Shown: in pieces, positions 1 through 64,000 of the stretch | Layout: each line of letters starts with the position of its first letter | Position numbering within the stretch: the stretch's first letter is position 1 | DNA from: an uncultured Candidatus Binatia bacterium | GTDB taxonomy: Bacteria > Desulfobacterota > Binatia > Bin18 | Direction: 5' to 3' | DNA length: 64,000 nt | Assembly (NCBI GenBank): GCA_965200965.1 | Contig: OZ241744.1 | Span: 2,976,001 to 3,040,000, forward strand | The notes under the pieces: model-generated | Told to the model about the DNA's origin: nothing | Seen by the model: only the letters and a program-made list of their open reading frames with translations | The model's database searches: none | Program-made: the position numbers and the translations under genes

Positions 1-1
1 C

Positions 2-604
2 ATCTCTTCCAGCGACATCTGGCGGCTGGCCCAGGAGGAGGTAGCCCACCCCTGGTTCAGGGATGGTGAGCCGCCGGTTATTCTGAATGTCGGGCGAGAG
101 ACGGCCGCCAAGGACTACCCCACCCTTGTTGAAGCGTTTGGGCTGGTGCGTCGTCAACTTCGGGTGCGGCTCGTCATTCTTGGGCACTTCTCGGCGTCGT
201 ACCGGGCAGGGCTGATTGCTCAGGCCCAAAGCCACGGGGGAGAAAGAGACTTGGCGTTTGTGGATTTTGACCAGCACCCGTTTCGGTACATGCGCCGGGC
301 GCGGCTGTTCGCGCTCTCTTCCCGGTGGGAGGGCTTACCAACAGTGCTCCTGGAAGCCCTGGCCTGCGGGACGCCCGTGGTGAGCACGGCTACGCCTTAC
401 GGGCCGAGCGAAATCCTTGACGGAGGGCGCTGGGGCAAACTTGTCCCGGTCGGAGACGCCCCGGCCCTGGGGCAGGCGATGGTTGAGACCCTGCAAGGCG
501 ACCGGCCAGCGGAAGAAGTGCTCAGACGCCGGGCTGCGGACTTCTCTTGCGAACGGGCTACCGGCGCATATACGGCTCTGTTTGAGCAACTGATGAGGAA
601 CTGA
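2..604 (+). CDS. Glycosyltransferase family 4 (5' truncated by window edge)
   Basis: Frame is open from base 2 (HPWF...VILNVGR...KDYPTL); GT4 motif SSRWEGLPTVLLEALACGTPVV. Confidence 0.9.
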   Translation: MSSSDIWRLAQEEVAHPWFRDGEPPVILNVGRETAAKDYPTLVEAFGLVRRQLRVRLVILGHFSASYRAGLIAQAQSHGGERDLAFVDFDQHPFRYMRRARLFALSSRWEGLPTVLLEALACGTPVVSTATPYGPSEILDGGRWGKLVPVGDAPALGQAMVETLQGDRPAEEVLRRRAADFSCERATGAYTALFEQLMRN

Positions 605-820
605 CATAGAGTACACAAAAATCTCCGTAAGCACCTGTTTTTATTGAATCCGACGTGGGGGGTAGAGGATCAGTTGAGCTTATGCAAAGATCGGGAAGTC
701 AATCTCCATCTTTTCTGACCAAAATTCCCATTTTGGCGAGATGGGGCGGATACCGCTCAAGGTCCCAGGCTTGCCCGTCCCCAGGGGCGAGGTCCAGCTT
801 GGCGTACAAAGGAGGAGCCT

Positions 821-1681
821 GTGGCACTGATGAAAGACTACGCCCATCCTGAGACCCTGGTTGACACCGACTGGGTCGCCGTCCATTTGCACGACCCGCA
901 GGTGCGGATCGTTGATGTGCATATTGACCCGACGCCGTACAGATCGGGCCATATCCCCGGGGCGGTTTTCTGGAACGCCCCTGAGACCCTGCTCAAACCG
1001 GACTGGAGCATCAATTTTGACAGGCAATCGGTGGAAGAGTTGTGCGGCCGTTCGGGCATTGCCAACGACACCACCGTCATCGCCTACAGCGACCATAGCG
1101 CGATAGCTCCGTGGGTGTTCTGGTTTCTCAGGTCCGTCGGTCACGCCGATGTGCGCGTTCTCAACGGCGGACGCAAGAAGTGGGTCGCCGACGGCCACCC
1201 GCTGACGACTGAGGAGCCGACCGTCTCGGCCGCCAGCTATCACGCCCAGGACCCCAACCCGGACCTGCGCGCCCTTCAGGACAGGGTCCGGGCCGCGGTT
1301 GGAAAAGAGGACCGGGTCTTGCTGGATGTCCGAACGCCCGAGGAATACCGGGGTGAACTGTTTCTGCTCGAAGCACCCCAGGGGACTGAGCGGGCCGGCC
1401 ATATTCCCGGGGCAACCCATCTTTATTATGAGGCCGCCCTCAACGAGGACGAGACGTTTAAGGCCGCGGACGAACTGGCGGCCCTGTACGCCGGCCGGGG
1501 CGTCAGCGCGGATAGGGAAACGATCACCTATTGCGCGGTCGGCATCCGCTCGGCCCATACCTGGTTTGTGCTGACCCAGCTGCTCGGCTATCCCCATGTC
1601 CGCAGCTTTGACGCCTCGTGGAATCTGTGGGGCCGGCTGCCTGACACGCCGGTTGAGGGGAAAGGAGGGGCCGTATGCTGA
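821..1681 (+). CDS. Tandem-rhodanese sulfurtransferase (SseA/CysA-like)
   Basis: LVDTDWV, GHIPGA in both domains, active loop YCAVGIRS; AGGAGG RBS. Confidence 0.9.
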   Translation: MALMKDYAHPETLVDTDWVAVHLHDPQVRIVDVHIDPTPYRSGHIPGAVFWNAPETLLKPDWSINFDRQSVEELCGRSGIANDTTVIAYSDHSAIAPWVFWFLRSVGHADVRVLNGGRKKWVADGHPLTTEEPTVSAASYHAQDPNPDLRALQDRVRAAVGKEDRVLLDVRTPEEYRGELFLLEAPQGTERAGHIPGATHLYYEAALNEDETFKAADELAALYAGRGVSADRETITYCAVGIRSAHTWFVLTQLLGYPHVRSFDASWNLWGRLPDTPVEGKGGAVC

Positions 1682-2922
1682 ATCGCTACCGGGTTCTTGA
1701 CCTGACAACCGAGCGGGGTTTGCTGTGCGCTCAGATTCTGGGGGATCTGGGTGCGGATGTGATTAAAGTCGAACCCCCGGGCGGTTCACCCGCCCGGCGA
1801 CTTGGACCGTTCTACCAGGATCGGCCCGACCCCGACACCTCCCTGGTGTGGTGGGCGTATAACCGCAACAAACGCAGTATTACGCTGGATATCACGACAG
1901 ACGAAGGCCGGGATATCCTGCGCCGTCTGGTCAAAAGCGCCCACTTCTTCATCGAATCCGACATGCCCGGCACGCTGGCCGAACTCGGCTTGGGTTATCC
2001 CGAGCTGGCGGCTGACAACCCCGGCCTGATCTACGTTTCGATCACCCCCTTCGGCCAGAACGGCCCCAAGGCCAGCTATGCCGATAGCGATCTGGTCATC
2101 CTGGCGGCCGGCGGTCCGCTGATTCTGACCGGTGACGACGACCGGCCTCCGGTCCGGGTCAGCGTGCCCCAGGCCTATCCCCACGCCAGCGCGGCCGCTG
2201 CCGCGGCGGCCATGATCGCCCTCTACGAATCCCTGCGCTCCGGTCAGGGACAGTACATCGACATCTCGGCCCAACAGGCGGTTGCCCAGGCTACCCAGTC
2301 AACCCTGCTGGCGGCTCCCCTGGGCGACGCCGACTCGCAGCGCATGTCGGGCGGGGCCAAGCTGGGCGACATTCCGATCCGCCTCATCTGGCCGGCCAGG
2401 GACGGCCATGTGGCGATCAGCTATCTGTTTGGCTCGGCCATCGCCCATTTTACCCAGCGCCTTATGAACTGGATCTGCGAAGAGGGCTTCTGCGATGAAG
2501 CCACCCGCGACAAAGACTGGGTCGGCTACGGCGCGTATCTGTTCAGCGGCAGCCAGGAGGCGATTGATGACTATATCGGCCTGACCGAACTGCTGGAACG
2601 CTTCACCATCACCAAGACCAAGACCGAGTTGTTGGAAGGCGCGCTTGAGCGCGGGCTGTTGATTGCGCCCATCACCACGACCGAAGAGGTGGTCCACAGC
2701 CCACAACTGGCCGCGCGTGACTACTGGCAGACGCTGGAGCATCCAGAGTTGAGGCAGAGCTTTGGCTACCCGGGGCCGTTCGCCAAGTTCAGCACCTGTC
2801 CGATCAGCTATCGCCGCCGTCCGCCGACCGTGGGCGAACATAACACCGAGATATATCTTGACGAATTAGGCCTGAGCCGCCAGCGGCTGGCCGACCTCAC
2901 CACGCGGAGGATTATCGCATGA
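1675..2922 (+). CDS. Class III CoA-transferase (CaiB/BaiF), probable non-catalytic subunit
   Basis: RVLDL...LGDLGADVIKVEPPGG, NRNKRS, GQGQYIDIS; usual catalytic Asp not evident (QAYPHAS). Confidence 0.88.
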   Translation: MLNRYRVLDLTTERGLLCAQILGDLGADVIKVEPPGGSPARRLGPFYQDRPDPDTSLVWWAYNRNKRSITLDITTDEGRDILRRLVKSAHFFIESDMPGTLAELGLGYPELAADNPGLIYVSITPFGQNGPKASYADSDLVILAAGGPLILTGDDDRPPVRVSVPQAYPHASAAAAAAAMIALYESLRSGQGQYIDISAQQAVAQATQSTLLAAPLGDADSQRMSGGAKLGDIPIRLIWPARDGHVAISYLFGSAIAHFTQRLMNWICEEGFCDEATRDKDWVGYGAYLFSGSQEAIDDYIGLTELLERFTITKTKTELLEGALERGLLIAPITTTEEVVHSPQLAARDYWQTLEHPELRQSFGYPGPFAKFSTCPISYRRRPPTVGEHNTEIYLDELGLSRQRLADLTTRRIIA

Positions 2923-4136
2923 CACACACCGATGCACTGGCCGGGGTCAAAATTCTGGACTTCATGTGGGCGATTGCCGGGCCGGCCTCAACGCGCATAC
3001 TGGCCGATTACGGCGCGACCGTCGTGCGGGTCGAGACCACCACCCGCTTTGACGCGGTGCGGACCGTCGGACCGTTTCATGGCGGCAAACCGGGGTTGGA
3101 GAACGCCGGCATGTTCTACAACATGAACGCTGGAAAGCTGCCGATTACCCTGGATTTAGCCAAGCCGGCGGCCCGTGAAGTTGTCCTTGACCTCGTCCGC
3201 TGGGCCGACGTGGTGGCCGAGTCCTTCTCGCCCAAGACCATGCAAGCCTGGGGCTTTGACTACGCATCCCTGCGGCAGCTCAAACCCGACATCATCATGC
3301 TCAGCACCTGTCTGATGGGACAGACCGGACCGAGGTCCAGGTTTGCCGGGTTTGGCAATCTGGCGGCCGCCATCTCGGGCTTCTTTCATCCCACCGGCTG
3401 GCCCGACCGACCGCCGGCCGGCCCGTTTGGCGCGTATACCGACTACATCGCGCCGTGGTACAACGCTACCGCCATCATGGCCGCCCTGACCCATAAACAC
3501 CACACCGGCGAGGGCCAGCATATTGATCTGTCCCAGGCCGAAGCCGCGCTCCAGTTTCTCGGTCCGGCCCTGCTTGATTATACCGCCAACGGACGCATCC
3601 AGGGGCCGGCCGGCAACCGCGACCGGAACTTTGCCCCGCACGGCGTCTATCCCACGCGCGGACACGATCGCTGGATCGCTATTGTGGCGGAAAACGACCA
3701 ACACTGGCAAGCGCTGTGTACGGTCATGGGCCGTCCGGAACTGGCCAACGACGCCCGGTTTGCCACCCGAACGGCACGGCTGGACAGCCAGGACGAGTTA
3801 GACAGCCTGATTGCCGACTGGACCCGCCAGCACGATATGCTTGAGGCCGAGGCACGCCTCCAGGCCCAGCGCATACCGGCCAGCGCACTGCGCAGCGTAC
3901 GCGATCTGTACGACGACCCGCAGCTCCAGCAGCGTCAACACTTTGTCGATCTGTCGCATCCCAAGCACGGCACTACCACCGTCGAAGGCTCACGCTTCAA
4001 ATTTTCCCGCACCCCGGCCCGGGTAGAGGGTGCCGCGCCGACCCTGGGCCGCGAAAACGCCTATGTGCTGGAAACCATCCTGGGCTACAGCCAGGAGCGG
4101 ATTACCGAACTCGTTGCCGCCGGCGTGCTGGAGTAG
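2919..4136 (+). CDS. Class III CoA-transferase (CaiB/BaiF)
   Basis: KILDF...LADYGATVVRVE, GAYTDY with catalytic Asp, GEGQHIDLS; ATGA overlap with upstream gene. Confidence 0.9.
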   Translation: MTHTDALAGVKILDFMWAIAGPASTRILADYGATVVRVETTTRFDAVRTVGPFHGGKPGLENAGMFYNMNAGKLPITLDLAKPAAREVVLDLVRWADVVAESFSPKTMQAWGFDYASLRQLKPDIIMLSTCLMGQTGPRSRFAGFGNLAAAISGFFHPTGWPDRPPAGPFGAYTDYIAPWYNATAIMAALTHKHHTGEGQHIDLSQAEAALQFLGPALLDYTANGRIQGPAGNRDRNFAPHGVYPTRGHDRWIAIVAENDQHWQALCTVMGRPELANDARFATRTARLDSQDELDSLIADWTRQHDMLEAEARLQAQRIPASALRSVRDLYDDPQLQQRQHFVDLSHPKHGTTTVEGSRFKFSRTPARVEGAAPTLGRENAYVLETILGYSQERITELVAAGVLE

Positions 4137-4189
4137 CCCGGGCAGCCGCGCTGCGACACAAGAAGGAACGGCGTTTTCTGGAGGTGCCA

Positions 4190-5338
4190 ATGCTCAAACG
4201 CCTGTATGTCAACAACTACAAGTGCCTGGTGAATTTTGAGTTGTCTTTTGCCCGGACGACTCTGCTTGTGGGCCTCAATGGCAGCGGCAAATCCACCGTT
4301 TTTGACGTGCTGGAATATCTGCGCGAGTTCGTAGTGGGTGAGGCGTTAGAAGATGAGGCGGATGTTGAGGAGATTTTCCCGTCCGATTCACTGACCCGAT
4401 GGCAGAGTTTCAATCTGCAAAGGTTTGAACTGACCGTAAGCGGGGGGCCTGCCGGAGTTAGCGAGGACTACCACTACCTCCTCGAACTGGAACACGACCG
4501 CGCCCGTCAACGCCGTCGAGTGCATAGCGAGACAGTACAGACATCTACCGACCTGCTGTTCCGGTTCGAGGACGGAGAAGTGAGCTTGTTTCGGGATAAC
4601 GGCTCAGCAGGCCCGCAGTTTCCCTTTGACTGGACCCGCTCCGGCCTCACCACCGTAGTAGAACGGCATGACAATACGCGCCTGTCGTGGTTCAAAAGAT
4701 GGCTTTGGGACCTGCACACAGTTCGTCTCAACCCATTTTCCATGCGCAGCCAAGCGCGGCGGGAAGTGTTCCACCCGAGGACGAACCTGTCTGACTTTGC
4801 TCGCTGGTATCGCCATCTGATGCAGGAACATCCGAGAGAAGTCAGTGATCTGTTTAACTCGCTGGGCCAAGTCCTTGACGGCTTCCGCGCCTTGGAACTC
4901 ATCCAGGACGGAGAAGTCGGCCGAACGCTCAAGGTCCGGTTTGCAACGGGACACGAGGGGGAGCCTCAGAAATCTTTTCAGCTTGGCTTTCGGGAGTTGT
5001 CGGACGGGCAACGGGCACTGATCGCCCTGTACACCTTGCTGCACACGACAAAGGGTCAGGCGACCACGCTGTGCCTGGATGAGCCCGGCAATTTTGTCGC
5101 CCTGGCCGAAATTCAGCCCTTGATCTTTGAGTTCTGCGACGCAGCCGAGGAGAATGGCCCCCAGGTCGTTTTCGCCTCGCACCACCCGGAGATCATCGAT
5201 CACCCGGCTATCGAGAGCAAGCTCCTCTTTCGCCGGGATAAGGGCGGGCCAACGCGCATTGAGCCTCTTGAGCGCACGACCCTTCCATCCTCAGAGGTCA
5301 TAGCGCGCGGCTGGGAGAATGATGAAGCGATACGCTAA
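4190..5338 (+). CDS. ABC-type ATPase (AAA_21/AAA_15-like), putative defence component
   Basis: Walker A GLNGSGKS, signature LSDGQ, Walker B LCLDEP, H-loop SHHP; GGAGG RBS before ATG 4190. Confidence 0.85.
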   Translation: MLKRLYVNNYKCLVNFELSFARTTLLVGLNGSGKSTVFDVLEYLREFVVGEALEDEADVEEIFPSDSLTRWQSFNLQRFELTVSGGPAGVSEDYHYLLELEHDRARQRRRVHSETVQTSTDLLFRFEDGEVSLFRDNGSAGPQFPFDWTRSGLTTVVERHDNTRLSWFKRWLWDLHTVRLNPFSMRSQARREVFHPRTNLSDFARWYRHLMQEHPREVSDLFNSLGQVLDGFRALELIQDGEVGRTLKVRFATGHEGEPQKSFQLGFRELSDGQRALIALYTLLHTTKGQATTLCLDEPGNFVALAEIQPLIFEFCDAAEENGPQVVFASHHPEIIDHPAIESKLLFRRDKGGPTRIEPLERTTLPSSEVIARGWENDEAIR

Positions 5339-5867
5339 GGTTATTGTTCTCGGCGAAGACCGCGCCCATAGAAACTTCATCCGTCATTACTTGAAGAAAC
5401 GGGGCTTCAACCATCGGCAAATCCATGTTAGACGGCAGGGGTCGGGAAAGCAGTTTGTCTTGGAAAACTATGCAACAGAAGTGAAAGCCTATCGTAGCCA
5501 AGCCAACCACTTGTCGCACGCCCTGGTAACGGTCATTGATGCGGATACGCAAAAAGTCCGGGACATTCATCGTTGTCTTGAAAAACGGTTACAAGGTGAC
5601 AGCATTCATAACCGTCAGACAGACGAACGTATCGCCGTTTTGGTCCCAAAGCGGAATATCGAGACCTGGATGGTGTATCTTCTGGGTAGCACCGTTGATG
5701 AAGAAAAAAACTACAAAGAGCACCAGCTAGCGAAAGACCCGCAAGCTCCCAAGCGGGCCGGCATCACCTTAGCCCGACAACTCGGACAAGAGCCAGGGGC
5801 GGACTGTCCGCAGTCGTTGCAGGCGGCAGGGTCTGAGTTGAAGGACCGCCTGCCTGGGCAACGATAA
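5319..5867 (+). CDS. TOPRIM-like partner of the ABC ATPase (DUF4276/RloB-like)
   Basis: VIVLGED, VIDAD and NIETW motifs; overlaps the ATPase 3' end. Confidence 0.65.
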   Translation: MMKRYAKVIVLGEDRAHRNFIRHYLKKRGFNHRQIHVRRQGSGKQFVLENYATEVKAYRSQANHLSHALVTVIDADTQKVRDIHRCLEKRLQGDSIHNRQTDERIAVLVPKRNIETWMVYLLGSTVDEEKNYKEHQLAKDPQAPKRAGITLARQLGQEPGADCPQSLQAAGSELKDRLPGQR

Positions 5868-5961
5868 CGAGTCACCTGTTTTGGTCCTCACCATCCCCGT
5901 CTTTGATTTCTTGTTCCAACTCAGGAATTTCTTCATAGCTGGGAAGGACCGGCGTGCTGGA

Positions 5962-5991
5962 GTAGGGTGGCCGGCCTTCATCCGGCCACCC
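5962..5991 (+). repeat. GTAG-type REP-like palindrome between convergent genes
   Basis: GTAGGGTGGCCGG-ccttcat-CCGGCCACCC; may also act as a terminator. Confidence 0.6.
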
Positions 5992-6016
5992 CCATTTTTG
6001 GGCGGATAGCAGCAGA

Positions 6017-7192
6017 TTATCCCACCTCAATGCTTGGGAGTCTCTCAATAATCCGAGCTTGCAAAACCTTGTATCCTTGAGCGCCAGAAAACTGGCCGCT
6101 AACGCCCTCAGAACCACTTTTCCAAAAGTCGGCACCCTCAACAAAGACGCCTTCTGAATTGCGTCCCCCCATTTCAAGCGGTGTCCTCATAATTTCAGCG
6201 TATCTAGCCGGATCAAAGACAGAGTAACCTTTCGATACCATTATAGCCAACACGTTGACCAGGACCGCATGTAGCTGGGTCACCCCCAATGTACCCTGCA
6301 AGTTGTACCGTTCAGGGTCCTGCATAGCCTCTGGAAGAATCTGCTTGATGCCTTCCCAATATGCCTGGAGAACCTTGGATTGCTGGTCTTTATCGCCGAG
6401 TGCCTGGAAAACCCCAGGCAGTTCCACCAAAGGTTTCAGCGACTTCGTCATACCATTGTTCTTGATCAAAGTATCACCCTTTTTGTCGCCCGGGTATCGT
6501 ATTTTGCCGCGCCAAATTTCCGATTTCGAGAGTTTGTCGGTCAACTTACCGGCCTCTACTATCCACGCCTTCCCGGTTTCGATCAGATGGTCTCTAACCG
6601 CTTCAGATTTCTCCGCCCGTTGCCCCAGCAACTCATACGCCAAGCCGGTAGGTATACTCTTGGCGTTGCTGTTGACCACATGAAATTCGTTCATTTCCCC
6701 GTCTCGGTCTGCGCCAAGCAGGCACACGAACGGCAAAGAGTAGCCTTCCCATTCCTCAGCGTTTTCTTTGTTTTCCTTGAAGAGAGAAACCGACGCTTCT
6801 ACTCGATGCTGACCGTCCACCACATACAGGCGGTCGTCAGGGGAAAGCACCAACTCAGTCTGCTCGGCCAAAATGTTGAGGTGGCAGCTCTCATTGAAGT
6901 CTCTCAGGTTCAGGAGAATCGCTGTGGGAAGGTCAACTCGACGATCTTCCAAATCCTTCTTGAGAGAATTGACCCGACCCGAGGTAGGCATACGTTGATA
7001 CCCTTCTTGATTGTCGGGCGTTCGACGATCAACCTCGAAAAGTTTGGCAAGGACTGGAACTGGTATGGAACCGATGGCGATTCGCCTGCCTTTTTGCGAG
7101 ATCCAATCGTTATCGTTATACCTGAGATCCGGTAGCTCTTGCACAATAATGGGTAGCCGGTAAGCCTCCGTGGTCGTTTTCTGAATAGCCAT
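6017..7192 (-). CDS. DGQHR-domain protein (DndB/ParB-like fold)
   Basis: GYQR, PTAILL, VVDGQHRV, EFHVVN motifs; AAAGGAGG RBS before MAIQK. Confidence 0.85.
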   Translation of the reverse strand: MAIQKTTTEAYRLPIIVQELPDLRYNDNDWISQKGRRIAIGSIPVPVLAKLFEVDRRTPDNQEGYQRMPTSGRVNSLKKDLEDRRVDLPTAILLNLRDFNESCHLNILAEQTELVLSPDDRLYVVDGQHRVEASVSLFKENKENAEEWEGYSLPFVCLLGADRDGEMNEFHVVNSNAKSIPTGLAYELLGQRAEKSEAVRDHLIETGKAWIVEAGKLTDKLSKSEIWRGKIRYPGDKKGDTLIKNNGMTKSLKPLVELPGVFQALGDKDQQSKVLQAYWEGIKQILPEAMQDPERYNLQGTLGVTQLHAVLVNVLAIMVSKGYSVFDPARYAEIMRTPLEMGGRNSEGVFVEGADFWKSGSEGVSGQFSGAQGYKVLQARIIERLPSIEVG

Positions 7193-7511
7193 TGCAGTTC
7201 CTCCTTTCTGGCATCTTGATTCAGGATAGCGATTTGAAAACACGCTGTCACTATTTGATTCGTTATTTTGCATCAAAAATTTGATTCACGAAGAGCTTTG
7301 ACGTTCTGTCGCCATCTGGTTCGCCTTGACTCTCCCCGCAAGAATTGCGACCTTGGGAGAGACAAGGAGGTCCGGTCATGTCCCCCAGACTGACGCCATT
7401 GGTCAAAGAGATGACGGACGGCGTGATGTTTGACATTTCGCAGACCGGCTGGGTCGGCCCCGACCATCGCCGTGAGAAGCAATCCTGAGCAGTCTGGTAA
7501 TAAAGGGAGGA

Positions 7512-8381
7512 ATGAGGATGAACACATCTCAGATTGGCGTGGTCAAAGACTTGTTTCGTTATCCGGTGAAATCCATGCTGGGGGAACGTCTCGGCGAGCT
7601 TGACATCGGCCCTACGGGCGTACTTGGAGACCGCGCCTACGCCCTGCGCGAGGCCAACGGCCGGGTAGTGACGGCCAAGAAGTGGGCGCAGATGTTGGAG
7701 TTCTCGGCCCGCTATGAAACCCCACCCACCACGGCTGGCTTGGCCCCGCTCAGCATCAGCCTGCCGGACGGGCGGCAGGTGCAGGCCGAGGCTCCGGACG
7801 CCTCGGCCACGCTGTCCGACGCGCTCGGACGCCAGGTCACGCTCGAGCGCGCCCAGAGCGAGCAGCGCAACAAGGCCGAGATTGATCCGGCCACGGTCTT
7901 TGGTGACGTGCCGCTCAAAGAGGCCGCGCCTGAGTTTGCCGCCAAGCCGCTGCCCGACTTTTTCCCCCTGCCGCCCGGCACCTTTTTTGACTCGGCCAGC
8001 ATTCATGTCCTGGCCAGCGGTACGCTGGCCCATGTGGCCACGCTGATTGGCGACGACGCGCAGCTTGAGGCGCGCCGTTTTCGGCCCAATATCGTCGTTG
8101 AGACCGCCGCCGGACAAGCGGGCTTTGTTGAGGATGACTGGCTGGAAGGCAGCCTTGAGATCGGCCGGCAGCTCACGATCGTCCAGCTCCAGCCGGCCCT
8201 GCGGTGCGTGATGACCACCCACCAACAGGAGGAGCTCAAGCGCGATATGCGGATTCTGCGCACGGTCGCCCGGCAGCATCACAACAAGCTCGGCGTGTTT
8301 GCCGCGGTCGGCAGGCCCGGTACAGTCCGGGTTGGCGATCCGGTCTTCCTGCTCAAAGACCCGTCCGGCACAAGATCATGA
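7512..8381 (+). CDS. MOSC domain protein
   Basis: LFRYPVKSMLGE, GDRAYA, RRFRPNIVV, RCVMTT. Confidence 0.9.
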   Translation: MRMNTSQIGVVKDLFRYPVKSMLGERLGELDIGPTGVLGDRAYALREANGRVVTAKKWAQMLEFSARYETPPTTAGLAPLSISLPDGRQVQAEAPDASATLSDALGRQVTLERAQSEQRNKAEIDPATVFGDVPLKEAAPEFAAKPLPDFFPLPPGTFFDSASIHVLASGTLAHVATLIGDDAQLEARRFRPNIVVETAAGQAGFVEDDWLEGSLEIGRQLTIVQLQPALRCVMTTHQQEELKRDMRILRTVARQHHNKLGVFAAVGRPGTVRVGDPVFLLKDPSGTRS

Positions 8382-9112
8382 CACTTGACGAACAGATTCG
8401 ACAGGCCAGAATTGACCTGACCGCGGCCCTGCGCTGGGCGGACCGGCTGGGGCTTGGCGAGGGCATCTGTAATCACTTCAGTCTGGCCGTGCCCGGCGCG
8501 ACCGATCGTTTCCTGCTCAACCCCCAGGGTCTCCACTGGTCCGAACTATCCGTCAGCGACCTGCTCAGCGTCGATGTGGCCGGCCACATCGTTGAAGGCC
8601 ACGGCCAGACCGAGCCGACCGCGTTTTTTATTCACTCCTGCATCCACCTCAGCCACCCGTCAGCCAAATGCGTCCTCCACACCCACATGCCGTATGCGGC
8701 CGCGTTGTGCGCGCTTGACCGCGGCCGGCTTGAATGGGTCAGCCAGCAATCGCTGCGGTTCTACGAGCGGGTCGCGTATGAACACGAGTACAAGGGCCTG
8801 GCCCTTGACGAGGCCGAGGGGCAGCGGATCAGCGACAAGCTCACCACCAACACAGTGGTCTTTCTGGCCAACCACGGGGTGATCGTCACCGGGCCGGATG
8901 TGGCTACCGCGTTTGACGACCTGTACTATCTGGAGCGGGCATGCATGGTCCAGGTCCTGGCCCAGTCCACCGGCCGGCCGCTCAAACGCCTCCCCGCCGA
9001 GGTCTGCCGGCGCGCCCGCCGGCAGTTCGAGACCGAACGCACACAGGCCCACTCGCACCTCGAAGCCATCAAACGGATGCTGCGCCGCGAGACGCCCGAG
9101 TTTTTGGAATAG
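8378..9112 (+). CDS. Class II aldolase/adducin family protein
   Basis: EGICNHFS, LHTHMPYA, LANHGVIV; ATG 8378 overlaps the upstream stop. Confidence 0.9.
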   Translation: MTLDEQIRQARIDLTAALRWADRLGLGEGICNHFSLAVPGATDRFLLNPQGLHWSELSVSDLLSVDVAGHIVEGHGQTEPTAFFIHSCIHLSHPSAKCVLHTHMPYAAALCALDRGRLEWVSQQSLRFYERVAYEHEYKGLALDEAEGQRISDKLTTNTVVFLANHGVIVTGPDVATAFDDLYYLERACMVQVLAQSTGRPLKRLPAEVCRRARRQFETERTQAHSHLEAIKRMLRRETPEFLE

Positions 9113-9180
9113 GGTCTGGCCAAGCCTGTTGTTGCCAGCCGAGACAATGCTATACACCTGATAAGAAGGAGGGACGATGT

Positions 9181-10182
9181 ATGGCAAAAGACTTTACCAT
9201 CTGCGTAGGAACGGTCGGGGCGGGCGTGTGGTACAGTTCAAACGGCGGGGACAACTGGCGCAGGAGCAAAATGAACCTGCCCTTTGCCGATGAGCCGGGT
9301 GAAATCCAAATACGGGCCCTGGCCGTTTCGCCCCACAACCCGAGCCAGATCTATGCCGGCTCTGAGGCCGGCATCTACCGCAGCAACGACCGGGGAGCGA
9401 GCTGGGACTATATTGAGTCGCCCATGTACGGCAAGCAGATCTGGTCGGTGGCGGTCAGCCCGGACGATCCAAACGAGGTGTGGACCGGCACCAAACCGCC
9501 GGCCGTGTACCGTACCACAGACGGGGGCCAGACCTGGGAGCGGGCCGCGGTCGAGACGGCCAAGGAATGCCTGGCCGGTGCTCCCAAGGTGACGAACATT
9601 ACCTTTGACCCCCGGGACTCCAGAACGCTGTGGGTTGGGGTTGAGATTGACGGCGTATATCGCAGCCAGGACCACGGGGAGAGCTGGGAGCGTCTGCCCG
9701 ACCTCGGCGACAGCGTCCTCAACCAGGATGTCCACGGCCTGACCATCAGCAACGGGCCGGAGCCGAAGGTGCTGGTGTCAACGCCGGACGGCATTTGGTC
9801 CAGCCCCAACGAGGGAAAAAACTGGGCCTTGCACGGCTTTCCCCGTTTTTACGAAAAAGACCAGATTTCCTACTGCCGCGGCATAGCCGTCAAAGCCGAC
9901 GACCCGGATACCATCTTTGTCGGCAACGGCGATTTTGTGCCGGGCAAGATCGGGGCCATCCAGCGTTCGACCGATGGGGGCAGAACCTGGCGGGCGGCCG
10001 ACCTGCCGGTGACGCCGAACTCAACGATCTACTGGTTTGGTACCCATCCGGCCGACCCGGACATCATCGTGGCCAACAGCCTGCACGGCTATGTGTATAC
10101 CAGCACCAATGGTGGCACCTCGTGGGAAAAGGTTGAGCGTGAGTTTGGCGAGATCCGGGCCATCGCCTGGACACCGAACTAG
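9181..10182 (+). CDS. BNR/Asp-box beta-propeller protein
   Basis: Repeated S-x-D/N-x-G-x-[ST]-W boxes (SNDRGASW, TTDGGQTW, STDGGRTW); AAGGAGG RBS. Confidence 0.85.
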   Translation: MAKDFTICVGTVGAGVWYSSNGGDNWRRSKMNLPFADEPGEIQIRALAVSPHNPSQIYAGSEAGIYRSNDRGASWDYIESPMYGKQIWSVAVSPDDPNEVWTGTKPPAVYRTTDGGQTWERAAVETAKECLAGAPKVTNITFDPRDSRTLWVGVEIDGVYRSQDHGESWERLPDLGDSVLNQDVHGLTISNGPEPKVLVSTPDGIWSSPNEGKNWALHGFPRFYEKDQISYCRGIAVKADDPDTIFVGNGDFVPGKIGAIQRSTDGGRTWRAADLPVTPNSTIYWFGTHPADPDIIVANSLHGYVYTSTNGGTSWEKVEREFGEIRAIAWTPN

Positions 10183-10243
10183 CCCACCTGGGAGCGGCCA
10201 CCCGCTGTCCCGCCAGCGCTGAACTTCGCCCCACGGGATTTAT

Positions 10244-10669
10244 GAGATGGACGGCTTTGACGAGGCCACACAACGCCTGCCGAATGACCGGGACATGGCC
10301 CGCATCCTGAAGCGCTTCCACGGGACGATGCAGGCCGGAGCCACCGGCTGGTCTCGCGCAGCACGCTCCAGTGCGACTACGGCGGCACACCGATGATTTC
10401 GGACATCCTGCCCAAGGACTTCTGTCTGACCCTGGCCCGCAAGCCGGGCAAAAGCGGCGGGGACGGCTTTATCCGGATTACGCAGTCCACGGTCGAGGCC
10501 GGCATTTGGTATGAACAGCGACATCGACTTCAGCACCCGGATGGTATCGGAGAGCGGCTGCTCGGTGCTGTTCACCGCCATTGTGGCCAACGGCGAGCCG
10601 CTTTTTGAGGATGGGAGTTGCACCGGGGCAACCCTGGGCAAACTCCTGCGTAACGGCCAGGCCGGGTAG
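10244..10669 (+). pseudogene. Remnant of an N-acyl-D-amino-acid deacylase-like amidohydrolase
   Basis: Fragments in different frames: MARILKRFHGTMQAGATGWS, QCDYGGTPMISDIL...DGFIRITQ, and C-terminal IVANGEPLFEDGSCTGATLGKLLR*. Confidence 0.6.
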
Positions 10670-10735
10670 AGCCGGTCCGGCAGCCTGCCCCCCGGGCCCT
10701 GCCTGGCCCGGGGGTGCCTGTATTGGAGGAACGCT

Positions 10736-11704
10736 ATGGACATGACACACCGGCTGGACCCGGAACTGACCGGCCCGCTCAACACTTGGCTCAAAGTTAC
10801 CGGCGGCGGGATCAGGCTGCACGACATTCCAGCCGCACGGCGGATGATGGACGACCTGGTGGCAGCCCAAATGGCCAAGGTGGCACCGATTGAGGGGATC
10901 AGCGCTGAGGACCATCAGGTGCCCGGTCCCGAGGGTGGACCCGAGGTCTTTGTGCGGGTCTATCAGCCCGAGGACCGACCGGCCAGCCTGCCCGCCCTGG
11001 TATGGATTCATGGTGGCGGCTATGTCCTGGGCAGTGTTGAACGGGACGATGTGCTGGCCAGACACCTGTCTGGGGTCGGGCAGTGCCTGGTGGCCTCGGT
11101 CGAGTACCGGCTGGCCCCCGAGCATCCCTTTCCGGCCCCGGTTGAGGACTGCTACGCCGCGCTGAAGTGGCTGGCGGCCCACAGCGATGACTTTGGGGTC
11201 GATCGGTCGCGGATCGCCATTGGCGGAGCGAGTGCGGGCGGGGGGCTGGCCGCGGGTCTGGCCCTGCTGACCCGCGACCGGGCCGAGGTCGAGCTGTGCT
11301 TTCAACTGCTGATCTATCCCATGATCGACGACCGCAACGTTGCCGCGGCCAGCCACACACGGCCGGATACCCTGGTGTGGAGCCGGGAGAACAACCTGAT
11401 GGGCTGGCACGCCTATCTCGGTCGTGAGCCGGGCGGGCCGGAAGTCTCGCCGTATGCCGCCGCGGCCCGGGCGACCGATCTCCGCGGCTTGCCGCCGGCC
11501 TATATTCCGGTCGGCGACCTGGACCTGTTCCTGGATGAGAATATGAGCTACGCACAGCGGCTGCTGGCGGCCGGGGTGCCGACCGAACTGCATATCTATC
11601 CGGGCGGCTTTCACGGCTTCAACGGCTTTGTGCCCGGGGCGCAGATCTCGCAGCGCTTTAATACCGAGCGCGACAAGACCCTCAGACGTATGCTCCACCG
11701 CTGA
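10736..11704 (+). CDS. Alpha/beta hydrolase, HSL-family esterase
   Basis: WIHGGG, YRLAPEHPFPA, GASAG nucleophile motif, HGF. Confidence 0.93.
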   Translation: MDMTHRLDPELTGPLNTWLKVTGGGIRLHDIPAARRMMDDLVAAQMAKVAPIEGISAEDHQVPGPEGGPEVFVRVYQPEDRPASLPALVWIHGGGYVLGSVERDDVLARHLSGVGQCLVASVEYRLAPEHPFPAPVEDCYAALKWLAAHSDDFGVDRSRIAIGGASAGGGLAAGLALLTRDRAEVELCFQLLIYPMIDDRNVAAASHTRPDTLVWSRENNLMGWHAYLGREPGGPEVSPYAAAARATDLRGLPPAYIPVGDLDLFLDENMSYAQRLLAAGVPTELHIYPGGFHGFNGFVPGAQISQRFNTERDKTLRRMLHR

Positions 11705-11794
11705 CCGCCCCCGCCCGTCCGGCGTCGGCCCGGCCCTCGTATCCGCTCGCCCATAGTCGCCGGGTTCGGCGAATGGCGGGACGGCCCTTTCGGC

Positions 11795-12448
11795 TCAGTG
11801 GGGGGTCAGCGCCATCGCCATCATGACCGAACGCTCAATCTCGGCGATCACGCCGGCGACTTCGCGGCCGATCAGGTCCATCTTGCGCAGTTGCCGAACG
11901 CGGGGAGCGGCCCGCTCGATCTCCCGGGCGGAGAAGATGTCGGGCAGGAAGTTGCAGGCATCAACCAGACAGATGAGGGCGACATCCCTGGGGTCAGGGG
12001 TATCGTCAGACAGCAACACGTCTGCAATCCGCAGCCTGACCTCGCGTTCGACCCGCCCGTCAATCGTCGGATAGCGGCGTGAACGGAAGACCCACAGAAA
12101 CTTCTCGTCCTGCGCCTCCAGAATGCCGCGCTCAATCAGACTGGCCAGGGCCTGCCGCCGGATTTCGGTCGCCCCCTGCCCGGCTAACTCCTCTATCCAG
12201 CCTTTGGTGTCCTGTGTTTCGCCGGAATCCGCAATACGGTCCAGGACCCGGTCGAGCATGGGGTTGCCGGTCGGTGTCCGGTCGAGGCACACGAGGCGCT
12301 CTGGGTCGGTGTCAATGCGGTTGGCGAAGGCCAGATCAATCAGGACCGCGCCGGCAAGGACATGTTCCACCGAGCCACCGCGAACTGGCAGGAACATCCC
12401 GTCGTCGTCCAGCATCAACAGCAATATCTCTTCGGCGAAGGTCAGCAC
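11795..12448 (-). CDS. GOLPH3/VPS74 (GPP34) family protein
   Basis: LTFAEEILLLMLDD, LAGAVLIDLA, KFLWVF-SRRYP. Confidence 0.8.
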   Translation of the reverse strand: MLTFAEEILLLMLDDDGMFLPVRGGSVEHVLAGAVLIDLAFANRIDTDPERLVCLDRTPTGNPMLDRVLDRIADSGETQDTKGWIEELAGQGATEIRRQALASLIERGILEAQDEKFLWVFRSRRYPTIDGRVEREVRLRIADVLLSDDTPDPRDVALICLVDACNFLPDIFSAREIERAAPRVRQLRKMDLIGREVAGVIAEIERSVMMAMALTPH

Positions 12449-12457
12449 GATGCATCC

Positions 12458-12793
12458 TCACGACTCTGCCGCCAGAGCGGCTTCGCGCGTGTCGTAGTGC
12501 TTGAGCATCGTCAGGAAGCCGCTGATCTCCATGACCGATTTACACCCCGGCTGGAGCGCACAGATCGTCAGCTTGCCGCCGCCCTGCTGGCATTTTTTGG
12601 CCCCAACAAGCACGGCCCGCAGGCCGGCACTGCTGATGTAGTTCATCTTGCCGCAGTCAAGCAGAATGCGGGGATCGCCGCGGGCGATGATCTCCGAAAT
12701 ACGCTTCTCCACGTCCGGCGCGCTGAAGCCGTCAACACGTCCGTCAAGCGCGACAACGACCACCGAATCTTCAGTTGTCTCTTCGATTTCCAT
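12458..12793 (-). CDS. STAS-domain anti-sigma-factor antagonist
   Basis: LDGRVD, YISSAGLRAVL with the phosphorylatable Ser. Confidence 0.9.
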   Translation of the reverse strand: MEIEETTEDSVVVVALDGRVDGFSAPDVEKRISEIIARGDPRILLDCGKMNYISSAGLRAVLVGAKKCQQGGGKLTICALQPGCKSVMEISGFLTMLKHYDTREAALAAES

Positions 12794-12992
12794 TGGGCAA
12801 CCTTTCCCTTCAATCTCGATGTGGACACCCACGTTCAATCGTCAACAGCGGGGTTCGCCCGCCCCTCAGACAGGTGTCCATAGCACGACGGCTGAGAGAC
12901 GGCAACCCGTCGTGAGAGCGGCAATTCGTCACCTTGGCGAGGCCGGCAATTAGTGGCAGAATACGCGAACATTCCAGCAATCACACGAGGAG

Positions 12993-14219
12993 ATGAGTAT
13001 GCACAACGGGATTCTCTCAGGACTGCGGGTGATCGACTGTGGAACCTATGTCGCCGGACCGGCCTCGACCACAATCATGTCGGATTTCGGGGCCGAGGTG
13101 GTCAAAATTGAGCGGCCTCAAGGCGGGGACCTGTACCGCTTCATGGGCGAGCTGCCAGGGTTTGCCAGGGCCGAGCTCAACTGGCCCTGGATTCTGACCA
13201 GCCGCAACAAGAAGAGCGTCGCCCTTGACCTTGATTTGGACCAGGGCCGGGAAGCCCTCATCCGTCTGGTCAAAACCGCGGACGTGTTTGTCACCAACTA
13301 CCAACACCCGCTGCTCGCCAGGTTCCGGCTGAACTGGGACGATCTGCGGCCCGAGAACGAACGCCTCATCTACGCCCATCTGACCGGCTATGGCGATACG
13401 GGTGAGGACGCCGACGCGCCGACCTTTGACGCGCTGGCATATTGGGCGCGCTCGGGCTTGATGATGAGCGTAGTCGGCATGGATGGCACGCCCGGCGGTC
13501 CACGGCCGGGCATGGGCGATCACCCGACCTCGGTGTCGCTGTTCGGGGCCATCATGCTCGGTCTGTACCACCGCGAGCGGACCGGACAGGGGCTCAAGGT
13601 CGGGACCTCGCTGCTGGCCAGCGGTGCCTGGGCCAATGCCTGCGACCTCCAGGCCAGCTTCTGCAAGGCCAGTTTTCCGGAACGCCGCAGCGACGGTACG
13701 CCCCCCAACCCGCTGGCGGCCGGCTATCGGAGCCGCGACGGCAAAGCCTTTCTGGTGGTGCTGCTCGACCCGGACAAGGAGTTCCCCAATCTGTGCGCAG
13801 CACTCGGTCAGGCCGAGCTGGCTACCAACCCGCTGTTCACCACCAATGAGGCCAGAGCGGAAAACGCCGCGGCCCTGTTCGCCATTCTGCAATCGCAGTT
13901 TGAGTCGCGCGATCTGGCCGAATGGCGCGGGCTGTTCAAGCGGTCTGATATCAAATGGGCCCCCCTGCCCCGGCGCGACGAGGTGCTTGAAGACCCCCAG
14001 ATGCGGGCCGCCGGGGCGTTTATTGACCTGGAGTACCCCGGCCACGGGCAATTGACGACCATCAACAGCCCTATTTTTACCAGCGCCGGCGACAAGCGAC
14101 CGCCGACCGCGGCCCCGCAGCTCGGCGCACATACCCGCGCCGTGTTGCAAGACCTGGGCTATAGCGAGGAGGCAATTGCCGGCCTCATCGAGAATGGCAC
14201 CGCGGCCACGGGCGATTGA
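12993..14219 (+). CDS. Class III CoA-transferase (CaiB/BaiF)
   Basis: LRVID, DFGAEVVKIE, RNKKS, GMGDH catalytic Asp. Confidence 0.9.
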   Translation: MSMHNGILSGLRVIDCGTYVAGPASTTIMSDFGAEVVKIERPQGGDLYRFMGELPGFARAELNWPWILTSRNKKSVALDLDLDQGREALIRLVKTADVFVTNYQHPLLARFRLNWDDLRPENERLIYAHLTGYGDTGEDADAPTFDALAYWARSGLMMSVVGMDGTPGGPRPGMGDHPTSVSLFGAIMLGLYHRERTGQGLKVGTSLLASGAWANACDLQASFCKASFPERRSDGTPPNPLAAGYRSRDGKAFLVVLLDPDKEFPNLCAALGQAELATNPLFTTNEARAENAAALFAILQSQFESRDLAEWRGLFKRSDIKWAPLPRRDEVLEDPQMRAAGAFIDLEYPGHGQLTTINSPIFTSAGDKRPPTAAPQLGAHTRAVLQDLGYSEEAIAGLIENGTAATGD

Positions 14220-17200
14220 TGAACCTGAGCGGCGCAGTCGAGACCTACCTGAGCGAGTTGGGCCGGGTGCGGGCCTCGGGCGGGGCCACCGGCGAGCGGT
14301 CCTTTTATGGGCCGCTCGCCAATCTGCTGAACGCCATTGGGAGTGCGCTCAGGCCCAAGGTCGTCTGCGTTGGCGAGCTGGCCGACCAGGGGGCCGGCCA
14401 TCCCGACTTTGGCCTGTACGCGGCCAGGCAACTCCAGAAGAACCAGCCCAAGCAGGGGCAAATTCCAGAACGGGGTGTAGTTGAGGTCAAGGCCGCGGCT
14501 GACGACGCCTGGCTGACCGCGGCGAGCCAACAGGTCAGCCGCTATTGGAGCCGCTACCGGCTGGTGCTCGTCACCAATACGCACGATTTTGTGCTGCTTG
14601 GCGAGAACGCCGCCGGCGGGCCGGCCACGCTCGAAACCTTCCGCCTGGCTGACAACGCCGCGACATTCACCCGTCTGCTTGAAACGCCCCGGGCCTCCGC
14701 CGGCAAGCTCGGCCCCGGCCTCGGCGAATACCTGGCCCGTGCGCTCTCACACCGGGTGCGCCTGGCCGACCCCAAAGACCTGGCGTGGCTGCTGGCCTCC
14801 TACGCCCGTGACGCCCTGGCCCGGGTTGAGGCGGCCGGCGACGCCCCGCAACTCGCCACCATCCGCGCCGCGCTGGAAGAAGCCCTGGGCGTCCATTTTG
14901 AGGGCGAGCGCGGGGGCCGCTTCTTTCGCTCCACCCTGGTTCAGACCCTCTTCTACGGGGTGTTCTCGGCCTGGGTGTTATGGGCGCGGCAGCGGCCAGC
15001 ACCCGCCTTTGACTGGCGGCTTGCCGTGTGGCATCTGCGCGCACCCGTTTTGCGGGCACTGTTTCAACAACTGTCTGACCCCGGTCGTCTGCGTACGCTG
15101 GGCCTGGTCGAAGTCCTGGACTGGACCGCCGCGGCCCTCGACCGGGTAGACCGGGCGGCCTTCTTTACCCGCTTCAGCGAAGGCGACGCCGTGCCCTACT
15201 TCTATGAACCCTTTCTCCAGGCCTTTGACCCCGCACTCCGCAAGCAACTCGGTGTCTGGTACACGCCGGCCGAGGTGGTACGCTACATGGTTGCCCGCGT
15301 AGATGGTGCCCTCAAACACGACCTCGGCATTGCCGACGGCCTGGCCAGCGACAAGGTGTATGTCCTTGACCCGTGCTGCGGCACTGGGGCCTATCTGGCC
15401 GAGACGCTGCGCCGGATTGCCGCCAATCTCGCCGGCAAGGGCCTCGGCGCGCTGACCGGGGCGGCGATCAAGCGGGCAGCGACCGAGCGGGTGTTCGGCT
15501 TTGAGATTATGCCCGCCCCGTTTGTGGTGGCCCACTTGCAGGTCGGCCTGACCATGCAGGAGCTTGACGCCCCGCTCGCGGACGATAGCGCGGAACGCCC
15601 CGGGGTCTTCCTGACCAACGCCCTGACCGGCTGGGAGCCGCGGACAACCAAACCCCTGCCGTTTCCGGAACTCGAAGACGAGCGCGACCGGGCCGAGCAG
15701 GTCAAGCGCGACACGCCCATCCTGGTCATTCTGGGCAACCCGCCCTATAACGGCTTTGCCGGCATGGCCATAGACGAAGAACGCGAATTGTCCGACGCCT
15801 ACCGCACGACCACGCGCGTCCGCCGACCCGAAGGCCAGGGCTTGAATGACCTGTATGTGCGCTTCTTTCGCATGGCCGAGCGGCGGATTGCCAAGACCGG
15901 CCAGGGTGTGGTGTGCTTCATCTCCAACTATTCGTGGCTGGACGGCCTGTCGTTTACCGGGATGCGGGAGCGCTATCTCGAATCCTTTGACGCCATTCGG
16001 CTCGACTGCCTGAACGGCGACAAGTACAAGACCGGCAAAGTTGCGCCGGACGGGACGCCCGACCCCAGCATTTTTTCCACGCCCAGCGATACCGTCGGCA
16101 TCCAGGTCGGCACCGCCATTGCGACCCTGGTCCGCAAAGCCGACCACGCCCCGGCCCAGACCGCCGGCTTCCGCCACCTGTGGGGGCAGGCCAAGCGGGA
16201 CGCGCTGCTGGAGAGCGCAGAGACACACCCGGCCAGGCTGTACGATCCCCTCACCCCGGCCCTGCCGCTCGGCCTGCCGTTTACGCCGGCCGCGGTCAGC
16301 CCTGAGTGGTCGGCCTGGCCGGCCCTGCCCGAACTGCTCCCGGTGTCGTTTCCGGGGGTTAAGACCAGCCGGGATGGGTTTCTTGTCGATATTGATCTCG
16401 ACCGGCTGAAGGCACGGCTCTGCGACTACTTCAATCGGGCCCTGGGCCATGAAGAAATTGACCGGCGCTATCCCGTGGCGATGAAGACGACAGGCCGGTT
16501 TGACGCGCGGGCGGTGCGTGATGCCTTGCTCGCACGCGGAGGCCCCAATGAAGCGGGCTTTATCCGCTACGCCTACCGGCCTTTTGACAACCGTTGGCTC
16601 TATTGGGAGGGGGATACCAAGCTGCTTGACGAGAAGCGCACTGACTACAAGCACCACATCTTTGACGGCAATCTGAAGCTACTTGACCGCAACCGCGCCG
16701 ACTACAAGCCACATGTATTTGGTGGAAACCTGGGGCTGGTTACGCAGCAAAAGCCACGCCGAGAGTGGTCGCCTCCGCAAGTGATTTCACATATCGGTTG
16801 TTTGGATCTAATGGACCGGGGTGCCACTACGTTTCCGCTTCGGCTCCGCAACGACGGCGGCCTCGAAAGTGCCGGAAACAGCCCGCAACACCGGCCTAAC
16901 CTGTCAGCCGCCGCCCGTCGCTATCTCGACCGCCTCGGCGCAAGCGTGGAAGACCTGTTTCACCACATCCTGGCCGTGCTGCACGACCCCGCCTACCGGG
17001 AAGCCAACGCCGGTGCTCTGCGCATGGAATGGCCGCGCATCCCGCTGCCCGGCTGGCCCGACGGCGGGAACGATGCCGCGGCGGAAGCGCTGGCCCGGTC
17101 CGCGGCCCGGGGCCGGGAACTGGCCGGCCTGCTCGATCCCGACACGCGCGTGTCAGGCGTCACCCAAGGCGATTTACGCCCGGAACTTGCCGTGATTGCC

Positions 17201-17581
17201 GTGCCGGCCACCGCGGATGGGCGTAACATGACCGGCGATGACTTCGCGCTGACCGCCGGCTGGGGTCACTTCGGGACGGGCGACGCCGTAATGCCGGGCC
17301 AGGGCCGGGCGGTAGAACGGGAGTACACCACGCCTGAAATAACAGTACTCGGCGCAAGCACCTTCGACATCCACCTGAACGCCCGCGCCTTTTGGCGCAA
17401 CGTGCCGGCCGCGGTCTGGCGCTATAAGCTCGGCGGCTACCCGGTCCTCAAGAAATGGCTCTCCTACCGCGAGCGGAAAGTGCTGGGCCGGCCGCTGTTG
17501 CCCGAGGAAGTGCAGCGCTTCACCGACACCGCCCGACGCATTGGGGCGATACTGCTGATATCTGCTTTGACTGAACTGTAA
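14216..17581 (+). CDS. Single-chain RM enzyme: nuclease + N6-adenine MTase + Type ISP-like C-terminal specificity domain, no helicase
   Basis: PDFGL...VEVKA (PD-D/ExK), YFYEPFL, GVWYTP, LDPCCGTG, LGNPPY, YRPFD, VWRYKLGGYPVLKKWLSYR. Confidence 0.88.
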   Translation: MMNLSGAVETYLSELGRVRASGGATGERSFYGPLANLLNAIGSALRPKVVCVGELADQGAGHPDFGLYAARQLQKNQPKQGQIPERGVVEVKAAADDAWLTAASQQVSRYWSRYRLVLVTNTHDFVLLGENAAGGPATLETFRLADNAATFTRLLETPRASAGKLGPGLGEYLARALSHRVRLADPKDLAWLLASYARDALARVEAAGDAPQLATIRAALEEALGVHFEGERGGRFFRSTLVQTLFYGVFSAWVLWARQRPAPAFDWRLAVWHLRAPVLRALFQQLSDPGRLRTLGLVEVLDWTAAALDRVDRAAFFTRFSEGDAVPYFYEPFLQAFDPALRKQLGVWYTPAEVVRYMVARVDGALKHDLGIADGLASDKVYVLDPCCGTGAYLAETLRRIAANLAGKGLGALTGAAIKRAATERVFGFEIMPAPFVVAHLQVGLTMQELDAPLADDSAERPGVFLTNALTGWEPRTTKPLPFPELEDERDRAEQVKRDTPILVILGNPPYNGFAGMAIDEERELSDAYRTTTRVRRPEGQGLNDLYVRFFRMAERRIAKTGQGVVCFISNYSWLDGLSFTGMRERYLESFDAIRLDCLNGDKYKTGKVAPDGTPDPSIFSTPSDTVGIQVGTAIATLVRKADHAPAQTAGFRHLWGQAKRDALLESAETHPARLYDPLTPALPLGLPFTPAAVSPEWSAWPALPELLPVSFPGVKTSRDGFLVDIDLDRLKARLCDYFNRALGHEEIDRRYPVAMKTTGRFDARAVRDALLARGGPNEAGFIRYAYRPFDNRWLYWEGDTKLLDEKRTDYKHHIFDGNLKLLDRNRADYKPHVFGGNLGLVTQQKPRREWSPPQVISHIGCLDLMDRGATTFPLRLRNDGGLESAGNSPQHRPNLSAAARRYLDRLGASVEDLFHHILAVLHDPAYREANAGALRMEWPRIPLPGWPDGGNDAAAEALARSAARGRELAGLLDPDTRVSGVTQGDLRPELAVIAVPATADGRNMTGDDFALTAGWGHFGTGDAVMPGQGRAVEREYTTPEITVLGASTFDIHLNARAFWRNVPAAVWRYKLGGYPVLKKWLSYRERKVLGRPLLPEEVQRFTDTARRIGAILLISALTEL
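16619..16732 (+). repeat. 57-bp (19-aa) divergent tandem duplication inside the RM gene
   Basis: KLLDEKRTDYKHHIFDGNL followed directly by KLLDRNRADYKPHVFGGNL. Confidence 0.85.
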
Positions 17582-17632
17582 GTCATGGTAGAACACAGTT
17601 GACAATGTATCGTTTCGATATCTGGATGCATC

Positions 17633-18082
17633 ATGAAAAACGCTGAACGCGCCGGGGCAGTTTCTCTCGTACTCGTAAGCGTAGGGGTGTCCGCTCTTTT
17701 TGCGTACATAGCGGCCACGCGTGTCTCGACCAACCTGGAGAGCGTCCTTTTTCAGGTTTTTACCTTATGTACGGGACTGACTGGTTCGTTCATTTTCGGC
17801 CGCCAATCGGCCAGCGATGCAGCCAAGGCAATCATCAGACCGCACGCGCGATCCGCGTTCCGCCGTCTCCTCTCCCTCTATTCCAGTCTCCGTCGGGTAG
17901 CGCTGGCCATAGAAGGTTGCAAGTCTCCTGCCGAATACCCAACAACGCTTGCTACGCTCAAAGCAATTGTTGTTGAACAATTGGCTACAGCGGATGACGC
18001 GCTGGAAGATTGGGTGGATATCGTTCCAGAAGAGGTGCAAGAATTGCGAGAAAAATTATTGACAGCGAGGGATGGACAATGA
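17633..18082 (+). CDS. Hypothetical protein with two N-terminal TM helices
   Basis: Two hydrophobic segments then a helical region; lower GC; ATGA-coupled to the next gene. Confidence 0.65.
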   Translation: MKNAERAGAVSLVLVSVGVSALFAYIAATRVSTNLESVLFQVFTLCTGLTGSFIFGRQSASDAAKAIIRPHARSAFRRLLSLYSSLRRVALAIEGCKSPAEYPTTLATLKAIVVEQLATADDALEDWVDIVPEEVQELREKLLTARDGQ

Positions 18083-18570
18083 CCAAAGCGATCCACGGGA
18101 AAGTTGCCCGAGTTCTTAACTCGCGTGAAGTTGCGCTCAATATCGGCTCCGCAGACGGGGTGGCCGTCGGCCTGTACTTCGACATCATGGATGCGAAAGG
18201 GGAAGATATCACAGACCCTGATACGGGTGAAACATTAGGGTCCATCCAACGTACAAAAGTCAGGGTTCAAGTTATTCATGTTCAAGAGAAGTTGTCTCTC
18301 GCGGCTACATACAGGCAGAGAAGAGGCGGCAGCAGGAGACTGTTTAACCCGGGTCTCGCGGAGTTTCTCATGCCACAAAAATGGGTGAATGAATATGAAA
18401 CCTTGAAATCGCAAGAGAAAACGTGGGAGCCGATGAGTGAGCAAGAGAGCTATGTAGAAATCGGAGACCCCGTTGTTCAAGTCCTTGACAATAGGGAGGG
18501 AGTAGCAAGGGAAACTGAGTTGCCTCAGAACCTCGCAACCGCCTCTACTGAGTCCCGGAGGTCGGATTAG
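18079..18570 (+). CDS. Hypothetical protein with FlgT C-terminal-like beta domain
   Basis: GKVARV...VALNIGSADGV-VG...ITDPDTGETLG pattern; stop TAG lies inside a REP. Confidence 0.6.
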   Translation: MTKAIHGKVARVLNSREVALNIGSADGVAVGLYFDIMDAKGEDITDPDTGETLGSIQRTKVRVQVIHVQEKLSLAATYRQRRGGSRRLFNPGLAEFLMPQKWVNEYETLKSQEKTWEPMSEQESYVEIGDPVVQVLDNREGVARETELPQNLATASTESRRSD

Positions 18571-18585
18571 CGCAGCGTAACCCGA
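18557..18585 (+). repeat. REP, left-type copy
   Basis: GGAGGTCGGATTAGCGCAGCGTAACCCGA, matching 26065-26093. Confidence 0.8.
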
Positions 18586-18608
18586 TCGACGGGCTATCGT
18601 CACCAGAC

Positions 18609-18887
18609 ATGGACAACCCGCCACACCCCGGGGGAATCGTGAGACGGCAGTGTCTTGACGCACTCGGCCTTTCTGTGACGCGGGCGGCCCAAGGCTTGGG
18701 GGTCACACATAAAGCGCTGTCCGATCTGGTCAACGAAAAATCCAGTATCTCGGTTGAAATGGCCTTACGCCTCTCCAAGGCGTTCGGCTCAAGCCCCGAG
18801 ACCTGGATCGGCATGCAGATGGCCTATGATCTCTGGCAGGCACGAGAGCAAGCCGCCCACCTCACGGTTGAGAAGTTCACGGCCTAG
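18609..18887 (+). CDS. higA: HigA-family antitoxin (HTH), no adjacent toxin
   Basis: NPPHPG, LSVTRAAQGLGV, ISVEMALRLSKAFGSSPETW, MQMAYDLWQA. Confidence 0.9.
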   Translation: MDNPPHPGGIVRRQCLDALGLSVTRAAQGLGVTHKALSDLVNEKSSISVEMALRLSKAFGSSPETWIGMQMAYDLWQAREQAAHLTVEKFTA

Positions 18888-18895
18888 CCGTGCCT

Positions 18896-18927
18896 GTCGG
18901 ATTACGCCCGCGGTGAATCCGACCTAC
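18896..18927 (-). repeat. REP, right-type (inverted) copy
   Basis: GTCGGATTAC...GAATCCGACCTAC, which reads GTAGGTCGG on the minus strand. Confidence 0.8.
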
Positions 18928-19043
18928 AGCCGGTTCTCTTGTTGCGATGAAATGGATGCCGAATACCCCGAAAGAGGCCAGTCTCCCGGTCCACGGCCTC
19001 GCCGCGCTTGACGGGCCGGACAGCGTACAGTAGGACAGAGCGC

Positions 19044-19394
19044 ATGGCCGGCTTGGCATTTGACACCCATAAAGCCGTCAAGGCCCTCCGGGAAGCCGGG
19101 GCGGACGAACCCTTGGCCGAAGCCGTTGTGGTGACGATTGGCGATGCGCTCGGTGAGCATGTCGCCACCAAGGCTGATGTGGCCGAAGTCAAGACCGGCT
19201 TGGCCGAAGTCAAGGCTGAGCTCAAGGCCGATGTGGCCGAAGTCAAGGCTGAGCTCAAGGCCGATGTGGCCGAAGTCAAGGTCAACCTGGCGGAAATGGA
19301 AACCCGCCTCTACCGCCACCTGTGGATGATGGCCGCCGGCATTGTGGGGCTGACGGTCAGCCTCACTGTTGCCCTGGTGAAGCTGACCTCGTGA
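19044..19394 (+). CDS. DUF1640/CCDC90-like membrane-anchored coiled-coil protein, copy 1 (116 aa)
   Basis: FDTHKAVKALREAG head, VATKAD neck, repeat stalk, C-terminal TM helix. Confidence 0.85.
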   Translation: MAGLAFDTHKAVKALREAGADEPLAEAVVVTIGDALGEHVATKADVAEVKTGLAEVKAELKADVAEVKAELKADVAEVKVNLAEMETRLYRHLWMMAAGIVGLTVSLTVALVKLTS

Positions 19395-19408
19395 CCAGGC
19401 CGACAGCC

Positions 19409-19430
19409 CGGATTAGCACAGCGTAATCCG
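19409..19430 (+). repeat. REP-derived palindrome in the array spacer
   Basis: CGGATTAGCACAGCGTAATCCG. Confidence 0.75.
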
Positions 19431-19505
19431 ACGGGCGCGTTGCTGCTTGGCCGTGCCGGCCGCTTCCTCTTGACGGGCCGGACGGTGTGCAGTAAAAGGG
19501 AGCGC

Positions 19506-19976
19506 ATGGCCGGCTTGGCATTCGACACCCATAAAGCCGTCAAAGCCCTCCGGGAAGCCGGGGCGGACGAACCCTTGGCCGAAGCCGTTGTGGTGACGAT
19601 TGGCAATGCGCTCGGCGAGCATGTTGCCACCAAGGCTGATGTGGCCGAAGCCAAGACCGCACTCAAGGCTGACGTGGCCGAAGTCAAGGCTGAGCTCAAG
19701 GCTGACATGGCCGAAGTCAAGACCGAGTTGGCCGAAGTCAAGGCTGAGCTCAAGGCTGACATGGCCGAAGTCAAGACCGAGTTGGCCGAAGTCAAGGCTG
19801 AGCTCAAGGCTGACATGGCCGAAGTCAAGGCTGAGCTCAAGGCCGACATGGCCGAAGTCAAGGTCAACCTGGCGGAAATGGAAACCCGCCTCTACCGCCA
19901 CCTGTGGATGATGGCCGCCGGCATTGTGGGGCTGACGGTCAGCCTCACTGTTGCCCTGGTGAAGCTGACCTCGTGA
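19506..19976 (+). CDS. DUF1640/CCDC90-like coiled-coil protein, copy 2 (156 aa)
   Basis: Near-identical to copy 1 with an expanded 33/21-bp repeat stalk. Confidence 0.85.
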   Translation: MAGLAFDTHKAVKALREAGADEPLAEAVVVTIGNALGEHVATKADVAEAKTALKADVAEVKAELKADMAEVKTELAEVKAELKADMAEVKTELAEVKAELKADMAEVKAELKADMAEVKVNLAEMETRLYRHLWMMAAGIVGLTVSLTVALVKLTS

Positions 19977-19990
19977 CCAGGCCGACAGCC

Positions 19991-20012
19991 CGGATTAGCA
20001 CAGCGTAATCCG
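19991..20012 (+). repeat. REP-derived palindrome in the array spacer
   Basis: Identical to 19409-19430. Confidence 0.75.
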
Positions 20013-20087
20013 ACGGGCGCGTTGCTGCTTGGCCGTGCCGGCCGCTTCCTCTTGACGGGCCGGACGGTGTGCAGTAAAAGGGAGCGC

Positions 20088-20537
20088 ATGGCCGGCTTGG
20101 CATTCGACACCCATAAAGCCGTCAAAGCCCTCCGGGAAGCCGGGGCGGACGAACCCTTGGCCGAAGCCGTTGTGGTGACGATTGGCAATGCGCTCGGCGA
20201 GCATGTTGCCACCAAGGCTGATGTGGCCGAAGCCAAGACCGCACTCAAGGCTGACATGGCCGAAGTCAAGGCTGAGCTCAAGGCTGACGTGGCCGAAGTC
20301 AAGGCTGAGCTCAAGGCTGATGTGGCCGAAGTCAAGGCTGAGCTCAAGGCTGATGTGGCCGAAGTCAAGACCGAGTTGGCCGAAGTCAAGGCTGAGCTCA
20401 AGGCTGACGTGGCCGAAGTCAAGGTCAACTTGGCGGAAATGGAAACCCGCCTCTACCGCCACCTGTGGATGATGGCCGCCGGCATTGTAGGGCTGACGGT
20501 CAGCCTGACCGTTGCCCTGGTGAAGCTGACCTCGTGA
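20088..20537 (+). CDS. DUF1640/CCDC90-like coiled-coil protein, copy 3 (149 aa)
   Basis: Same head and anchor with a different order of repeat units. Confidence 0.85.
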   Translation: MAGLAFDTHKAVKALREAGADEPLAEAVVVTIGNALGEHVATKADVAEAKTALKADMAEVKAELKADVAEVKAELKADVAEVKAELKADVAEVKTELAEVKAELKADVAEVKVNLAEMETRLYRHLWMMAAGIVGLTVSLTVALVKLTS

Positions 20538-21200
20538 CTATCCGCACGGGCAATTCTTACGAATTTGACCCACCAGGATGGCCGGCAACTCGTGGATGGA
20601 TTGCACGACACGGCTGGCGTGCGAAAAATCCTGGGATTTGGTGAAGGCGTGTTCAATGACGATACACTCCAGGCCGGCCGCCACCGCGGAGCGCAGACCG
20701 CGTTCAGAATCCTCAATCGCAATCGCTTCGTGGGGCTCAGCCCCGAACCGCTCCAGCGCGATCAGGTAGGGGTCGGGGGCCGGCTTGCTGCGCGCATAAT
20801 CACCGTTGGCAACCACAAAGTCCATATAGGACAGGAGCGTCCGGTCTTGGTGGATCAGGGCAAAGTCATCCTTCTTGGCCGTGGTGACAATCGCCATTGA
20901 AAAGAACGGCGACAGTTCGGCCAGTACGCTCAGTACGCCCGGAATCTCAATGTTTTCGGTCCGCAGACGCTCCTGGTAGGATCGGTTCCGCCGGCTGCGA
21001 TGGACGGCGATGACTTCTTCCGAGATGCCCCGCTGCCGGGCCAGCTCCCACATGGTCTGTCCCTGGGTCGTCCAGGCCACATATTCGGCTTTGTCAAAAG
21101 ATATCCCAAGTGCAGCCAGGGCGTGCCGGGTCGAGAGGAAGTACCAGTGTTCGGTATCGACCAGTACGCCGTCGTGGTCCCACAGAATGTATTTCAACAT
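20538..21200 (-). CDS. HAD-superfamily hydrolase (class IA)
   Basis: WDHDGVLVDTE, KPAPDPY, IEDSERG. Confidence 0.9.
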   Translation of the reverse strand: MLKYILWDHDGVLVDTEHWYFLSTRHALAALGISFDKAEYVAWTTQGQTMWELARQRGISEEVIAVHRSRRNRSYQERLRTENIEIPGVLSVLAELSPFFSMAIVTTAKKDDFALIHQDRTLLSYMDFVVANGDYARSKPAPDPYLIALERFGAEPHEAIAIEDSERGLRSAVAAGLECIVIEHAFTKSQDFSHASRVVQSIHELPAILVGQIRKNCPCG

Positions 21201-21222
21201 TGGGGTGTCCCGCGGCGTCTCC

Positions 21223-21681
21223 TCAGTCTTTGTCCGCCCAGCTCTTTTCGTAGTCGGTACTCATCCGCAGCCGGGCCCGCAGGTGTTTGATCTTCCATGC
21301 GCCGTCAATTTTGACGTAGTCGTCCTGGTAGCGGGCGGCCAGCCATTTGGCCTGATTGTTGTGATAAAATGTGAACGGTCCAAAAAAATACCAGCGTGCG
21401 GTCGCCCGGTCGCCGTCGAGCGTGATGACCGGGTTGAGCACCTGGTGCTGGGAGAAGCTGATCAAGGTCTGGAACTTTTTGAACAACTCACGGATAGCCG
21501 CATGCCCCTGAGCCTGCCCAAAGCCGCCGCCCTCCCAGATGCCGTCCGAGGCAAAGATCGTGGTGATGCGGTCCGGGTTATGGTCATCGTCGCAGATGTC
21601 GCAATACTCGGCCTTGAGCTGCTTGATGGCCTCAATATCCTCCATACGGGTCAGGCGTTTTTCGAGTTCGGTCATGTCCAT
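21223..21681 (-). CDS. SnoaL/NTF2-like protein
   Basis: EDIEAIKQLKAEYC, GDRATARWY, YQDDYVKIDGAWKI. Confidence 0.88.
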   Translation of the reverse strand: MDMTELEKRLTRMEDIEAIKQLKAEYCDICDDDHNPDRITTIFASDGIWEGGGFGQAQGHAAIRELFKKFQTLISFSQHQVLNPVITLDGDRATARWYFFGPFTFYHNNQAKWLAARYQDDYVKIDGAWKIKHLRARLRMSTDYEKSWADKD

Positions 21682-21882
21682 TGGGGGTCCTCCTTTCATG
21701 TACAGGGCAGCACCTGTTCTAGGAGATCAGCCCCCGGAGGTCAACAATCCGGCGGGCGACAGCGTGCTGTATATGGCGGCTCTGTTCTGGCGGGGGGATG
21801 GTGAAAGACCAGGCCGGTGTGAGGGCCGGTCTTGGCCACAACGCCGCCGGGGTGTACGGTGTGGCGAAAGGAGGACAGACAC

Positions 21883-22410
21883 ATGGCACGCATTCCATAC
21901 GTTGAGAAAGACACCGCGAGTGACGAGACCAGGGAGTTGTACGCCACGTTTGAGCAACAGTTCGGCATCGCCGAGGTCCCCAATGTCGTCAAGGCGCTGT
22001 CCAACAGCCCCGGGCTGGCCAAGCGCATCTTTCCACTGGCCAATTACTTCATGAACGAGTCGGCCCTTGACCCCCGGCTGCGGGAACTGGCGGTGCTGAC
22101 GCTGATGGACCGGCTTGACTGCAAGTATGGATTTGTCCGGCATATTGAGATTGCCGAACGAAGCGGCATTTCGCGCCAACAGATCGACAGCATCGGCTCG
22201 TATCAGACCAGCGCACTGTTCAGCGACGACGACAAGCTGATCATCCGCTATGCCGAAGAGCTGACCCGGAAGGGACAGGTTGACGACGCGCTGTTTCGGC
22301 AGGTCCAGGACCTGATCGGGCAGGATGGTGTCCTGGAGCTGACCGCGGCCACCGCCTTCTGGAACATGATGGCGCGCAACCTGAACGCCCTCCGGGTCGA
22401 TCTGGAGTAA
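21883..22410 (+). CDS. Carboxymuconolactone decarboxylase/AhpD-like protein
   Basis: MARIPYV, LDPRLRELAVL, C-x-Y...H; AAGGAGG RBS. Confidence 0.85.
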   Translation: MARIPYVEKDTASDETRELYATFEQQFGIAEVPNVVKALSNSPGLAKRIFPLANYFMNESALDPRLRELAVLTLMDRLDCKYGFVRHIEIAERSGISRQQIDSIGSYQTSALFSDDDKLIIRYAEELTRKGQVDDALFRQVQDLIGQDGVLELTAATAFWNMMARNLNALRVDLE

Positions 22411-22417
22411 GAGGGCA

Positions 22418-23710
22418 CTACGGCTCGCCCTCCACACCGGGGACGAAGCCAGGATGGTCGGCCAACTCCGGGGCTGCGGTCGCGGCCCCGGCCCCGAGGC
22501 TGAACAGCCCGATACAGCCCCCAAACGCCCAGTCATAGCTCCCCATATGGTCAAAAATCGCTCCGGCTATGACCGGGCCGGCGGCCCCCCCGAAGCTGAG
22601 GCCGATTGTGCCCAGCACCCCGGCGATGGTCCCAAACGCCCGCCGACCAAAATCATGGCCAACGGTCAGGGGCCACAGCACGATCATTCCGCCGTAGCCC
22701 AGACCAAACAGGGGAACGAACAGGGCGAGGCTCCAGACCCCCAAGGGCTCAAGATACATCAGAAACCCGGTCCCGGCCGCCTGCATGAGCAGACAGACCG
22801 CCAGAATATAGTGCGGACGGGGAAAGTGCTCACTGACCCAGCCGGCCGCAAAGCGTCCGGCCATGCTCATGCCCAGGCTGACGCCGGTCAGCGTTGCCGC
22901 CAGCTCGAGCGACTGCCCGGCGTCCTGCAGAAACGCGACCTGGTGGGTATGGACCGCCCCGGCCGCCATCAGCCCCAGACAAAACGCCAGCCCCAACAGC
23001 CAGAAGGTCGGGGTGAAGAGGGCTTCTTTGAGCGTCCAGTCTCTAGCCGCCGGGGCGGTGTGGGTGTCAGCCGGGCCGCCCTGGCCCAGCGCACGCAGCC
23101 CCTTCTCCTCCGGGCTGTTGGCCACAAAGAACCAGATGAGCGGAAACATGAGGCCGAGCGACAGCAGGGCCAGGGCTTGGTAGGCCAGCCGCCAACTGAA
23201 CTCGGCGATCAAAAAGCCGCACAGCGGCACCAGGACCAGCCCCCCGCCGCTGGCCCCGACCAGAGCGATACCCATCGCCAAGCCCCGCTTGGCCACAAAC
23301 CACTGGGTCACGACCTTGCCCACCGGCATTGGTCCAATGCCGGCCAGCCCGACGCCCAAGAGCAGATACCAGCCGTAATAGCTGCTCAGGTCTTCGACCG
23401 CACTCAGGAAGAGCAGGGCCACGCCGTCGATCACCGCGCTGAGCAGAAAGACCCGTCTGGCCCCAATGTGATCCACCAGCCAGCCCCAGCCGGGCAGGAC
23501 CAGCCCGCCGACCAGCAGGTACAGCGAGAAGGCCGTTGCGGTTTCGGCCCGTGACCAGCCAAACTCTTCAGTCAGCGGCTTGAGAAAGGTCGAAAAGGTG
23601 TAGGTGAAGCCGCCGTCAATGATCGACACCACAAACAGGACAGCAATAATGAACCAGCCATAGAAGAAGCCGGCCGGTCCTTGGCCGTCCGTAGCGTGGG
23701 TGTCCATCAT
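22418..23710 (-). CDS. MFS transporter (OFA/MCT-like)
   Basis: FFYGW, EFGWSR, WFVAKRGLAMG; about 12 hydrophobic segments. Confidence 0.9.
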   Translation of the reverse strand: MMDTHATDGQGPAGFFYGWFIIAVLFVVSIIDGGFTYTFSTFLKPLTEEFGWSRAETATAFSLYLLVGGLVLPGWGWLVDHIGARRVFLLSAVIDGVALLFLSAVEDLSSYYGWYLLLGVGLAGIGPMPVGKVVTQWFVAKRGLAMGIALVGASGGGLVLVPLCGFLIAEFSWRLAYQALALLSLGLMFPLIWFFVANSPEEKGLRALGQGGPADTHTAPAARDWTLKEALFTPTFWLLGLAFCLGLMAAGAVHTHQVAFLQDAGQSLELAATLTGVSLGMSMAGRFAAGWVSEHFPRPHYILAVCLLMQAAGTGFLMYLEPLGVWSLALFVPLFGLGYGGMIVLWPLTVGHDFGRRAFGTIAGVLGTIGLSFGGAAGPVIAGAIFDHMGSYDWAFGGCIGLFSLGAGAATAAPELADHPGFVPGVEGEP

Positions 23711-23749
23711 GCGAAGCTGAGCAGAGGCCGGCTTCCCAGCGGCCTGGGC

Positions 23750-24883
23750 TCAGTCAAAATGATATACCCGGGCGGCATTCCCGCCGGCGATCTTGGCTTT
23801 TTCCTCCGCGCTGCAATCGGCCAGAATATCCTCCAGAATCTGCCGGGTGCGGGGGAAGGTTGCCTCTGGGTGGGGGTAGTCTGAGCCCCACTGGAGATTG
23901 TCCACGCCGATCAGGTGGCGGTGCTGGATGCCGAGGGCGTCTTCCTGAAAGCCCAGAAACACATTACGGTGGAAATACTGGCTGGGCAGCATGTCGCCTG
24001 GGTAGCGGTCCCAGTAGCCCTTTTTGAACAGGTCACGCGCACGTTGGGTATAGTTGTAGTCGAGCCGGTCAATGAAGTGTGGCACCCACGACAGTTCCAT
24101 CTCGACCGCGCCGACCTGGAGTTTGGGGTAGCGGGCAAAGACGCCGCTGTAGATCATCTGGGCCAGCGACATCCGCACCCAGTAGTCGGCGTTGGCCACA
24201 AAGGCCGGCGTCAACTCGTCAAACACAAAGGTCTGGCCCGGGCCGGGCCGGTTGGTGCCGATGTGGAGGCCGAGCGGCATCTCCAGGTCTTGGGCCGCGG
24301 CCCACAGCGCGTCGTACTCGGGCAAGTCGTAGGTCTGGCCCTCGCGCGGATAGCAGGTAATCATGGCCCCCGCCAGCCCCATGTTGGCGCAGCGCTCCAG
24401 CTCTGTGATGCCGGCCGGCAGGTCATCAATGTCGAGCATGGCGATGCCCTTGAGCTTGTTGGGAAACGGCCGGCAGAACTCGGCCAGCCAGTCGTTGTAG
24501 GCACGAAAGATGGCCGTCATCAGCTCACTCTCCGACATGGTGAACAGCAGCAGGCCGACCGTCGGATAGAGGACCCCGCCGTCCACCCCGTCCAGTTCCA
24601 TATCCTTGACGTGTTCCTCCGGCAGGTAGCCGCCGGGCCGGACATTGTCCATTGTGTCAGCACTGCTGAGTTTTTCGGGTTCCTCAAAGCGCCGACCGGT
24701 CTGGGCACCGGCAAAAGCGCCCATGACCTTGCGACCGTCGCAGAACCACCAGTCACCCCCGTCGTCAAGGCGCACAACATGCGGGGCGCGCTCACGCCAC
24801 TTGGGCGCAACCCTCGTTGCCCACAGGTCGGCCGGTTCAAAAATGTGATTGTCCGAAGAGATGATCCTGTATATGTCGGTCAT
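23750..24883 (-). CDS. Amidohydrolase_2 family protein
   Basis: IISSDNHIFEP, AYNDWLAEFC, WGSDYPH. Confidence 0.9.
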   Translation of the reverse strand: MTDIYRIISSDNHIFEPADLWATRVAPKWRERAPHVVRLDDGGDWWFCDGRKVMGAFAGAQTGRRFEEPEKLSSADTMDNVRPGGYLPEEHVKDMELDGVDGGVLYPTVGLLLFTMSESELMTAIFRAYNDWLAEFCRPFPNKLKGIAMLDIDDLPAGITELERCANMGLAGAMITCYPREGQTYDLPEYDALWAAAQDLEMPLGLHIGTNRPGPGQTFVFDELTPAFVANADYWVRMSLAQMIYSGVFARYPKLQVGAVEMELSWVPHFIDRLDYNYTQRARDLFKKGYWDRYPGDMLPSQYFHRNVFLGFQEDALGIQHRHLIGVDNLQWGSDYPHPEATFPRTRQILEDILADCSAEEKAKIAGGNAARVYHFD

Positions 24884-24968
24884 AGTCCCTCCTTTATCGT
24901 GTCAGACAGCGGCGTCGGAGCGGACCAGCCGCCCCAACGCCGGCCCCCCAGGCAGTCGGACACCGGGG

Positions 24969-25391
24969 CTACAGTTCGGGCGGGGCCAGAATCGTGAAGC
25001 CGAAGAACGGATCGCTGCCGGTCCGCAGGGTATGCGGAGAGCCGGCCGGAATCATCAACACGTCACCGGCCTTGAGGTCTTGTTCTTTGCCCGACACCCG
25101 GGCGGTCGCCCCGCCGTCGATCACATAGATGATCTGGTCGCCCTTGTGGGTATTCTCGCTGTCGTTGCTGTAGTTGGCCGGCAGATTGAACACCACCGTC
25201 TGGCTCTGCTCGGTCTCCTGGAGCTTCTGGACCGGCTTGTCCTTGTAGTCAAACACATTTGCCACGTCCAGACCGCCGGCCCCGTTGGCCGCGCCCAGTT
25301 CGGTCATCTGGGCCTCGAACAGTGCATCCGAAATCAGCCCTTTGCGGTACGCCTTGAGGAGTTGCTGTACCTCAAAATCGCGTGTTGCCAT
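24969..25391 (-). CDS. Cupin-domain protein
   Basis: H-x-G-DQIIYVIDG, LKAGDVLMIPAGSPH; AAGGAAAGGAG leader. Confidence 0.8.
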   Translation of the reverse strand: MATRDFEVQQLLKAYRKGLISDALFEAQMTELGAANGAGGLDVANVFDYKDKPVQKLQETEQSQTVVFNLPANYSNDSENTHKGDQIIYVIDGGATARVSGKEQDLKAGDVLMIPAGSPHTLRTGSDPFFGFTILAPPEL

Positions 25392-25460
25392 AGTGTGTCT
25401 CCTTTCCTTGCTGGTTTCCCTCCGCCATACCCCCAGATCAGCCCGAAAGTCAAGCTGCAA

Positions 25461-25495
25461 GAGGGCTTGCCTTCTCCGCCCTTGTTTTTTAGTCT
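25461..25495 (+). promoter_or_regulatory. Putative sigma70 promoter; copy 1 of a 21-bp direct repeat
   Basis: GAGGGCTTGCCTTCTCCGCCC; TTGCCT-N17-TAGTCT upstream of the TA module. Confidence 0.55.
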
Positions 25496-25552
25496 CGTGA
25501 CGAATTGAGCCTTGGAGGAAGACTGTTCAATCTCACCAGCGAGGGAATGCGC

Positions 25553-25756
25553 ATGATGAATACGATCCTGGCCGTCGTCCGTGAAGGCAAAATCGTCCCC
25601 TTGGAAGCGATGCAGCTCCCTGAAGGAACGCGGGCTTTGGTCACACTCCTGCCTGAAGATGAGGCGAGCTTCTGGCGAGCGGCAAGTGCGTCTTCATTGG
25701 AGGGGGTATGGGGGAACACAGCGGACGATGTCTATGCCGAGCTCCTTGAAAAATGA
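25553..25756 (+). CDS. Putative antitoxin (DUF104-like N-terminus)
   Basis: Small acidic ORF (AVVREGKIVPLE...LPEGT, W...DDVY) overlapping the toxin start. Confidence 0.7.
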   Translation: MMNTILAVVREGKIVPLEAMQLPEGTRALVTLLPEDEASFWRAASASSLEGVWGNTADDVYAELLEK

Positions 25757-26078
25757 GATTGTGCTTGTCCGCTATCCGTTCTCCGACCTCAGCAACTCAA
25801 AGGTTCGCCCTGCCGTCGTCGTCAACGCGCCTCATCCGTCCCAAGACCTCCTCATTGTCCCGCTCACAAGCAGGACCCCAGCATTGCTCAGGGGTGAGTT
25901 TGTCCTCGCTGAATGGAAGAGAGCAGGTTTGAACGTCGAGACAGCCGTCAAGCGTGGTCTCTTCACCATAGATCAAAAGCTGGTGAGAAAGAGTATCGAA
26001 ACCCTGCCGAAAGAGGATGCTGACAAGCTGGAAAGATCATTATGTGAATGGTTGGATTTGGCCTGTAGGTCGGATTAG
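25734..26078 (+). CDS. PemK/MazF-family toxin
   Basis: IVLVRYPFSDLSNSKVRPAVVV, IVPLTS; stop TAG lies inside a REP. Confidence 0.88.
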   Translation: MPSSLKNEIVLVRYPFSDLSNSKVRPAVVVNAPHPSQDLLIVPLTSRTPALLRGEFVLAEWKRAGLNVETAVKRGLFTIDQKLVRKSIETLPKEDADKLERSLCEWLDLACRSD

Positions 26079-26129
26079 CGTAGCGTAATCCGGCATGTTG
26101 GCTTACACTTGACGGTTAAGCCGACCTGC
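26065..26129. repeat. Complete REP doublet (REPIN-like)
   Basis: GTAGGTCGGATTAGCGTAGCGTAATCCGGC followed by inverted GTTGGCTTAC...TAAGCCGACCTGC. Confidence 0.85.
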
Positions 26130-26191
26130 GGCTGACACACAGCACGCAGAGGCCGGCATTGGGCCGGTTCCTGCAAACTTCAGGGCTTGAG

Positions 26192-26226
26192 GAGGGCTTG
26201 CCTTCTCCGCCCGCATCTGGTAGGCA
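26192..26226 (+). promoter_or_regulatory. Copy 2 of the 21-bp direct repeat; putative promoter of the GTPase gene
   Basis: GAGGGCTTGCCTTCTCCGCCC identical to 25461-25481; TTGCCT-N17-TAGGCA. Confidence 0.5.
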
Positions 26227-26235
26227 GGGCTGATT

Positions 26236-28467
26236 ATGGAGATGGAGAGAGCGCAACGAATCAGTGATATCATCTCGAAGCGGAAGCCCTTCGTTTCGAA
26301 AATTGAAGCCGTGAAGGGCAATCTCAATTCTCTGGGGACAGCGTTCGTCGCCTTGGAAAGACAGCGGGATAAACTCCTTGACCTCCTCGGTGGTGACGAT
26401 AAAGATACTGTTGAAAACCTGCGAAAAATTGAGGTCAATTCTCTTCCGCGAGAAATCGTTGAACAGACCAGTTCCCTTGACAGACTCAAAAAACGCTTTT
26501 CGCGCAAGACCCTCAACATTGCGGTTATCGGACGGGCCCGCCAGGGCAAGAGCCGCCTGCTGCAAAGTTTAAGCGGGCTTTCACCCACAGAAATTCCCGA
26601 CGGCAGCGGCCAACATTGCACCGGGGTGCGGAGTACCATTTTTCACGACGATCGAGCGTCTGAAACTTCTGCTGAGGTCGTTTTTCACACGGAGCGGTCT
26701 TTCCTGGAGGAGGTGATTTACCCTTACTACGAGGAGTTGGAGTTAGGCCGAAAACCTACCTTCGTGGACGATTTTTCCCGGGATCCCCTGCCACCGTTAT
26801 CGGACGGTAGCAGTGCAGCGGATAAAGCCAAATATGAGCATTTACAGCGCTACAAGACCCACCTTGATAGCTACGGTGGCTTGTTGAACGAATCTCCGCG
26901 GTCCATTCCGGGCAAGGAAATCCCCACCTACGTCGCTCAGGACGGGGGGAACTATCGTTATATGGCGGTTCGAGAGGTAAAAATTACCTGCCACTTTCCT
27001 AAAGAAGACGTGGGGCAGATTGCCTTGGTTGATCTCCCCGGGTTGGGAGATACCGGTATTGGTGATGCGGAACGATTGATCAAAACCCTGAGCCAGGACG
27101 TTGACTTCGTGCTCTTCGTCAGAAAACCGAATCCGAGCGGGGACTTTATCGCCGATGTCGACATCAGCCTGTATGATACCGCCCGTTCGGCGCTGAGGGA
27201 AATTCCGCTGGAAGAGTGGTCTTTTATGGTGTTCAACACAATTGACCCCTCTTCCAGAGGAGAACAAGGCGACAACTCAGATTTGTGCAGAGAGCTTTCT
27301 GAAAAAGTAAATGAAGGCTCAACCATAAAGGTTTCCGAGACTATCATCGCTAACTGCGCTGACCCTCAATCGGCGTCAACAGGTATCCTGGACCCCTTAC
27401 TCGACTACTTGGAGGGGCACATCACAGCCCTTGATGAAGGGTACCTCTCAGCTTGTCTCGACAAGCACGAGCGGCTGCATCGCACAATTAACGCGGAATT
27501 AGAGAAGGCCCGGACTGCTCTGGGTAAGGCAGAATCAGACGATGTAGAATTCGTAGCGCTCTTTCGAGAGTTGTGGAGAAATCTGAATCGCGGGCTTACA
27601 GCCTTACTTCGAAGATTCGAAGGGATCCGTGAGGCGGAGAACAGTCAGTACAGACAAGACTTTCAAAAATCTGTGGCAGCAATCATAAAGGAGTGTCGTG
27701 ACAGCACAAATTCGATTATTCCAACTCTGGAGCATATCGAAACAACAATAGACACCGAAAACTCTGCCCAGAGTGCTTACAACGTCTACCTTGACCAGAC
27801 TCGGGCTCACCTGTCGCAAAAATTCTTGAAATTGGATGAGGGCTTGACGCACTCTTTTGACATGATGAAAGCCCAGGTCTCCGAAGTTCTTATAGAAAAG
27901 GGACGCATGGGAGGACTGACCGATTCCAGAGGGCCGAAGTTTCTCGAAGAAATAAAAAATCAACTTGAAGATATCAAGGAACATACGAAAGAACTAAAGG
28001 AAGGTTTTGAAATCCTTTCCGATTTCACGCTATCCTACAGAGGATTTGCGCAGCACCGCATTCGCAAGCGTTTTGACGACCTTACCACCGATACGTCCCG
28101 GCGTAAGCTCAATTCATTCTCCTTGTCGAGGATAATAAAACGTCAGGAGGTCTCGGACGCAGAGAAGATTCGAGAGAATCTGGAATTCCTATACAACGAA
28201 GCCGTTTCCAAATGCGAGATTGCGCTGAAGGAGTTGCTTCCTGAGCCTTCTGAAGCGGCCTTTGCAATCGTCGAAGAATTTAACGATCGCGTTTTAAGGG
28301 CGGAAAACGTTCAGGACGAATGGCGGATATTCCTCCGCCTAGAGCGTCATAGGATATGGCCGGAAAAGTTCGGACTCATCGGCGAAGGGACCAAACTGCG
28401 TGAGGAGTGGTATTCCATAATAGAGCGCATCGAAAAGGCGAATAAAGAAGACCCCCTACTCGCTTAG
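26236..28467 (+). CDS. Dynamin-like GTPase with long helical C-terminus
   Basis: G1 GRARQGKS, G2 HCTG, G3 DLPG, G4-like FNTID; lower GC. Confidence 0.8.
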   Translation: MEMERAQRISDIISKRKPFVSKIEAVKGNLNSLGTAFVALERQRDKLLDLLGGDDKDTVENLRKIEVNSLPREIVEQTSSLDRLKKRFSRKTLNIAVIGRARQGKSRLLQSLSGLSPTEIPDGSGQHCTGVRSTIFHDDRASETSAEVVFHTERSFLEEVIYPYYEELELGRKPTFVDDFSRDPLPPLSDGSSAADKAKYEHLQRYKTHLDSYGGLLNESPRSIPGKEIPTYVAQDGGNYRYMAVREVKITCHFPKEDVGQIALVDLPGLGDTGIGDAERLIKTLSQDVDFVLFVRKPNPSGDFIADVDISLYDTARSALREIPLEEWSFMVFNTIDPSSRGEQGDNSDLCRELSEKVNEGSTIKVSETIIANCADPQSASTGILDPLLDYLEGHITALDEGYLSACLDKHERLHRTINAELEKARTALGKAESDDVEFVALFRELWRNLNRGLTALLRRFEGIREAENSQYRQDFQKSVAAIIKECRDSTNSIIPTLEHIETTIDTENSAQSAYNVYLDQTRAHLSQKFLKLDEGLTHSFDMMKAQVSEVLIEKGRMGGLTDSRGPKFLEEIKNQLEDIKEHTKELKEGFEILSDFTLSYRGFAQHRIRKRFDDLTTDTSRRKLNSFSLSRIIKRQEVSDAEKIRENLEFLYNEAVSKCEIALKELLPEPSEAAFAIVEEFNDRVLRAENVQDEWRIFLRLERHRIWPEKFGLIGEGTKLREEWYSIIERIEKANKEDPLLA

Positions 28468-28488
28468 GAGGGAGAAAGTGAGGAGCAT

Positions 28489-28929
28489 ATGCCCAAAAAC
28501 TCGATCCAAAATCAACTGCACACCCCTCTGGGAAGGGCTTTGCGTGATGCTGGCATGGTGAACTGGGGAGAAGAGCAACAAGTCCGGCCGGGAAAGCTCT
28601 ATGGTTGGACGACGACGGGTCAGAATGGGCTAGGTGTGGGTGTATATGCGCGAGAAGCGACGGACAAGGTTGTCTCGCTGTTCCACATCAGGACTTGTGA
28701 GGAGGATGAAGTCAAGTTCGCCACTCGTCGGCATATAGCCGACTATCTCCCGGATATTCCATCTGAGGTGCTGGATTCCTGGATGGACTTCATTGAGACC
28801 TTGGAGCCTGTGCGACGCACGATATCTGACCAGCAGTACCTTGTAGTGCAACTGTCCCGGGTTGAGGAGAACGTTGACAGGATGATCGAGTTGATGAAGC
28901 CATTGTATCGTACAATGGATTCGAAATGA
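28489..28929 (+). CDS. Hypothetical protein, probable partner of the dynamin-like GTPase
   Basis: GAGGAG RBS, 21 bp after the GTPase, similar composition, short C-terminal coiled coil. Confidence 0.65.
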   Translation: MPKNSIQNQLHTPLGRALRDAGMVNWGEEQQVRPGKLYGWTTTGQNGLGVGVYAREATDKVVSLFHIRTCEEDEVKFATRRHIADYLPDIPSEVLDSWMDFIETLEPVRRTISDQQYLVVQLSRVEENVDRMIELMKPLYRTMDSK

Positions 28930-28956
28930 TAGCGTACAGGTTGGATCAGTTGAGTT

Positions 28957-28989
28957 GTCGGCTTACGCCTGACGGCTAAGCCGACCTAC
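28957..28989 (-). repeat. REP, right-type copy
   Basis: GTCGGCTTACGCCTGACGGCTAAGCCGACCTAC. Confidence 0.88.
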
Positions 28990-29315
28990 GCCCAGCACGC
29001 CGGGTCGTGTTGGAGGCCGGCGACATACTCCTTGAGCGACCACAGCAATCCGGGCCGGTCGCCCTGGAACAAGTGCCGCTCCAGACGCTCCGCAACCGCG
29101 GCGGCCGCATATCAAAGGCCATTTCCGCGGCGCACGAGGCATGGTGGGAATCCTCGTCGCCGGTCAGGTAGACTTTTCTCACGGCCGCCCATTCGGCAGG
29201 GCTGAGGACCGCCCCGACCTGCCGATCAAGCGGGCCGGTCAGATGTCGCCAGTTCGTCGGCCAAGCCTTCCATCTGCCTGACCTCCTCCTCCGGTTTGAG
29301 TAGCCCCCGGGTCAC
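28986..29315 (-). pseudogene. Remnant of a SIS-domain (GlmS/AgaS-like) sugar isomerase gene
   Basis: Frameshifted fragments LKPEEEVRQMEGLADE / RKVYLTGDEDSHHASCAAEMAF / VAERLERHLFQ; most of the middle is missing. Confidence 0.55.
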
Positions 29316-29451
29316 TCCAGACCGTGCATGATATTGACCTGTCCGCCCCAAGCGCCGCGCTCAAGACAGCGTCCTACAAACGTCCCGCCCTTGCCAGCCC
29401 CCGGCTCGGCGGAGTAATGAACACAGGAGCACGAATCAGAAGGAGGATCAC

Positions 29452-30306
29452 ATGGACATCGGCGTATTCTTTTTCACCTCGGCCGAGTCGGCAGACCCGG
29501 CTGTTGTCGCCAAAAAAGCCGAAGCCCTCGGCTTTGCCTCAATCTGGGTCCCGGAACATCCGGTCCTGCCGGTTCACACCACCGTCGGCTACCCGGCCGC
29601 ACCCGACCGACCCATTCCGCGCACAATCGGCATTATCTCCGACCCGTTTGTGTCCCTGGCCCGGGCCTCGGCCACGACGAGCACGATCAAGCTCGGCACC
29701 GGCATCTGCCTTGTTCCAGAGCGCAACCCCCTGCTCCTGGCCAAAGAGATCGCCACCCTCGATCATTACTCCGGCGGGCGCTTTTTGTTCGGCATCGGTG
29801 CCGGCTGGCAAAAAGAAGAGTGCGAGGTCATGGGCGGAGATTTTCCGCGGCGTTGGACCCAGACCCGCGACTCGGTGCTGGCCATGAAAGAGCTGTGGAC
29901 CACCGACGAGTCCGAGTATCACGGGCGGTATTATGACTTTCCGGCCCTCAAATGCTTCCCCAAACCCGCCCAAAAGCCCCATCCGCCGGTCCTGTTGGGC
30001 GGCTCGGCCAAGAATGTATTCAAGCGCACGGTCGCGTGGGGCGACGGCTGGATGCCGGTCAGCACCTCGCCCACCACGATCAAGGACGGCCGCCGGAAAC
30101 TTGACGAGTTGGCCGCCAAAGCCGGTCGTGACCCGGCCTCCATCAGCGTCCTGGCCTTTGGCCAGCCCGGCCAGTTGCGCAAGAAGGACGAGCTCCACGC
30201 GCTGGAAGAAGTCGGGGCTGAGCACGCCATTATCTGGCTCAACGCCTTTGAGCAGGATGCCGTTGTTGCTGAGTTGGAAGCACTCGCCGCCGAGCTGTTG
30301 GGCTAG
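29452..30306 (+). CDS. LLM-class (putative F420-dependent) oxidoreductase
   Basis: WVPEH, DPFVSLA, LAKEIATLDHYSGGR, PKPAQKPHPP. Confidence 0.92.
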   Translation: MDIGVFFFTSAESADPAVVAKKAEALGFASIWVPEHPVLPVHTTVGYPAAPDRPIPRTIGIISDPFVSLARASATTSTIKLGTGICLVPERNPLLLAKEIATLDHYSGGRFLFGIGAGWQKEECEVMGGDFPRRWTQTRDSVLAMKELWTTDESEYHGRYYDFPALKCFPKPAQKPHPPVLLGGSAKNVFKRTVAWGDGWMPVSTSPTTIKDGRRKLDELAAKAGRDPASISVLAFGQPGQLRKKDELHALEEVGAEHAIIWLNAFEQDAVVAELEALAAELLG

Positions 30307-30336
30307 GTGAAGAGCCGCCGACACAAGGAGGTGAGG

Positions 30337-30846
30337 GTGAACTCTCAGCGCATCATTATGGTCGCCGTGCTGATCCTGACGGCCATCACGCTCAACTGGG
30401 GCGTGCTGGCACTCTTTGACCAGAAGAGCGCCGACCGGGCCGCACACAGCCTGGTCGGGATTCTGCTGCTCATGGCCTATGTGGCCCTGCGTGCCAGAAA
30501 GCGCGCCGTCGGCGTCTTTTTCGTTGCCCTCATCCCGTGTTACCTCGGCACAGTGTTTCCAGACCTGGACATCAAGCTGCTGGGCATTGGCGGCCACCGT
30601 AACCCCCTCTTTCACAGCAGCCTGTCTTTTTTCGGGCTGGCCTTGCTCGTCGGGCCGCGGGCCGGCTTCCTGGCCGCAATGCTGGTTGGCTATGGGGTGG
30701 GCCTGGCCAGTCACCTGTGGTGGGACGCGATCTATTACGGCGATGTCCGCTGGCTGCCGGGCAGGACCCTTGACCGCCTGTGGCTGGGCGCTCATGGCCT
30801 GCTGTGCCTGAGCACGCCGGGGGAAGCTAAAAACGCTTTTGGCTAA
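30337..30846 (+). CDS. Membrane-bound metal-dependent hydrolase-like protein (YdjM-like)
   Basis: Hydrophobic; FPDLD, GHRNPLFHS, SHLWWD motifs. Confidence 0.65.
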   Translation: MNSQRIIMVAVLILTAITLNWGVLALFDQKSADRAAHSLVGILLLMAYVALRARKRAVGVFFVALIPCYLGTVFPDLDIKLLGIGGHRNPLFHSSLSFFGLALLVGPRAGFLAAMLVGYGVGLASHLWWDAIYYGDVRWLPGRTLDRLWLGAHGLLCLSTPGEAKNAFG

Positions 30847-30909
30847 GCTGGTAAAAACCGCCGGCTCGGTGTAAGACACAGGCAGGACGGCAGTATCAAG
30901 GAGGGGAAT

Positions 30910-32265
30910 ATGCGACAGGTATACACAAACGCCCGGCTGATTGACGGCTTGGCAGACCACCCCCAGGCCGGCGTGTCCATTGTTGTTGAGGGCGAGCGCA
31001 TCACCAGGGTCAACTCCGGCCAGGTGCCAACCCCGGCCGGGGCCGAGCTCATTGACCTGACCGGCAAGACGGTCGTTCCTGGTCTGATCGACACCCATGT
31101 TCATGCTACCTTCCTGGACAGCGAATCGCTGCCCCTGTTTCTGGCCGCCGGCGTGACCACCGCCCGGGATGTCGGCGGCAAGCTGGAGAAGGTCAAACAA
31201 CTGCGTGAAGACCTGAAAACCGGCACCAAACTCGGCCCTCGCCTGTTCATCCTCGGCCCGCTGCTCGACGGGGTAGACCAGAGCTTTGACTACAACAGCG
31301 AACTGGGCGAGATGCTCGACAGCGTACCCTCACCAGAGGCCGTGCCGGACAAAATCGGCGAGCTGCTCAAGGCCGGCGTTGACGGGGTGAAGCTGTACTT
31401 CACCCTCCCGCCCGACACAGCCAAAGCGATCATCCGCTTTGTCGATAGGCGTGTGCCAGTTACTGGGCACCTGGGCTATACCCACTCCCTCGACCTCATC
31501 AAGGAGGGCATTGACGGCCTGGAGCACATGTGGATCTCGCCCTACAACGAGTTCTGCGCCCTCGACATGCAGTTTGGTGCCGGCGCATCCATGATGGACC
31601 CCGATTTCTGGACCCGGATTACCAAAGGCTGGGAAGAGGCTGACCTCCAGGGCGAAGGGGCCAAGACCTGGTTCGGGGCAATGGTTGACAAGCAGGTCAA
31701 CATGGGCACGACGCTTGACCTGTTGTGGCTGGCCAAGTTCGGCACCGAAGCCGCCCTCAATGACCCCGACCGCCGCTATATCCCCCCGATGGCCCTGAGA
31801 CGCCAGCGGGCGATGGCCGCCCGGCTTGGCGAACGGCCCGATTGGGACATGCACCCCGGCGTGTTTGATCCCGCACAATGCGGCAAAGCCCTGGAGAAAC
31901 ACCAGGAGGCGACCCGCATCCTGCACGAGTCCGGGGGGCTGGTGGTTGGCGGGACCGACTGCGGCGGCCTGCCCTACCCCCCGCCGGGCTTTGCCCTGCT
32001 GCGCGAGGTCGAGCTCCTGGCCGAAGCGATCGGGGCGATGGACGCGCTCAAGGCGGTCACATCGGTCGCCGCCCGCTATCTGCGCCAACAGGACACTATC
32101 GGCAGCGTAGCCCCGGGCCGCTATGCGGATTTTTCGATTCTTGACGGCGACCCGCTCCGCGATGTGCGCGAGCTGCGCAGCGCAACCGCGGTTGTGCGGG
32201 GAGGGGTGTGCTATGACCCGGCCAAGCTGCTGGAGCAGGTCCCGCACTCCGCGGCCGCCAACTAG
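30910..32265 (+). CDS. Amidohydrolase family protein
   Basis: PGLIDTHVH, GVTTARDVG, GTD, GSVAPGRYAD. Confidence 0.9.
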   Translation: MRQVYTNARLIDGLADHPQAGVSIVVEGERITRVNSGQVPTPAGAELIDLTGKTVVPGLIDTHVHATFLDSESLPLFLAAGVTTARDVGGKLEKVKQLREDLKTGTKLGPRLFILGPLLDGVDQSFDYNSELGEMLDSVPSPEAVPDKIGELLKAGVDGVKLYFTLPPDTAKAIIRFVDRRVPVTGHLGYTHSLDLIKEGIDGLEHMWISPYNEFCALDMQFGAGASMMDPDFWTRITKGWEEADLQGEGAKTWFGAMVDKQVNMGTTLDLLWLAKFGTEAALNDPDRRYIPPMALRRQRAMAARLGERPDWDMHPGVFDPAQCGKALEKHQEATRILHESGGLVVGGTDCGGLPYPPPGFALLREVELLAEAIGAMDALKAVTSVAARYLRQQDTIGSVAPGRYADFSILDGDPLRDVRELRSATAVVRGGVCYDPAKLLEQVPHSAAAN

Positions 32266-32291
32266 CACCGCCGGCCTGCTGCGACAGTGCA

Positions 32292-33581
32292 ATGGACCAG
32301 CACCGTTTCAACCGTGAGTTGTTCGCCTTCCTGGCCGCCTCGCCGACCGCTTTCCACGCCGTCGAACAGATGGCCGCGCGCTTAGTGGCCGGCGGATTTG
32401 AGCGGCTGGCCGAGGCCGACGCCTGGCGGCTGGCTCCGGGCGGTCGCTATTTCATTACCCGCAACGACTCGGCGCTTATTGCCTGGACCATGCCGCTTGA
32501 CGGCTCGCCGGCCGAGAGCGGCTTTCGGATGGTTGGGGCGCATACCGACTCACCCTGCCTCAAGGTCAAACCCCAGCCCGACATGCACCGCCACGGCTAC
32601 GCCCAGCTCGGGGTCGAAGTCTACGGCGGGGTGCTGCTCAACCCGTGGTTTGATCGCGACCTGTCGCTCGCCGGCCGGGTCAGTTATCTGAATCGCCGCG
32701 GCCACCTCACCCAGCGTTTGATCGATTTCTCCCGGCCGGTGGCCATCATTCCCAGCTTGGCCATTCATCTCGACCGTGAGGCCAACACCAGCCGCTCGAT
32801 CAACGCCCAGACCTATCTCCCGCCCGTCCTCGGACAGACCGGGGACAAACCGGACTTGAGAGCCCTCCTCCACCAACGGCTTGCGGCAGACCACGGCTCG
32901 GATGTCGCCCAGGTCCTGGACTATGAGTTGTTTTTCTATCCCAGCCAGCCCCCGGAGTTCATCGGCCTTGACCGCGAGTTTATCGCCTCGGCCCGGCTCG
33001 ACAACCTGCTGAGCTGTTTTATCGGCCTGCACGCTCTGCTCGCCGCCGGCACCGACCAAGCCGCCCTGCTCGTCGCCAACGATCATGAAGAGGTCGGCAG
33101 CGCCTCAAGCTCCGGGGCGCGCGGGCCGATGCTCAGGCACATGCTGGAGCGGGTCTTGCCCGACCCCCAGCAGCGCGGCCGGGCGCTGTCGCGCTCGCTG
33201 CTGATCTCCACCGATAACGCCCACGGCCTGCACCCCAATTTCCCTGACCGGCATGACGACAATCACGGCCCGCTGCTCAACCACGGCCCAGTCATCAAAC
33301 TCAACGCCAACCAGCGCTACGCCAGCAACAGCCAGACCAGCGCCGTCTTCCGCAAACTGGCCGCGGAGGAAGACACGCCGGTCCAGGTCTTTGTGGCGCG
33401 CAGCGACATGGCCTGCGGCAGCACCATCGGACCGCTGACCGCGGCCGAGATTGGCGTACCAACCGTGGATGTGGGCGTGCCCCAGTGGGCCATGCACTCC
33501 GCCCGCGAGGTAGCCGGAGTACGCGATGCCTTCAGCCTGAGCCGGCTCCTGCGCCGGTTTTTCAGAACAGCCGTGCTGTAG
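32292..33581 (+). CDS. apeB: M18 aspartyl aminopeptidase
   Basis: GAHTDSP, RLDNL, DHEEVGS, CGSTIGP, MHSARE. Confidence 0.92.
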   Translation: MDQHRFNRELFAFLAASPTAFHAVEQMAARLVAGGFERLAEADAWRLAPGGRYFITRNDSALIAWTMPLDGSPAESGFRMVGAHTDSPCLKVKPQPDMHRHGYAQLGVEVYGGVLLNPWFDRDLSLAGRVSYLNRRGHLTQRLIDFSRPVAIIPSLAIHLDREANTSRSINAQTYLPPVLGQTGDKPDLRALLHQRLAADHGSDVAQVLDYELFFYPSQPPEFIGLDREFIASARLDNLLSCFIGLHALLAAGTDQAALLVANDHEEVGSASSSGARGPMLRHMLERVLPDPQQRGRALSRSLLISTDNAHGLHPNFPDRHDDNHGPLLNHGPVIKLNANQRYASNSQTSAVFRKLAAEEDTPVQVFVARSDMACGSTIGPLTAAEIGVPTVDVGVPQWAMHSAREVAGVRDAFSLSRLLRRFFRTAVL

Positions 33582-33585
33582 AGGG

Positions 33586-34395
33586 ATGAAGAACATGGTA
33601 GACCAAGCGCTCGACTTCCAGGCCGAAAGCGACACCTTTTCTGAACTGCTTGACGGCCTGAGCGATCAGGACTGGAGCCGGACCACCCAGTTCAAGGGCT
33701 GGACCATTAACGATGTGCTGGCCCACCTCCATCTCGGCAACTATCTGGCAGACCTGTCCTTGCAGGACAGCCGGGCCTTCCTCGACTTTATCCAGACCTT
33801 CGGCAGACAGTCCCCCAACCGCCTCCAGGCCACCCACGACTGGCTTGAGGGTCTGCGCAACCGCGCCCTGCTGGAGCGTTGGCGAGCGTTCTACACCGAC
33901 ATGGCCGGCCGATTTGCCAGCGCTGACCCCAAGCTGCGGGTCAAATGGGTCGGGCCGGATATGAGTGTGCGCTCCAGCATCAGCGCCCGGCAGATGGAAA
34001 CCTGGGCCCACGCCCAGGCTGTGTATGACCTGCTGGGCCGGGAGCGGACCGCAAGCGACCGCCTCAAAAATGTCGCCTTCATGGGCGTCAATACCTTTGC
34101 CTGGACCTTTCGCAACAGAGGGCTACCCGTGCCCGCCGACCCGCCCTATGTCCGGCTCCACGCCCCCTCGGGTGCAGTATGGGAGTGGCAGCCGGCCAAC
34201 GACTACAACACGGTTCAGGGCCAGAGCCTGGAGTTCTGCCAGGTCGTGACCCAGGTGCGCAACATTGCCGACACGAGTCTTGAAGTACGGGGCGACACCG
34301 CCACCGCCTGGATGTCTCTCGCCCAGTGTTTCGCCGGCCCGCCTGAGAACCCGCCGCGGCCGGGCAGCCGTTTTCGGCAGACGGGATACGCCTGA
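33586..34395 (+). CDS. TIGR03084-like MDMPI/DinB-superfamily metal-binding protein
   Basis: GWTINDVLAHL, ARQMETWAHAQ, FCQVVTQVRN, AQCFAGPP. Confidence 0.85.
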   Translation: MKNMVDQALDFQAESDTFSELLDGLSDQDWSRTTQFKGWTINDVLAHLHLGNYLADLSLQDSRAFLDFIQTFGRQSPNRLQATHDWLEGLRNRALLERWRAFYTDMAGRFASADPKLRVKWVGPDMSVRSSISARQMETWAHAQAVYDLLGRERTASDRLKNVAFMGVNTFAWTFRNRGLPVPADPPYVRLHAPSGAVWEWQPANDYNTVQGQSLEFCQVVTQVRNIADTSLEVRGDTATAWMSLAQCFAGPPENPPRPGSRFRQTGYA

Positions 34396-34562
34396 CCTGC
34401 GCAGGGCAGGCCGACGAACCGGACGACCCCCATTACCGAGCGGCGGCCAACCCAGCACCCGGCAAGGGCGACAGATGGATGTTCGGCTGCCATAGTATGG
34501 GCCGCGCGCTTGACCTTCCCGGCCCGACAAGCCTACAAGGGTCTGATACCGGAGACCGTGCT

Positions 34563-35915
34563 ATGGCCCATTGCATGCGCTGGAGAACAGCCCTGTGTCT
34601 GCTTGCCGTCTGGCTGGTGTTGTTGGCCTCGCCCGGGGCCGGCCAGGTGCCAGACGGTCCGCCCGAGCGCCGGAGCTGGCGGACGCTGGCCGAACTCGGG
34701 GAGCGGGAGCGGTCTGCGTTTGACCCGCGGACCCACACCCCGCGTGACTCCCGATATCCCTATATTCCAGCCGAGCGTTACCCGTTTGAGCCGCCCTATA
34801 CGGCCGAGGAGATGGGCTTTCGGGCGATGGAGTTCAGCCACTCGCCGCGCTGGTCGTGCAACCTGATTGACGTGAGCGGCAAGCTGACCAGCCAGGGCTA
34901 TCTCTTCACCTCCAAACTCTACAGTCCGATCTTCTACGTTCCCAACGCCAAAGGGCTGAGCGGCTTTGCCGGAGAGTTGTACGGCACGCTGCCCGGCCAA
35001 CCCACCCGCCAGATTACCGGCCAGGATGTGTTTCCGCCCGAGACCTACGGCAATCAGATGAACCTGATCCAGTACCGGACCGACCGGGAGCATCCCACCC
35101 GCTGGGACCTGTTTGTGTACACCGACGGGCTGCGCCGTGTCCGCCGCCAGCCGTCTCCACGGCGGGGGGATAAACTCGCCCAGGGCTCGGAGGGGTTTGA
35201 CGATGTGTTTGGACGCGATCCGTGGGAGTTTGACTGGCAGGTGCTGGGGACGGATGTGCTGTACGAAACCATCCGTTTTCCTGCAACCCGCCCGACCATC
35301 ACCCTGGCCCGTCCCGACGGAACCTTTTATACGGTGGCAAGCAAAGACCTGCGGCTCATGGGCGAGAGCTACCCGTTTTATACGGCTGAGGACGGGGTGC
35401 GGTGCTGGGTCGTCAAAGCCGAGGTCAAAGAAGACTGGTTGCCCAACTACTACGCGCCAACGATTCTCTACTGGCTCGACCGGCACTATTTTTATCCGCT
35501 GCGGATTGAGCAGTACGGCCGCGACGGCACGCTGATTTTTGTGGAAACCCGCCTTGCCGAGCATCTCAACCCGGCTATGGGCGAGCAGGGCTACGGGATG
35601 CACTTCAACTACTACTGGGATGTCAGCCTTGACTACATGGGCTACAGCGTTCACGACGCCCATGTTGTCCGCGAGTGGTCGGAGCGGGATCAACAGGTCT
35701 TTTTCAGTCCCGCCGTGCTGCCCCGCAAATGGCACTTCGCCCCGCTCAAGAGCCAGGTCGAGGTCACCTCACCCGAGCAGTTTTTTCTGCGTCCCCGCCT
35801 TGACCGCGGCAAGTTTCCCCACCACCGCCCGATCGAACTGCCGGCCGCCCTTGAAGAACGGATTACGGCCCAAGAGGCGGCCGGCCAAGTGGTTTTCAGC
35901 GATGAAGACGGCTGA
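34563..35915 (+). CDS. DUF1329-like periplasmic protein
   Basis: Signal-like N-terminus, Y...LRRVRR motif, DDVFGRDPW. Confidence 0.65.
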   Translation: MAHCMRWRTALCLLAVWLVLLASPGAGQVPDGPPERRSWRTLAELGERERSAFDPRTHTPRDSRYPYIPAERYPFEPPYTAEEMGFRAMEFSHSPRWSCNLIDVSGKLTSQGYLFTSKLYSPIFYVPNAKGLSGFAGELYGTLPGQPTRQITGQDVFPPETYGNQMNLIQYRTDREHPTRWDLFVYTDGLRRVRRQPSPRRGDKLAQGSEGFDDVFGRDPWEFDWQVLGTDVLYETIRFPATRPTITLARPDGTFYTVASKDLRLMGESYPFYTAEDGVRCWVVKAEVKEDWLPNYYAPTILYWLDRHYFYPLRIEQYGRDGTLIFVETRLAEHLNPAMGEQGYGMHFNYYWDVSLDYMGYSVHDAHVVREWSERDQQVFFSPAVLPRKWHFAPLKSQVEVTSPEQFFLRPRLDRGKFPHHRPIELPAALEERITAQEAAGQVVFSDEDG

Positions 35916-35948
35916 GGCGCAGCATCCCGGCGGAGAAGTGGAAACCCC

Positions 35949-36212
35949 ATGAGCTCCCTTGCTTTTGACACCCACAAGGTCGCCGCTGCGCTGAAGCAGG
36001 CTGGGTTTGACGAGGGCCAAGCGGAAGCCGTCATCAACACCGTGGGCGATGCCCCAGGCGGCAAGGTCGCCACGAAGGCCGACCTGACGGAAGCGGTAGC
36101 GGCCGTGCGGGTGGACATGGCCGCTCAGTTTGCCGGCCTCCACAAACGGCTATGGCTCATGGCTGTCGGCATCGTCGGCCTGACCGTCACCCTGGTGAAA
36201 CTCATCCCCTGA
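35949..36212 (+). CDS. Short-stalk DUF1640/CCDC90-like protein (fourth paralog)
   Basis: LAFDTHK, VATKADL, LWLMAVGIVGLTVTLVKL. Confidence 0.8.
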   Translation: MSSLAFDTHKVAAALKQAGFDEGQAEAVINTVGDAPGGKVATKADLTEAVAAVRVDMAAQFAGLHKRLWLMAVGIVGLTVTLVKLIP

Positions 36213-36270
36213 TCATGGAAAGCGGGCAGGGGAACACACCCGCGCTCTGGACGACAGGAATACGCCACGG

Positions 36271-37071
36271 TCAGGGTTGGGGAGCTTGAGAGGGGCTTGG
36301 CGGCGGGGTTTTTTTGAGTTTCTGAAATTGCCCCTCCAGATGCTCTAAGGCCAGCATTTTTCTTTCTCGATGTTTGGGGTTTTCCTCCTCCTGAATAAAC
36401 TCTTTCAGGTGTTCAAGGAGAAACTCCACAATAGCGTCCCGGTTGCAGTCTTTGTTTTTGTTGCAATATCCAACAAGAGATTCTGCCAACTCCGCATACG
36501 GCTTGTTGCCCAGGCTCTCCTCCTCCCTTTTTATCGCCTCCTCAACAAAAGCTCTGGTGTAACCCCACTCCTTGGCATAGTAGCCGGAGATCGCCTCACC
36601 TTCCGATGCAGTGATTTGGTCATCGTCGGCTTTTGCGACTCTGAGACTCAGAGGCAGCATCAGCCCCAGCACTTCGTCAGCGATCACATCGAGAGGCGTG
36701 TTGATGTACTCGGGGATCTTGATCATCATCTTATCCTCAATCTTATCCCCAAACTTCCCCAAGAGCTTCTTCGCTCCGAGGTAGGCCCCTCCGGCAAGCG
36801 CACCGGCACCAACGACCCAGCCTATCGGCGTTGCTGCCGCCGCGCCAAGGCCAAGAGTTGCGAGAATACCCGATGTTGGGAAGAAAGTGGTGGCGACCAC
36901 TGAACTAGAGGCAACCAACGCCCCGCTAGAGCCAGCGCCGGCGGCCCCCAGCAATGTTGACAGGTTCTTGCGCATTCTCAGGAGTTTGTAGGCATCCTCT
37001 CCCATGCTGAGCTTTTCCTTGAATCTCCAGTCGTCCGCGAGGATCGTGATTTCTTCCTGGTCTTGGGCCAT
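36271..37071 (-). CDS. Gly/Ala-rich hydrophobic-hairpin protein with TerB-like C-terminus, paralog 2
   Basis: Glycine-zipper segment; VAKADD-IT-SE...I motif; clear paralog of 37279-38067. Confidence 0.65.
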   Translation of the reverse strand: MAQDQEEITILADDWRFKEKLSMGEDAYKLLRMRKNLSTLLGAAGAGSSGALVASSSVVATTFFPTSGILATLGLGAAAATPIGWVVGAGALAGGAYLGAKKLLGKFGDKIEDKMMIKIPEYINTPLDVIADEVLGLMLPLSLRVAKADDDQITASEGEAISGYYAKEWGYTRAFVEEAIKREEESLGNKPYAELAESLVGYCNKNKDCNRDAIVEFLLEHLKEFIQEEENPKHRERKMLALEHLEGQFQKLKKTPPPSPSQAPQP

Positions 37072-37196
37072 CAGGCTGCTCCTTTCAGGCCATCAAAGGA
37101 CTGGATGGCCTCCTTGATTTTCTGGGAGATATCGTGCTCTCTCATGTCCTCCATGAAGCCCTTGCCCAGGGCAAACAGGAGGATCAGCGGGCTCAG
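37071..37196 (-). pseudogene. 3' remnant of the duplicated 167-aa membrane protein gene
   Basis: LSPLILLFALGKGFMEDMRE...SFDGLKGAA* matches the C-terminus of 38067-38570. Confidence 0.85.
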
Positions 37197-37216
37197 CCGA
37201 CACATCGGCTGAGCCC
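37189..37216. repeat. Perfect 12-bp inverted repeat at the duplication junction
   Basis: GGGCTCAGCCGA-caca-TCGGCTGAGCCC. Confidence 0.9.
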
Positions 37217-37278
37217 CTGATTGTGGAAGACGGGCAGGGGAACACACCCGCGCTCCGGACGACAGGAATACGCCACGG

Positions 37279-38067
37279 TCAGGGCTGGGGAGGTTGAGAG
37301 GGGCCGGCGGTAGTGGTTTTTTTGAGTTTCTGAAATTGCCCCTCCAGATACTCCAAGGCTATCATTTTCTCTTCTCTACGGTCGCTGTTTTCCTCCTCTT
37401 GAATAATATCTTTGAGGTGTTTGCGGAAAGACCCCACGATCGCGTCCCGATTGCAGTCTTCGTTGTCATTGCAGAATCCGACAAGAGATTCTCCCAAAGC
37501 CTTATACCGTTTGTTGAGGGTGCTCTTCCCCGCCTTTTTCATCGCCTCCTCAACAAAAGCTCTGGTGTAACCCCACTCCTCGGCGTAGTAGTCGCAGATC
37601 GCCTTGCCTTCCGATGTGGTGATTTGGTCATCCCCGATTTTTGCGAATTTGAGACTCAGAGGCAGCATCTGTTTAAGCAACTCGCGAGCGAGCTCATCGG
37701 GACCTTTGTTAAGCTGCTTGGGGAATTTGTGCATCAGAGCTCCCTCAAGCTTATCAGAGAGCTTCTTCGCTCCGAGGTAGGCCCCTCCGGCAAGCGCGGC
37801 GGCAGCAACGACCCAGCCTAGCGGCGTTTCTGCCGGCGCTCCAAGACCAAAGGTTGCGAGAAAACCCGATTTTGGGAAGAAAGTGGTGGCGACCGCCGAA
37901 CTAGAGGCAACCAGCACCCCAGCAGCGCCAGCGCCGGCGACCCCCAGAACTATTGACAGCTTCTTCCGCAATCTCAGGACTTTGTAGGCATCCTCTCCAA
38001 TGCCGAGCTTTTCCCTGAATATCCGGTCGTCGGCAAGGATTTCCTGGGGTCCTGAGTCCTGGGCCAT
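37279..38067 (-). CDS. Gly/Ala-rich hydrophobic-hairpin protein with TerB-like C-terminus, paralog 1
   Basis: Same architecture as 36271-37071; TAATG-coupled to the upstream gene. Confidence 0.65.
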   Translation of the reverse strand: MAQDSGPQEILADDRIFREKLGIGEDAYKVLRLRKKLSIVLGVAGAGAAGVLVASSSAVATTFFPKSGFLATFGLGAPAETPLGWVVAAAALAGGAYLGAKKLSDKLEGALMHKFPKQLNKGPDELARELLKQMLPLSLKFAKIGDDQITTSEGKAICDYYAEEWGYTRAFVEEAMKKAGKSTLNKRYKALGESLVGFCNDNEDCNRDAIVGSFRKHLKDIIQEEENSDRREEKMIALEYLEGQFQKLKKTTTAGPSQPPQP

Positions 38068-38570
38068 TAGGCTACTCCTTGCAGGCCATCAAAGGACCGG
38101 GTGGCCTCCTTCTTGATTTCTTGGTAGACAAGTTTCTCTCGCATATCTTCCATGAAACCCTTGCCCAGGTTGAAAAGGAGGATCAGCGGGCTCAGCAGCG
38201 GCCCTAGGACCGCTCCCAAAACGGGGATGGCGCTGATAAGCAGGGAGACGATCAGGCCCAGGATCAGGCCGAATGTCGTCCGTGGATATTGTTTGGCGAA
38301 ATCAAGGGCGATTTCAATAATTCTCCTGCCCACCCTCAAGATGCGGTCTCCAACCTGGATCGCTTTGTCCATGAAGGACGCCAGGAATGCTTTCGCGTCC
38401 GCGGAAATCGGCAGGTTGGCGATCATGCGCTCCAGTTTTTGCTTGGGGAGTTCCTGGGACTTCCACTCACGATAGAGTTGTTCCACTTTATCGCTCTCAA
38501 TCTCGGCGGCGATTTTTTTGCCTGTCTCCAGGTCAACGGCTTCGGTTCTCACGGTGTCCTCCTTTTGCAC
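38067..38570 (-). CDS. Hypothetical membrane protein
   Basis: Hydrophobic hairpin FGLILGLIVSLLISAIPVLGAVLGPLL. Confidence 0.7.
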   Translation of the reverse strand: MQKEDTVRTEAVDLETGKKIAAEIESDKVEQLYREWKSQELPKQKLERMIANLPISADAKAFLASFMDKAIQVGDRILRVGRRIIEIALDFAKQYPRTTFGLILGLIVSLLISAIPVLGAVLGPLLSPLILLFNLGKGFMEDMREKLVYQEIKKEATRSFDGLQGVA

Positions 38571-38637
38571 GGTTTCTGTTTACAAAGCACAAACTTGAGG
38601 AGGGAGCAAGAGGCACTATCACGCCGTCAGCATTGCT

Positions 38638-39414
38638 CTACAACTCCATCGGCAGGACCAGATATTCGTCATAGATGAAGTCGCGGTGCTCAACCAGAGC
38701 CGGATCAAGTGCGCTGCTGATCTCCGGGTCAAGCGCCTCAAAGGCTTTGCGCAGGCCCTCTACCATTGGGCATTTGTCCGGCGGCAGGGGCGCGACCAAA
38801 GCGGCAAAGGTTGCCCAGTACACGTCGAGAGCGCTCAGACGCTCGCCGAGCAGAAACCGGCTGCCGGCGGCTTTCTGGGCCTGGAGCCGCTCGGACAAGA
38901 GCCGGAGCACCTCAAGCGTCCGTTTGCGGACCTGGGGACCGATGCCGGGTCGATAGCCGTACTTTGCGCCGAGATACTGGGCAACTCCGGCGTCCATTGG
39001 AAACGCGGCCTTGGGATCAAGCGCCTGGTCAACCATGACCAGCCGTATGCTCCAGCCAAAGCCCAGCTCGCCGCAGATTTCGTTGGCCAGCCCGAACAGC
39101 AGCGCCCGCTGGGCCGGGTCTTCAGGAATCAGCCGTGGCTCAGGGGCCAGGCGTTCGGCCAGCAGCAGAATCTCGGCCCAGCCCGAACGGGCCGGCTCGT
39201 TCTCGTACACTATCGCCGGTCCGCTATCGACCCCGGTCCATTCGACCAGAGCCGTGTTGTCGCCGCCCGGGACATAGCGCGTCCCAACACACGGAATCTG
39301 TTTGATATGAAAGAAACCCTTGGCCGCTTCGCCCCACGGGCTGGGCGTGCCGCCGACAAATGCGCCGCGCAGCCCCGAACTCTTCTTCGCCGTTTCAATG
39401 TCTACAAATTCCAT
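38638..39414 (-). CDS. Glutathione S-transferase-like protein
   Basis: PSPWGEAAKG N-terminal motif, FLLGERLSALDVYWA C-terminal motif. Confidence 0.75.
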   Translation of the reverse strand: MEFVDIETAKKSSGLRGAFVGGTPSPWGEAAKGFFHIKQIPCVGTRYVPGGDNTALVEWTGVDSGPAIVYENEPARSGWAEILLLAERLAPEPRLIPEDPAQRALLFGLANEICGELGFGWSIRLVMVDQALDPKAAFPMDAGVAQYLGAKYGYRPGIGPQVRKRTLEVLRLLSERLQAQKAAGSRFLLGERLSALDVYWATFAALVAPLPPDKCPMVEGLRKAFEALDPEISSALDPALVEHRDFIYDEYLVLPMEL

Positions 39415-39683
39415 TCTCGTGTCCTCCTCAATTTCTCAGTGACCCAACGCTTGACCAGGCTGTCGGGGGAAAGCCCACGGCTGCGGGCCGCTCCTTCGAG
39501 TTTGGCATACAGGGCGGGATCAAGCGTGATCCGCGGCCTGCGCTGGGCACGCAATTCAAAGCTCACCTCAGCCGTCTCTTCGGTGTAATCGGCCAGACTG
39601 TGGGAATCCCAGAACTGTCCGGCCTCCTCCGGAGTGGTCGCCCGAGAGATGCCGGTCCGTCCGTCCCTGTCATTTTCGTTCAT
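39402..39683 (-). CDS. CopG/BrnA-like antitoxin
   Basis: EEAGQFWDSHSLADY plus C-terminal RHH-like segment. Confidence 0.8.
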   Translation of the reverse strand: MNENDRDGRTGISRATTPEEAGQFWDSHSLADYTEETAEVSFELRAQRRPRITLDPALYAKLEGAARSRGLSPDSLVKRWVTEKLRRTREWNL

Positions 39684-39954
39684 GGCGTCTGCGCTCCTTT
39701 CTATCCATATCGCGGGCGCTCAGGATGAGAGCTCGTTCAGCCTCTTTGTGGATGAAGAAAACTATCATATAGCGCCCTGCATCAGTCTGTCCAGTTGCAG
39801 CATACACATCTTCTCCTGAACGATAGCCTCGCTCAACAAACCAGTAGCGAGGACGATTGAAAAAGACCTCCTCCACTTCATCCTGATCCACGCGATGTTT
39901 TCTCCCCAGCTTGTCAAGAAGACCGGGGAGCCGGATGAAGCCGTCGATCGTCAT
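39670..39954 (-). CDS. BrnT-family toxin
   Basis: KHRVDQDEVEEVF, GQTDAGRY, ILSARDM...ERR. Confidence 0.85.
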   Translation of the reverse strand: MTIDGFIRLPGLLDKLGRKHRVDQDEVEEVFFNRPRYWFVERGYRSGEDVYAATGQTDAGRYMIVFFIHKEAERALILSARDMDRKERRRHERK

Positions 39955-39966
39955 GTCTCATGGATA

Positions 39967-42321
39967 TTACAGGCCGAAGGAGCGTTTGACTTCGAGAAAG
40001 AGGCGGTCGTTTTTGCCGGTGAAATGTCGCCTGCGGAGCCGCCTGGCCGGGGCCGCGTACTGGCCGAAGAAGCCCGAGCGGGGGCCGATGAAGAGGTCAA
40101 GGCCGAGCGTCAGCGACAGAAAATCGTTGATCTGATACTCGACCTGGGGACGAATCAGGAGTTCGCCAAAGTTGATGCCGTACAGGGCGATCAACTCGGG
40201 AAACAGGGTTTCGTTGAGGAAATCGGCGCGCAGGAAGACCGACACGACGTTGTTGACCGCTTCGTCCGGGATGTCCGTGGGTTTATTGAAGATCACATTC
40301 TGGAAGAACTGGAAGTTGGCCATCAGGTTGTCGTTGACCGTCCAGTCCAGGCCCAGCACATAGGACAGGTATTCCCGCTGGCGGATGCCGTCCGGCTCGG
40401 TGGGGTCGGTAGACACAAAATGCTGCCCCAGGGTCAGTCCGCCCTCACCCCTGATGACAAACACATCAAAGGCATAGTTGAAGGTTCCGCCCAGCAGATG
40501 AAAACGGGTGTGGCGCGGCTCGAGCAGCACCTGACCGCCGCCAAGCGTGCGCCGAAAGGCGACCGGGAAATCGCTCCAGGCATAAAAATAGTTCAGCGAC
40601 AGATCCATATTGCGCAGAAAGCGGGCGATCCGAAGGCCGACCTCTGAATCGCTCAGCCGGCCATCCTGGGGTTTTCTGGTCTTGGCGAGTTGAACGAACG
40701 GAGACTGAAGGAGCAGCTCGAGCTGTCCGGCACTTCTGAACTGCCACTCACTGCCCAGGTCTGCGGCCCGATTTTCCTCAAAGTCAAGAAACCACACCCC
40801 CTCAAACACCCAGTCCTTGAAGGTGTAATCGAGCCGCGTGCCCCACAGCGGGATACGCGCGTCAATAAAGTCATCAAGGATGAACTCGCGGAAATCCTGC
40901 GGGTTGATGACATCAAGAATCCGCAGGCCGAGCGACTCGCCCCACACCACCTGCTGGCGGCCCACCCGGAGATCAAAATCGCCGTAGACAATTTCAAGAT
41001 AGAGCTCGCGCAGCTCGGCCTGAAAAAAATCGCCGCTGGCCCAGCGATCAATCGGCCCGGCGGCAAAGTCATGCGCGTCGCTCTCCAGGTGGTTGGCCGG
41101 GTCAAGCAGGGCGTGGCCAATCATGTTCAGGCTTACCCGCTTGTTCAGTTCGACCTCAATGTCGGTCTCCAGCCAGTTCTGGACCTTGGAGAACTGGCGG
41201 GGCGAGTGCAGCCGAAGGGCGGTCTCGTTTTTGAGAAAGGCCGTCCCGTCAACCCGCTCCTGCCACAACTCCTTGAGGCGGCCAGGGGCGGTCTGTGTGG
41301 CCGGCCGCGGGGAAACGACCGGGGCCGGCGCGGCCTCAGACGGGGCCGGCGGCGTTTCCTGGGGCGGGTCCAGAGCAAGGACCGGGGCTGGGGCCGGCGG
41401 CAGCATTGGCTCGGCTGGGACGCTGGCAACTAGGGCGGCCGGGGCCGGGTCGCGGAACAAGACCTGCGTCCGGGCCTCTTCGGGTGTGGGCAGGGAAAAG
41501 ACCAGGCGTAGCCGGTTGTCGGTGGGGTGGACCTCAAAAGGCGGGATATGAGGGCCGGCGAGATCAACCACAAACCGCAGCCGCGATGGGTGGGAGCCTG
41601 CGCGCACATTGTGGACCAGCCTGTCGCCGGCCGGGTAGTGCGCCGACGGCCGGCGTGGGACCGGCCCGGTCACGTCCAGCACAACCCGGGACGGGGCGGA
41701 CAGGGCAAAAGCGTGCCAGCTGTCTGGAGGCTGGGAAAAGAGGAAGCTGAGCGTCTTTTGAGTGCCCTCGACTCCGAGTTGGAGTTCTTGCAGGCGCAGT
41801 GTTGAGGCTGAGGACAGCGATGCGGGGGAGGTGTCAGCGCCCGGCGGGAAGAGCAGTTGGGTGTAGGCGTCCTGGCCGCTGGGGGCGGTTTGCAGGACCG
41901 CGGTCAGGCGCGGGCCGTCACGCTCAATGGTATAGGCCGGCACACGCGCGGTCTTGAAGTCGAGCACAAACCGCAGGCGCTGGGGATGCGTACCCTGGCG
42001 GATGCGCCACAGCGTTTCGTCCTGTGCCGGGTAGCTGGCCGACCGGGCTTTGCCGGCCGGGCCGCTCACGTCAATGACCAGGCGCGCCGGGGCGGACAGG
42101 GCAAAGGCGCGTACCGCGGTCGGGGCGGTCGAGAACTGCCAGCTGACGGTCTTCTGACTGGCCGCGACGCGGAGCCGGATTTCCTGGACCTGGAGAGTGG
42201 AAGCGGCCTGGACCGCGGCAGTCTGAGGACCGGGCCCGGCCACGCTTGTGGCCCACACCAGGACAGCCGCCAGACGGCCGGCGGCTCTCGCCATTCTGCT
42301 TGTGCCCGTCGTCCACGTCAT
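39967..42321 (-). CDS. Tandem AMIN domains + Pro-rich linker + DUF1302-like outer-membrane protein
   Basis: Two FALSAP-R-V-DV...LRFV-D repeats; LRELY, GRQQVVWGE, LDVINPQD; terminal SFGL. Confidence 0.75.
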   Translation of the reverse strand: MTWTTGTSRMARAAGRLAAVLVWATSVAGPGPQTAAVQAASTLQVQEIRLRVAASQKTVSWQFSTAPTAVRAFALSAPARLVIDVSGPAGKARSASYPAQDETLWRIRQGTHPQRLRFVLDFKTARVPAYTIERDGPRLTAVLQTAPSGQDAYTQLLFPPGADTSPASLSSASTLRLQELQLGVEGTQKTLSFLFSQPPDSWHAFALSAPSRVVLDVTGPVPRRPSAHYPAGDRLVHNVRAGSHPSRLRFVVDLAGPHIPPFEVHPTDNRLRLVFSLPTPEEARTQVLFRDPAPAALVASVPAEPMLPPAPAPVLALDPPQETPPAPSEAAPAPVVSPRPATQTAPGRLKELWQERVDGTAFLKNETALRLHSPRQFSKVQNWLETDIEVELNKRVSLNMIGHALLDPANHLESDAHDFAAGPIDRWASGDFFQAELRELYLEIVYGDFDLRVGRQQVVWGESLGLRILDVINPQDFREFILDDFIDARIPLWGTRLDYTFKDWVFEGVWFLDFEENRAADLGSEWQFRSAGQLELLLQSPFVQLAKTRKPQDGRLSDSEVGLRIARFLRNMDLSLNYFYAWSDFPVAFRRTLGGGQVLLEPRHTRFHLLGGTFNYAFDVFVIRGEGGLTLGQHFVSTDPTEPDGIRQREYLSYVLGLDWTVNDNLMANFQFFQNVIFNKPTDIPDEAVNNVVSVFLRADFLNETLFPELIALYGINFGELLIRPQVEYQINDFLSLTLGLDLFIGPRSGFFGQYAAPARRLRRRHFTGKNDRLFLEVKRSFGL

Positions 42322-42330
42322 GCGTGGTCC

Positions 42331-43125
42331 CTAGGGTGCTCCTTTGCGCAAGGACCGCTCGGTGAACAGACTGTCTCTGAAACCCTGATTGAACTTCACA
42401 TTCGAGATATCCAGTTCGGTCTTGTGGCCGGTGATCTGGTTTTCGACCACCGTCCGCTTCCAATTCCAGATGCCGTCAATCAGCGCCCAGTCCTGATACA
42501 TGATCTTGAGCAGCCGGCCCTTGCGGTCGTAGAATTCGGTCTTCGGCGTTGTCCACGTCTCGGCATTCACCCAGGTCAGCTTCCTGCTGTAGATGTAGTT
42601 CGGCTTTTTGGCCACCGCCTGAACCACATACATCTTGGTGCCATTATCGTTTTCAACCCGGAGCAGGGTGTGGGTGTCTTCCTCAACCTCGCGATCTCCC
42701 ATGTCGTCATAGATCATGTCGCTGCCCATGAACGAGTTTTCCTTATCGCCTGAGGCGATCCGGCGGACCTTGCGCAGGGCCGGCAGGTAGATCCACTGGT
42801 CGTCATCGGCCTCGGCATCCTCCTGGGACCAGTTCAGAAAGGTGGTGTCTTTCACGTCCGGCGGCGAGTCAAAATAGATGAACGACTTGCTCGACAGGCC
42901 GTCCTTGCCGTCATAATCTTTCCAGTAGCGCAGGGTGTGACGCTTGCGCTGTTTGCCGGCCTTGTTGGTCAGCGTCCAGGTCGCCTCAGACACCTGATCG
43001 TCGCCGTTCTCGCGCTCGTCAACGTTGATCGCAATCTGGAGGCCGCTCGGTTCGCCCGGAATCTCTTCCGCTCCGGCCAGACCGGGGACCAACAGCATCA
43101 CTCCAGCCACTATCAGAATACGCAT
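42331..43125 (-). CDS. Outer-membrane lipoprotein-sorting (LolA-like) protein
   Basis: Signal peptide; DDQWIYLPALRKVRRI, SFMGSD. Confidence 0.88.
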   Translation of the reverse strand: MRILIVAGVMLLVPGLAGAEEIPGEPSGLQIAINVDERENGDDQVSEATWTLTNKAGKQRKRHTLRYWKDYDGKDGLSSKSFIYFDSPPDVKDTTFLNWSQEDAEADDDQWIYLPALRKVRRIASGDKENSFMGSDMIYDDMGDREVEEDTHTLLRVENDNGTKMYVVQAVAKKPNYIYSRKLTWVNAETWTTPKTEFYDRKGRLLKIMYQDWALIDGIWNWKRTVVENQITGHKTELDISNVKFNQGFRDSLFTERSLRKGAP

Positions 43126-43173
43126 TGTTCTTCTCCTTTCTCCGTCTATGGGGCACGACGCCACAGCACGAAC

Positions 43174-45735
43174 TCATGCCGAGTGCGCTCCCTCCTGCTC
43201 CCGACCAAACCCGATACGCGCGTCCCGCTCTGGCTGTACAGCCGCGGGCGGTCTCCTGGCGTACACAAAGCGGGGTTTCCAGGTGTTCAGCACCGCCGGC
43301 AGGACGGTCATTGACACCAGCAGACAGGCACTCATATTCAGGGCCAGCATTGCCCCGAGGTAAAAATTGGGCAGAAAGTTCGAGGTCAAAAAGACCAGAA
43401 AGCCGCTGACCACGACCAGGGCGTTGAAAAAGATGGCCTTGCCCGAGGTGGCCATTGTTGCCTCGGTAATGTCCCGGGGATCGCTCAGACCCTCCTGGAC
43501 CTTCAGCCGATACTTGTTGAGAAAGTGGATCGTATAATCAATGCCGATACCGATCACCATGGACGCGGTCAGCGACTTGCCGACCTCCAGCGGGATATTG
43601 AGCAGCCCCATCATCCCAAAGCTGAAAATCATCACCATGCTGATCGGAAGGACGTTGATCAGGCCGGCTACCCAGGAACGAAACATGAACGCGGTCAGCA
43701 AAAAGACGGCGACCAGTGAGGTCACCAGGCTGGACAACTGGCCGGCCACGACCAGCTCACTCATCCGGTTCATCATGTAGCCGGCCCCGGCGTAGCCGAT
43801 CCGAAAATCACTGTCCGTCTCCCAGCTGACCAGCGTCGGGGTCATCCCGGCCAGCCACATGCCAAAGCGGACGCTCAGGGGGTTGGCCGAGCCGCCTGGC
43901 TGTCCGCGGTCGGCCGCCTCCTCGGACGCGCGGCCAAATTCGCGGACGGCAAAGGCATCAATTTTCTGGATTACCCGCAAGACATCTTGGGAGCTGTCCG
44001 AGCGCAGGAAAAACATCACATTGGCGTGCTGATAGTCATAGTCAACGATTTCGTCAAAGTCGTCCGGGTCGCCCGAGAACGAGTACAGCAGCAGATACTG
44101 GGCAACCAGGGCGCGATCGGCCGGGATGACCTCCATCTCGGGCCGGTCCTCGTTCATGACCCGGTTCATGCGCTTGAGATATTCGGCCAGCGACAGCGAG
44201 CCGCCGACCACCGGGTCCTGCTCAATCTCGGCCTGGAGGCGGTCGAGTTTGTTGAGGAGGACGGGGTCCTTGAGTAAATCCGGCTGATGGCCCTCAATGG
44301 CGACGTAGAGCGGCAGGGTGCCCTGGAACTTGCTCCGCAAGACCTCGTCGCCAATCCGCACCGGGCTGCGCGGCTCGAAAGCGCCAATCCACGAGCTATC
44401 GACCACAATCTGCTGGGTGCCGATCACACACGCGCCCATCACCAGACCGGCCGGCAGCAGGACCCACAGCGGTCGGTGTGCCACCCCGCGCCCCAGCCAG
44501 GACAGGGCGCTTGCCGCCCAGCCGGCGGCCGCCAGTTCACCGCTGCGGTCCATCTGGCGGCGGAGACCGGCGCTGACGGTCGGCCTGAGCAGGCTCAGGA
44601 CGGCGGGGAAAAAGGTCAGGGAGAAGATCATAGCCGCCAGCACGCCAAGCGCGGTAAACAGGCCAAAGTAGCGGACCGGCATCATGGCCGCGGTCAGGAA
44701 AGACAGAAAGCCGGCCGCGGTGGTCAGCGAGGTGAACAGCACGGGCTTCCACATCTCCCGCATGGCGAGCAGCACGGCGTCCGAGGAGCTGATATCCGGC
44801 TGCTCCAGGACGGCGTCGTAGTAGCGGCTCAGGATGTGGATCCCGTCCGCCACCCCGACCGCCATCAAGACCACCGGCATCATGGTCGAGATGAAATACA
44901 GCGGCACCCCAAGGGCGGTCATGATGCCGAGGGTCCAGATCACCGCCACCACAACGACAGCCAGGGGCAGCAGGACGCCACGCAGGCTGCGGTAGGTCAG
45001 ATACAGGCCGCCCAGCACGACGACCACAATGAGCGGCAGAAAGGTCTGCATATCGCGCCGCCCGTCTTCCTCAAACGTCACCTCCATAGCGCCGCGGCCG
45101 GTAATGTGCATGACCTCAGGAGCGCCGGCGTCTCGCTTGGCCTGGATCATGTCCCGCAGGCTGCGGTAAATGGCCGCACGCCTGGCCACGCCCTCACGCG
45201 TCCCCTCAGACGGCTCCATTTTGGCGATGATCAGCAGCCCGCTCCCGTCCTGTGAGACGATCCAGTTGACGAACATACTGTTCTCGAACAGCGCCCGTTT
45301 GAGTTCGCGCAGCGCGGTCTGGCCCTCCGGCACATGCTCCATCAACGGATCAACGGCCATGCCATCCGCGGTCCCGGTGATCGTATCCAGGCTGGCAACG
45401 CTGGCCACATCTTCGTCACGGATGGCTTTGATGCCCGGCAGCAGCGCGATCTTTTCGGAGAACTCCTTGACCAGGCCGAGGGTGCGGGGGTTGAAGACGC
45501 CATTCTCCTGCGGGTTGTCATTCAAGACCCCGACGATGATGAGGTTACGGATGCCAAAACGATCCTCAACCAGTTGGTGATAGGTCTGGACCGGGTCCTT
45601 GGGCGGGATCATGGCCTCGGCGTCACCCTCAAAGCGCAGCTGGCGCAGTTCCAGCCAGGCGACGCCGGTACACGCCAGGACGAGCCCAATGACCAGAAAA
45701 CGAAAACGGAGAATCCAGCGGAAAAATGACTCCAT
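43174..45735 (-). CDS. MMPL/RND-family transporter
   Basis: GVADGIH, TSLTTAAGF, GIGIDYTIH; two membrane repeats. Confidence 0.92.
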   Translation of the reverse strand: MESFFRWILRFRFLVIGLVLACTGVAWLELRQLRFEGDAEAMIPPKDPVQTYHQLVEDRFGIRNLIIVGVLNDNPQENGVFNPRTLGLVKEFSEKIALLPGIKAIRDEDVASVASLDTITGTADGMAVDPLMEHVPEGQTALRELKRALFENSMFVNWIVSQDGSGLLIIAKMEPSEGTREGVARRAAIYRSLRDMIQAKRDAGAPEVMHITGRGAMEVTFEEDGRRDMQTFLPLIVVVVLGGLYLTYRSLRGVLLPLAVVVVAVIWTLGIMTALGVPLYFISTMMPVVLMAVGVADGIHILSRYYDAVLEQPDISSSDAVLLAMREMWKPVLFTSLTTAAGFLSFLTAAMMPVRYFGLFTALGVLAAMIFSLTFFPAVLSLLRPTVSAGLRRQMDRSGELAAAGWAASALSWLGRGVAHRPLWVLLPAGLVMGACVIGTQQIVVDSSWIGAFEPRSPVRIGDEVLRSKFQGTLPLYVAIEGHQPDLLKDPVLLNKLDRLQAEIEQDPVVGGSLSLAEYLKRMNRVMNEDRPEMEVIPADRALVAQYLLLYSFSGDPDDFDEIVDYDYQHANVMFFLRSDSSQDVLRVIQKIDAFAVREFGRASEEAADRGQPGGSANPLSVRFGMWLAGMTPTLVSWETDSDFRIGYAGAGYMMNRMSELVVAGQLSSLVTSLVAVFLLTAFMFRSWVAGLINVLPISMVMIFSFGMMGLLNIPLEVGKSLTASMVIGIGIDYTIHFLNKYRLKVQEGLSDPRDITEATMATSGKAIFFNALVVVSGFLVFLTSNFLPNFYLGAMLALNMSACLLVSMTVLPAVLNTWKPRFVYARRPPAAVQPERDARIGFGREQEGAHSA

Positions 45736-45750
45736 GCAGTGTGGTCTCCC

Positions 45751-48261
45751 TCAGTCGGCGGCGAGCGGGGCCACGGCCGGACGCGCTTGCCGTCCGTACA
45801 CAAAGCGGGGTTTGAAGGTATTCAGGATCGCCGGCAGGACGGTCATCGACACCAGCAGGCAGGCGCTCATGTTCAGCACCAGCATTGATCCCAGGTAAAA
45901 ATTGGGCGTGAAGTTTGAGCTCAGAAACACGGCAAACCCCCCGATGACCACCATCGCATTGAAAAAGATAGCCTTGCCCGAGGTGGCCATCGTGGCTGCC
46001 GTAATCTGCTCTGGATCATGGAATCCGCTCTGAACCTTGAGCTTGTACTTGTTGAGAAAGTGGATCGTATAGTCGATGCCGATGCCGATGACCATAGAGG
46101 CGGTCATGGAGTTGCCAATCTCCAGCCTGATGCCCAGCAGCCCCATGACCCCAAAGCTGAAGAGGATGACCAGGCTGATCGGGATGATGTTGATCAGCCC
46201 GGCCACAAGAGAGCGAAACATGAACGCGGTCAGCAGGAACACGCCGACCAGCGAGGTCACCAGGCTGGACAACTGACCTGCCACCACCAGCTCATTAAAC
46301 CGGACGGTCAGATAGGCGGCCCCGGCAAAACCGAGTCGAAAACCACTGTTGGTCTCCCAGCCGGTGATGGTGGGCTTGATATTGCCCAGCCAGCGGCCAA
46401 AGCGCAGAAACAGCATATCCCGCCAGCCGCCGGCGTCGCTGTTGTCCTGCGCACTGCGGCCAAACTCGCGCAGGGCAAAGTCCTGAATCCGGTCAACCAC
46501 CCGCTGAATATCGCGCGTCCCGTCGGAGCGGAGATAAAAGGTTACGTTGGCGTGCTGATAGTCGTAGTCAACGACCTCATCAAAATCGTCCGGGTCACCA
46601 GAAAAGGAATACAGCAACAGATACTGGGCAACCAGGTCGCGCGAACTCGGCACCAGCTCCATCTCGGGCCGGTCTTCGTTCATCACCCGGTTCATGCGCT
46701 TGACGAACTCGGCCAGCGACAGCGAGCCGCCGACCACCGGGTCTTTTTCGCCCTCGGCCTGCATCTGGTCAAGCTGGCGGAGCAGCCGCGGATCTTTCAG
46801 CGCATCTGGCTCATGGCCCTCAATCGCCACATAGATCGGCAGCGTGCCCTGAAAGCGCTCGCGCAGAACCTCGTCGGCGAGCCGTACCGGACTCTGGGGA
46901 TGGAAGACCTGAATCCACGAGCTATCGACCACAATCTGCCGCAGGCCAAGCGTACACAGCCCCATGACCACAATCGCCGGCACCCATACCAGGAACGGTT
47001 TGCGGGCAACCCCACGTCCCAGCCGTGACAGCGTCCGGGCCGCCCAGCCGGTGGCCGCCAGCTCACCGCCCCGCCCGATTTGACTGCGCAGGCCGGCGCT
47101 GACCTCGGGCCGCAGCATACTCAGCACGGCCGGAAAAAAGGTCAGCGAAAACAGCATGGCGGCCAGCACGCCGACCGCGGTGAACAGCCCGAAGTACCGA
47201 ATCGGCACCATGGCCGCGGTCAGAAACGACAAGAACCCGACCGCGGTGGTCAGCGAGGTAAAGACTACCGGCTGCCACATTTCGCACATCGCCGCCACCA
47301 CCGCCTGGGGGGAAGACATCTCGGGGTGTTCCATGACCTCGTCGTAATAGCGGCTCAGGATATGAATGCCGGCGGCCACGCCAATCGCCATCAGGACGAC
47401 CGGCATCATGGTCGAGATGAAGTACATCGGGATACCGACCGAGGCCATGATGCCCAGCGTCCAGATGATCGACACCACCACCACCGCCAGCGGCAGCAGG
47501 ACGCCGCGCAGGCTGCGATAGGTGAGATACAGGGTTCCCACCACCACCAGCAGGACCAGGGGCATGAACAGCCGCATGTCTTCGCGCGCCTGCTCAGAGA
47601 AGGTCACTTCCATGGCCCCGCGTCCGGCCACATAGAACTGCTCGGGCGTCCCGGCCTCTTCTCTGGCCTGAATCAGTTCGCGGATTGTGCGGTAGATGGT
47701 GGACCGCCGGCGCACGCCCTCCAGGGTGCCTTCGGACGACTCCATCTTGGCCATAATCAGCAGGCCGGTGCTGTCCCGAGACACGATCCAGTCGATATAC
47801 ATGGTGTTGCCGAACAGGCTGCTCTTGAGCGCCTGCAACTCGGCCTTGGTCCGGGGCACGGCTTCCATAAACGGGTCAACCGCCAGGCCGTCGGTAGTGC
47901 CGACGATGTTATCCATAGTCGCCACGCTGGCCACGTCTTCGTCACGCACGGCTTTGATGCCGGGCAGCAGGGCGATTTTTTCAGAGAACTCTTTGACAAT
48001 GGCCAGGGTGCGCGGATTGAATACGCCGTTTTCGGCCGGGTTGTCGTTGAGCACCCCGACAATAATCAGGTCCCGCATACCAAAACGGTTTTCGACCATA
48101 TCGTTGTAATGCTGGACCGGGTCGTCGGGCGGGACCATAGCTTCGGCGTCACTCTCAAAGCGGAGTTGCCGCATCTGGACACAGGCGAGCGCGGTGCAGG
48201 CCACAATCAGCGCGATGACCGGCCAGCGAAAACGGATGATGGTTCGAAAGACAGTTTCCAT
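45751..48261 (-). CDS. MMPL/RND-family transporter (paralog)
   Basis: Same architecture; first-repeat motif reads GVAAGIH. Confidence 0.92.
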   Translation of the reverse strand: METVFRTIIRFRWPVIALIVACTALACVQMRQLRFESDAEAMVPPDDPVQHYNDMVENRFGMRDLIIVGVLNDNPAENGVFNPRTLAIVKEFSEKIALLPGIKAVRDEDVASVATMDNIVGTTDGLAVDPFMEAVPRTKAELQALKSSLFGNTMYIDWIVSRDSTGLLIMAKMESSEGTLEGVRRRSTIYRTIRELIQAREEAGTPEQFYVAGRGAMEVTFSEQAREDMRLFMPLVLLVVVGTLYLTYRSLRGVLLPLAVVVVSIIWTLGIMASVGIPMYFISTMMPVVLMAIGVAAGIHILSRYYDEVMEHPEMSSPQAVVAAMCEMWQPVVFTSLTTAVGFLSFLTAAMVPIRYFGLFTAVGVLAAMLFSLTFFPAVLSMLRPEVSAGLRSQIGRGGELAATGWAARTLSRLGRGVARKPFLVWVPAIVVMGLCTLGLRQIVVDSSWIQVFHPQSPVRLADEVLRERFQGTLPIYVAIEGHEPDALKDPRLLRQLDQMQAEGEKDPVVGGSLSLAEFVKRMNRVMNEDRPEMELVPSSRDLVAQYLLLYSFSGDPDDFDEVVDYDYQHANVTFYLRSDGTRDIQRVVDRIQDFALREFGRSAQDNSDAGGWRDMLFLRFGRWLGNIKPTITGWETNSGFRLGFAGAAYLTVRFNELVVAGQLSSLVTSLVGVFLLTAFMFRSLVAGLINIIPISLVILFSFGVMGLLGIRLEIGNSMTASMVIGIGIDYTIHFLNKYKLKVQSGFHDPEQITAATMATSGKAIFFNAMVVIGGFAVFLSSNFTPNFYLGSMLVLNMSACLLVSMTVLPAILNTFKPRFVYGRQARPAVAPLAAD

Positions 48262-48314
48262 CTACACAGGCTCCTGTGGCGAGGCGGGCTGAGCCGTCCT
48301 GGGTCGCCTCTTTT

Positions 48315-48947
48315 TCATGGCGGCGACCCGCGGTCGGTCTGCAACAGGCTGAGCACCAGGTCGGCCAACTGGGCCAGGACTTCCGGACCGGAAAGACCCG
48401 GTGTAATCCGATCCATCAACTGATTGGCGCGCAGGGCGTGGATGATGATCCCGACGATCACAAATGGGGTGGCAGCCGGCGGCAGGGGTTTGAAGATGCC
48501 GCTTTCGATCCCCTCGGCGGTAATCGTCTGCATCGCCACATGGGCGCGTGAAAACCAGCGCTCGGCCAGGGTATGGGCGGCCGGGCTGTGGTCGTCTATG
48601 GCCCGCTGCAGCATACGAAAGCCCTGCGGATTGAGCCGGTATTGTTCCAGAAAGACCTGGACGGCCGCCCGAATTTTCTGCTCAGGCTTACCCGCCCCGG
48701 CCGCTACCGCTTCGAGCCGGGTCACGACCATAGCGGCGTCTTTTTCGAGCAGGGACAGGTAGAGGGCTTCTTTACTCTGGTGGTAGTGGTAGATGAGGGC
48801 CTTGGTCGCTCCGGCCTGCTCGGCAATTTCGCGTATCGACGTGCCGTCAAAGCCGCGCTCGGCAAATAAGGTTTCGGCGACCTGAGCGATCCTGGCCCGA
48901 TAATCGGTCGAGTCAACGGTTTTGACTGGGCGTGCCACGACGGGCAC
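48315..48947 (-). CDS. TetR-family regulator
   Basis: LFAERGFDGTSIREIA...IYHY..SKEALY. Confidence 0.93.
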   Translation of the reverse strand: MPVVARPVKTVDSTDYRARIAQVAETLFAERGFDGTSIREIAEQAGATKALIYHYHQSKEALYLSLLEKDAAMVVTRLEAVAAGAGKPEQKIRAAVQVFLEQYRLNPQGFRMLQRAIDDHSPAAHTLAERWFSRAHVAMQTITAEGIESGIFKPLPPAATPFVIVGIIIHALRANQLMDRITPGLSGPEVLAQLADLVLSLLQTDRGSPP

Positions 48948-48975
48948 AACATAACCGGACGTTCAGTTAAGTCAA
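48948..48975 (-). promoter_or_regulatory. Promoter with overlapping palindromic TetR operator
   Basis: Minus strand TTGACT-N16-TATGTT; imperfect palindrome TAACCGGAC/GTTCAGTTA at 48952-48969. Confidence 0.65.
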
Positions 48976-49022
48976 GAGGGGAGGGGGCAAAAGATGTCAC
49001 TTTTGCCTGCTCTGTTCAGCGT

Positions 49023-50549
49023 TCAGGGGACCCAGTTCGGCTGGCCGGACAGGGCAATATCAAAGACCGGCACGCCGAGCAGATACAACAGAACGGGCAG
49101 GATCAGGACACCGAGCAGGTTCAGCCCCAGGCCGGCCCAGAACATCTGCGGCAGGCTGATCCGCCGGCTGGCGAACACAATCGCGTTGGGCGCGGTGGCG
49201 GTCGGCAGCATAAAGGCAAACGAGGCCGCAAAGGTGGCCGGGATCATGAGCAGCAGCGGATCAATGCTCATGCCGGTCGCGGTGGCGGCCAGGATGGGCA
49301 TCATCAGGGTGGTGGTGGCCGTATTGCTGGTCACCTCGGTCAGGCTGACCAGCAGGGCGCATACCGCAAAAATCGCGCCGAAGGGCGGCAGGTCTTGCAG
49401 AAAGCCGAGCTGGTGGCCGACCCACTCGGCCAGACCCGAGGCACCGACCCCCCGGGCCAGGGCCAGGCTGCCGCCGAGCAGGACCAGAATCCCCCACGGC
49501 ATACGCTCAAACACGCTCCGGTCAAGCAGGCAGCGGCCGTCCCCCCGTCCGGTCGGAATCACAAACAGCAGGGTGGCCATGAGCATCGCCACCGTGGAAT
49601 CCTTGATATTGGCCGGGACCGGAAACAGGTGGACCCAGCCGGGGACCGTCACGGGGCCGAGCGGCAGGTCTTCACGCAACATCCACAGCAGCGCGGTGAG
49701 GGAAAACAGGAGCAGGACCCGCCGTTCGGGCCGGCTCATCGGGCCGAGGGCCTGCACCTGTTCGGCCAGAAAGCCGCGGTCGGCCTGCCAGCCGCTCGTC
49801 GGCACCCGGAACACGATATAGACCAGATAGAACCAGACGCACACCAGCATAACCGCCGCGGTCGGCAGCCCGAACAGCATCCAGTACACAAAGCTGATGC
49901 TGGGTGCGGCTGGAAACAGGTTCTCAAAAGCGCCCAGAAACACCGCGTTGGGCGGTGTGCCGACCGGGGTGCTGACGCCGCCGATTGAGGCGCTGTAGGC
50001 CAGGCCAAGGATCAGCGCGGTGGCAAACCCGCGGCTCGTATCATAGCCCTGGGCGTCGGCATGGCTGAGAATGGCCAGAGCGATCGGCAGCATGACTACG
50101 GTTGAGGCGGTGTTCGACATCCACATTGACAGCAGAGCCGCGGTGCCGAAGAAGCCCAGGATAAGCAGGCGTGGCGAGCCGCCAATGCGCGACACAATCC
50201 ACAGCGCGATCCGCCGGTGCAGTCCCCACTGCTCGGTCGCCAGGGCCAGAAAAAACGCGCCAAAAAAGAGAAACACAATCTGGCCGGCATAGGCGCTCGA
50301 CACCTCACCGGCCGGCAGAATATCGAGCACCGGAAACAGAAACAGGGGCGCAAAGGCGGTGACGGTCAGGTCTACCGCTTCGCTGATCCACCACACCGCC
50401 ATCAGCCCGGCAACAGCCGCGGTTCGCCACGCGGCCAGGCTCATCCCCTCGGGCGGCGGCAGCAGCAGCAGCACAACACACAGCCCCACCCCGCCCAGCA
50501 GGCCGAGCCGGCGGCGTGTCGGGGTGGAAGATGCGGCGTCCGTCGTCAT
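49023..50549 (-). CDS. DASS/SLC13 sodium:anion symporter
   Basis: SMWMSNTAS, TPVGTPPN, TEVTSNTAT, FMLPTATAPNA. Confidence 0.93.
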   Translation of the reverse strand: MTTDAASSTPTRRRLGLLGGVGLCVVLLLLPPPEGMSLAAWRTAAVAGLMAVWWISEAVDLTVTAFAPLFLFPVLDILPAGEVSSAYAGQIVFLFFGAFFLALATEQWGLHRRIALWIVSRIGGSPRLLILGFFGTAALLSMWMSNTASTVVMLPIALAILSHADAQGYDTSRGFATALILGLAYSASIGGVSTPVGTPPNAVFLGAFENLFPAAPSISFVYWMLFGLPTAAVMLVCVWFYLVYIVFRVPTSGWQADRGFLAEQVQALGPMSRPERRVLLLFSLTALLWMLREDLPLGPVTVPGWVHLFPVPANIKDSTVAMLMATLLFVIPTGRGDGRCLLDRSVFERMPWGILVLLGGSLALARGVGASGLAEWVGHQLGFLQDLPPFGAIFAVCALLVSLTEVTSNTATTTLMMPILAATATGMSIDPLLLMIPATFAASFAFMLPTATAPNAIVFASRRISLPQMFWAGLGLNLLGVLILPVLLYLLGVPVFDIALSGQPNWVP

Positions 50550-50666
50550 CCCAGCCTCGTGTTCTGCATGGTGGGCGGGAGTCTAGCAGCCCGGTCCCGG
50601 CTTGAAAAAGGGGGGACGCCGGCAAGAATACACGCTATGCTGTACAGCAGAGAGGAGGAGCCTACG

Positions 50667-51551
50667 ATGAAATATGGCTTACATCTGGCTGGCGGGGCGT
50701 CGGTGTGTGACCGGGCAGGGCTGCGTGAGGTAGCGATTGCGGCCGAGGAGGAGGGCTACGATTGCATTCTGATCGGCGATCATATCGTGCTGCCCAAAAC
50801 CATCACCACCCCCTGGCCGTATGAGGAGTATAACGACGGCAAGCCCAACTACGACATCTATACCCAGATGGAGTGGCTTGACCCGTTTGATACAGTCGCC
50901 TTTATGGCCGGCGTGACCGAAAAAGTCCGGCTGGGCCTCGGCGTGCTGATCGTCCCCTACCGGCATCCGTTTGACGTGGCCCGACGGGTGGCGACTCTGG
51001 ATGTCCTGAGCGGCGGGCGTTTTGTGCTCGGCACCGGGGTGGGCTGGCTGGCCGAGGAGTTCAAACTGCTGGGCGTGCCGTTTGAGCGGCGGGGAAGACG
51101 GACGCGCGAATATATTGAGGTGATGAAGGCGCTGTGGACCGAAGACAAGCCGCGCTTCTCGGGCGAGTTTGTTCAGTTGAACGAGGATGTCAATGTGCTG
51201 CCGCGTCCCGTGCAGAAGCCCCATCCCCCGATCTGGGTCGGTGGAGAGTCGGTGTACGCCCTGAAACGGGTGGTCGCGTTTGGTGACGGCTGGCATATTG
51301 CACTGCTGACATTTGAGCAGATTGCCAGCATGCTTGAGCAGCTCAAACGCTTGGCCGAGAAAGCCGGCCGGGACTACGCTGACCTGGAACTGACCGCCAT
51401 GAGCGACCCGACCCGCATGACCCAAGACACGGTGCAGCGTTACCGTGACTTGGGCGTGCAGACCTTGTTCACCCTGCCGCTCAGCCGGGACCCCGACGGC
51501 ATTCTGCGTGAGGTCCGGGAGTTTGCCAAACGGGTGCAGGACGCCGGCTGA
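50667..51551 (+). CDS. LLM-class (putative F420-dependent) oxidoreductase
   Basis: GDHIVLP, DPF, TLDVLSGGR, PRPVQKPHPP; GAGGAG RBS. Confidence 0.9.
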   Translation: MKYGLHLAGGASVCDRAGLREVAIAAEEEGYDCILIGDHIVLPKTITTPWPYEEYNDGKPNYDIYTQMEWLDPFDTVAFMAGVTEKVRLGLGVLIVPYRHPFDVARRVATLDVLSGGRFVLGTGVGWLAEEFKLLGVPFERRGRRTREYIEVMKALWTEDKPRFSGEFVQLNEDVNVLPRPVQKPHPPIWVGGESVYALKRVVAFGDGWHIALLTFEQIASMLEQLKRLAEKAGRDYADLELTAMSDPTRMTQDTVQRYRDLGVQTLFTLPLSRDPDGILREVREFAKRVQDAG

Positions 51552-51566
51552 TGCGTCGGGCCGGCT

Positions 51567-52448
51567 CTACAGGCTTGCCGAGGGGACGACGAGCTTCTCG
51601 GCCAGCTTTTCAATCTCGCCCCGGATCTTGCCCGGATCATCGACAAAGCCGCCGACAATCACCTGATCGACGCCAAGGTCACGGTACCGCTTGATCTGAT
51701 CCATCTCCACCGGCGAGCCAAGGCCCGGAGAGACCGCAAAGTTCAGTTTGTCTGGGTTACGGCCGGCCGCGGTGGCGTATTCTTTCATACGCGCGATCTT
51801 TTCCTGGGCGTCCTCAGCCGTCACATTCACCCCGAACCAGCCGTCGCCGACCTCACCGACCCGCTTGAGGGCCGGCGTGCTCTCCCCGCCAAAAATAATC
51901 GGCGGATAGGGTTTCTGGACCGGTTTGGGCAGCATGACCGCCTTGGGAAAGCTGCAGAACTCCCCGCTGAACTCCGGCTCGTCCTCGGTCCACAGCAGCT
52001 TCATGGCCTGGAGGTACTCGCGGGTCCGCTGGGCGCGGCGCGGCCACGGTACCCCCACCGCGGCAAACTCCTCGGCCAGCCAGCCAACGCCAACGCCAAA
52101 ATCAAACCGCCCGCCCGAGAGCTTGTCGAGGCTGGCGACTTCCTTGGCCGTGACCACCGGATTACGCTCCGGTACCAGACAGATTCCGGTCCCCAGGCGG
52201 ATGTTTTTGGTCGTGGCCGCGGCAAACGTCAGGGTCGTAAACGGGTCCAGAATATCGACCTGGGTTGACATGGGGAGCCGCCCATCCTGGGAGTACGGAT
52301 ATTTGGAGGCGTACTGGTTGATCAAGACCACATGCTCGGGTGCCCACAAGGAATGAAAGCCGGCCTGGTCAGCCGTCTGAGCGGTGAGCGTGATATGCTC
52401 AGGCTCAGCCCCGATGCCAATGCCAACTGCGAAATAGCCAATCTTCAT
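51567..52448 (-). CDS. LLM-class (putative F420-dependent) oxidoreductase
   Basis: WAPEHVV, LDPF, AKEVASLDKLSGGR. Confidence 0.92.
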   Translation of the reverse strand: MKIGYFAVGIGIGAEPEHITLTAQTADQAGFHSLWAPEHVVLINQYASKYPYSQDGRLPMSTQVDILDPFTTLTFAAATTKNIRLGTGICLVPERNPVVTAKEVASLDKLSGGRFDFGVGVGWLAEEFAAVGVPWPRRAQRTREYLQAMKLLWTEDEPEFSGEFCSFPKAVMLPKPVQKPYPPIIFGGESTPALKRVGEVGDGWFGVNVTAEDAQEKIARMKEYATAAGRNPDKLNFAVSPGLGSPVEMDQIKRYRDLGVDQVIVGGFVDDPGKIRGEIEKLAEKLVVPSASL

Positions 52449-52487
52449 CGCTGTCTCCTTTCTCTACATTCTCATCTGTACGCATTC

Positions 52488-52877
52488 TCAAGGCTTGGCG
52501 CGTGCCTCACGCCCCTTGTCTGGGGTCGGGTCTGTGACCAGCCCGTAAATCTGGCGGCCCTCATGGTCCTCCGGCAGATGCTCGGTAATCGGCAGACCTT
52601 CGGGGCTCACAAACAGCAGACAGTGACAATACTTCCACTGTTTCATCTCGTCGCAGGCGCATACCCATTCACGGCTGCGCTCGACCTCGGCTTTTTTATC
52701 CGGGTAGAAATTGCACGGGCACAGCGGCCGGCCCACCTGGTCGATATTGCTGGCCAGCCCCAGAATGACCGACTCGGTGACTTCCGTATCCGGGTGGGCA
52801 GATGTGCCTGTTTTGTGGAGATATTTTTCAACATAGACCCGCATCCGTTTGACGCTTTTTTCCGACGGCTGTTCCAT
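52488..52877 (-). CDS. Ferredoxin-thioredoxin reductase catalytic subunit
   Basis: CPC...CAC...CHC cysteine triad (RPLCPC, WVCAC, YCHCLLF). Confidence 0.88.
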   Translation of the reverse strand: MEQPSEKSVKRMRVYVEKYLHKTGTSAHPDTEVTESVILGLASNIDQVGRPLCPCNFYPDKKAEVERSREWVCACDEMKQWKYCHCLLFVSPEGLPITEHLPEDHEGRQIYGLVTDPTPDKGREARAKP

Positions 52878-53009
52878 CCCGGCACTCCCTTTCATAGGTT
52901 GGCTGCACAGTCCAGTATTATCCGCCTGCGGCAAAAGATAAAGGGCTTGAGAGATGTCGGCCTCACGCGCCAAGAACGGGAGCAGTTGAGGCCCCACCCC
53001 GAACGGCGC

Positions 53010-53285
53010 TTAGTCCTCATACACGGTTCTTCCATTTCTCCGAGCCCAATCCACAGAGAATCCAAGGTGAGAGATTGCGTTCTTGCTCCTGTCCAGTTGA
53101 CGCTCCGTTTCGGCCACCACAATCTCTGGCTCAAGTTCATAAATGACCTTACATTTCGTCTGATTGGACGCGTACATTTCCTTGACCAGCCCAGGCTGGA
53201 GTAAATTGCTCATACCGATTGACCGAGCCAATTCGGCCGCCTTCAGGACGAATTTGATGATTCTACGATACACGTCTCGGGCCAT
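53010..53285 (-). pseudogene. Probable Type II restriction endonuclease with in-frame internal deletion
   Basis: Starts 1 bp after the MTase stop; 91 aa; NLLQPGLVKEM joined abruptly to YASNQTKCKVIYE with no PD-D/ExK core. Family call is from recall only. Confidence 0.5.
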
Positions 53286-53286
53286 A

Positions 53287-54081
53287 TCAGAATAGCCTCT
53301 CCGCCAGTTCGCGCTCTACATTCGCCAGCCTGGCGTTTGCTGCCTCAACACGATCTCCGTCTTTCTCTATCCCGATGAAATGCCGGCCAAGCCTGCGACA
53401 CACAACCGGACACGTCCCAACGCCGGCAAACGGATCGAGAACAATATCGTTCTCAACCGAACTGGCTTTCACCAGCCGCTCTATGAGTTTCTCTGGTTTC
53501 TGAATGGTGTTCAGGGCTTCCCTGCTGACCAGTTCCGTGGATTTGTAGGTCAGTTGCTTGATGTCGCCCCAGACATCTCCGGGGTTCTTACCGGCATGGT
53601 TGAACTTTGTCTTGCGGAACTTCCCGTTCGTGACAGACGGAACCCGCTCGCAGCGGAGCCTATGCTCCAACTCGACAAGTTGCGCGACACGGATGGCACC
53701 CAGGTTGAAGGTCTCAGGTTTTTTACCCTTGACGAAGTAGCATATGATATCGTAGTTGTTCGTGTAGTTCGTCCTGCCCTGAGCTAAGCGGCCTGGCTGG
53801 AACCAGACAATCTTGGAACGCAGTTCGAGAAATGGTCGATAGTCGATAAAGTCGATACAATCCGGTTTTCCGAACAGATAGAGAGCGCCTCCCGCTTTCA
53901 GCTTGGCAGCGAAGAGACGGATCAGCTCCAGGTTGAACTCCTGAATGTTACGGATTCTGTCCCATCTGTTCGTGGTGACCCCGTAGGGACCGTCGCAAAT
54001 GACGAGGTCGATAGACTCGTCGTTGACGCGCGGAAGCATCTCAAAGGTATCCGCGTGGTAGATGTTATCAACGGCAAGCAT
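53287..54081 (-). CDS. N4/N6 DNA methyltransferase (beta class)
   Basis: DLVICDGPY, KNPGDVW, QKPEKL, LDPFAGVGT; start codon uncertain. Confidence 0.9.
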   Translation of the reverse strand: MLAVDNIYHADTFEMLPRVNDESIDLVICDGPYGVTTNRWDRIRNIQEFNLELIRLFAAKLKAGGALYLFGKPDCIDFIDYRPFLELRSKIVWFQPGRLAQGRTNYTNNYDIICYFVKGKKPETFNLGAIRVAQLVELEHRLRCERVPSVTNGKFRKTKFNHAGKNPGDVWGDIKQLTYKSTELVSREALNTIQKPEKLIERLVKASSVENDIVLDPFAGVGTCPVVCRRLGRHFIGIEKDGDRVEAANARLANVERELAERLF

Positions 54082-54389
54082 CTCTTTTGCGTCTTGGTAA
54101 TGTGGCGCAATTTGGGCCAGCTCTGGCACCGTTTTTGTGATTCTCACAGGCCGCACCCTAGCACACCGCCCCGGCCTCTGCCAGCCGTGGCCAATCATGG
54201 GCCGATACATGCGTTCACAGTGTTCATGCGGGGAGGGCAAGGCGGAGGAGCCGGCGGACGATTAGGCAAATCCGACGAAAAGGGATATATGAAAACCACG
54301 GCCGCCCAAAGGCCGGTCCACGACAGAAACCGCCGTGTTGACGGGCGGGGCAGATACGCCTGCGGAGATATCATTGAGGAGGCACAGCC

Positions 54390-55442
54390 ATGCTGGAGGG
54401 CCTGCACATACGGAATTACCGCGTCTTCAACGACCTCACAGTTGACCATTTGAGGCGCATCAACCTTATTGCTGGCAAGAACAATGCCGGCAAGACAAGC
54501 CTGCTGGAGGCGATTTTTCTGCTGTCCGGGGCGGGGAATCCGCAAGTGGTGCCGACCATCATGAATTACCGCGGGATCGAGTCGGTGACTGGACCTCCGC
54601 AAACAGTAGGGGAAATCTTCTGGAAGCCGCTCTTCTCTGCGCTGGATATGAACAGGACCGTCGAAATCACCGGGCAGCATACATCCGCCGGTCCGCTGAC
54701 TCTGACAATCGTGTTGGATAAGCCCCACACCAGCGAACTGCCCCTTAATGCTCCCGTTGAGACGCACCTGGAAAACCTTTCCGGCGCATCCCAACTCACG
54801 CTTTCGTTCAGCAGCCACTCAACGGGAGAAGTCAAGGGTCACATGCGCGTGACCGGACAAGCGGTTCAGCTTGAGCCGCCTAATGTGGAATTGCCGTTTC
54901 CCGGAAGGTTTCTTATGTCTCGTGGGGGAAATCTCACAGCAGATGCCGGACTGCTGGGAAGGCTGAGACAACAGAAACAGGGCGAGCTCGTCCTGGAAGC
55001 ACTCCAAATCATTGAACCGAGACTGCAAAGCGTTGAGGACAATTCCGCCAGTGGCGCGCCCCTGATCTGGGGCGATATCGGCTTAGCCGAACTGATACCG
55101 CTGACGGTCATGGGCGAGGGCATGACCCGCATCGCCCGGCTGATCCTCGCCATAGCCTCCACGCCGGGCGGTGTTGTTCTGGTGGATGAGATCGAAAACG
55201 GCCTGCATCACTCTGTGCTGCCCAAGGTCTGGAAAGTCGTTGATACCGCGGCCAAGCGGTTCAACACCCAGATATTTGCGGCCACACACAGCTTTGAGTG
55301 CGCGGAGGCAGCGCATGAAGCCCTCTGCGCGGACGACTTTCGCCTGCACCGGCTTGAAGTCAGTGGCGCGGAGAACCGCTGCGTCACCTATGAGCCGGAG
55401 GAAATTGAGGTCGCGTTTCGACAGAATTTGGAGATCCGCTGA
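54390..55442 (+). CDS. ABC-type ATPase (AAA_15/AAA_21)
   Basis: GKNNAGKT, MGEG, VLVDEIENGLH, ATHS; GAGGAGG RBS. Confidence 0.88.
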   Translation: MLEGLHIRNYRVFNDLTVDHLRRINLIAGKNNAGKTSLLEAIFLLSGAGNPQVVPTIMNYRGIESVTGPPQTVGEIFWKPLFSALDMNRTVEITGQHTSAGPLTLTIVLDKPHTSELPLNAPVETHLENLSGASQLTLSFSSHSTGEVKGHMRVTGQAVQLEPPNVELPFPGRFLMSRGGNLTADAGLLGRLRQQKQGELVLEALQIIEPRLQSVEDNSASGAPLIWGDIGLAELIPLTVMGEGMTRIARLILAIASTPGGVVLVDEIENGLHHSVLPKVWKVVDTAAKRFNTQIFAATHSFECAEAAHEALCADDFRLHRLEVSGAENRCVTYEPEEIEVAFRQNLEIR

Positions 55443-55444
55443 AT

Positions 55445-56061
55445 ATGGCGCAACCAACAGAAATCAAATCCAGCTGCTTGTTGAGGGCAACGACCAGCGC
55501 AACTTTTTTGAGGCGTTCATTGACCATCTCTCGCTTACAGATGTTCAGGTTCAGAACTTTGGAGGCGTTGACGACCTGCGATCCTTCCTGTCAATACTTG
55601 TGAAAAGGCAAGGATTTCGTGACACTGTGCAGAGTGTCGGCATCGTCCGGGACGCGGAAACCTCCGCTCAGGCCGCGTTCCAAAGCGCTCAGTCTTCGTT
55701 GAGGAAGGCCGGGCTGGTCGTACCGAACCGGCCCGAAGAACGCGCCGGCAGCAGCCCGGCAGTGGCGGTGCTGATACTGCCCGACGGGAACCAGCCGGGG
55801 ATGCTCGAAACCTTGCTCTGCCAGAGCTTTGCGGGCGACCCGGAGGAAGCCTGCATTGATGACTTTTTCCGGTGCGTTGAGGCTTTGTCAGGCGTGTCTA
55901 TCCAACGCCCAGACAAGGCGCGTGCGCGAGCCTACTTGGCGACAAAGCCCGATCCGCACCTTTCCGTAGGCGTGGCGGCGAGGCGGAGCTACTGGAATCT
56001 CAACCATCCCGTTTTTGAGCGGATTCAGCAATTCCTCAGCCGGCTGTCGGCTTACGTCTGA
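55445..56061 (+). pseudogene. DUF3226-like TOPRIM protein, apparently frameshifted near its start
   Basis: LLVEGND, IVRDAE, GMLETL motifs; ATG 55445 (MAQPTEIK) is out of frame with them; stop TGA lies inside a REP. Confidence 0.65.
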
Positions 56062-56078
56062 CGGCTAAGCCGACCTAC
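56046..56078 (-). repeat. REP, right-type copy
   Basis: GTCGGCTTACGTCTGACGGCTAAGCCGACCTAC. Confidence 0.88.
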
Positions 56079-56098
56079 GACTGAACCCGGAGCAGGAT

Positions 56099-58678
56099 AT
56101 GGCGAGAGCAAGGAAGAAGGCCGCCAAGAACATTGAGGTCTACACCCACCCCGGCAAGGAGCGGGTGAACAACCCGCCGGTCGGCCTTGTGACGCCCGAC
56201 ACCGACAAGGACGCCGGCCGGCAGACCTACGCCTACGACCCGCATCTTGACCCGCAGTTGCAGTGGGCCGGCAAGGCCGAGCATACCGCATTTGTGGTAC
56301 CGACCGTCTCTCTGCATGTCCATGAGCGGATTGACCCCCAGGCCATCATTGAGGCCGTGCGCCGGCAGGGCGGCGGCGCGGACGACCCGCAGATGTCGAT
56401 GTTCTCCAGTCAGGAGGAGAACCCGCCCATCCGCAAAGCCATTGAGTTCTACCAGCACAAACATAAGTGGACCAACCGGCTGGTTGCCGGCGACAGCCTG
56501 CTGGTGATGAACAGCCTGCTGCAAAAAGAGCGCCTCGCCGGCCAAGTCCAGATGGTCTACTTGGACCCGCCCTACGGCATCCGCTACGGCTCGAACTTCC
56601 AGCCCTTCATCAACAAGCGCGATGTCAAAGACGGCAAAGACGAAGACCTGACCCAGGAGCCGGAGACCATCCGCGCCTTCCGCGACACCTGGGAACTGGG
56701 CATTCACTCCTACTTGGCCTACCTGCGCGACCGCCTGCTGCTGGCCCGCGAGCTGCTGACCGAGAGCGGCAGCTGCTTCGTGCAGATCAGCGATGAGAAT
56801 GTCCACTTGGTTCGCAATATGATGGATGAAATATTCGGCGTGACGAACTTCATGTCCCTGATCTCATTCAGAACAAAAATTCCGCTCAACGCTGCCCATC
56901 TTCCAAACATAGCCGATTACCTGATCTGGTACGCGAAGGACAAAACACGGGTCAAGTTCCATCGACTGTTTGGACCTCGGAACTATGGCGAGGACACGAT
57001 GTTTTCGTCTGCTCTCCTTCCTGACGGTAGCGTAGTCAAAGCTGGCGCGGTTCCCGGTGAACACAGGGGAGCGGCGCGTTACTTTAGTCTGATTGATTTG
57101 ATGGCGACCGGGTACACCGAATCCTGTCATTTTGAATTTGAGTTGGAGGGCCGACGCGCCTATCCCAATCCGACGACAAGTTGGAAAACCACGCCTGAAG
57201 GAATGGAAAAGCTCCTCATGGCTGAGCGCGTCCGTTGGCAAAGGACTGTTCCACGATATGTTTTTTATGCGGACGATTATCCGGTTATGGAGATGACCAA
57301 CCAGTGGACGGATACACAGGGGGCCAGCGGGAAAGCCTATGCAGTGCAAACGGCAGTCAAGGTTATCGAACGCTGCCTGCTGATGACCACCGACCCCGGA
57401 GACCTGGTCTTTGACCCGACCTGTGGAAGCGGCACGACCGCCTTTGTGGCCGAGCAGTGGGGCCGACGTTGGATCAGCTGCGACACCTCGCGCGTTGCCG
57501 TCACCCTGGCCCGGCAACGCCTGATGACCGCCAGCTTTGACTATTTTGAGCTCGCCCGCCCGGACGAAGGCGTGGGCGGCGGGTTTCGGTATAAGACCGT
57601 GCCGCATATCACCCTCGGCTCTATCGCCAATAACCCTGATATCACAGCAGGCATGACGCGCGACGCGATTGACGCCGCCATTGCCCGCCATGCACCACCA
57701 CAGGAAACGCTCTACGACCAGCCGTTCCGCAACACCAGAAAAGCCCGCGTCACCGGCCCGTTCACCGTTGAGGCGGTACCCGCGCCGGTTGTCAAAACGG
57801 TGGACGAACTGCTCGAGGGGGAGGACACGCCACGCGAGGCCGACAACTCGGTGGCCCGCTCTGGCGAGACGCTGCGTCAGGACGAGTGGCGGGACGAACT
57901 GCTGAAAACCGGCATTCGCGGCAAAGCCGGCCAGCGCATGGCCTTTGTCCGGCTCGAACCCCTGCCGGCGACACGTTGGCTGCACGCCGAGGGCGAAACC
58001 CGGCCCGAGGCCGCAGGGGCGGAGCGCAGCAGCGGTCGTGTGGTGGTGTCCTTCGGCCCGGACCATGCGCCCCTGGAGCAACGCCAAGTTGAACACGCCT
58101 GGGAGGAGGCCCGCAGCCTGCGCCCCAAACCGATGTTGCTGGTCTTTGCCGCGTTTCAGTTTGACCCCGAGGCGGCCAAGGATATTGACGAACTCAAACC
58201 TGAGCTGACCGGGATGCAGTTTCTCAAGGTCCAGATGAACGCCGACCTGCTGACCGATGACCTCAAGAAAAAGCGGGCCAGCAATGAGAGCTTCTGGCTC
58301 ATCGGCCAGCCGGATGTGGAGCTTGAGTAGGATGGGTCGGGTGCATATCGCGTCTCGGTGCTCGGCTTTGACTACTACAACACCAAGACCGGCGGGGTAG
58401 AGTCTGGCGGGGCGGACAAGATCGCCATGTGGCTGCTTGACCCCGATTATGACGGGCGCAGCCTCTTCCCTCGCCAGGTGTTTTTCCCCTGGGCCGACGG
58501 CCGCGACGGCTGGGCACGGCTGGCCCGCAGCCTCAAAGCCGAGATTGACCCCGAGCGGATTGAAGCCTACCGGGGCACGGTCTCGCTGCCCTTTACGCCG
58601 GGCATCCACCGCCGCATTGCCGTCAAGATCATTGACGACCGGGGGATTGAAAGCCTCAAGGTGGTGGAGATTGCCTAG
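56099..58678 (+). pseudogene. mod: Type III RM Mod subunit with in-frame TAG at 58328-58330
   Basis: YLDPPYG, QISDEN, FDPTCGSGTT; the same frame continues after TAG to IAVKIIDDRGIESLKV. Confidence 0.85.
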
Positions 58679-58705
58679 CCGTGGGAGGCAAAAGGAGATT
58701 ATCCA

Positions 58706-59536
58706 ATGGCAAAACCGATGAAGGCCCAGGCAATAGAGCGTCTACAGAAAGCACTGGATGCGATACCTGCATTAGAGGGATTGGACACTGATTCCCCGGA
58801 GTTCAAGAGGTGGTGGAGAAGCACAGAAATCGCTATCACCAACACATTCGGGGACGAATCATATCATATTCGGGAATTCTACGATACCGATTATTTTTCC
58901 TGCTTTGCTTCACCCCCTCCCGGGGAGAAGGAGAAAACCTTGAAATCAGCAACCGCACTACTCCAATCAATGATTGAGGAAGTCGAGGAGTATTGGGAAG
59001 AAGACACGGAGACAACAAAAGTGCCCAAAAAACTTAAATTACAGCAACCCGGGGAAGATCGGAAAAAAGAACATCAGCCTCCGCCGAACACCAGAGAAGT
59101 CTTCGTTATTCACGGAAGGGACGAGGCAGCCGAGCAAAAAGTGGTGAGATTTCTCGAAAAACTGGACCTCACGCCAGTGATATTGCACGAGCAGCCGAAC
59201 TAGGGCCAGACAATAATCGAGAAGTTCGAGCAACACGCGCAAGTCGGGTTTGCCGTGGCCCTGTTGACGCCGGACGATGGAGGCGCGCTTCAGGGTGAGG
59301 CGGAACATATCAAACCCCGTGCCAGACAGAATGTTGTGTTTGAGTTGGGGTATTTTCTCGGACGCCTTGGCCGAAAGCGGGTCTGTGCCCTGGTCAAAGG
59401 AATCCCAGAAATTCCGTCAGACTATGCCGGGGTGGTCTATATTCCACTGGATGATTACGGGGGCTGGGAGAGAAAACTTGTCAAAGAGCTAAAGGAAGCC
59501 GGCTTTGAGATTGATGCGAATCGTATAGTGGAGTGA
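58706..59536 (+). pseudogene. TIR-like nucleotide-binding protein (Cap12/Pycsar-type TIR) with in-frame TAG at 59201-59203
   Basis: VFVIHGRD...LHEQPN*GQTIIEKFE...LLTPDD...RARQNVVFELGYF...PSDYAG in one frame. Confidence 0.88.
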
Positions 59537-59576
59537 AGATAATGAGCGCCCATGTTGCCATTCTACAAGGCGGGGT

Positions 59577-59609
59577 GTCGGCTTACGCCTGACGGCTAAG
59601 CCGACCTAC
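59577..59609 (-). repeat. REP, right-type copy
   Basis: Identical to 28957-28989. Confidence 0.88.
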
Positions 59610-59630
59610 GATGACGGCCTAGGAAGCAGG

Positions 59631-59725
59631 ATGCCGAGCGTGACGATTGACCGGCTGATCATCAACCCGCCCTATGAGGAGCCGGGGCAACACTGGCAAT
59701 ACGACCGCGAGACGCGGCTGTTCGC
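59631..59725 (+). pseudogene. Duplicated 5' fragment of the res gene
   Basis: MPSVTIDRLIINPPYEEPGQHWQYDRETRLF versus MPSATIDRLIINSPYEEPGQHWQYDRETRLF at 60436. Confidence 0.9.
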
Positions 59726-59805
59726 TAGCCGTGGGGGGCAGGAGAGGCTGAACCGGGATGGGGGGAGGCTAGCTGGAGGGGAGCGGGTGTGCTAGGGTCT
59801 TGCTC

Positions 59806-60117
59806 ATGAGCAGTTTTGGCAAAAATTATGCTGAACTGTCTTCTGTTTGCAGCACCATTGCTGCCTTGCCAGATGCCCCTTACACCCTGTTACGGCCTAT
59901 TCCAGTCCGGCTGGAACCGGGGGAGGATGGGGGATGGATGGCACGTTTTGAGGAAGCGAATATCGGCATGTCGGGCGGTGATCCAGAAGACGCTCGGCAG
60001 ATGCTTACTGAGGACATTGTAGAGACCTTTGCGCTGTTCCTCGCGGAAGAAGCGACCTTAGGCCCCGGCCCTCAACGTCAACTCGCCGTGCTCAAGCAGT
60101 ACCTCCAGGTCTGCTGA
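59806..60117 (+). CDS. HicB-like antitoxin
   Basis: V-LE-GEDGGWMA...MSGGDPEDARQML pattern. Confidence 0.6.
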   Translation: MSSFGKNYAELSSVCSTIAALPDAPYTLLRPIPVRLEPGEDGGWMARFEEANIGMSGGDPEDARQMLTEDIVETFALFLAEEATLGPGPQRQLAVLKQYLQVC

Positions 60118-60119
60118 CA

Positions 60120-60410
60120 ATGCCCTTTACCCGACAGGAGGCCCGAGCTATTGCGAAGAAACTTGGAGCCGAAGTCCAAACCAAGCACAAGAAGCACCAT
60201 ATGGCCATTGTTCGTTATCATGGCCGCATTGTAGCAAGCTACGGCATCCGACGCGCAAGCGGAGAAGTGGGGCATGATCACATCCCACATCAATTGTACA
60301 TTTCTCGTCAGCAGGCATTAGCCCTCGCCCGATGCTCCCTTGACAGGGATGGCTACTTTGTCGTTCTGCGCGAGCAGGGCTTGCTTCCTGAAGAGGAGCG
60401 GCGCGACTAG
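60120..60410 (+). CDS. HicA-like small basic protein (putative toxin)
   Basis: Basic 96-aa ORF 2 bp after the HicB-like gene; IAKKLGA...H, IPHQL. Confidence 0.5.
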   Translation: MPFTRQEARAIAKKLGAEVQTKHKKHHMAIVRYHGRIVASYGIRRASGEVGHDHIPHQLYISRQQALALARCSLDRDGYFVVLREQGLLPEEERRD

Positions 60411-60435
60411 CCCGCCCATTGTCCTTTCAGCCAGA

Positions 60436-63246
60436 ATGCCGAGCGCGACGATTGACCGGCTCATCATCAACTCGCCCTATGAGGAGCCGGGGCAGCACTG
60501 GCAATATGACCGTGAGACGCGGCTGTTTGCGCTGACCGAGGGCCGCCGGCCGGCTGGCTATGTCGTGGCTTCGGGCAAGGCCGGGGCGTTTGATGACCCC
60601 GGCGTCTTTGTTGCAATCCCACTGGTCAACCAGATTCGCCCCCGCGTCAAAGCCTGGCGCGAAGCCGGCTGGCCCGGCGTGACCGCGGCCACGAGACGGC
60701 TGCTGACCCACTGGACCGACCCGGAGGAGTTCGAGACCCGACGCTTTTTCTTCTGTCAACTGGAGGCCGTGGAAACGCTGATCTGGCTGGCCGAGACGCC
60801 GGACGCCGCTGAGGAGCGAAGGCACCCCGGTCGAGAGGAAGGTGACACCTTCCCTCCTTCTGATGGCGGGGCGTTTCAACGCCTGTGCGCCAAAATGGCG
60901 ACCGGCTCCGGCAAGACAATTGTCATGGGCATGGTCATTGCCTGGCATGTGCTGAACAAAGTCGCCGCCCCGCAGGACCCACGGTTCTCGGCCCATGTCC
61001 TGATTACCGCTCCGGGGCTGACGGTCAAGAGCCGGCTGGCGGTCCTCAATCCGTCTCACCCGGACAACTATTATGAGGCGTTTCGCATTGTGCCGTCGGT
61101 GCTGCTCGACCGGCTGCGCCAGGGCAAGGTCCTGGTCCGCAACTGGCACGCCCTCAACTGGGAGACCGAGGACGCTATCGCCCGCAAGCGCAGCGTGGAC
61201 AGGCGCGGGGCCAAGAGCAATGAAGCCTATGCCCGGGCCGTGCTGGGTGAGCTGGCAGCAGCCCGCGGGCTGCTGGTCATCAATGACGAAGCCCATCACG
61301 CCTGGCGAGCGCCGGCCGGCACTAGGCTCAGGGGGGTTGCCAGGGACTCGGTTGAGGAAGCCACCAAATGGGTCGGCGGCCTTGACCGCATCCACGCGGC
61401 GCGGGGCATCCTGGCCTGCTATGACTTCTCGGCCACGCCTTTTGCGCCGACCGGCAGGCAGAGCGCTGAGGAAGGGCTGTTTGGCTGGATCGTCAGCGAT
61501 TTCGGGCTGAATGATGCGATTGAGGCTGGTTTGGTCAAAACCCCGCGGGTGGTCATCCGGGACGATGCTGTGCTCGACGCCAGGACCTACCGGTCCCGGC
61601 TGTATCATCTCTACAATGATCCAGAGGTTAAGGACGATCTGAACCGGCCGGCCGGGCCGGAGGTCCCGCTGCCCGACCTGGTGCTCAACGGCTATGCGCT
61701 GCTCGGCTATGACTGGCGGGAGACGGCCAGGGCGTGGCGGCGAGACGGGTTTGCGACCCCGCCGGTGATGATTACGGTGGCTAACCGTACCGAGACCGCG
61801 GCCCGCATCAAGTACGCCTTTGACCAGCGGAGAATCCACATTGAGGAGCTGTGCGACCCCCGGTACACGCTGCACATTGACTCAAAAGCCTTGGAGGCTG
61901 CGGAGGCTGCGGAGGAGCCGGTGGCTGCTCTCGGTGAGGGTGACGGACGCAGGCTGAGCAGAAAGGAACAGGCCGAGCTCCTGCGCCGGCAGGTAGATAC
62001 GGTGGGCCAAGCCGGCAAGCCCGGCGAGCGGGTACATAACGTCATTTCGGTCGGTATGTTGTCTGAGGGCTGGGACGCCAGGACCGTCACCCACATCATG
62101 GGCCTGCGGGCCTTCAGCAGCCAGTTGTTGTGTGAACAGGTGGTCGGCCGCGGCCTGCGCCGGACCTCCTATGAGATTGATGTGGACGGGCGGTTCAAGC
62201 CGGAGTATGTCAACATTTTCGGCGTGCCGTTCACCTTCCTGCCCCACGAGTCCGGGGACGGCTCTCCACTGCCGCCCGAGTCAAAGCCGGTGGTTGAGCC
62301 GCTGGCCGACAGGGCCGGCTTTGCCATACGCTGGCCGCATATCATCCGCATTGACCATGTGCTGCGGCCGCGGCTGACCCTGGATTGGGAGGCGGTCCCG
62401 GCCCTTGAGCTCAACGCCAGCCAGACTGTGCAACTGGCTGAACTGGCCCCGACCGTTGACGGCAAGCCTGACATGAGCGGCATCGCGGCTATTGAACTGG
62501 AATACTTGGCCCGGGAGTTTCGCACCCAGCGTATCATCTTTGAAGCCGCCCGTGAGGTGTACGACCAGATGCACAAGAACTGGCCGGGGAGCAAGGAGGT
62601 ACTGCTGGCCCAACTCGTGGGACTGGCCCAGCAGTTCATCCGCTCTGGTCCTATCCGCCTCACCCCGGCCCTGTTTCAGCAGGACGCCCTGAAAAGACGC
62701 CTGCTTATCACCCTGAATATGACCAGGCTGGTCCAGCATATCTGGGAGGCGATCCGTTTTGAGAACACCGACAGGCTGGTGCCGGTCTTTGACCGTGACC
62801 AGCCTGTTCGCTCAACCGGCGATATGGCCCCCTGGCATACGGGCAAGCCGTGGGCCTGTACTGCCCGCAGCCATATCAACCGCTGTGTCCATGACGGGGC
62901 CTGGGAGGCGTCTGAAGCCTGGGAGTTGGACAACAACCCGTTGGTAGCCGCCTGGGTGAAAAATGACCATCTGGGCTTTGAGGTGTGCTATGTCTATCGT
63001 GGCGTGGTGGGCAAGTACCGGCCCGATTTTCTCATCCGGCTCAGCGCGGGTACTATGCTGGTTCTGGAGACCAAGGGCCGGGACAGTGAGCGGGAGCGGA
63101 CCAAACGCCGCTTTCTTGATGAGTGGGTGAGAGCCGTTAATGCCCACCGCGGCTTTGGCCGCTGGTCCTGGGACGTGTCCACCAACCCCGGCGATGTCAA
63201 GGATATTCTCGTCCGCCACGCTCGTCGTGAGGGAAGGGAAGCGTGA
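60436..63246 (+). CDS. res: Type III RM Res subunit (SF2 helicase + nuclease)
   Basis: FCQLEAVET, KMATGSGKT, INDEAHH, FSATP, EGWD, EQVVGRGLR, YRPDFL...LETKG. Confidence 0.92.
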   Translation: MPSATIDRLIINSPYEEPGQHWQYDRETRLFALTEGRRPAGYVVASGKAGAFDDPGVFVAIPLVNQIRPRVKAWREAGWPGVTAATRRLLTHWTDPEEFETRRFFFCQLEAVETLIWLAETPDAAEERRHPGREEGDTFPPSDGGAFQRLCAKMATGSGKTIVMGMVIAWHVLNKVAAPQDPRFSAHVLITAPGLTVKSRLAVLNPSHPDNYYEAFRIVPSVLLDRLRQGKVLVRNWHALNWETEDAIARKRSVDRRGAKSNEAYARAVLGELAAARGLLVINDEAHHAWRAPAGTRLRGVARDSVEEATKWVGGLDRIHAARGILACYDFSATPFAPTGRQSAEEGLFGWIVSDFGLNDAIEAGLVKTPRVVIRDDAVLDARTYRSRLYHLYNDPEVKDDLNRPAGPEVPLPDLVLNGYALLGYDWRETARAWRRDGFATPPVMITVANRTETAARIKYAFDQRRIHIEELCDPRYTLHIDSKALEAAEAAEEPVAALGEGDGRRLSRKEQAELLRRQVDTVGQAGKPGERVHNVISVGMLSEGWDARTVTHIMGLRAFSSQLLCEQVVGRGLRRTSYEIDVDGRFKPEYVNIFGVPFTFLPHESGDGSPLPPESKPVVEPLADRAGFAIRWPHIIRIDHVLRPRLTLDWEAVPALELNASQTVQLAELAPTVDGKPDMSGIAAIELEYLAREFRTQRIIFEAAREVYDQMHKNWPGSKEVLLAQLVGLAQQFIRSGPIRLTPALFQQDALKRRLLITLNMTRLVQHIWEAIRFENTDRLVPVFDRDQPVRSTGDMAPWHTGKPWACTARSHINRCVHDGAWEASEAWELDNNPLVAAWVKNDHLGFEVCYVYRGVVGKYRPDFLIRLSAGTMLVLETKGRDSERERTKRRFLDEWVRAVNAHRGFGRWSWDVSTNPGDVKDILVRHARREGREA

Positions 63247-63466
63247 GCGTGCGGATCGTGGGGATGAGGATGGCAGAAGGCGGGGTGGTGTGCTACGGTG
63301 TGGCCCGTGAGAGCCGGAGCAGGAACTATGCCGGTAGCCACCAGGATGACAGGGGGCGGGGAGGTGCTAGGGTTGAAACAAACCCCTAACCGCACATGCC
63401 GCACTAGACAGCCCGGGCGTGGTATGATGGTGTGGTGTAAACTTAAGGGCCAACGGGGAGGCGAAT

Positions 63467-64000
63467 ATGACAAAGGTTTTCGCATTCATTAACTACAAAG
63501 GTGGAGTTGCAAAGACAACATCGGCCTACCATATCGGATGCTGGTTAGCTGAAAGGAAGAATAAAAAGGTCTTGCTGATCGATATTGACCCACAAACGAA
63601 TCTGACGTTTTTGTGCGCGTCTATTGAAGATTGGCAAAAGCGCAAGTCTAAATTCGGCACGATAGCCACAATGTACAAGAGATATTTGAAGAAACAACCC
63701 CTGGAGACCGGAAGATATCTGTGGGAGACCCCTATTCGTTTAAGGAGTGGTGGCCGTCTTCCCGGAATTGATTTGCTGCCGTGCGACATAGACCTAATCG
63801 GAGAGGATATTGGGAGTGGTCAAATTGCCGGGGCATATCCAAGTATGACGATGTTGAGAAAGAATGCAGAACAGTTTATGCGAGATCGCGAATTTCTCGC
63901 TAAAGCTATTGATGAAATCCGGGACAGATACGATTACGTCCTCATAGACTGTCCACCAAACCTTTACCTGATGACACAGAACGCACTGCTGGCGAGCAAT
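63467..64000 (+). CDS. ParA-family ATPase (3' truncated by window edge)
   Basis: Own translation: INYKGGVAKTT, LLIDIDPQTN, DYVLIDCPPN; GGGGAGG RBS; lower GC. Confidence 0.88.
   Translation, partial: MTKVFAFINYKGGVAKTTSAYHIGCWLAERKNKKVLLIDIDPQTNLTFLCASIEDWQKRKSKFGTIATMYKRYLKKQPLETGRYLWETPIRLRSGGRLPGIDLLPCDIDLIGEDIGSGQIAGAYPSMTMLRKNAEQFMRDREFLAKAIDEIRDRYDYVLIDCPPNLYLMTQNALLASN

What the first reader, a model, noticed from the sequence alone, without database searches (positions are those of the whole stretch)
5962..59609. GTAG REP palindromes mark the 3' ends of accessory/defence cargo: candidate REP-delimited cassette system
Seen: one REP family (GTAGGTCGG-ATTA/CTTA...TAATCCGAC/TAAGCCGAC) occurs at 18557, 18896, 19409, 19991, 26065, 28957, 56046 and 59577, with a related GTAG hairpin at 5962. 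Every copy I found abuts an accessory gene (FlgT-like ORF, higA, DUF1640 copies, MazF, dynamin partner, DUF3226, TIR), and I noticed none between metabolic genes. In four cases the REP supplies the stop codon (18570 RRSD*, 26078 CRSD*, 56061 LSAYV*, 28986 minus strand). Established: GTAG REPs are substrates of HUH-family RAYT/TnpA-REP enzymes, and integron attC sites occupy a similar 3' position. Inference: these REPs may act as recombination sites that capture and shuffle defence genes, an integron-like system without IntI.
Basis: partly seen in the sequence, partly recalled or inferred. Interest (0 to 1): 0.82.

Follow-up and report, generated by a model that had tools for sequence, protein, structure and literature searches.

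The report
Orphan REP hairpins beside defence genes
The hairpins are a known kind of small mobile DNA repeat (REP/REPIN) whose transposase gene is missing from this sponge-associated bacterium; they do sit beside defence and toxin-antitoxin genes far more often than chance, but they come and go without those genes, so they are likely ageing leftovers in variable DNA and not joints of an integron-like system.

Summary
The eight REP copies are real, plus one missed at 26097. The 5962 hairpin is not a family member, and no gene uses the claimed 28986 stop.

The defence bias holds genome-wide: 17 of 39 REP sites have a defence/TA neighbour, against 4 of 65 random spacers.

The cassette reading fails its tests. 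Orientation is mixed (11 same, 14 opposite). At 7 sites a close relative keeps both flanking genes without the REP. Cargo homologues rarely carry a 3' REP (DUF3226 0/16, HigA 0/29, MazF 1/12, NYN 3/25). Cargo swaps in conspecific strains break 240-500 nt from REPs. There is no RAYT and no IntI here.

The cognate RAYT, flanked by the same REP, is in congeners. In one of them the recently amplified unit lies beside defence genes at background rate (2/20). The identical REP flanks RAYT homologues in several phyla.

Best reading: a decayed, RAYT-less REPIN population that likely persists in, or arrives with, exchanged defence DNA. About 11 relative-versus-window breakpoints lie near REPs, so a capture role is not excluded. 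The scan noted orphan REPs and repeat-bounded arrays before, on other DNA.

The parts
18557..18586 (+). REP, short-loop (A) type, decayed (GGAG tag); supplies the stop of ORF 18010-18570; 22 nt before higA
   Evidence: 38.9 bits; fold z -0.3; more decayed copy at the same place in G007
18609..18887 (+). higA antitoxin between two REPs
   Evidence: TIGR02607 E 9e-31; 0 of 29 homologous loci have a REP within 100 nt
18896..18927 (-). REP, long-loop (B) type, 8 nt after higA
   Evidence: 37.7 bits; G007 has a REP here in the opposite orientation
19403..19432 (+). REP remnant without GTAG, after DUF1640 copy 1
   Evidence: 30.2 bits; part of a 582-nt tandem duplication
19985..20014 (+). Identical REP remnant after DUF1640 copy 2
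25461..25481 (+). 21-nt direct repeat, left copy; bounds the antitoxin-MazF-REPIN module
   Evidence: exact repeat with 26192-26212
25749..26078 (+). MazF/PemK toxin whose stop lies in the REP; most homologues stop 12 nt earlier
   Evidence: PF02452 E 3.5e-8; 1 of 12 homologous loci (the G007 orthologue) has the REP at the stop
26065..26129 (.). REPIN doublet: A(+) 26065-26094 and B(-) 26097-26129
   Evidence: 45.8 and 25.9 bits; fold z -3.7
26192..26212 (+). 21-nt direct repeat, right copy, 62 nt past the REPIN, before the dynamin-like gene
   Evidence: a listed piece of an X5 contig starts at 26192
26236..28929 (+). Dynamin-like gene (743 aa) and 146-aa partner
   Evidence: PF00350 E 4.7e-5, below cut-off; contigs of X5 and X13 skip 28450 to 29381 with 178 other letters
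28957..28989 (-). REP, B type, 27 nt after the partner gene
   Evidence: 44.5 bits; fold z -5.7; lies inside the stretch replaced in X5 and X13
56046..56078 (-). REP, B type, at the 3' end of DUF3226; it replaced the ancestral TAG and supplies a new stop at 56061
   Evidence: absent in G007 and X5 with DUF3226 and mod both kept; 0 of 16 homologous loci have a REP
59577..59609 (-). REP, B type, 40 nt after the split TIR gene, followed by a duplicated 5' end of res (59627-59725)
   Evidence: 44.5 bits; G007 has a different REP doublet here; res duplication
5962..5993 (+). Single-copy GC-rich hairpin with T run, terminator-like; not a member of the REP family
   Evidence: one match in the genome at up to 5 mismatches; GTAG belongs to the 17-nt duplicate of the CoA-transferase end

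Best explanation
These hairpins are REP/REPIN mobile repeats whose RAYT transposase gene is absent from this genome, and their position beside defence and toxin-antitoxin genes likely reflects decay and hitchhiking in variable DNA, not cassette recombination. Shown: the same REP flanks a 171-aa RAYT in congeners; here the RAYT is missing, 33 of 39 sites are single copies, and REPs are gained or lost without their neighbours. Inferred: (1) a RAYT once inserted REP doublets just behind stop codons, sometimes replacing the stop; (2) after RAYT loss the doublets decayed and were deleted, most completely from core spacers; (3) defence and TA regions, which tolerate insertions and are exchanged among symbionts that carry the identical REP, kept or brought in copies; (4) cargo itself is inserted or swapped by homology-based recombination at gene ends and short direct repeats, with or without a REP nearby.
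For: Cognate RAYT (NF047646, 190 and 182 bits, cut-off 80) lies between inverted copies of this REP in G001, G024, G043, G006, G057. None here: PF01797 0, NF047646 0, tblastn best E 0.06; one contig, 99.3% complete. Doublets: 6 of 39 sites here vs 28 of 35 sampled in RAYT-bearing G006 (p=2.5e-8). In G006, 20 of 35 sites share outer arms (a recently amplified unit); 2 of these 20 have a defence/TA neighbour and 13 lie between two metabolic or transport genes, while 7 of the 15 arm-less sites have a TA/Uma2 neighbour. The arms are not found in this genome (best match 13 nt). REP-only differences against G007 at 7 of the 31 sites with matching DNA and against strain X5 at 56042-56075. Homologues with a REP at the 3' end: DUF3226 0/16, MazF 1/12, HigA 0/29, NYN 3/11 in relatives and 0/14 in metagenome contigs. 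Conspecific swaps break at 28450/29381 and insert 468 nt at 59853. A module with no REP (4137-5948) is also bounded by a gene-end duplicate. The same REP model matches 26 of 63 RAYT-homologue loci, whose titles include Binatia, Nitrospirales, Terriglobia, Entotheonella and Gammaproteobacteria. REP neighbours have lower GC3 than other spacers' neighbours (16/39 vs 332/1947 below 0.62).
Against: The bias is strong: 2 of 39 sites between two metabolic genes vs 31 of 65 controls. Selective loss from core spacers is inferred, not shown. At about 11 sites the G007 alignment ends within 60-80 nt of a REP with different cargo beyond, and at 456158 and 2633675 it resumes inside the REP arm. G007 has the dynamin 5' fragment before MazF and a single chimeric REP where the window has REPIN-dynamin-REP. 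NYN has a same-strand REP within 60 nt of its stop in four genomes with unalignable spacers. TA bias persists in RAYT-bearing G006 (9/35 vs 4/65, p=0.01, control from this genome). I found no case of cargo and REP transferred together from a non-orthologous site, so import is not shown.
Confidence: 0.62

Rival explanations
1. REPs act as capture and recombination sites. A RAYT (present earlier, or in donor cells) nicks at C|T beside the hairpin and joins foreign single-stranded DNA there, so defence and TA genes are deposited and reshuffled at REPs, across phyla that share the REP.
For: TnpA-REP joins any attacking strand ending in C to the cleaved REP substrate (PMC8266576, passage). About 11 G007 breakpoints lie near REPs. 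Dynamin/MazF order differs in G007 with a chimeric REP at the junction. NYN recurs with a REP behind it. The REP-RAYT-iREP unit shows homology ending at the REP ends in different contexts. The insert at G000 2634490 is bounded by CT on both sides.
Against: No RAYT here. Orientation 11:14. Most cargo homologues have no REP. Conspecific swaps break 240-500 nt away. REPs sit at gene ends, where alignments at 90% identity end anyway. Fresh REPINs in G006 show no defence bias (2/20).
Confidence: 0.14
2. REPs are kept by selection as 3' RNA hairpins (terminator or mRNA stabiliser) behind newly acquired genes that lack their own terminator, while core genes do not need them.
For: 31 of 39 sites lie within 120 nt of a gene 3' end; intact copies fold well; REPs are reported mostly downstream of ORFs and proposed as RNA elements (PMC3733652).
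Against: A 3' position is the norm for all REPs. Copies are decayed or deleted in close relatives. No expression data were examined.
Confidence: 0.14
3. REPs are passive repeats: RecA-type recombination or slippage between two nearby copies deletes or duplicates what lies between them, with no dedicated enzyme.
For: G007 chimeric REP at the MazF end; tandem units that contain a REP (DUF1640; FRG/TPR and three G007 repeats).
Against: It explains some junctions but not why REPs are there. The tandem units carry hundreds of bases of other homology. Only one clean case was seen.
Confidence: 0.1

Closest known systems
REP/REPIN elements with RAYT (TnpA-REP) in REPtrons (PMC3116915, PMC8266576, PMC5581495; passages read)
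   Same: GTAG tag before a ~30-nt palindrome, two types in inverted doublets, cognate RAYT flanked by the same REPs in relatives, 3' intergenic position, singles as remnants, reduced numbers after RAYT loss (10.1101/2021.07.10.451892, PMC3686654).
   Different: RAYT is absent from this genome; the surviving copies are strongly biased to defence/TA neighbours; the REP-RAYT-iREP unit lies in different contexts in relatives and the REP is identical across phyla, whereas RAYTs are described as vertically inherited and non-jumping.
GTAG-tagged REP superfamily (Di Nocera et al. 2013, PMC3733652; passages read, supplements not seen)
   Same: GTAG tag; REP ends supply stop codons to flanking ORFs; mostly downstream of genes.
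   Different: I could not check whether this sequence is one of the 24 listed GTAG families.
Integrons and attC cassette arrays (features recalled, apart from one passage in PMC8266576)
   Same: A folded palindrome at the 3' end of accessory, often defence or TA, genes.
   Different: No IntI, no fixed orientation, no array of promoterless cassettes, the repeat does not travel with its gene, and breakpoints are not confined to the repeat.

Membership tests
REP/REPIN-RAYT | 20-50-nt palindrome preceded by GTAG | tested here: met
   fold z -4.9 and -5.7 for two intact copies
REP/REPIN-RAYT | Many dispersed, mostly intergenic copies above chance | tested here: met
   53 copies above 18 bits vs 0 in two controls; up to 113 strict matches in congeners
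REP/REPIN-RAYT | Inverted doublets (REPINs) | tested here: met
   6 of 39 sites here, 28 of 35 sampled in G006
REP/REPIN-RAYT | Cognate RAYT flanked by the same REP | tested here: met
   in relatives G001, G024, G043, G006, G057
REP/REPIN-RAYT | RAYT present in this genome (needed for an active system) | tested here: not met
   the copies are orphans
REP/REPIN-RAYT | Cleavage and strand transfer at C|T by the RAYT | not testable with these tools
   needs purified protein
Integron-type cassette system | Dedicated integrase (IntI) in the genome | tested here: not met
   two PF00589 hits only, both score as XerC/XerD-type; TIGR02249 120 bits vs cut-off 265
Integron-type cassette system | Site in fixed orientation to its cassette gene (recalled) | tested here: not met
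   11 same, 14 opposite among 25 single REPs with a 3' end nearby
Integron-type cassette system | Site travels with its gene | tested here: not met
   DUF3226 0/16, HigA 0/29, MazF 1/12, NYN 3/25
Integron-type cassette system | Gain or loss breakpoints inside the site | tested here: inconclusive
   conspecific swaps break away from REPs; about 11 G007 breakpoints are near REPs, 3 inside an arm
Integron-type cassette system | Excised circles | tested here: inconclusive
   only contigs were available; the 26096-28956 joint has 30-32 letters a side, equal to a REP doublet elsewhere

The most novel reading that the evidence does not exclude
One REP sequence shared by co-living symbionts of several phyla, together with a RAYT cassette that itself moves, works as a community-wide landing pad: RAYT nicks beside the hairpin and ligates incoming defence and toxin-antitoxin DNA, giving integron-like capture with no integrase and no fixed orientation. 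This genome would be a fossil record of it after RAYT loss.
Probability: 0.12. Interest if true: 0.8.

Novelty: new member of a known kind. Interest (0 to 1): 0.3.

Why it matters
As read here it is a modest result: a REPIN family in a sponge-symbiont lineage, and a caution that repeats beside defence genes can be decay survivors. Two points could interest REP specialists. RAYT function is an open question, and this family gives a natural comparison of RAYT-bearing and RAYT-less relatives with a measurable defence bias. The REP-RAYT-iREP unit also appears in different contexts and its REP is identical across phyla, against the view that RAYTs do not move. If the capture reading were true it would give RAYTs a host benefit and add a new route for spreading anti-phage genes.

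Tried and rejected
1) RAYT remnants in the genome: none.
2) Excision joint 26096 to 28956 in runs X5 and X11 (26092 in X1, X13): each side is only the REP (30-32 letters) with a short spacer, so it is a REP doublet from another place and was rejected.
3) Direct repeats as a signature of REP insertion: 16 nt or more at 8 of 39 REP sites vs 24 of 300 control spacers; short-range repeats at 2 of 39 vs 16 of 150; several are tandem paralogues, so no rule.
4) Integrase islands in REP loops, a lead from earlier notes: only XerC/XerD-type recombinases here.
5) Rfam: no match in the window.
6) G006 MazF homologues: 2 of 8 have a REP near the stop, both at orthologous sites, so no sign of joint transfer.
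7) Absence of the antitoxin-MazF-REPIN module in X5 is inferred only from contig coordinates and lower depth; no joint was listed.
8) A metagenome scan with the dynamin-like protein returned no answer, so its wider contexts were not examined; within the family one split homologue without REP was found.
9) Eight of 39 REP sites had no matching DNA in the 26 G007 stretches fetched and were left out of the G007 tally.
10) Literature searches for REP-bounded defence cassettes returned no such paper in the held library.
Full report
1. The observation. The window is G000:C1:2976001-3040000, in a 3.62-Mb single-contig genome. Runs that hold the DNA and name a habitat are mostly sponge metagenomes. 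Record titles of the closest RAYT matches name Candidatus Binatia. All eight listed REP copies are present and a ninth lies at 26097-26129. A position-weight model built from 38 strict matches finds 53 copies above 18 bits in the genome and none in the reversed or complemented genome. There are two types, short loop (A) and long loop (B), which pair as inverted doublets. Three stop-codon claims hold; the one at 28986 has no ORF of 30 aa or more. The 5962 hairpin occurs once, and its GTAG is the stop of a 17-nt copy of the CoA-transferase gene end.

2. Is the defence bias real? I merged the 44 copies above 22 bits into 39 sites and annotated their neighbours with Pfam (genes from my own caller). 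As a control I drew 65 random spacers with at least one 3' end from 19 stretches of the genome. Classes were assigned by hand. With hits at E 1e-9 or better, 17 of 39 REP sites have an RM, TA, TIR, FRG, NYN, DUF3226 or GmrSD neighbour, against 4 of 65 controls (p=7e-6); at E 1e-5 it is 22 of 39. Sites cluster, so I also took the first site of each of 22 clusters: 7 of 22 vs 4 of 65 (p=0.005). Two of 39 sites lie between two metabolic genes, against 31 of 65 controls. The bias is real.

3. The enzyme. The genome has no Y1_Tnp, no NF047646 and no tblastn remnant. Its only two tyrosine recombinases score as XerC/XerD-type. The cognate RAYT is in relatives: 171 aa, NF047646 above cut-off, between inverted copies of this REP in G001, G024, G043, G006 and G057. 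G005 and G014 have 72 and 63 strict REP matches but no match to this RAYT.

4. A RAYT-bearing relative. I sampled 35 sites in G006 (20 stretches chosen from the first 100 of 113 listed matches, plus two sites from earlier loci). Twenty-eight are doublets, against 6 of 39 here. Sixteen lie between two metabolic or transport genes, the same rate as the random control. Nine have a TA/RM neighbour. Twenty share outer arms and look recently amplified: 2 of these have a defence neighbour and 13 are metabolic. Of the 15 without arms, 7 have a TA/Uma2 neighbour. The arms are absent from G000. So the actively spreading unit shows no defence preference, and the older, heterogeneous copies do. The control comes from G000, not G006, which limits this comparison.

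5. Do REPs bound cassettes? Against G007 (about 90% identical, 26 stretches fetched), 31 of 39 sites had matching DNA. At 7 the flanking genes are adjacent in G007 and only the REP differs (1054794, 1744155, 1750695, 2634490, 3032046, 3141093, 3576273). At window 56046 the ancestral TAG, kept in G007, G002, G041, G001 and G043, was replaced by the REP, and conspecific X5 lacks the hairpin with both genes intact. Against this, about 11 sites have different cargo beyond a breakpoint within 60-80 nt of the REP, three inside an arm. One has cassette geometry: G007 carries a dynamin 5' fragment before MazF and a single chimeric REP where the window has REPIN-dynamin-partner-REP. But contigs of X5 and X13, from two studies, keep the dynamin gene in place and skip from 28450 to 29381, about 500 and 390 nt from the REP. 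X13 and X14 insert 468 nt at 59853, 244 nt from the REP. Orientation to the upstream gene is 11 same, 14 opposite. Cargo homologues rarely have a REP at the 3' end: DUF3226 0 of 16, MazF 1 of 12, HigA 0 of 29 within 100 nt, NYN 3 of 11 in relatives and 0 of 14 in metagenome contigs. The NYN recurrence is unexplained. Cargo modules are often bounded by copies of gene ends or promoter-like DNA: 21 nt around MazF, 17 nt around the REP-free module at 4137-5948, 99 nt of res. That points to homology-based integration (inference).

6. Mechanism. Shown: REP identity, RAYT absence, decay, defence bias, REP-only indels. Inferred: past RAYT-driven insertion behind stop codons; decay and deletion after RAYT loss; survival or import in variable DNA. 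Import is plausible because the same REP model matches 26 of 63 RAYT-homologue loci from Binatia, Nitrospirales, Terriglobia, Entotheonella and Gammaproteobacteria, often letter for letter, and REP neighbours here have lower GC3. I did not find a direct case of gene and REP moving together.

7. Comparison with what is known. Papers seen: PMC8266576 (abstract, introduction, passages): GTAG recognition, C|T cleavage, no evidence of tnpA-REP mobility. PMC3733652 (passages): GTAG REPs often supply stop codons and lie downstream of ORFs; its supplementary family tables were not seen and may already list this REP. PMC3116915 (passages): doublets replicate, singlets are remnants. 10.1101/2021.07.10.451892 and PMC3686654 (passages): REPs decline after RAYT loss; RAYTs rarely move. 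PMC5581495, PMC6006769 and 10.1101/2024.07.17.603846 (passages): RAYT function open; no circles from 8 E. coli REP regions. Integron features are recalled. Searches found no paper on REP-bounded defence cassettes in the held library.

8. Verdict. A new member of a known kind: an orphan REPIN family with a real but probably passive defence bias. The integron-like reading fails three membership tests and two are inconclusive. Interest 0.3; the capture reading keeps about 12%.

Noticed in passing
L189-L193 (G001, G024, G043, G006, G057): The ~600-bp REP-RAYT-iREP unit is about 90% identical in DNA across two genera (75% in G057), with homology ending at the outer REP ends and different flanks; it looks mobile although RAYTs are described as non-jumping.
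   Followed up: partly
L221-L283: The same REP, often letter for letter, flanks RAYT homologues in records titled Binatia, Nitrospirales, Terriglobia, Entotheonella and Gammaproteobacteria: 26 of 63 loci.
   Followed up: partly
G006, e.g. L081:15170-15335: A longer unit of about 135 nt (REPIN plus shared outer arms, often ending in CTAG) is amplified at 20 of 35 sampled sites, mostly in core spacers; some copies have 21-27-nt flanking duplications.
   Followed up: partly
window 4120-4136 and 5949-5965: AAA_21 ATPase plus partner module is bounded by a 17-nt duplicate of the CoA-transferase 3' end, with a terminator-like hairpin after the second copy.
   Followed up: partly
window 25461-25481 and 26192-26212: 21-nt direct repeat that reads like a -35 box and spacer (by eye) bounds the antitoxin-MazF-REPIN module.
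   Followed up: partly
window 56099-63246: Type III RM locus is a hot spot: mod middle region swapped among strains, split TIR gene, duplicated res 5' end, small gene pair, and a 468-nt insertion site at 59853.
   Followed up: partly
L093, L095, L096, L098: NYN-domain genes in four genomes have a same-strand REP 5-60 nt after the stop with unrelated spacers; unexplained.
   Followed up: partly
G000:C1:2202583 and L157:17610-18180: At a REP beside nuoN, G007 has a 570-nt insert that reads like higA (by eye) and this genome keeps only its last codons.
   Followed up: no
G000 genome-wide: Three short-repeat families with about 225, 130 and 87 copies look like CRISPR repeats; Cas3 and Cas6 genes are present.
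   Followed up: no
G000:C1:1917423 and L144:5500-7300: Only a 54-aa Hsp90 fragment remains beside a decayed REP doublet; G007 has a 596-aa Hsp90-like ORF there.
   Followed up: no

Follow-up and report, generated by a model that had tools for sequence, protein, structure and literature searches.

The closest described relatives of the proteins analysed here belong to the CCDC90-like (DUF1640, PF07798) family, which includes prokaryotic head-neck-stalk-anchor proteins as well as human CCDC90B and MCUR1 and yeast Put6 and Put7. The mitochondrial members are encoded by one or a few stable genes, and functions in the uptake of calcium or the use of proline have been described for them. A review presents MCUR1 as a head-neck-stalk-anchor protein whose stalk length matters for the interaction with MCU (PMC8224590), Put6 and Put7 face the matrix (PMC7519068), and a beta-layer motif has been described in DUF1640 (PMC4786415), which is also reported from Liberibacter prophage (PMC5291501). 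Other literature on the subject includes bioRxiv 10.1101/2025.10.14.682030, bioRxiv 10.64898/2026.06.29.734755 and PMC6856195. The Bdr proteins of Borrelia occur as many paralogs per genome, are inner-membrane associated and are described as of unknown function (PMC10016077), and their repeat number varies by strain, bdrT having ∼9 versus 6 (PMC3303823).

The window, that is the whole 64-kb stretch of DNA analysed, carries a tandem array of three neighbouring plus-strand genes, for which ORF calls give proteins of 116, 156 and 149 aa. This agrees with the initial annotation, which described three near-identical genes of these lengths; its array start, 19008, is the -35 box rather than a start codon, the first of which lies at 19044. 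The promoter-like box of copy 1 (19008..19036, + strand) is composed of a -35 TTGACG at 19008-19013, 17 nt and a -10 TAGGAC at 19031-19036; the ATG follows the -10 box after 7 nt and the transcript is predicted to be leaderless. Copy 1 (19044..19394, + strand) encodes a 116 aa CCDC90-like protein with a two-helix head, an ATK beta-layer neck, a 49-residue stalk (∼7 nm) and a C-terminal membrane anchor. Spacer 1 (19395..19505, + strand, 111 bp) holds a REP-like hairpin at 19409-19431 and the box of copy 2 (-35 at 19470, -10 at 19493), and is followed by copy 2 (19506..19976, + strand), a recombinant of 156 aa with an 89-residue stalk (∼13 nm). Spacer 2 (19977..20087, + strand, 111 bp) has the same arrangement, with the hairpin at 19991-20013 and the box of copy 3 at 20052 (-35) and 20075 (-10), and copy 3 (20088..20537, + strand) encodes 149 aa with an 82-residue stalk (∼12 nm). 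The two spacers are identical over their 111 bp and each holds a hairpin, as had been stated, and the homology of copy 1 with copies 2 and 3 starts at the TTGACG box. The minimal-stalk paralog noted at 35949 is real: it encodes 87 aa with a 24-residue stalk (∼4 nm; 35949..36212, + strand), has no TTGAC box upstream, and its ortholog is truncated in a congeneric genome, G007.

After the first 11 nt, the stalks can be parsed into units of 21-33-33 bp in copy 1, 33-33-21-33-21-33-33 bp in copy 2 and 33-33-33-33-21-33 bp in copy 3, in agreement with the earlier description of 33- and 21-bp units in varied order and of length steps of 33, 40 and 7 aa (pairwise differences among copies 1-3: 40, 7 and 33 aa). 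Apart from these stalks, TRF detected no tandem repeats in the 64-kb window. The head and anchor, previously called constant, are near-constant: copy 1 differs from copies 2 and 3 at 5 of 129 head bases, and copy 3 differs from copies 1 and 2 at 4 of 123 tail bases.

The array proteins resemble CCDC90, MCUR1, Put6 and Put7 in head sequence, in the ATK-x-D neck, in the coiled-coil stalk and in the single C-terminal membrane helix, and also in a predicted trimer and a predicted N-in topology. The cut-off of PF07798 (33.5 bits) is passed by copies 2 (52.2 bits) and 3 (50.4 bits) and missed by copy 1 (31.0 bits, just below it) and the 87 aa paralog (24.5 bits, E 2.8e-5) because their stalks are short. 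The original assignment to DUF1640/CCDC90 is upheld by these matches, by the first Atlas matches (0.93 to PF07798 clusters) and by a match of the head profile to human CCDC90B, PDB 6H9M (E 1.2e-6); the same structure was the top row in Foldseek, a weak match with E 0.33. Monomer fold searches of the PDB and viral libraries gave nothing at E ≤ 0.001, and searches of NCBIfam and Rfam yielded no specific match. The neck VATKAD is present in all four window genes and fits the pattern [aliphatic]-A-T-K-x-[DE] at the start of the stalk, T42 and D45 being invariant across 36 sequences. The monomer model (pLDDT 82) has head helices at residues 8-17 and 22-35 and a continuous helix from 43 to 115; the stalk has a 7/11 periodicity and the C-terminus is hydrophobic. 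Three-copy modelling gave a score of 0.74 compared with 0.00 for the best of three controls, and the runs agreed in at least 93% of contacts with pLDDT of at least 85. In calibration, which was made on two copies, 20 of 30 solved pairs attained the mark used for this score, as did 1 of 23 single chains; as a similar trimer has already been solved, the score shows likeness. A homotrimer, which the initial annotation had named, is thereby predicted.

Topology was assessed across 145 complete genes of the family. An excess of K/R before the anchor over that after it was found in 127 genes, with the opposite in 1 and ties in 17; the median C-terminal tail was 2 aa and none of the 145 had a signal-like N-terminus. 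The proteins are predicted to be tail-anchored in the membrane, with the head likely facing the cytoplasm from the inner membrane. A host-facing adhesin, or antigenic variation, was rejected on this predicted topology.

Two further groups of genes bear comparison. The Bdr proteins (PF02524, KID) share with the array family many paralogs, an inner-membrane location (predicted for the array proteins), a variable repeat number and a hydrophobic C-terminal stretch after the repeats; they are encoded on plasmids and prophages, whereas the genes studied here are chromosomal. PF02524 had no match in the window genes and PF07798 none in the one Bdr tested, and homology with Bdr is not supported, hhalign of that one Bdr against the head profile giving a probability of 0.6%. 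The APSE P47, Liberibacter SC1/SC2 gp27 and Arsenophonus and Vibrio plasmid DUF1640 proteins are 29-44% identical to the array family, match PF07798 and are likewise small stand-alone genes in mobile DNA of host-associated bacteria. They differ in that, in the records examined, each is a single copy neighbouring recombinases or genes of phage replication; the surroundings of the array showed no sign of a prophage.

The middle copy is a mosaic of the head of copy 3 and the tail of copy 1. Copies 2 and 3 are identical over 60 nt upstream and the 129 head bases, and copies 2 and 1 are identical over the 123 tail bases and 60 nt downstream. This is the pattern expected from unequal crossover within the stalk, and we infer such an origin. 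An ancestral two-gene tandem, A-B, would have misaligned through shared stalk units, and a single unequal crossover would then have generated A-[B head/A tail]-B, duplicating the spacer together with the hairpin and promoter inside it while creating a new stalk length in the same step. The identical spacers are explained by such a crossover and the hairpin needs no role. A simple splice of the present copies 1 and 3 does not yield the inner units of copy 2, which requires the assumption of later events; slippage or conversion may subsequently have reshuffled the stalk units. As the units are whole heptads and hendecads, every change of this kind preserves frame and register. Deletion out of a longer array, or gene conversion, would leave the same mosaic.

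A tandem of nearly identical genes may also arise as an assembly artefact, with one gene of unstable repeats assembled three times. None of the public-run contigs examined spans the whole array, and one of the runs, X1, may be the source sample of the array. However, contigs with tail-spacer and spacer-head junctions were found in all eight public runs examined (from five studies; 21 runs listed), and the full tail-spacer-head junction lay on a single contig in seven of them, the eighth having it in two pieces. Copy-specific SNPs are present, and at this site G007 carries three copies in an array of its own. With the tandem junction in the contigs of eight of eight runs, the array is not an assembly artefact; that possibility, against which the initial annotation had itself set its reading, is largely refuted and almost certainly wrong. 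The public runs were compared as contigs, and 10 public-run rows carry at least half of the stretch's words, four of them labelled sponge metagenome and from one study. None of the public runs listed for the stretch is an RNA data set, which has no bearing on its expression. The ratio of contig depth over tail-spacer-head to that of the flank was 1.3, 1.4, 1.6, 1.7, 2.1 and 3.8 in six runs (X11 and X12 were excluded for low or partial cover); values of this size would be compatible with 2 to 5 copies, but such depth is no copy number and carries no weight here. Run X2 had zero cover over the stalk of copy 2, a gap that proves nothing. Single-base variants were observed in the public-run contigs in the stalks and in one head (19082, 19731, 20239 and 20414).

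Comparison with congeners demonstrated that the array is variable, as had been proposed. The convergent HAD hydrolase gene that abuts copy 3 (20538..21200, - strand) is kept in seven of seven congeners, with the array beside it only in G007 and absent from the other six. The G007 array has three copies of 105, 87 and 127 aa between the higA region and the HAD gene, compared with 116, 156 and 149 aa in the genome analysed here (G000); its repeat units are different and a decayed higA is duplicated between copies. Further ortholog lengths in G000 and G007 are 116 versus 224 aa, 171 versus 133 aa, 141 versus ∼134 aa, and 87 aa versus the truncated gene. Ortholog lengths are therefore unconserved, which argues against tuning.

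The array is a small part of a larger expansion. G000 (3.62 Mb, one contig) yielded 17 head-neck matches, equal to 17 paralogs, three of them in the array and many with their own repeat stalks; this wider family and the recombinant nature of the middle copy had been missed by the initial annotation, which had seen the array and the short paralog. The 17 paralogs sit at unrelated intergenic sites, which include positions downstream of dnaB and of the glycyl-tRNA synthetase gene, within two cas loci, ahead of a methyltransferase gene and among metabolic genes. A head-profile search found matches in 42 of 55 genomes of the source taxonomic family, and the 25 of these family genomes with ≤10 contigs had 3-27 copies (median 9). 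In the class 61 of 201 genomes matched, and in Nitrospirales 36 of 201, with up to 23 copies; among 50 genomes chosen for having a match there were 1-37 copies. Twenty regions picked for close-spaced matches contained arrays of up to six copies, some with spacers of 10-22 bp. The closest named relatives, among the best 80 of 121 matches, are from assemblies of Candidatus Binatia, Nitrospirales, Alpha- and Gammaproteobacteria, Acidobacteria and Dehalococcoidia. The names of some relatives point to sponges. A contrast in copy number between genera of the taxonomic family (median 7 versus 0) was set aside as confounded by assembly quality: fragmented assemblies undercount, making the contrast unsafe, and the fragmented genomes of both groups showed no difference (p 0.15).

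Collection of the family gave 169 distinct genes, of which the 145 complete ones were retained and 24 set aside (∼18 that look truncated or frameshifted, 3 fusions, 2 cut by locus ends and 1 weakly hydrophobic). Head DNA identity across phyla reaches 84% (Nitrospirales, Binatia, Acidobacteria and Latescibacterota records), with one further cross-phylum pair at 97% that may be a labelling difference, and a quick tree mixes phyla (74 columns, 13 of 74 branches well supported). These data are suggestive of cross-phylum transfer. The heads are under purifying selection, with a pN/pS of 0.11 (78 nearest-neighbour pairs) compared with 0.24 for the tails (61 pairs). The neighbours of family genes are unrelated and mostly ordinary genes. 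No conserved partner gene was found, the commonest neighbour within 2.5 kb being a generic ABC ATPase at 10 of 110 loci, and neither precise insertion with target duplication nor a clean empty site was found at the four sites compared in congeners. TGAC occurs at the stop above background (45 of 86 TGA stops versus 23%; the genes are kin).

The initial annotation had given each array gene its own promoter, a TTGACG-N17-TA box. The pattern is present before each gene; the -10 boxes of the array (TAGGAC, TAAAAG) lack the consensus T at position 6 and a promoter consensus scan returned 0 sites, so the array promoters may be weak. A promoter per gene is supported across the family, in which a strict TTGAC-N16-18-TA-N5-8-start pattern precedes 27 of 144 genes compared with 13 of 2018 long G000 genes. 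With a looser TTG pattern, found in 43 genes, the spacer never departs from 17-18 nor the distance to the start codon from 6-7; the sixth -10 base, which was not selected for, is T in 29 of the 43. Approximately 30% of family genes thus carry a leaderless sigma-70-type promoter pattern, in counts that are non-independent as the genes are kin; 49 of 144 have a ribosome-site-like motif instead. The pattern points to a leaderless cassette, with a sigma-70-type promoter and a predicted transcription start on the start codon. Each gene may therefore be viewed as a self-contained promoter-plus-ORF cassette that would be gained, amplified and lost.

A search of the literature (main texts) turned up no study of DUF1640 genes arranged in tandem or expanded across a genome. 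Neither the leaderless promoter cassette nor an expansion of this size, with a median of 9 and as many as 27 copies in contiguous genomes of the taxonomic family, appeared in the papers searched. Adlakha et al. 2019 is said to be the family's defining paper and may already discuss stalk-length variation and paralogs. The array family differs from the mitochondrial members in its 17 paralogs (up to 37 elsewhere), its stalks of recent DNA repeats, its tandem arrays, its leaderless promoters, its fast turnover by gain and loss and the absence of a partner from its gene neighbourhoods.

Such a cassette could be a near-neutral passenger of no current benefit, piling up in genomes rich in accessory DNA. 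Presence is patchy in the class and in Nitrospirales, decay is frequent, there is no fixed site and copy number follows accessory-gene load. This is nevertheless very unlikely given the constraint on the head, a promoter geometry that is conserved across phyla and exact repeats that all keep the frame; selfish spread is also difficult to reconcile with the lack of a Y1 transposase in G000. The same enzyme bears on the hairpins. A 23-bp imperfect palindrome occurs at 20 sites in G000, or at 55 if the pattern is relaxed, and several of these end in GTAG as in REP/BIME elements; two REP-like hairpins lie on either side of higA (18563-18585, + strand, and 18889-18927, - strand). The hairpins are presumably REP elements, as their GTAG pattern suggests; those in the spacers are without a GTAG end. 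The difference from REP/BIME is that PF01797, the Y1 transposase, has 0 matches in G000, and Rfam gave no match for the hairpin. Fold z scores were -2.1 for the 35-nt hairpin and -0.6 for the whole spacer. An association of the family with REP elements is only local, 2 of 15 gene sites lying within 300 bp of a hairpin; the array hairpins were duplicated as part of the copied spacer. A REP/RAYT-mobilised element was rejected on the absence of PF01797, these 2 of 15 sites and the lack of a clean empty site among the four compared.

A defence islet had been proposed around the array. Upstream this holds: a type ISP/IIG restriction-modification gene (14216..17581, + strand) and a HigA-family antitoxin gene (18609..18887, + strand; TIGR02607, 105.6 bits) precede it, with no toxin ORF recognised beside higA. 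Genome-wide it does not, since a defence marker (68 in all) is found within 5 kb at 4 of 15 family sites, compared with 2.8 expected (p 0.30), in a genome where such genes are abundant (48 methyltransferase sites, 6 cas1 loci and 14 TA/Uma2 sites). At 2 kb the figure is again 4 of 15, versus 1.35 expected (p 0.04), driven by two cas loci, and the markers were partly chosen after the neighbours had been seen. The family could nonetheless be a moron-like anti-phage membrane factor, acting in superinfection exclusion or by interfering with DNA entry and spreading with defence genes, in which case variation in length would alter reach or evade phage counter-measures. We regard this proposal as unlikely. 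It is consistent with the homologs in phage (18 records; Liberibacter, APSE) and plasmids (22 records) of insect symbionts and vibrios, with matches to PHROG 9415 and 17872, both annotated as unknown function, and with a promoter of its own. Two G000 copies also lie within 2 kb of cas1 (2 of 15 versus 0.13 expected, p 0.007, noticed before testing), and copy number correlates with the count of N6_N4 methyltransferases (rho 0.77 in 55 genomes, 0.48 in the 25 contiguous ones, kin that are not independent). In addition to the chance-level proximity at 5 kb, however, PADLOC 2.0 gave no match for copy 1 or the 87 aa paralog and only weak matches over the stalk for copy 2, and in other genomes only 7 of 122 immediate neighbours were defence-like (63 loci, after 17 near-duplicate sites had been dropped; 68 with any Pfam match), with no conserved operon.

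The stalk repeats bear on whether length is selected. Exact internal repeats are present in 59 of the 145 genes, all with periods divisible by 3; counted in codons, the shortest period is 11 in 34 genes, 7 in 11, 18 in 4 and 9, 13 or 20 in 6. Adjacent pairs with similar heads are unequal in length in 35 of 36 cases, and pairs with ≤2 head substitutions are already so in 17 of 18. Length differences of up to 40 aa take register-keeping values in 20 of 26 cases (15 of 40 integers are such values; nominal p 5e-5, pairs non-independent). Together with the repeat periods this sustains the claim that changes of length keep register. Unequal lengths and register-keeping follow from whole-unit crossover as well as from selection. 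A diversifying library of rulers, in which several lengths are maintained by selection and allow one type of head to reach partners nearer to or farther from the membrane, would account for both observations, and also for operon-like arrays of three to five lengths with 10-22 bp spacers (L112, L114 and L115), arrays that were chosen for close-spaced matches and are not random. The reported importance of MCUR1 stalk length (PMC8224590) agrees with it. We consider it unlikely, as crossover within the stalk itself gives unequal, in-register lengths, ortholog lengths are unconserved, there is no conserved partner gene and the array is absent beside the HAD gene in six of seven congeners. A molecular ruler of the tape-measure or WbdD type determines by its length how large a product of linked partner genes becomes or how far it extends; for the array no linked partner was found, and its lengths are unconserved. 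The initial description of the stalks as length-tuned is not sustained: orthologs differ in length and no partner gene recurs.

It is likely that stalk length drifts by recombination rather than being tuned, and the best reading of the family is one of birth-and-death with a hypervariable, untuned stalk. The conserved head probably binds protein, by analogy with the mitochondrial members. It may act as an adaptor that tethers a cytoplasmic partner, or as a homo-oligomeric membrane scaffold, as MCUR1 and Put6/Put7 would suggest, with any stalk from ∼3 to >20 nm being tolerated. Were all stalk lengths tolerated, selection would act on the head at the membrane and not on a set distance. We lean, by a modest measure, towards this account as a whole, which joins a crossover origin, leaderless expression, a cytoplasmic head and an adaptor role on an untuned stalk. 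Among the points that run counter to it, the 35 unequal adjacent pairs of 36 are also predicted by selection for a spread of lengths, the tracking of methyltransferase number by copy number (rho 0.48) fits a defence role equally, and the stalk length of MCUR1 is said to matter in the review cited above.

The array is a real, recently remodelled set of a known protein family. Should stalk length prove neutral, the locus would be an elegant though unremarkable example of birth-and-death by unequal crossover. More tentatively, and with a modest chance of being right, the genes may constitute a mobile leaderless cassette, reaching from the -35 box to the stop codon, that is present in several phyla of animal-associated bacteria at up to 37 copies per genome, and whose recombination-driven arrays are a library of tethers selected for spread in length, holding one head at many distances. 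If that were true, they would possibly form a system, so far overlooked, for membrane scaffolding or against phage, and be the counterpart of MCUR1 in bacteria. The arrays bear on what the MCUR1/CCDC90 family does in bacteria: they provide a natural length series on a near-identical head, the proteins are small enough for expression in a laboratory host, and the importance of stalk length thereby becomes directly testable.

In the window, the HigA antitoxin gene immediately upstream of the three-gene array (18609-18887, forward strand) is flanked by two inverted REP-like hairpins, and no adjoining toxin gene was recognised for it; in the congener G007, the counterpart of this gene is duplicated and decayed. 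Further downstream, a PemK-like gene is followed by a gene for a dynamin-like GTPase of 743 aa and then by a 146-aa ORF without assignment (26236-28929, both on the forward strand). Pfam and PADLOC searches matched the GTPase to Dynamin_N and LeoBC, both weakly, and the two genes represent a possible defence module. The short-stalk 87-aa paralog adjoins a tandem pair of paralogous genes on the reverse strand, encoding proteins of 266 aa and 262 aa (36271-37071 and 37279-38067 respectively), neither of which was matched in Pfam or PADLOC searches. G007 appears to carry a single copy of this gene, joined through a deletion to the truncated counterpart of the 87-aa paralog. Across the whole source genome (G000, 3.6 Mb) the methyltransferase load was very high, with 32 matches to N6_N4_Mtase and 18 to N6_Mtase, and six cas1 loci and 10 Uma2 genes were also present.

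The two-helix head of the family (alignment A1) was weakly similar to domain III of RuvA and to the N-terminal domain of EF-Ts, which are small protein-binding helical modules, and the similarity was significant neither by sequence (E 0.19) nor by Foldseek comparison of the model m667fd5d15c6a (E about 7-8). Three fusions of the CCDC90-like head were located in G007 (L119, G007:C1:1244000-1251500). In two the partner is a small glutamine-rich membrane protein, while in one a 515-aa pentapeptide-repeat protein, with a methyltransferase adjoining, carries the head and a short stalk. In region L107 of G000, the two gene types fused in G007 stand apart as neighbours. Another family of small membrane proteins, without a match in Pfam, was found repeatedly near CCDC90-like genes in several genomes (L100:7537-7887; L107:2044-2427 and 6217-6540; L036:2831-3247).

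In a Rhodobacteraceae assembly with 18 family matches, the gene sits inside a repeated element of >8 kb on several contigs (regions L051, L054, L056, L060 and L061). A 22 kb contig of another genome harboured three family matches with identical scores, spaced ∼9 kb apart (G006:C5:868-19368), and the two that were read are identical genes of 148 aa. These data suggest either a circular element of small size or a collapsed repeat.

Follow-up and report, generated by a model that had tools for sequence, protein, structure and literature searches.

Two neighboring genes of a putative defense locus in the genome of an uncultured Candidatus Binatia bacterium are each interrupted by one in-frame amber codon, which raises the question of whether these codons are ordinary nonsense mutations or part of a switch that depends on how TAG is decoded. 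The locus lies in a stretch of 64,000 nucleotides (contig OZ241744.1, positions 2,976,001 to 3,040,000; hereafter the window, whose own numbering is used below). A first-pass annotation of this stretch, made from the letters alone, had proposed either two recent nonsense mutations or a defense gated by readthrough. We conclude, with a probability of roughly 0.93, that both TAGs are recent, ordinary C-to-T nonsense mutations in a dispensable defense island that is likely decaying in one strain.

Gene content of the locus

All features described here are on the forward strand. An intact gene for an AAA_21 ATPase of 350 aa (54390..55442; PADLOC PDC-M38A/AbiLi-like), whose product has no private residue changes relative to the 11 other members of its cluster, is followed by a DUF3226 gene (55445..56061; PADLOC PDC-M38B-like) with a predicted 7-nt frameshift deletion between the ATG at 55445 and the LLVEG codons at 55474. 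The type III mod gene (56099..58678; Pfam PF01555; PADLOC MTase_III) specifies an N6-adenine methyltransferase of 859 codons with readthrough and 743 aa as encoded, the premature TAG being codon 744 (58328..58330), where other strains have CAG (Gln). A stand-alone TIR gene of the Cap12/Pycsar type (58706..59536; PADLOC PDC-S35; Pfam PF10137; Cap12 9lmq) comprises 276 codons with readthrough and encodes 165 aa, with its premature TAG at codon 166 (59201..59203), again CAG (Gln) in other strains. The interval between TIR and res holds two small ORFs that resemble a toxin-antitoxin pair, and an orphan duplicate (99 nt, 92%) of the res 5' end lies at 59627..59725. The type III res gene (60436..63246) has three private missense changes.

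As first read, the stops stand in the contexts GAG-TAG-GAT (mod) and AAC-TAG-GGC (TIR), 873 bp apart, with both frames open to their normal ends and the res frame open over 936 aa. The mod stop takes away 116 residues and leaves the DPPY and CGSG SAM motifs upstream. The TIR stop precedes the FELG motif, lying 47 codons upstream of the catalytic-type Glu213 (R207-x-N209-x-x-x-E213; codon at 59342..59344). The gene identities given in the first-pass annotation (type III mod and res, Cap12-type TIR) were upheld by Pfam, PADLOC and fold matches. A beta-class Mod (DPPY plus SAM-binding motif) stands beside a helicase-nuclease Res, as in type III restriction-modification systems, and the best fold match of Mod is EcoP15I Mod (4zcf), while the family matches of Res are weak (PF04851, E 5.5e-6; REase_III, E 6.5e-7). 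The locus resembles EcoP15I Mod2Res1, as described in PMC4490356, in its mod-res order, beta-class N6 methylase and helicase-nuclease Res, but differs in the long, 859-aa Mod subfamily, the extra C-terminal beta domain and the cargo between mod and res.

Reality, distribution and origin of the two TAG codons

The TAGs are real: assembled contigs from two runs of one sample (X1 and X2) match the window, with no other letter at either site. One X1 contig (57893-59605; depth 45.9) bridges both stops, and two X2 contigs (57369-58403 and 58857-59539) cover the mod and TIR stops, respectively. Since the assembly may have been built from these very runs, the comparison tests base calling and not sampling; overall, 8 of 16 runs were compared, all as assembled contigs, from which rare variants are dropped. 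Sequencing or assembly errors could be suspected from the single-contig assembly, its 5.7% estimated contamination and the CAG found in every other strain, but the unanimity of the two runs at both sites makes it very improbable that the TAGs are artifacts.

Outside this sample, the codons are sense. All six of the other runs (X3, X4, X6, X7, X8, and X11, representing 6 samples from 3 studies; X3, X4, and X6 are recorded as sponge metagenome) have C at both 58328 and 59201, and thus CAG. The only short protein among the 10 members of the Mod 90% cluster is that of the window itself, all 11 same-species-like Mods carry Gln744, and each of the three TIRs carries Gln166. A congener with about 91% protein identity (G007) has a syntenic locus in which mod and TIR are both open, and its TIR gene reads AAC-CAG-GGC. 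None of the nine TIR matches among 40 relatives has an internal stop, and none of 80 wider TIR homologues stops at the codon 166 site, with one stopping elsewhere. All 120 Mod homologues reach residue 850, a count biased by their having been retrieved using the C-terminal region. The one observation that may speak against a fully private TIR stop is a 93-aa protein of the TIR tail, which is recorded from two contigs. In other kin the locus is missing or partial (G005 has a TIR fragment only, and G001, G003, and G004 have no TIR match), that is, it comes and goes.

The conservation check proposed by the first-pass annotation therefore found private TAGs and sense codons in the relatives, the outcome that it had set against gating. 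Each TAG is private and a single-base change away from a conserved sense codon in an otherwise open frame, as is expected of a young nonsense pseudogene. Single C-to-T changes in one strain would have converted CAG to TAG at mod codon 744 and TIR codon 166, and the suggestion of two recent nonsense mutations is borne out by the private C-to-T differences and by CAG in the six other runs.

The choice of amber requires little explanation. The genome is 61% GC and TAG makes up 61% of the single-transition nonsense targets; GC-to-AT transitions have CAG and TGG as their most frequent targets in the genome, which explains why amber arose twice. Given two transition nonsense hits in the codons of mod and TIR, the probability that both are TAG is about 0.33. 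Since G follows 40% of the in-frame CAG codons in these genes, two TAGs each followed by G are not above chance. The +4 G is inherited: no run differs there, and the congener also has G at this position in TIR. In a GC-rich genome, nonsense mutation is thus expected to give amber, and the TAG pair is no sign of recoding.

We also considered the sequence context of the mutated bases. In TIR the mutated base is the inner (second) C of CCAGG, described as the classic amber hot spot of Escherichia coli lacI (Coulondre et al., 1978, via PMC12606429). In codon-controlled counts comparing the host genome (G000, genome-wide) with 1.58 Mb of G007, transitions at CCWGG were 1.6-1.9-fold up in the host, while the context of the mod site, GCAGG, was at about 0.5-fold and is no hot spot. 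A common methylation hot spot for both ambers is excluded, as CCWGG is found only at the TIR site, and a hot spot accounts for one of the two stops at most. The two stops are like the lacI ambers described in PMC12606429 in being CAG-to-TAG, C-to-T changes in dispensable genes, with the TIR change at the second C of CCAGG; they are unlike them in the GCAGG context of the mod site and in a CCWGG excess of just 1.6-1.9-fold, via a putative methylase.

In the same comparison, synonymous C-to-T and G-to-A differences were 3-4 times up at ACGT and TCGA relative to the same codons elsewhere, and ACGT is depleted in the host genome (O/E 0.49). Three C5 methylases are encoded in this genome. The transition excesses at ACGT, TCGA and CCWGG are likely footprints of 5-methylcytosine.

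Decoding of TAG in the host and the case for an amber-gated defense

The search for amber-decoding genes suggested by the first-pass annotation gave nothing in the host genome (99.3% complete). Neither the 51 intron-less ARAGORN calls nor the 47 Rfam tRNAs included one with a CUA anticodon, and relaxed ARAGORN settings returned only intron-containing or noise-level amber-tRNA candidates, including three "Pyl" calls at relaxed score among 1234 noise calls that were absent from the Rfam hits. PylS had no match and PylB none over the cut-off, which excludes pyrrolysine; in five of five relatives no PylS was over the cut-off either. The RF1 gene is intact, and TAG terminates 892 of 2877 called genes and 698 of 2456 long frames (about 30%). 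TAG is thus an ordinary stop genome-wide, and genome-wide recoding is excluded. No stimulatory hairpin was found 3' of either stop (folding z -0.6 to +0.4; 60 and 100 nt, 200 shuffles). The genome therefore has no recorded means of decoding TAG, and RF1 would terminate translation at both codons.

Several other genes of the host (G000:C1, at 666533, 2190127, 2802149, 1317401, 981188, and 3480320) have an in-frame TGA in cysteine-like motifs (D*GSCSSC, NW*PYC, PV*PLC) that are common to paralogues. Because the genome has a tRNA-Sec, these are probably selenoproteins.

Some phages recode TAG or carry suppressor tRNAs. The second reading of the first-pass annotation was that Mod and TIR stay silent until such a phage, by suppressing or recoding TAG, yields full-length proteins. 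If true, the amber lock would be a defense that senses the genetic code of its invader, and conserved TAGs would have meant a new sensing principle in which defense is armed by the phage's own code change. Two ambers in adjacent defense genes with open downstream frames speak for this idea, as does the single frame of 1145 codons that covers mod and TIR when TAG is read through. The normal stop of mod (58676-58705 region) is itself TAG and in frame with the TIR start nine codons on, so that full suppression would fuse Mod to TIR. However, only one sample has the TAGs, inheritance accounts for the open frames and the +4 G, and the 80 TIR homologues lack a stop at the site. In the congener, mod ends in TGA and an insert separates it from TIR. 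The host offers neither a suppressor tRNA or Pyl system nor a signal hairpin, and the adjoining DUF3226 gene, whose predicted lesion is a frameshift and not nonsense, would therefore be beyond repair by amber suppression. With sense codons in the relatives, no amber decoding in the host and a predicted frameshift next door, the proposal of a readthrough-gated defense did not hold up and has, in our judgment, hardly any chance of being correct. The same is true of a new, strain-specific amber lock that an amber-suppressing phage would re-arm, possibly as a Mod-TIR fusion, to which we give next to no weight.

The in-frame TAG is the only feature that this locus has in common with TAG-recoding or suppressor phages and with pyrrolysine insertion; in contrast to those systems, the TAGs here are unconserved, both tRNA-CUA and PylS are lacking, and TAG serves as a regular stop. 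We found no account of amber-gated defense in the literature, as judged from titles and the starts of abstracts. Such a defense would be new if true, and the locus gives it no support; it is a useful negative for sequence scans that seek recoding.

A probable third lesion and the likely decay of the island

The statement of the first-pass annotation that no other lesion is visible does not stand, given the DUF3226 gene upstream of mod and also the 99-nt orphan res copy. The DUF3226 ATG is 29 nt 5' of the LLVEG codons and out of frame with them, as compared to 36 nt in all 11 other members of the two nearest clusters. These have a Met exactly 12 residues ahead of LLVEG, and one member shows no further difference from the window protein. 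Taken at face value, the window copy thus appears to carry a 7-nt frameshift deletion, which probably arose by slippage at a short tandem repeat. An ATG further upstream, inside the preceding gene, keeps the DUF3226 domain frame open, and some product may remain. A pattern scan of metagenome contigs gave no match to the DUF3226 junction, and the window's own copy was the only one in the examined loci. At face value, then, three consecutive defense genes would carry one lesion each, one of which is not amber.

The TIR stop splits the PF10137 match, and once read through the protein matches PDC-S35 over residues 7-274. The spacing of R207, N209 and E213 equals that of R78, N80 and E84, given in PMC9402430 as the TIR active-site residues of SfSTING. 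A 165-aa TIR without the catalytic-type Glu, and hence without an NADase site, would be inactive. The gene is like the PDC-S35/Cap12-Pycsar TIRs (SfSTING, as presented in PMC9402430) in its full-length PDC-S35 match, if read through, and in the R-x-N-x-x-x-E spacing; unlike in Cap12-Pycsar systems, the TIR of the window is cut at codon 166 and the locus has no cyclase or STING domain. We found no literature that names PDC-S35.

The consequence of the mod stop is less clear-cut. The 115 residues 3' of the stop match positions 875-983 of the 983-position MTase_III profile, and the lost tail is highly conserved. When a natural full-length relative was modeled (mean pLDDT 58.6), the position of the stop mapped to the turn that links strands one and two (733-744 and 750-761) of the last predicted beta domain, for which a fold search gave no name; a predicted alpha/beta domain at about 594-725 is kept. 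On this model the 743-aa Mod would retain the methylase motifs and lose nearly all of the last, family-conserved beta domain, and the restriction complex is probably impaired as a result. The shortened Mod may still methylate, or even support restriction.

One could argue that the mod stop is tolerated, with the 743-aa Mod methylating and perhaps recruiting Res, so that only TIR (and DUF3226) would be dead; this concerns the consequence of the mutation and not its origin. Both methylase motifs and the target-recognition region lie 5' of the stop, the alpha/beta domain is kept, and codon 744 is in a variable loop that accommodates inserts of about 150 residues in two relatives (G014 and G020). 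On the other hand, the stop falls within the last predicted domain, after its first strand, the conserved tail belongs to the family profile, and no Shine-Dalgarno-like site is visible by eye before possible restart codons. Moreover, the C-terminal domain of one EcoP15I Mod touches Res according to PMC4490356, although its equivalence to the tail discussed here is putative. We therefore consider a tolerated mod stop possible but doubtful.

The inserts in this loop are of interest in their own right. They measure 470-500 nt in G020 (L010:3794-4291) and G014 (L011:1051-1518) and differ in sequence, yet each holds a complete 23S_rRNA_IVP four-helix-bundle gene in the +1 frame (PF05635, E 1e-39 and 2e-34). 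The mod frame is open throughout the insert in both genomes, and each mod gene is split at another place.

That res is intact next to a damaged mod calls for no particular explanation, because only Mod recognizes DNA in type III systems, and PMC3488263 describes a solitary Res as safe. If mod was lost first, this would do no harm, since a type III Res cannot recognize DNA without Mod. Besides EcoP15I, the broken or solitary type III systems of that account are the nearest known counterparts.

To place the lesions in a genome-wide context, we compared 1151 orthologue-like genes with 80 stretches of G007 (about 1.58 of 3.6 Mb). Of six raw internal stops in the host, four were discarded by hand because they reflected shadow frames, a start called too far upstream or the regular end of a gene, which left two credible cases: the mod TAG and a TGG-to-TAG change at 2310476. 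The uncurated count of raw internal stops in G007 was 14 (7 TGA, 5 TAG, and 2 TAA). A comparison of paralogues added three stops in the host that were picked by eye, a TAG (3522078), a TAA (3568516) and a TGA (346837). The examples were chosen with the help of a dicodon-score scan, used for this purpose only, which missed the TIR stop and whose 548 candidates (79 with a paralogue across the stop) were mostly antisense shadows and gene boundaries. Nonsense in the host genome is scattered and mixed in kind, and is not recoding.

With 2 credible cases in 1151 genes, the double hit in adjacent genes is more than a rate uniform across the genome would give. Internal stops are rare across the genome, so that a cluster of two to three must have a cause specific to the locus: either the first hit relaxed selection on the rest, or loss itself was selected. 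Under drift, the probability of at least two nonsense changes among 8-12 private changes is 0.05-0.10. The ratio of nonsynonymous to synonymous changes is 8:1 for private and 22:9 for shared differences, which is not significant (P = 0.40; 40 of the 125 differences listed). Mod has 1 private residue (0-4 in the other 11 same-species-like sequences), TIR has 10 (2-7 in others) and Res has 3 (mostly 0-1 in others, with two outliers at 14 and 18). Because the relaxed-selection contrast is non-significant and Mod does not exceed the other sequences in private residues, the lesions appear to be very recent. The three missense changes in Res are at residues where the congener keeps the consensus, a weak hint in the same direction, toward decay.

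The same mutations might have been favored by selection, if the island is costly (through autoimmunity, NAD+ depletion or a barrier to useful DNA) and knock-outs swept. This is compatible with the origin of the TAGs proposed here. Three adjacent genes each with one null-type lesion, few other private changes in Mod and the low probability under drift all point this way; however, the pattern is seen in one strain only, polarity or a first loss of function would free the neighbors from selection without any benefit, and the other kin named above likewise have only part of the locus or none of it. We regard selected loss as unlikely. Nonsense pseudogenes of this sort are already known, and ordinary turnover of a defense locus is the most likely explanation of these recent C-to-T mutations. 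The window would thus give a snapshot of one strain losing three adjacent defense genes that its relatives keep, as part of normal accessory-locus turnover.

The surroundings of mod vary in other ways. A 35-nt hairpin element with three close copies in the genome occurs both in the gap between DUF3226 and mod (56046-56080) and 3' of TIR (59577-59611), and two same-species-like proteins of 1067 aa (P0126 and P0130) are DUF3226-Mod fusions across the DUF3226/mod junction. Run X7 has 468 additional letters at 59853, between TIR and res, and in G007 a second copy of the mod 3' end (L130:12006-12269) takes the place of the orphan res 5' copy of the window. Exchange of cargo in the mod-res interval seems to be frequent. 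Within Mod, two proteins (P0001 and P0003) have 98% identity to the window protein over residues 560-859 and a different middle region, and residues about 235-545 (window 56800-57730) represent a putative exchange of the target-recognition domain within the species.
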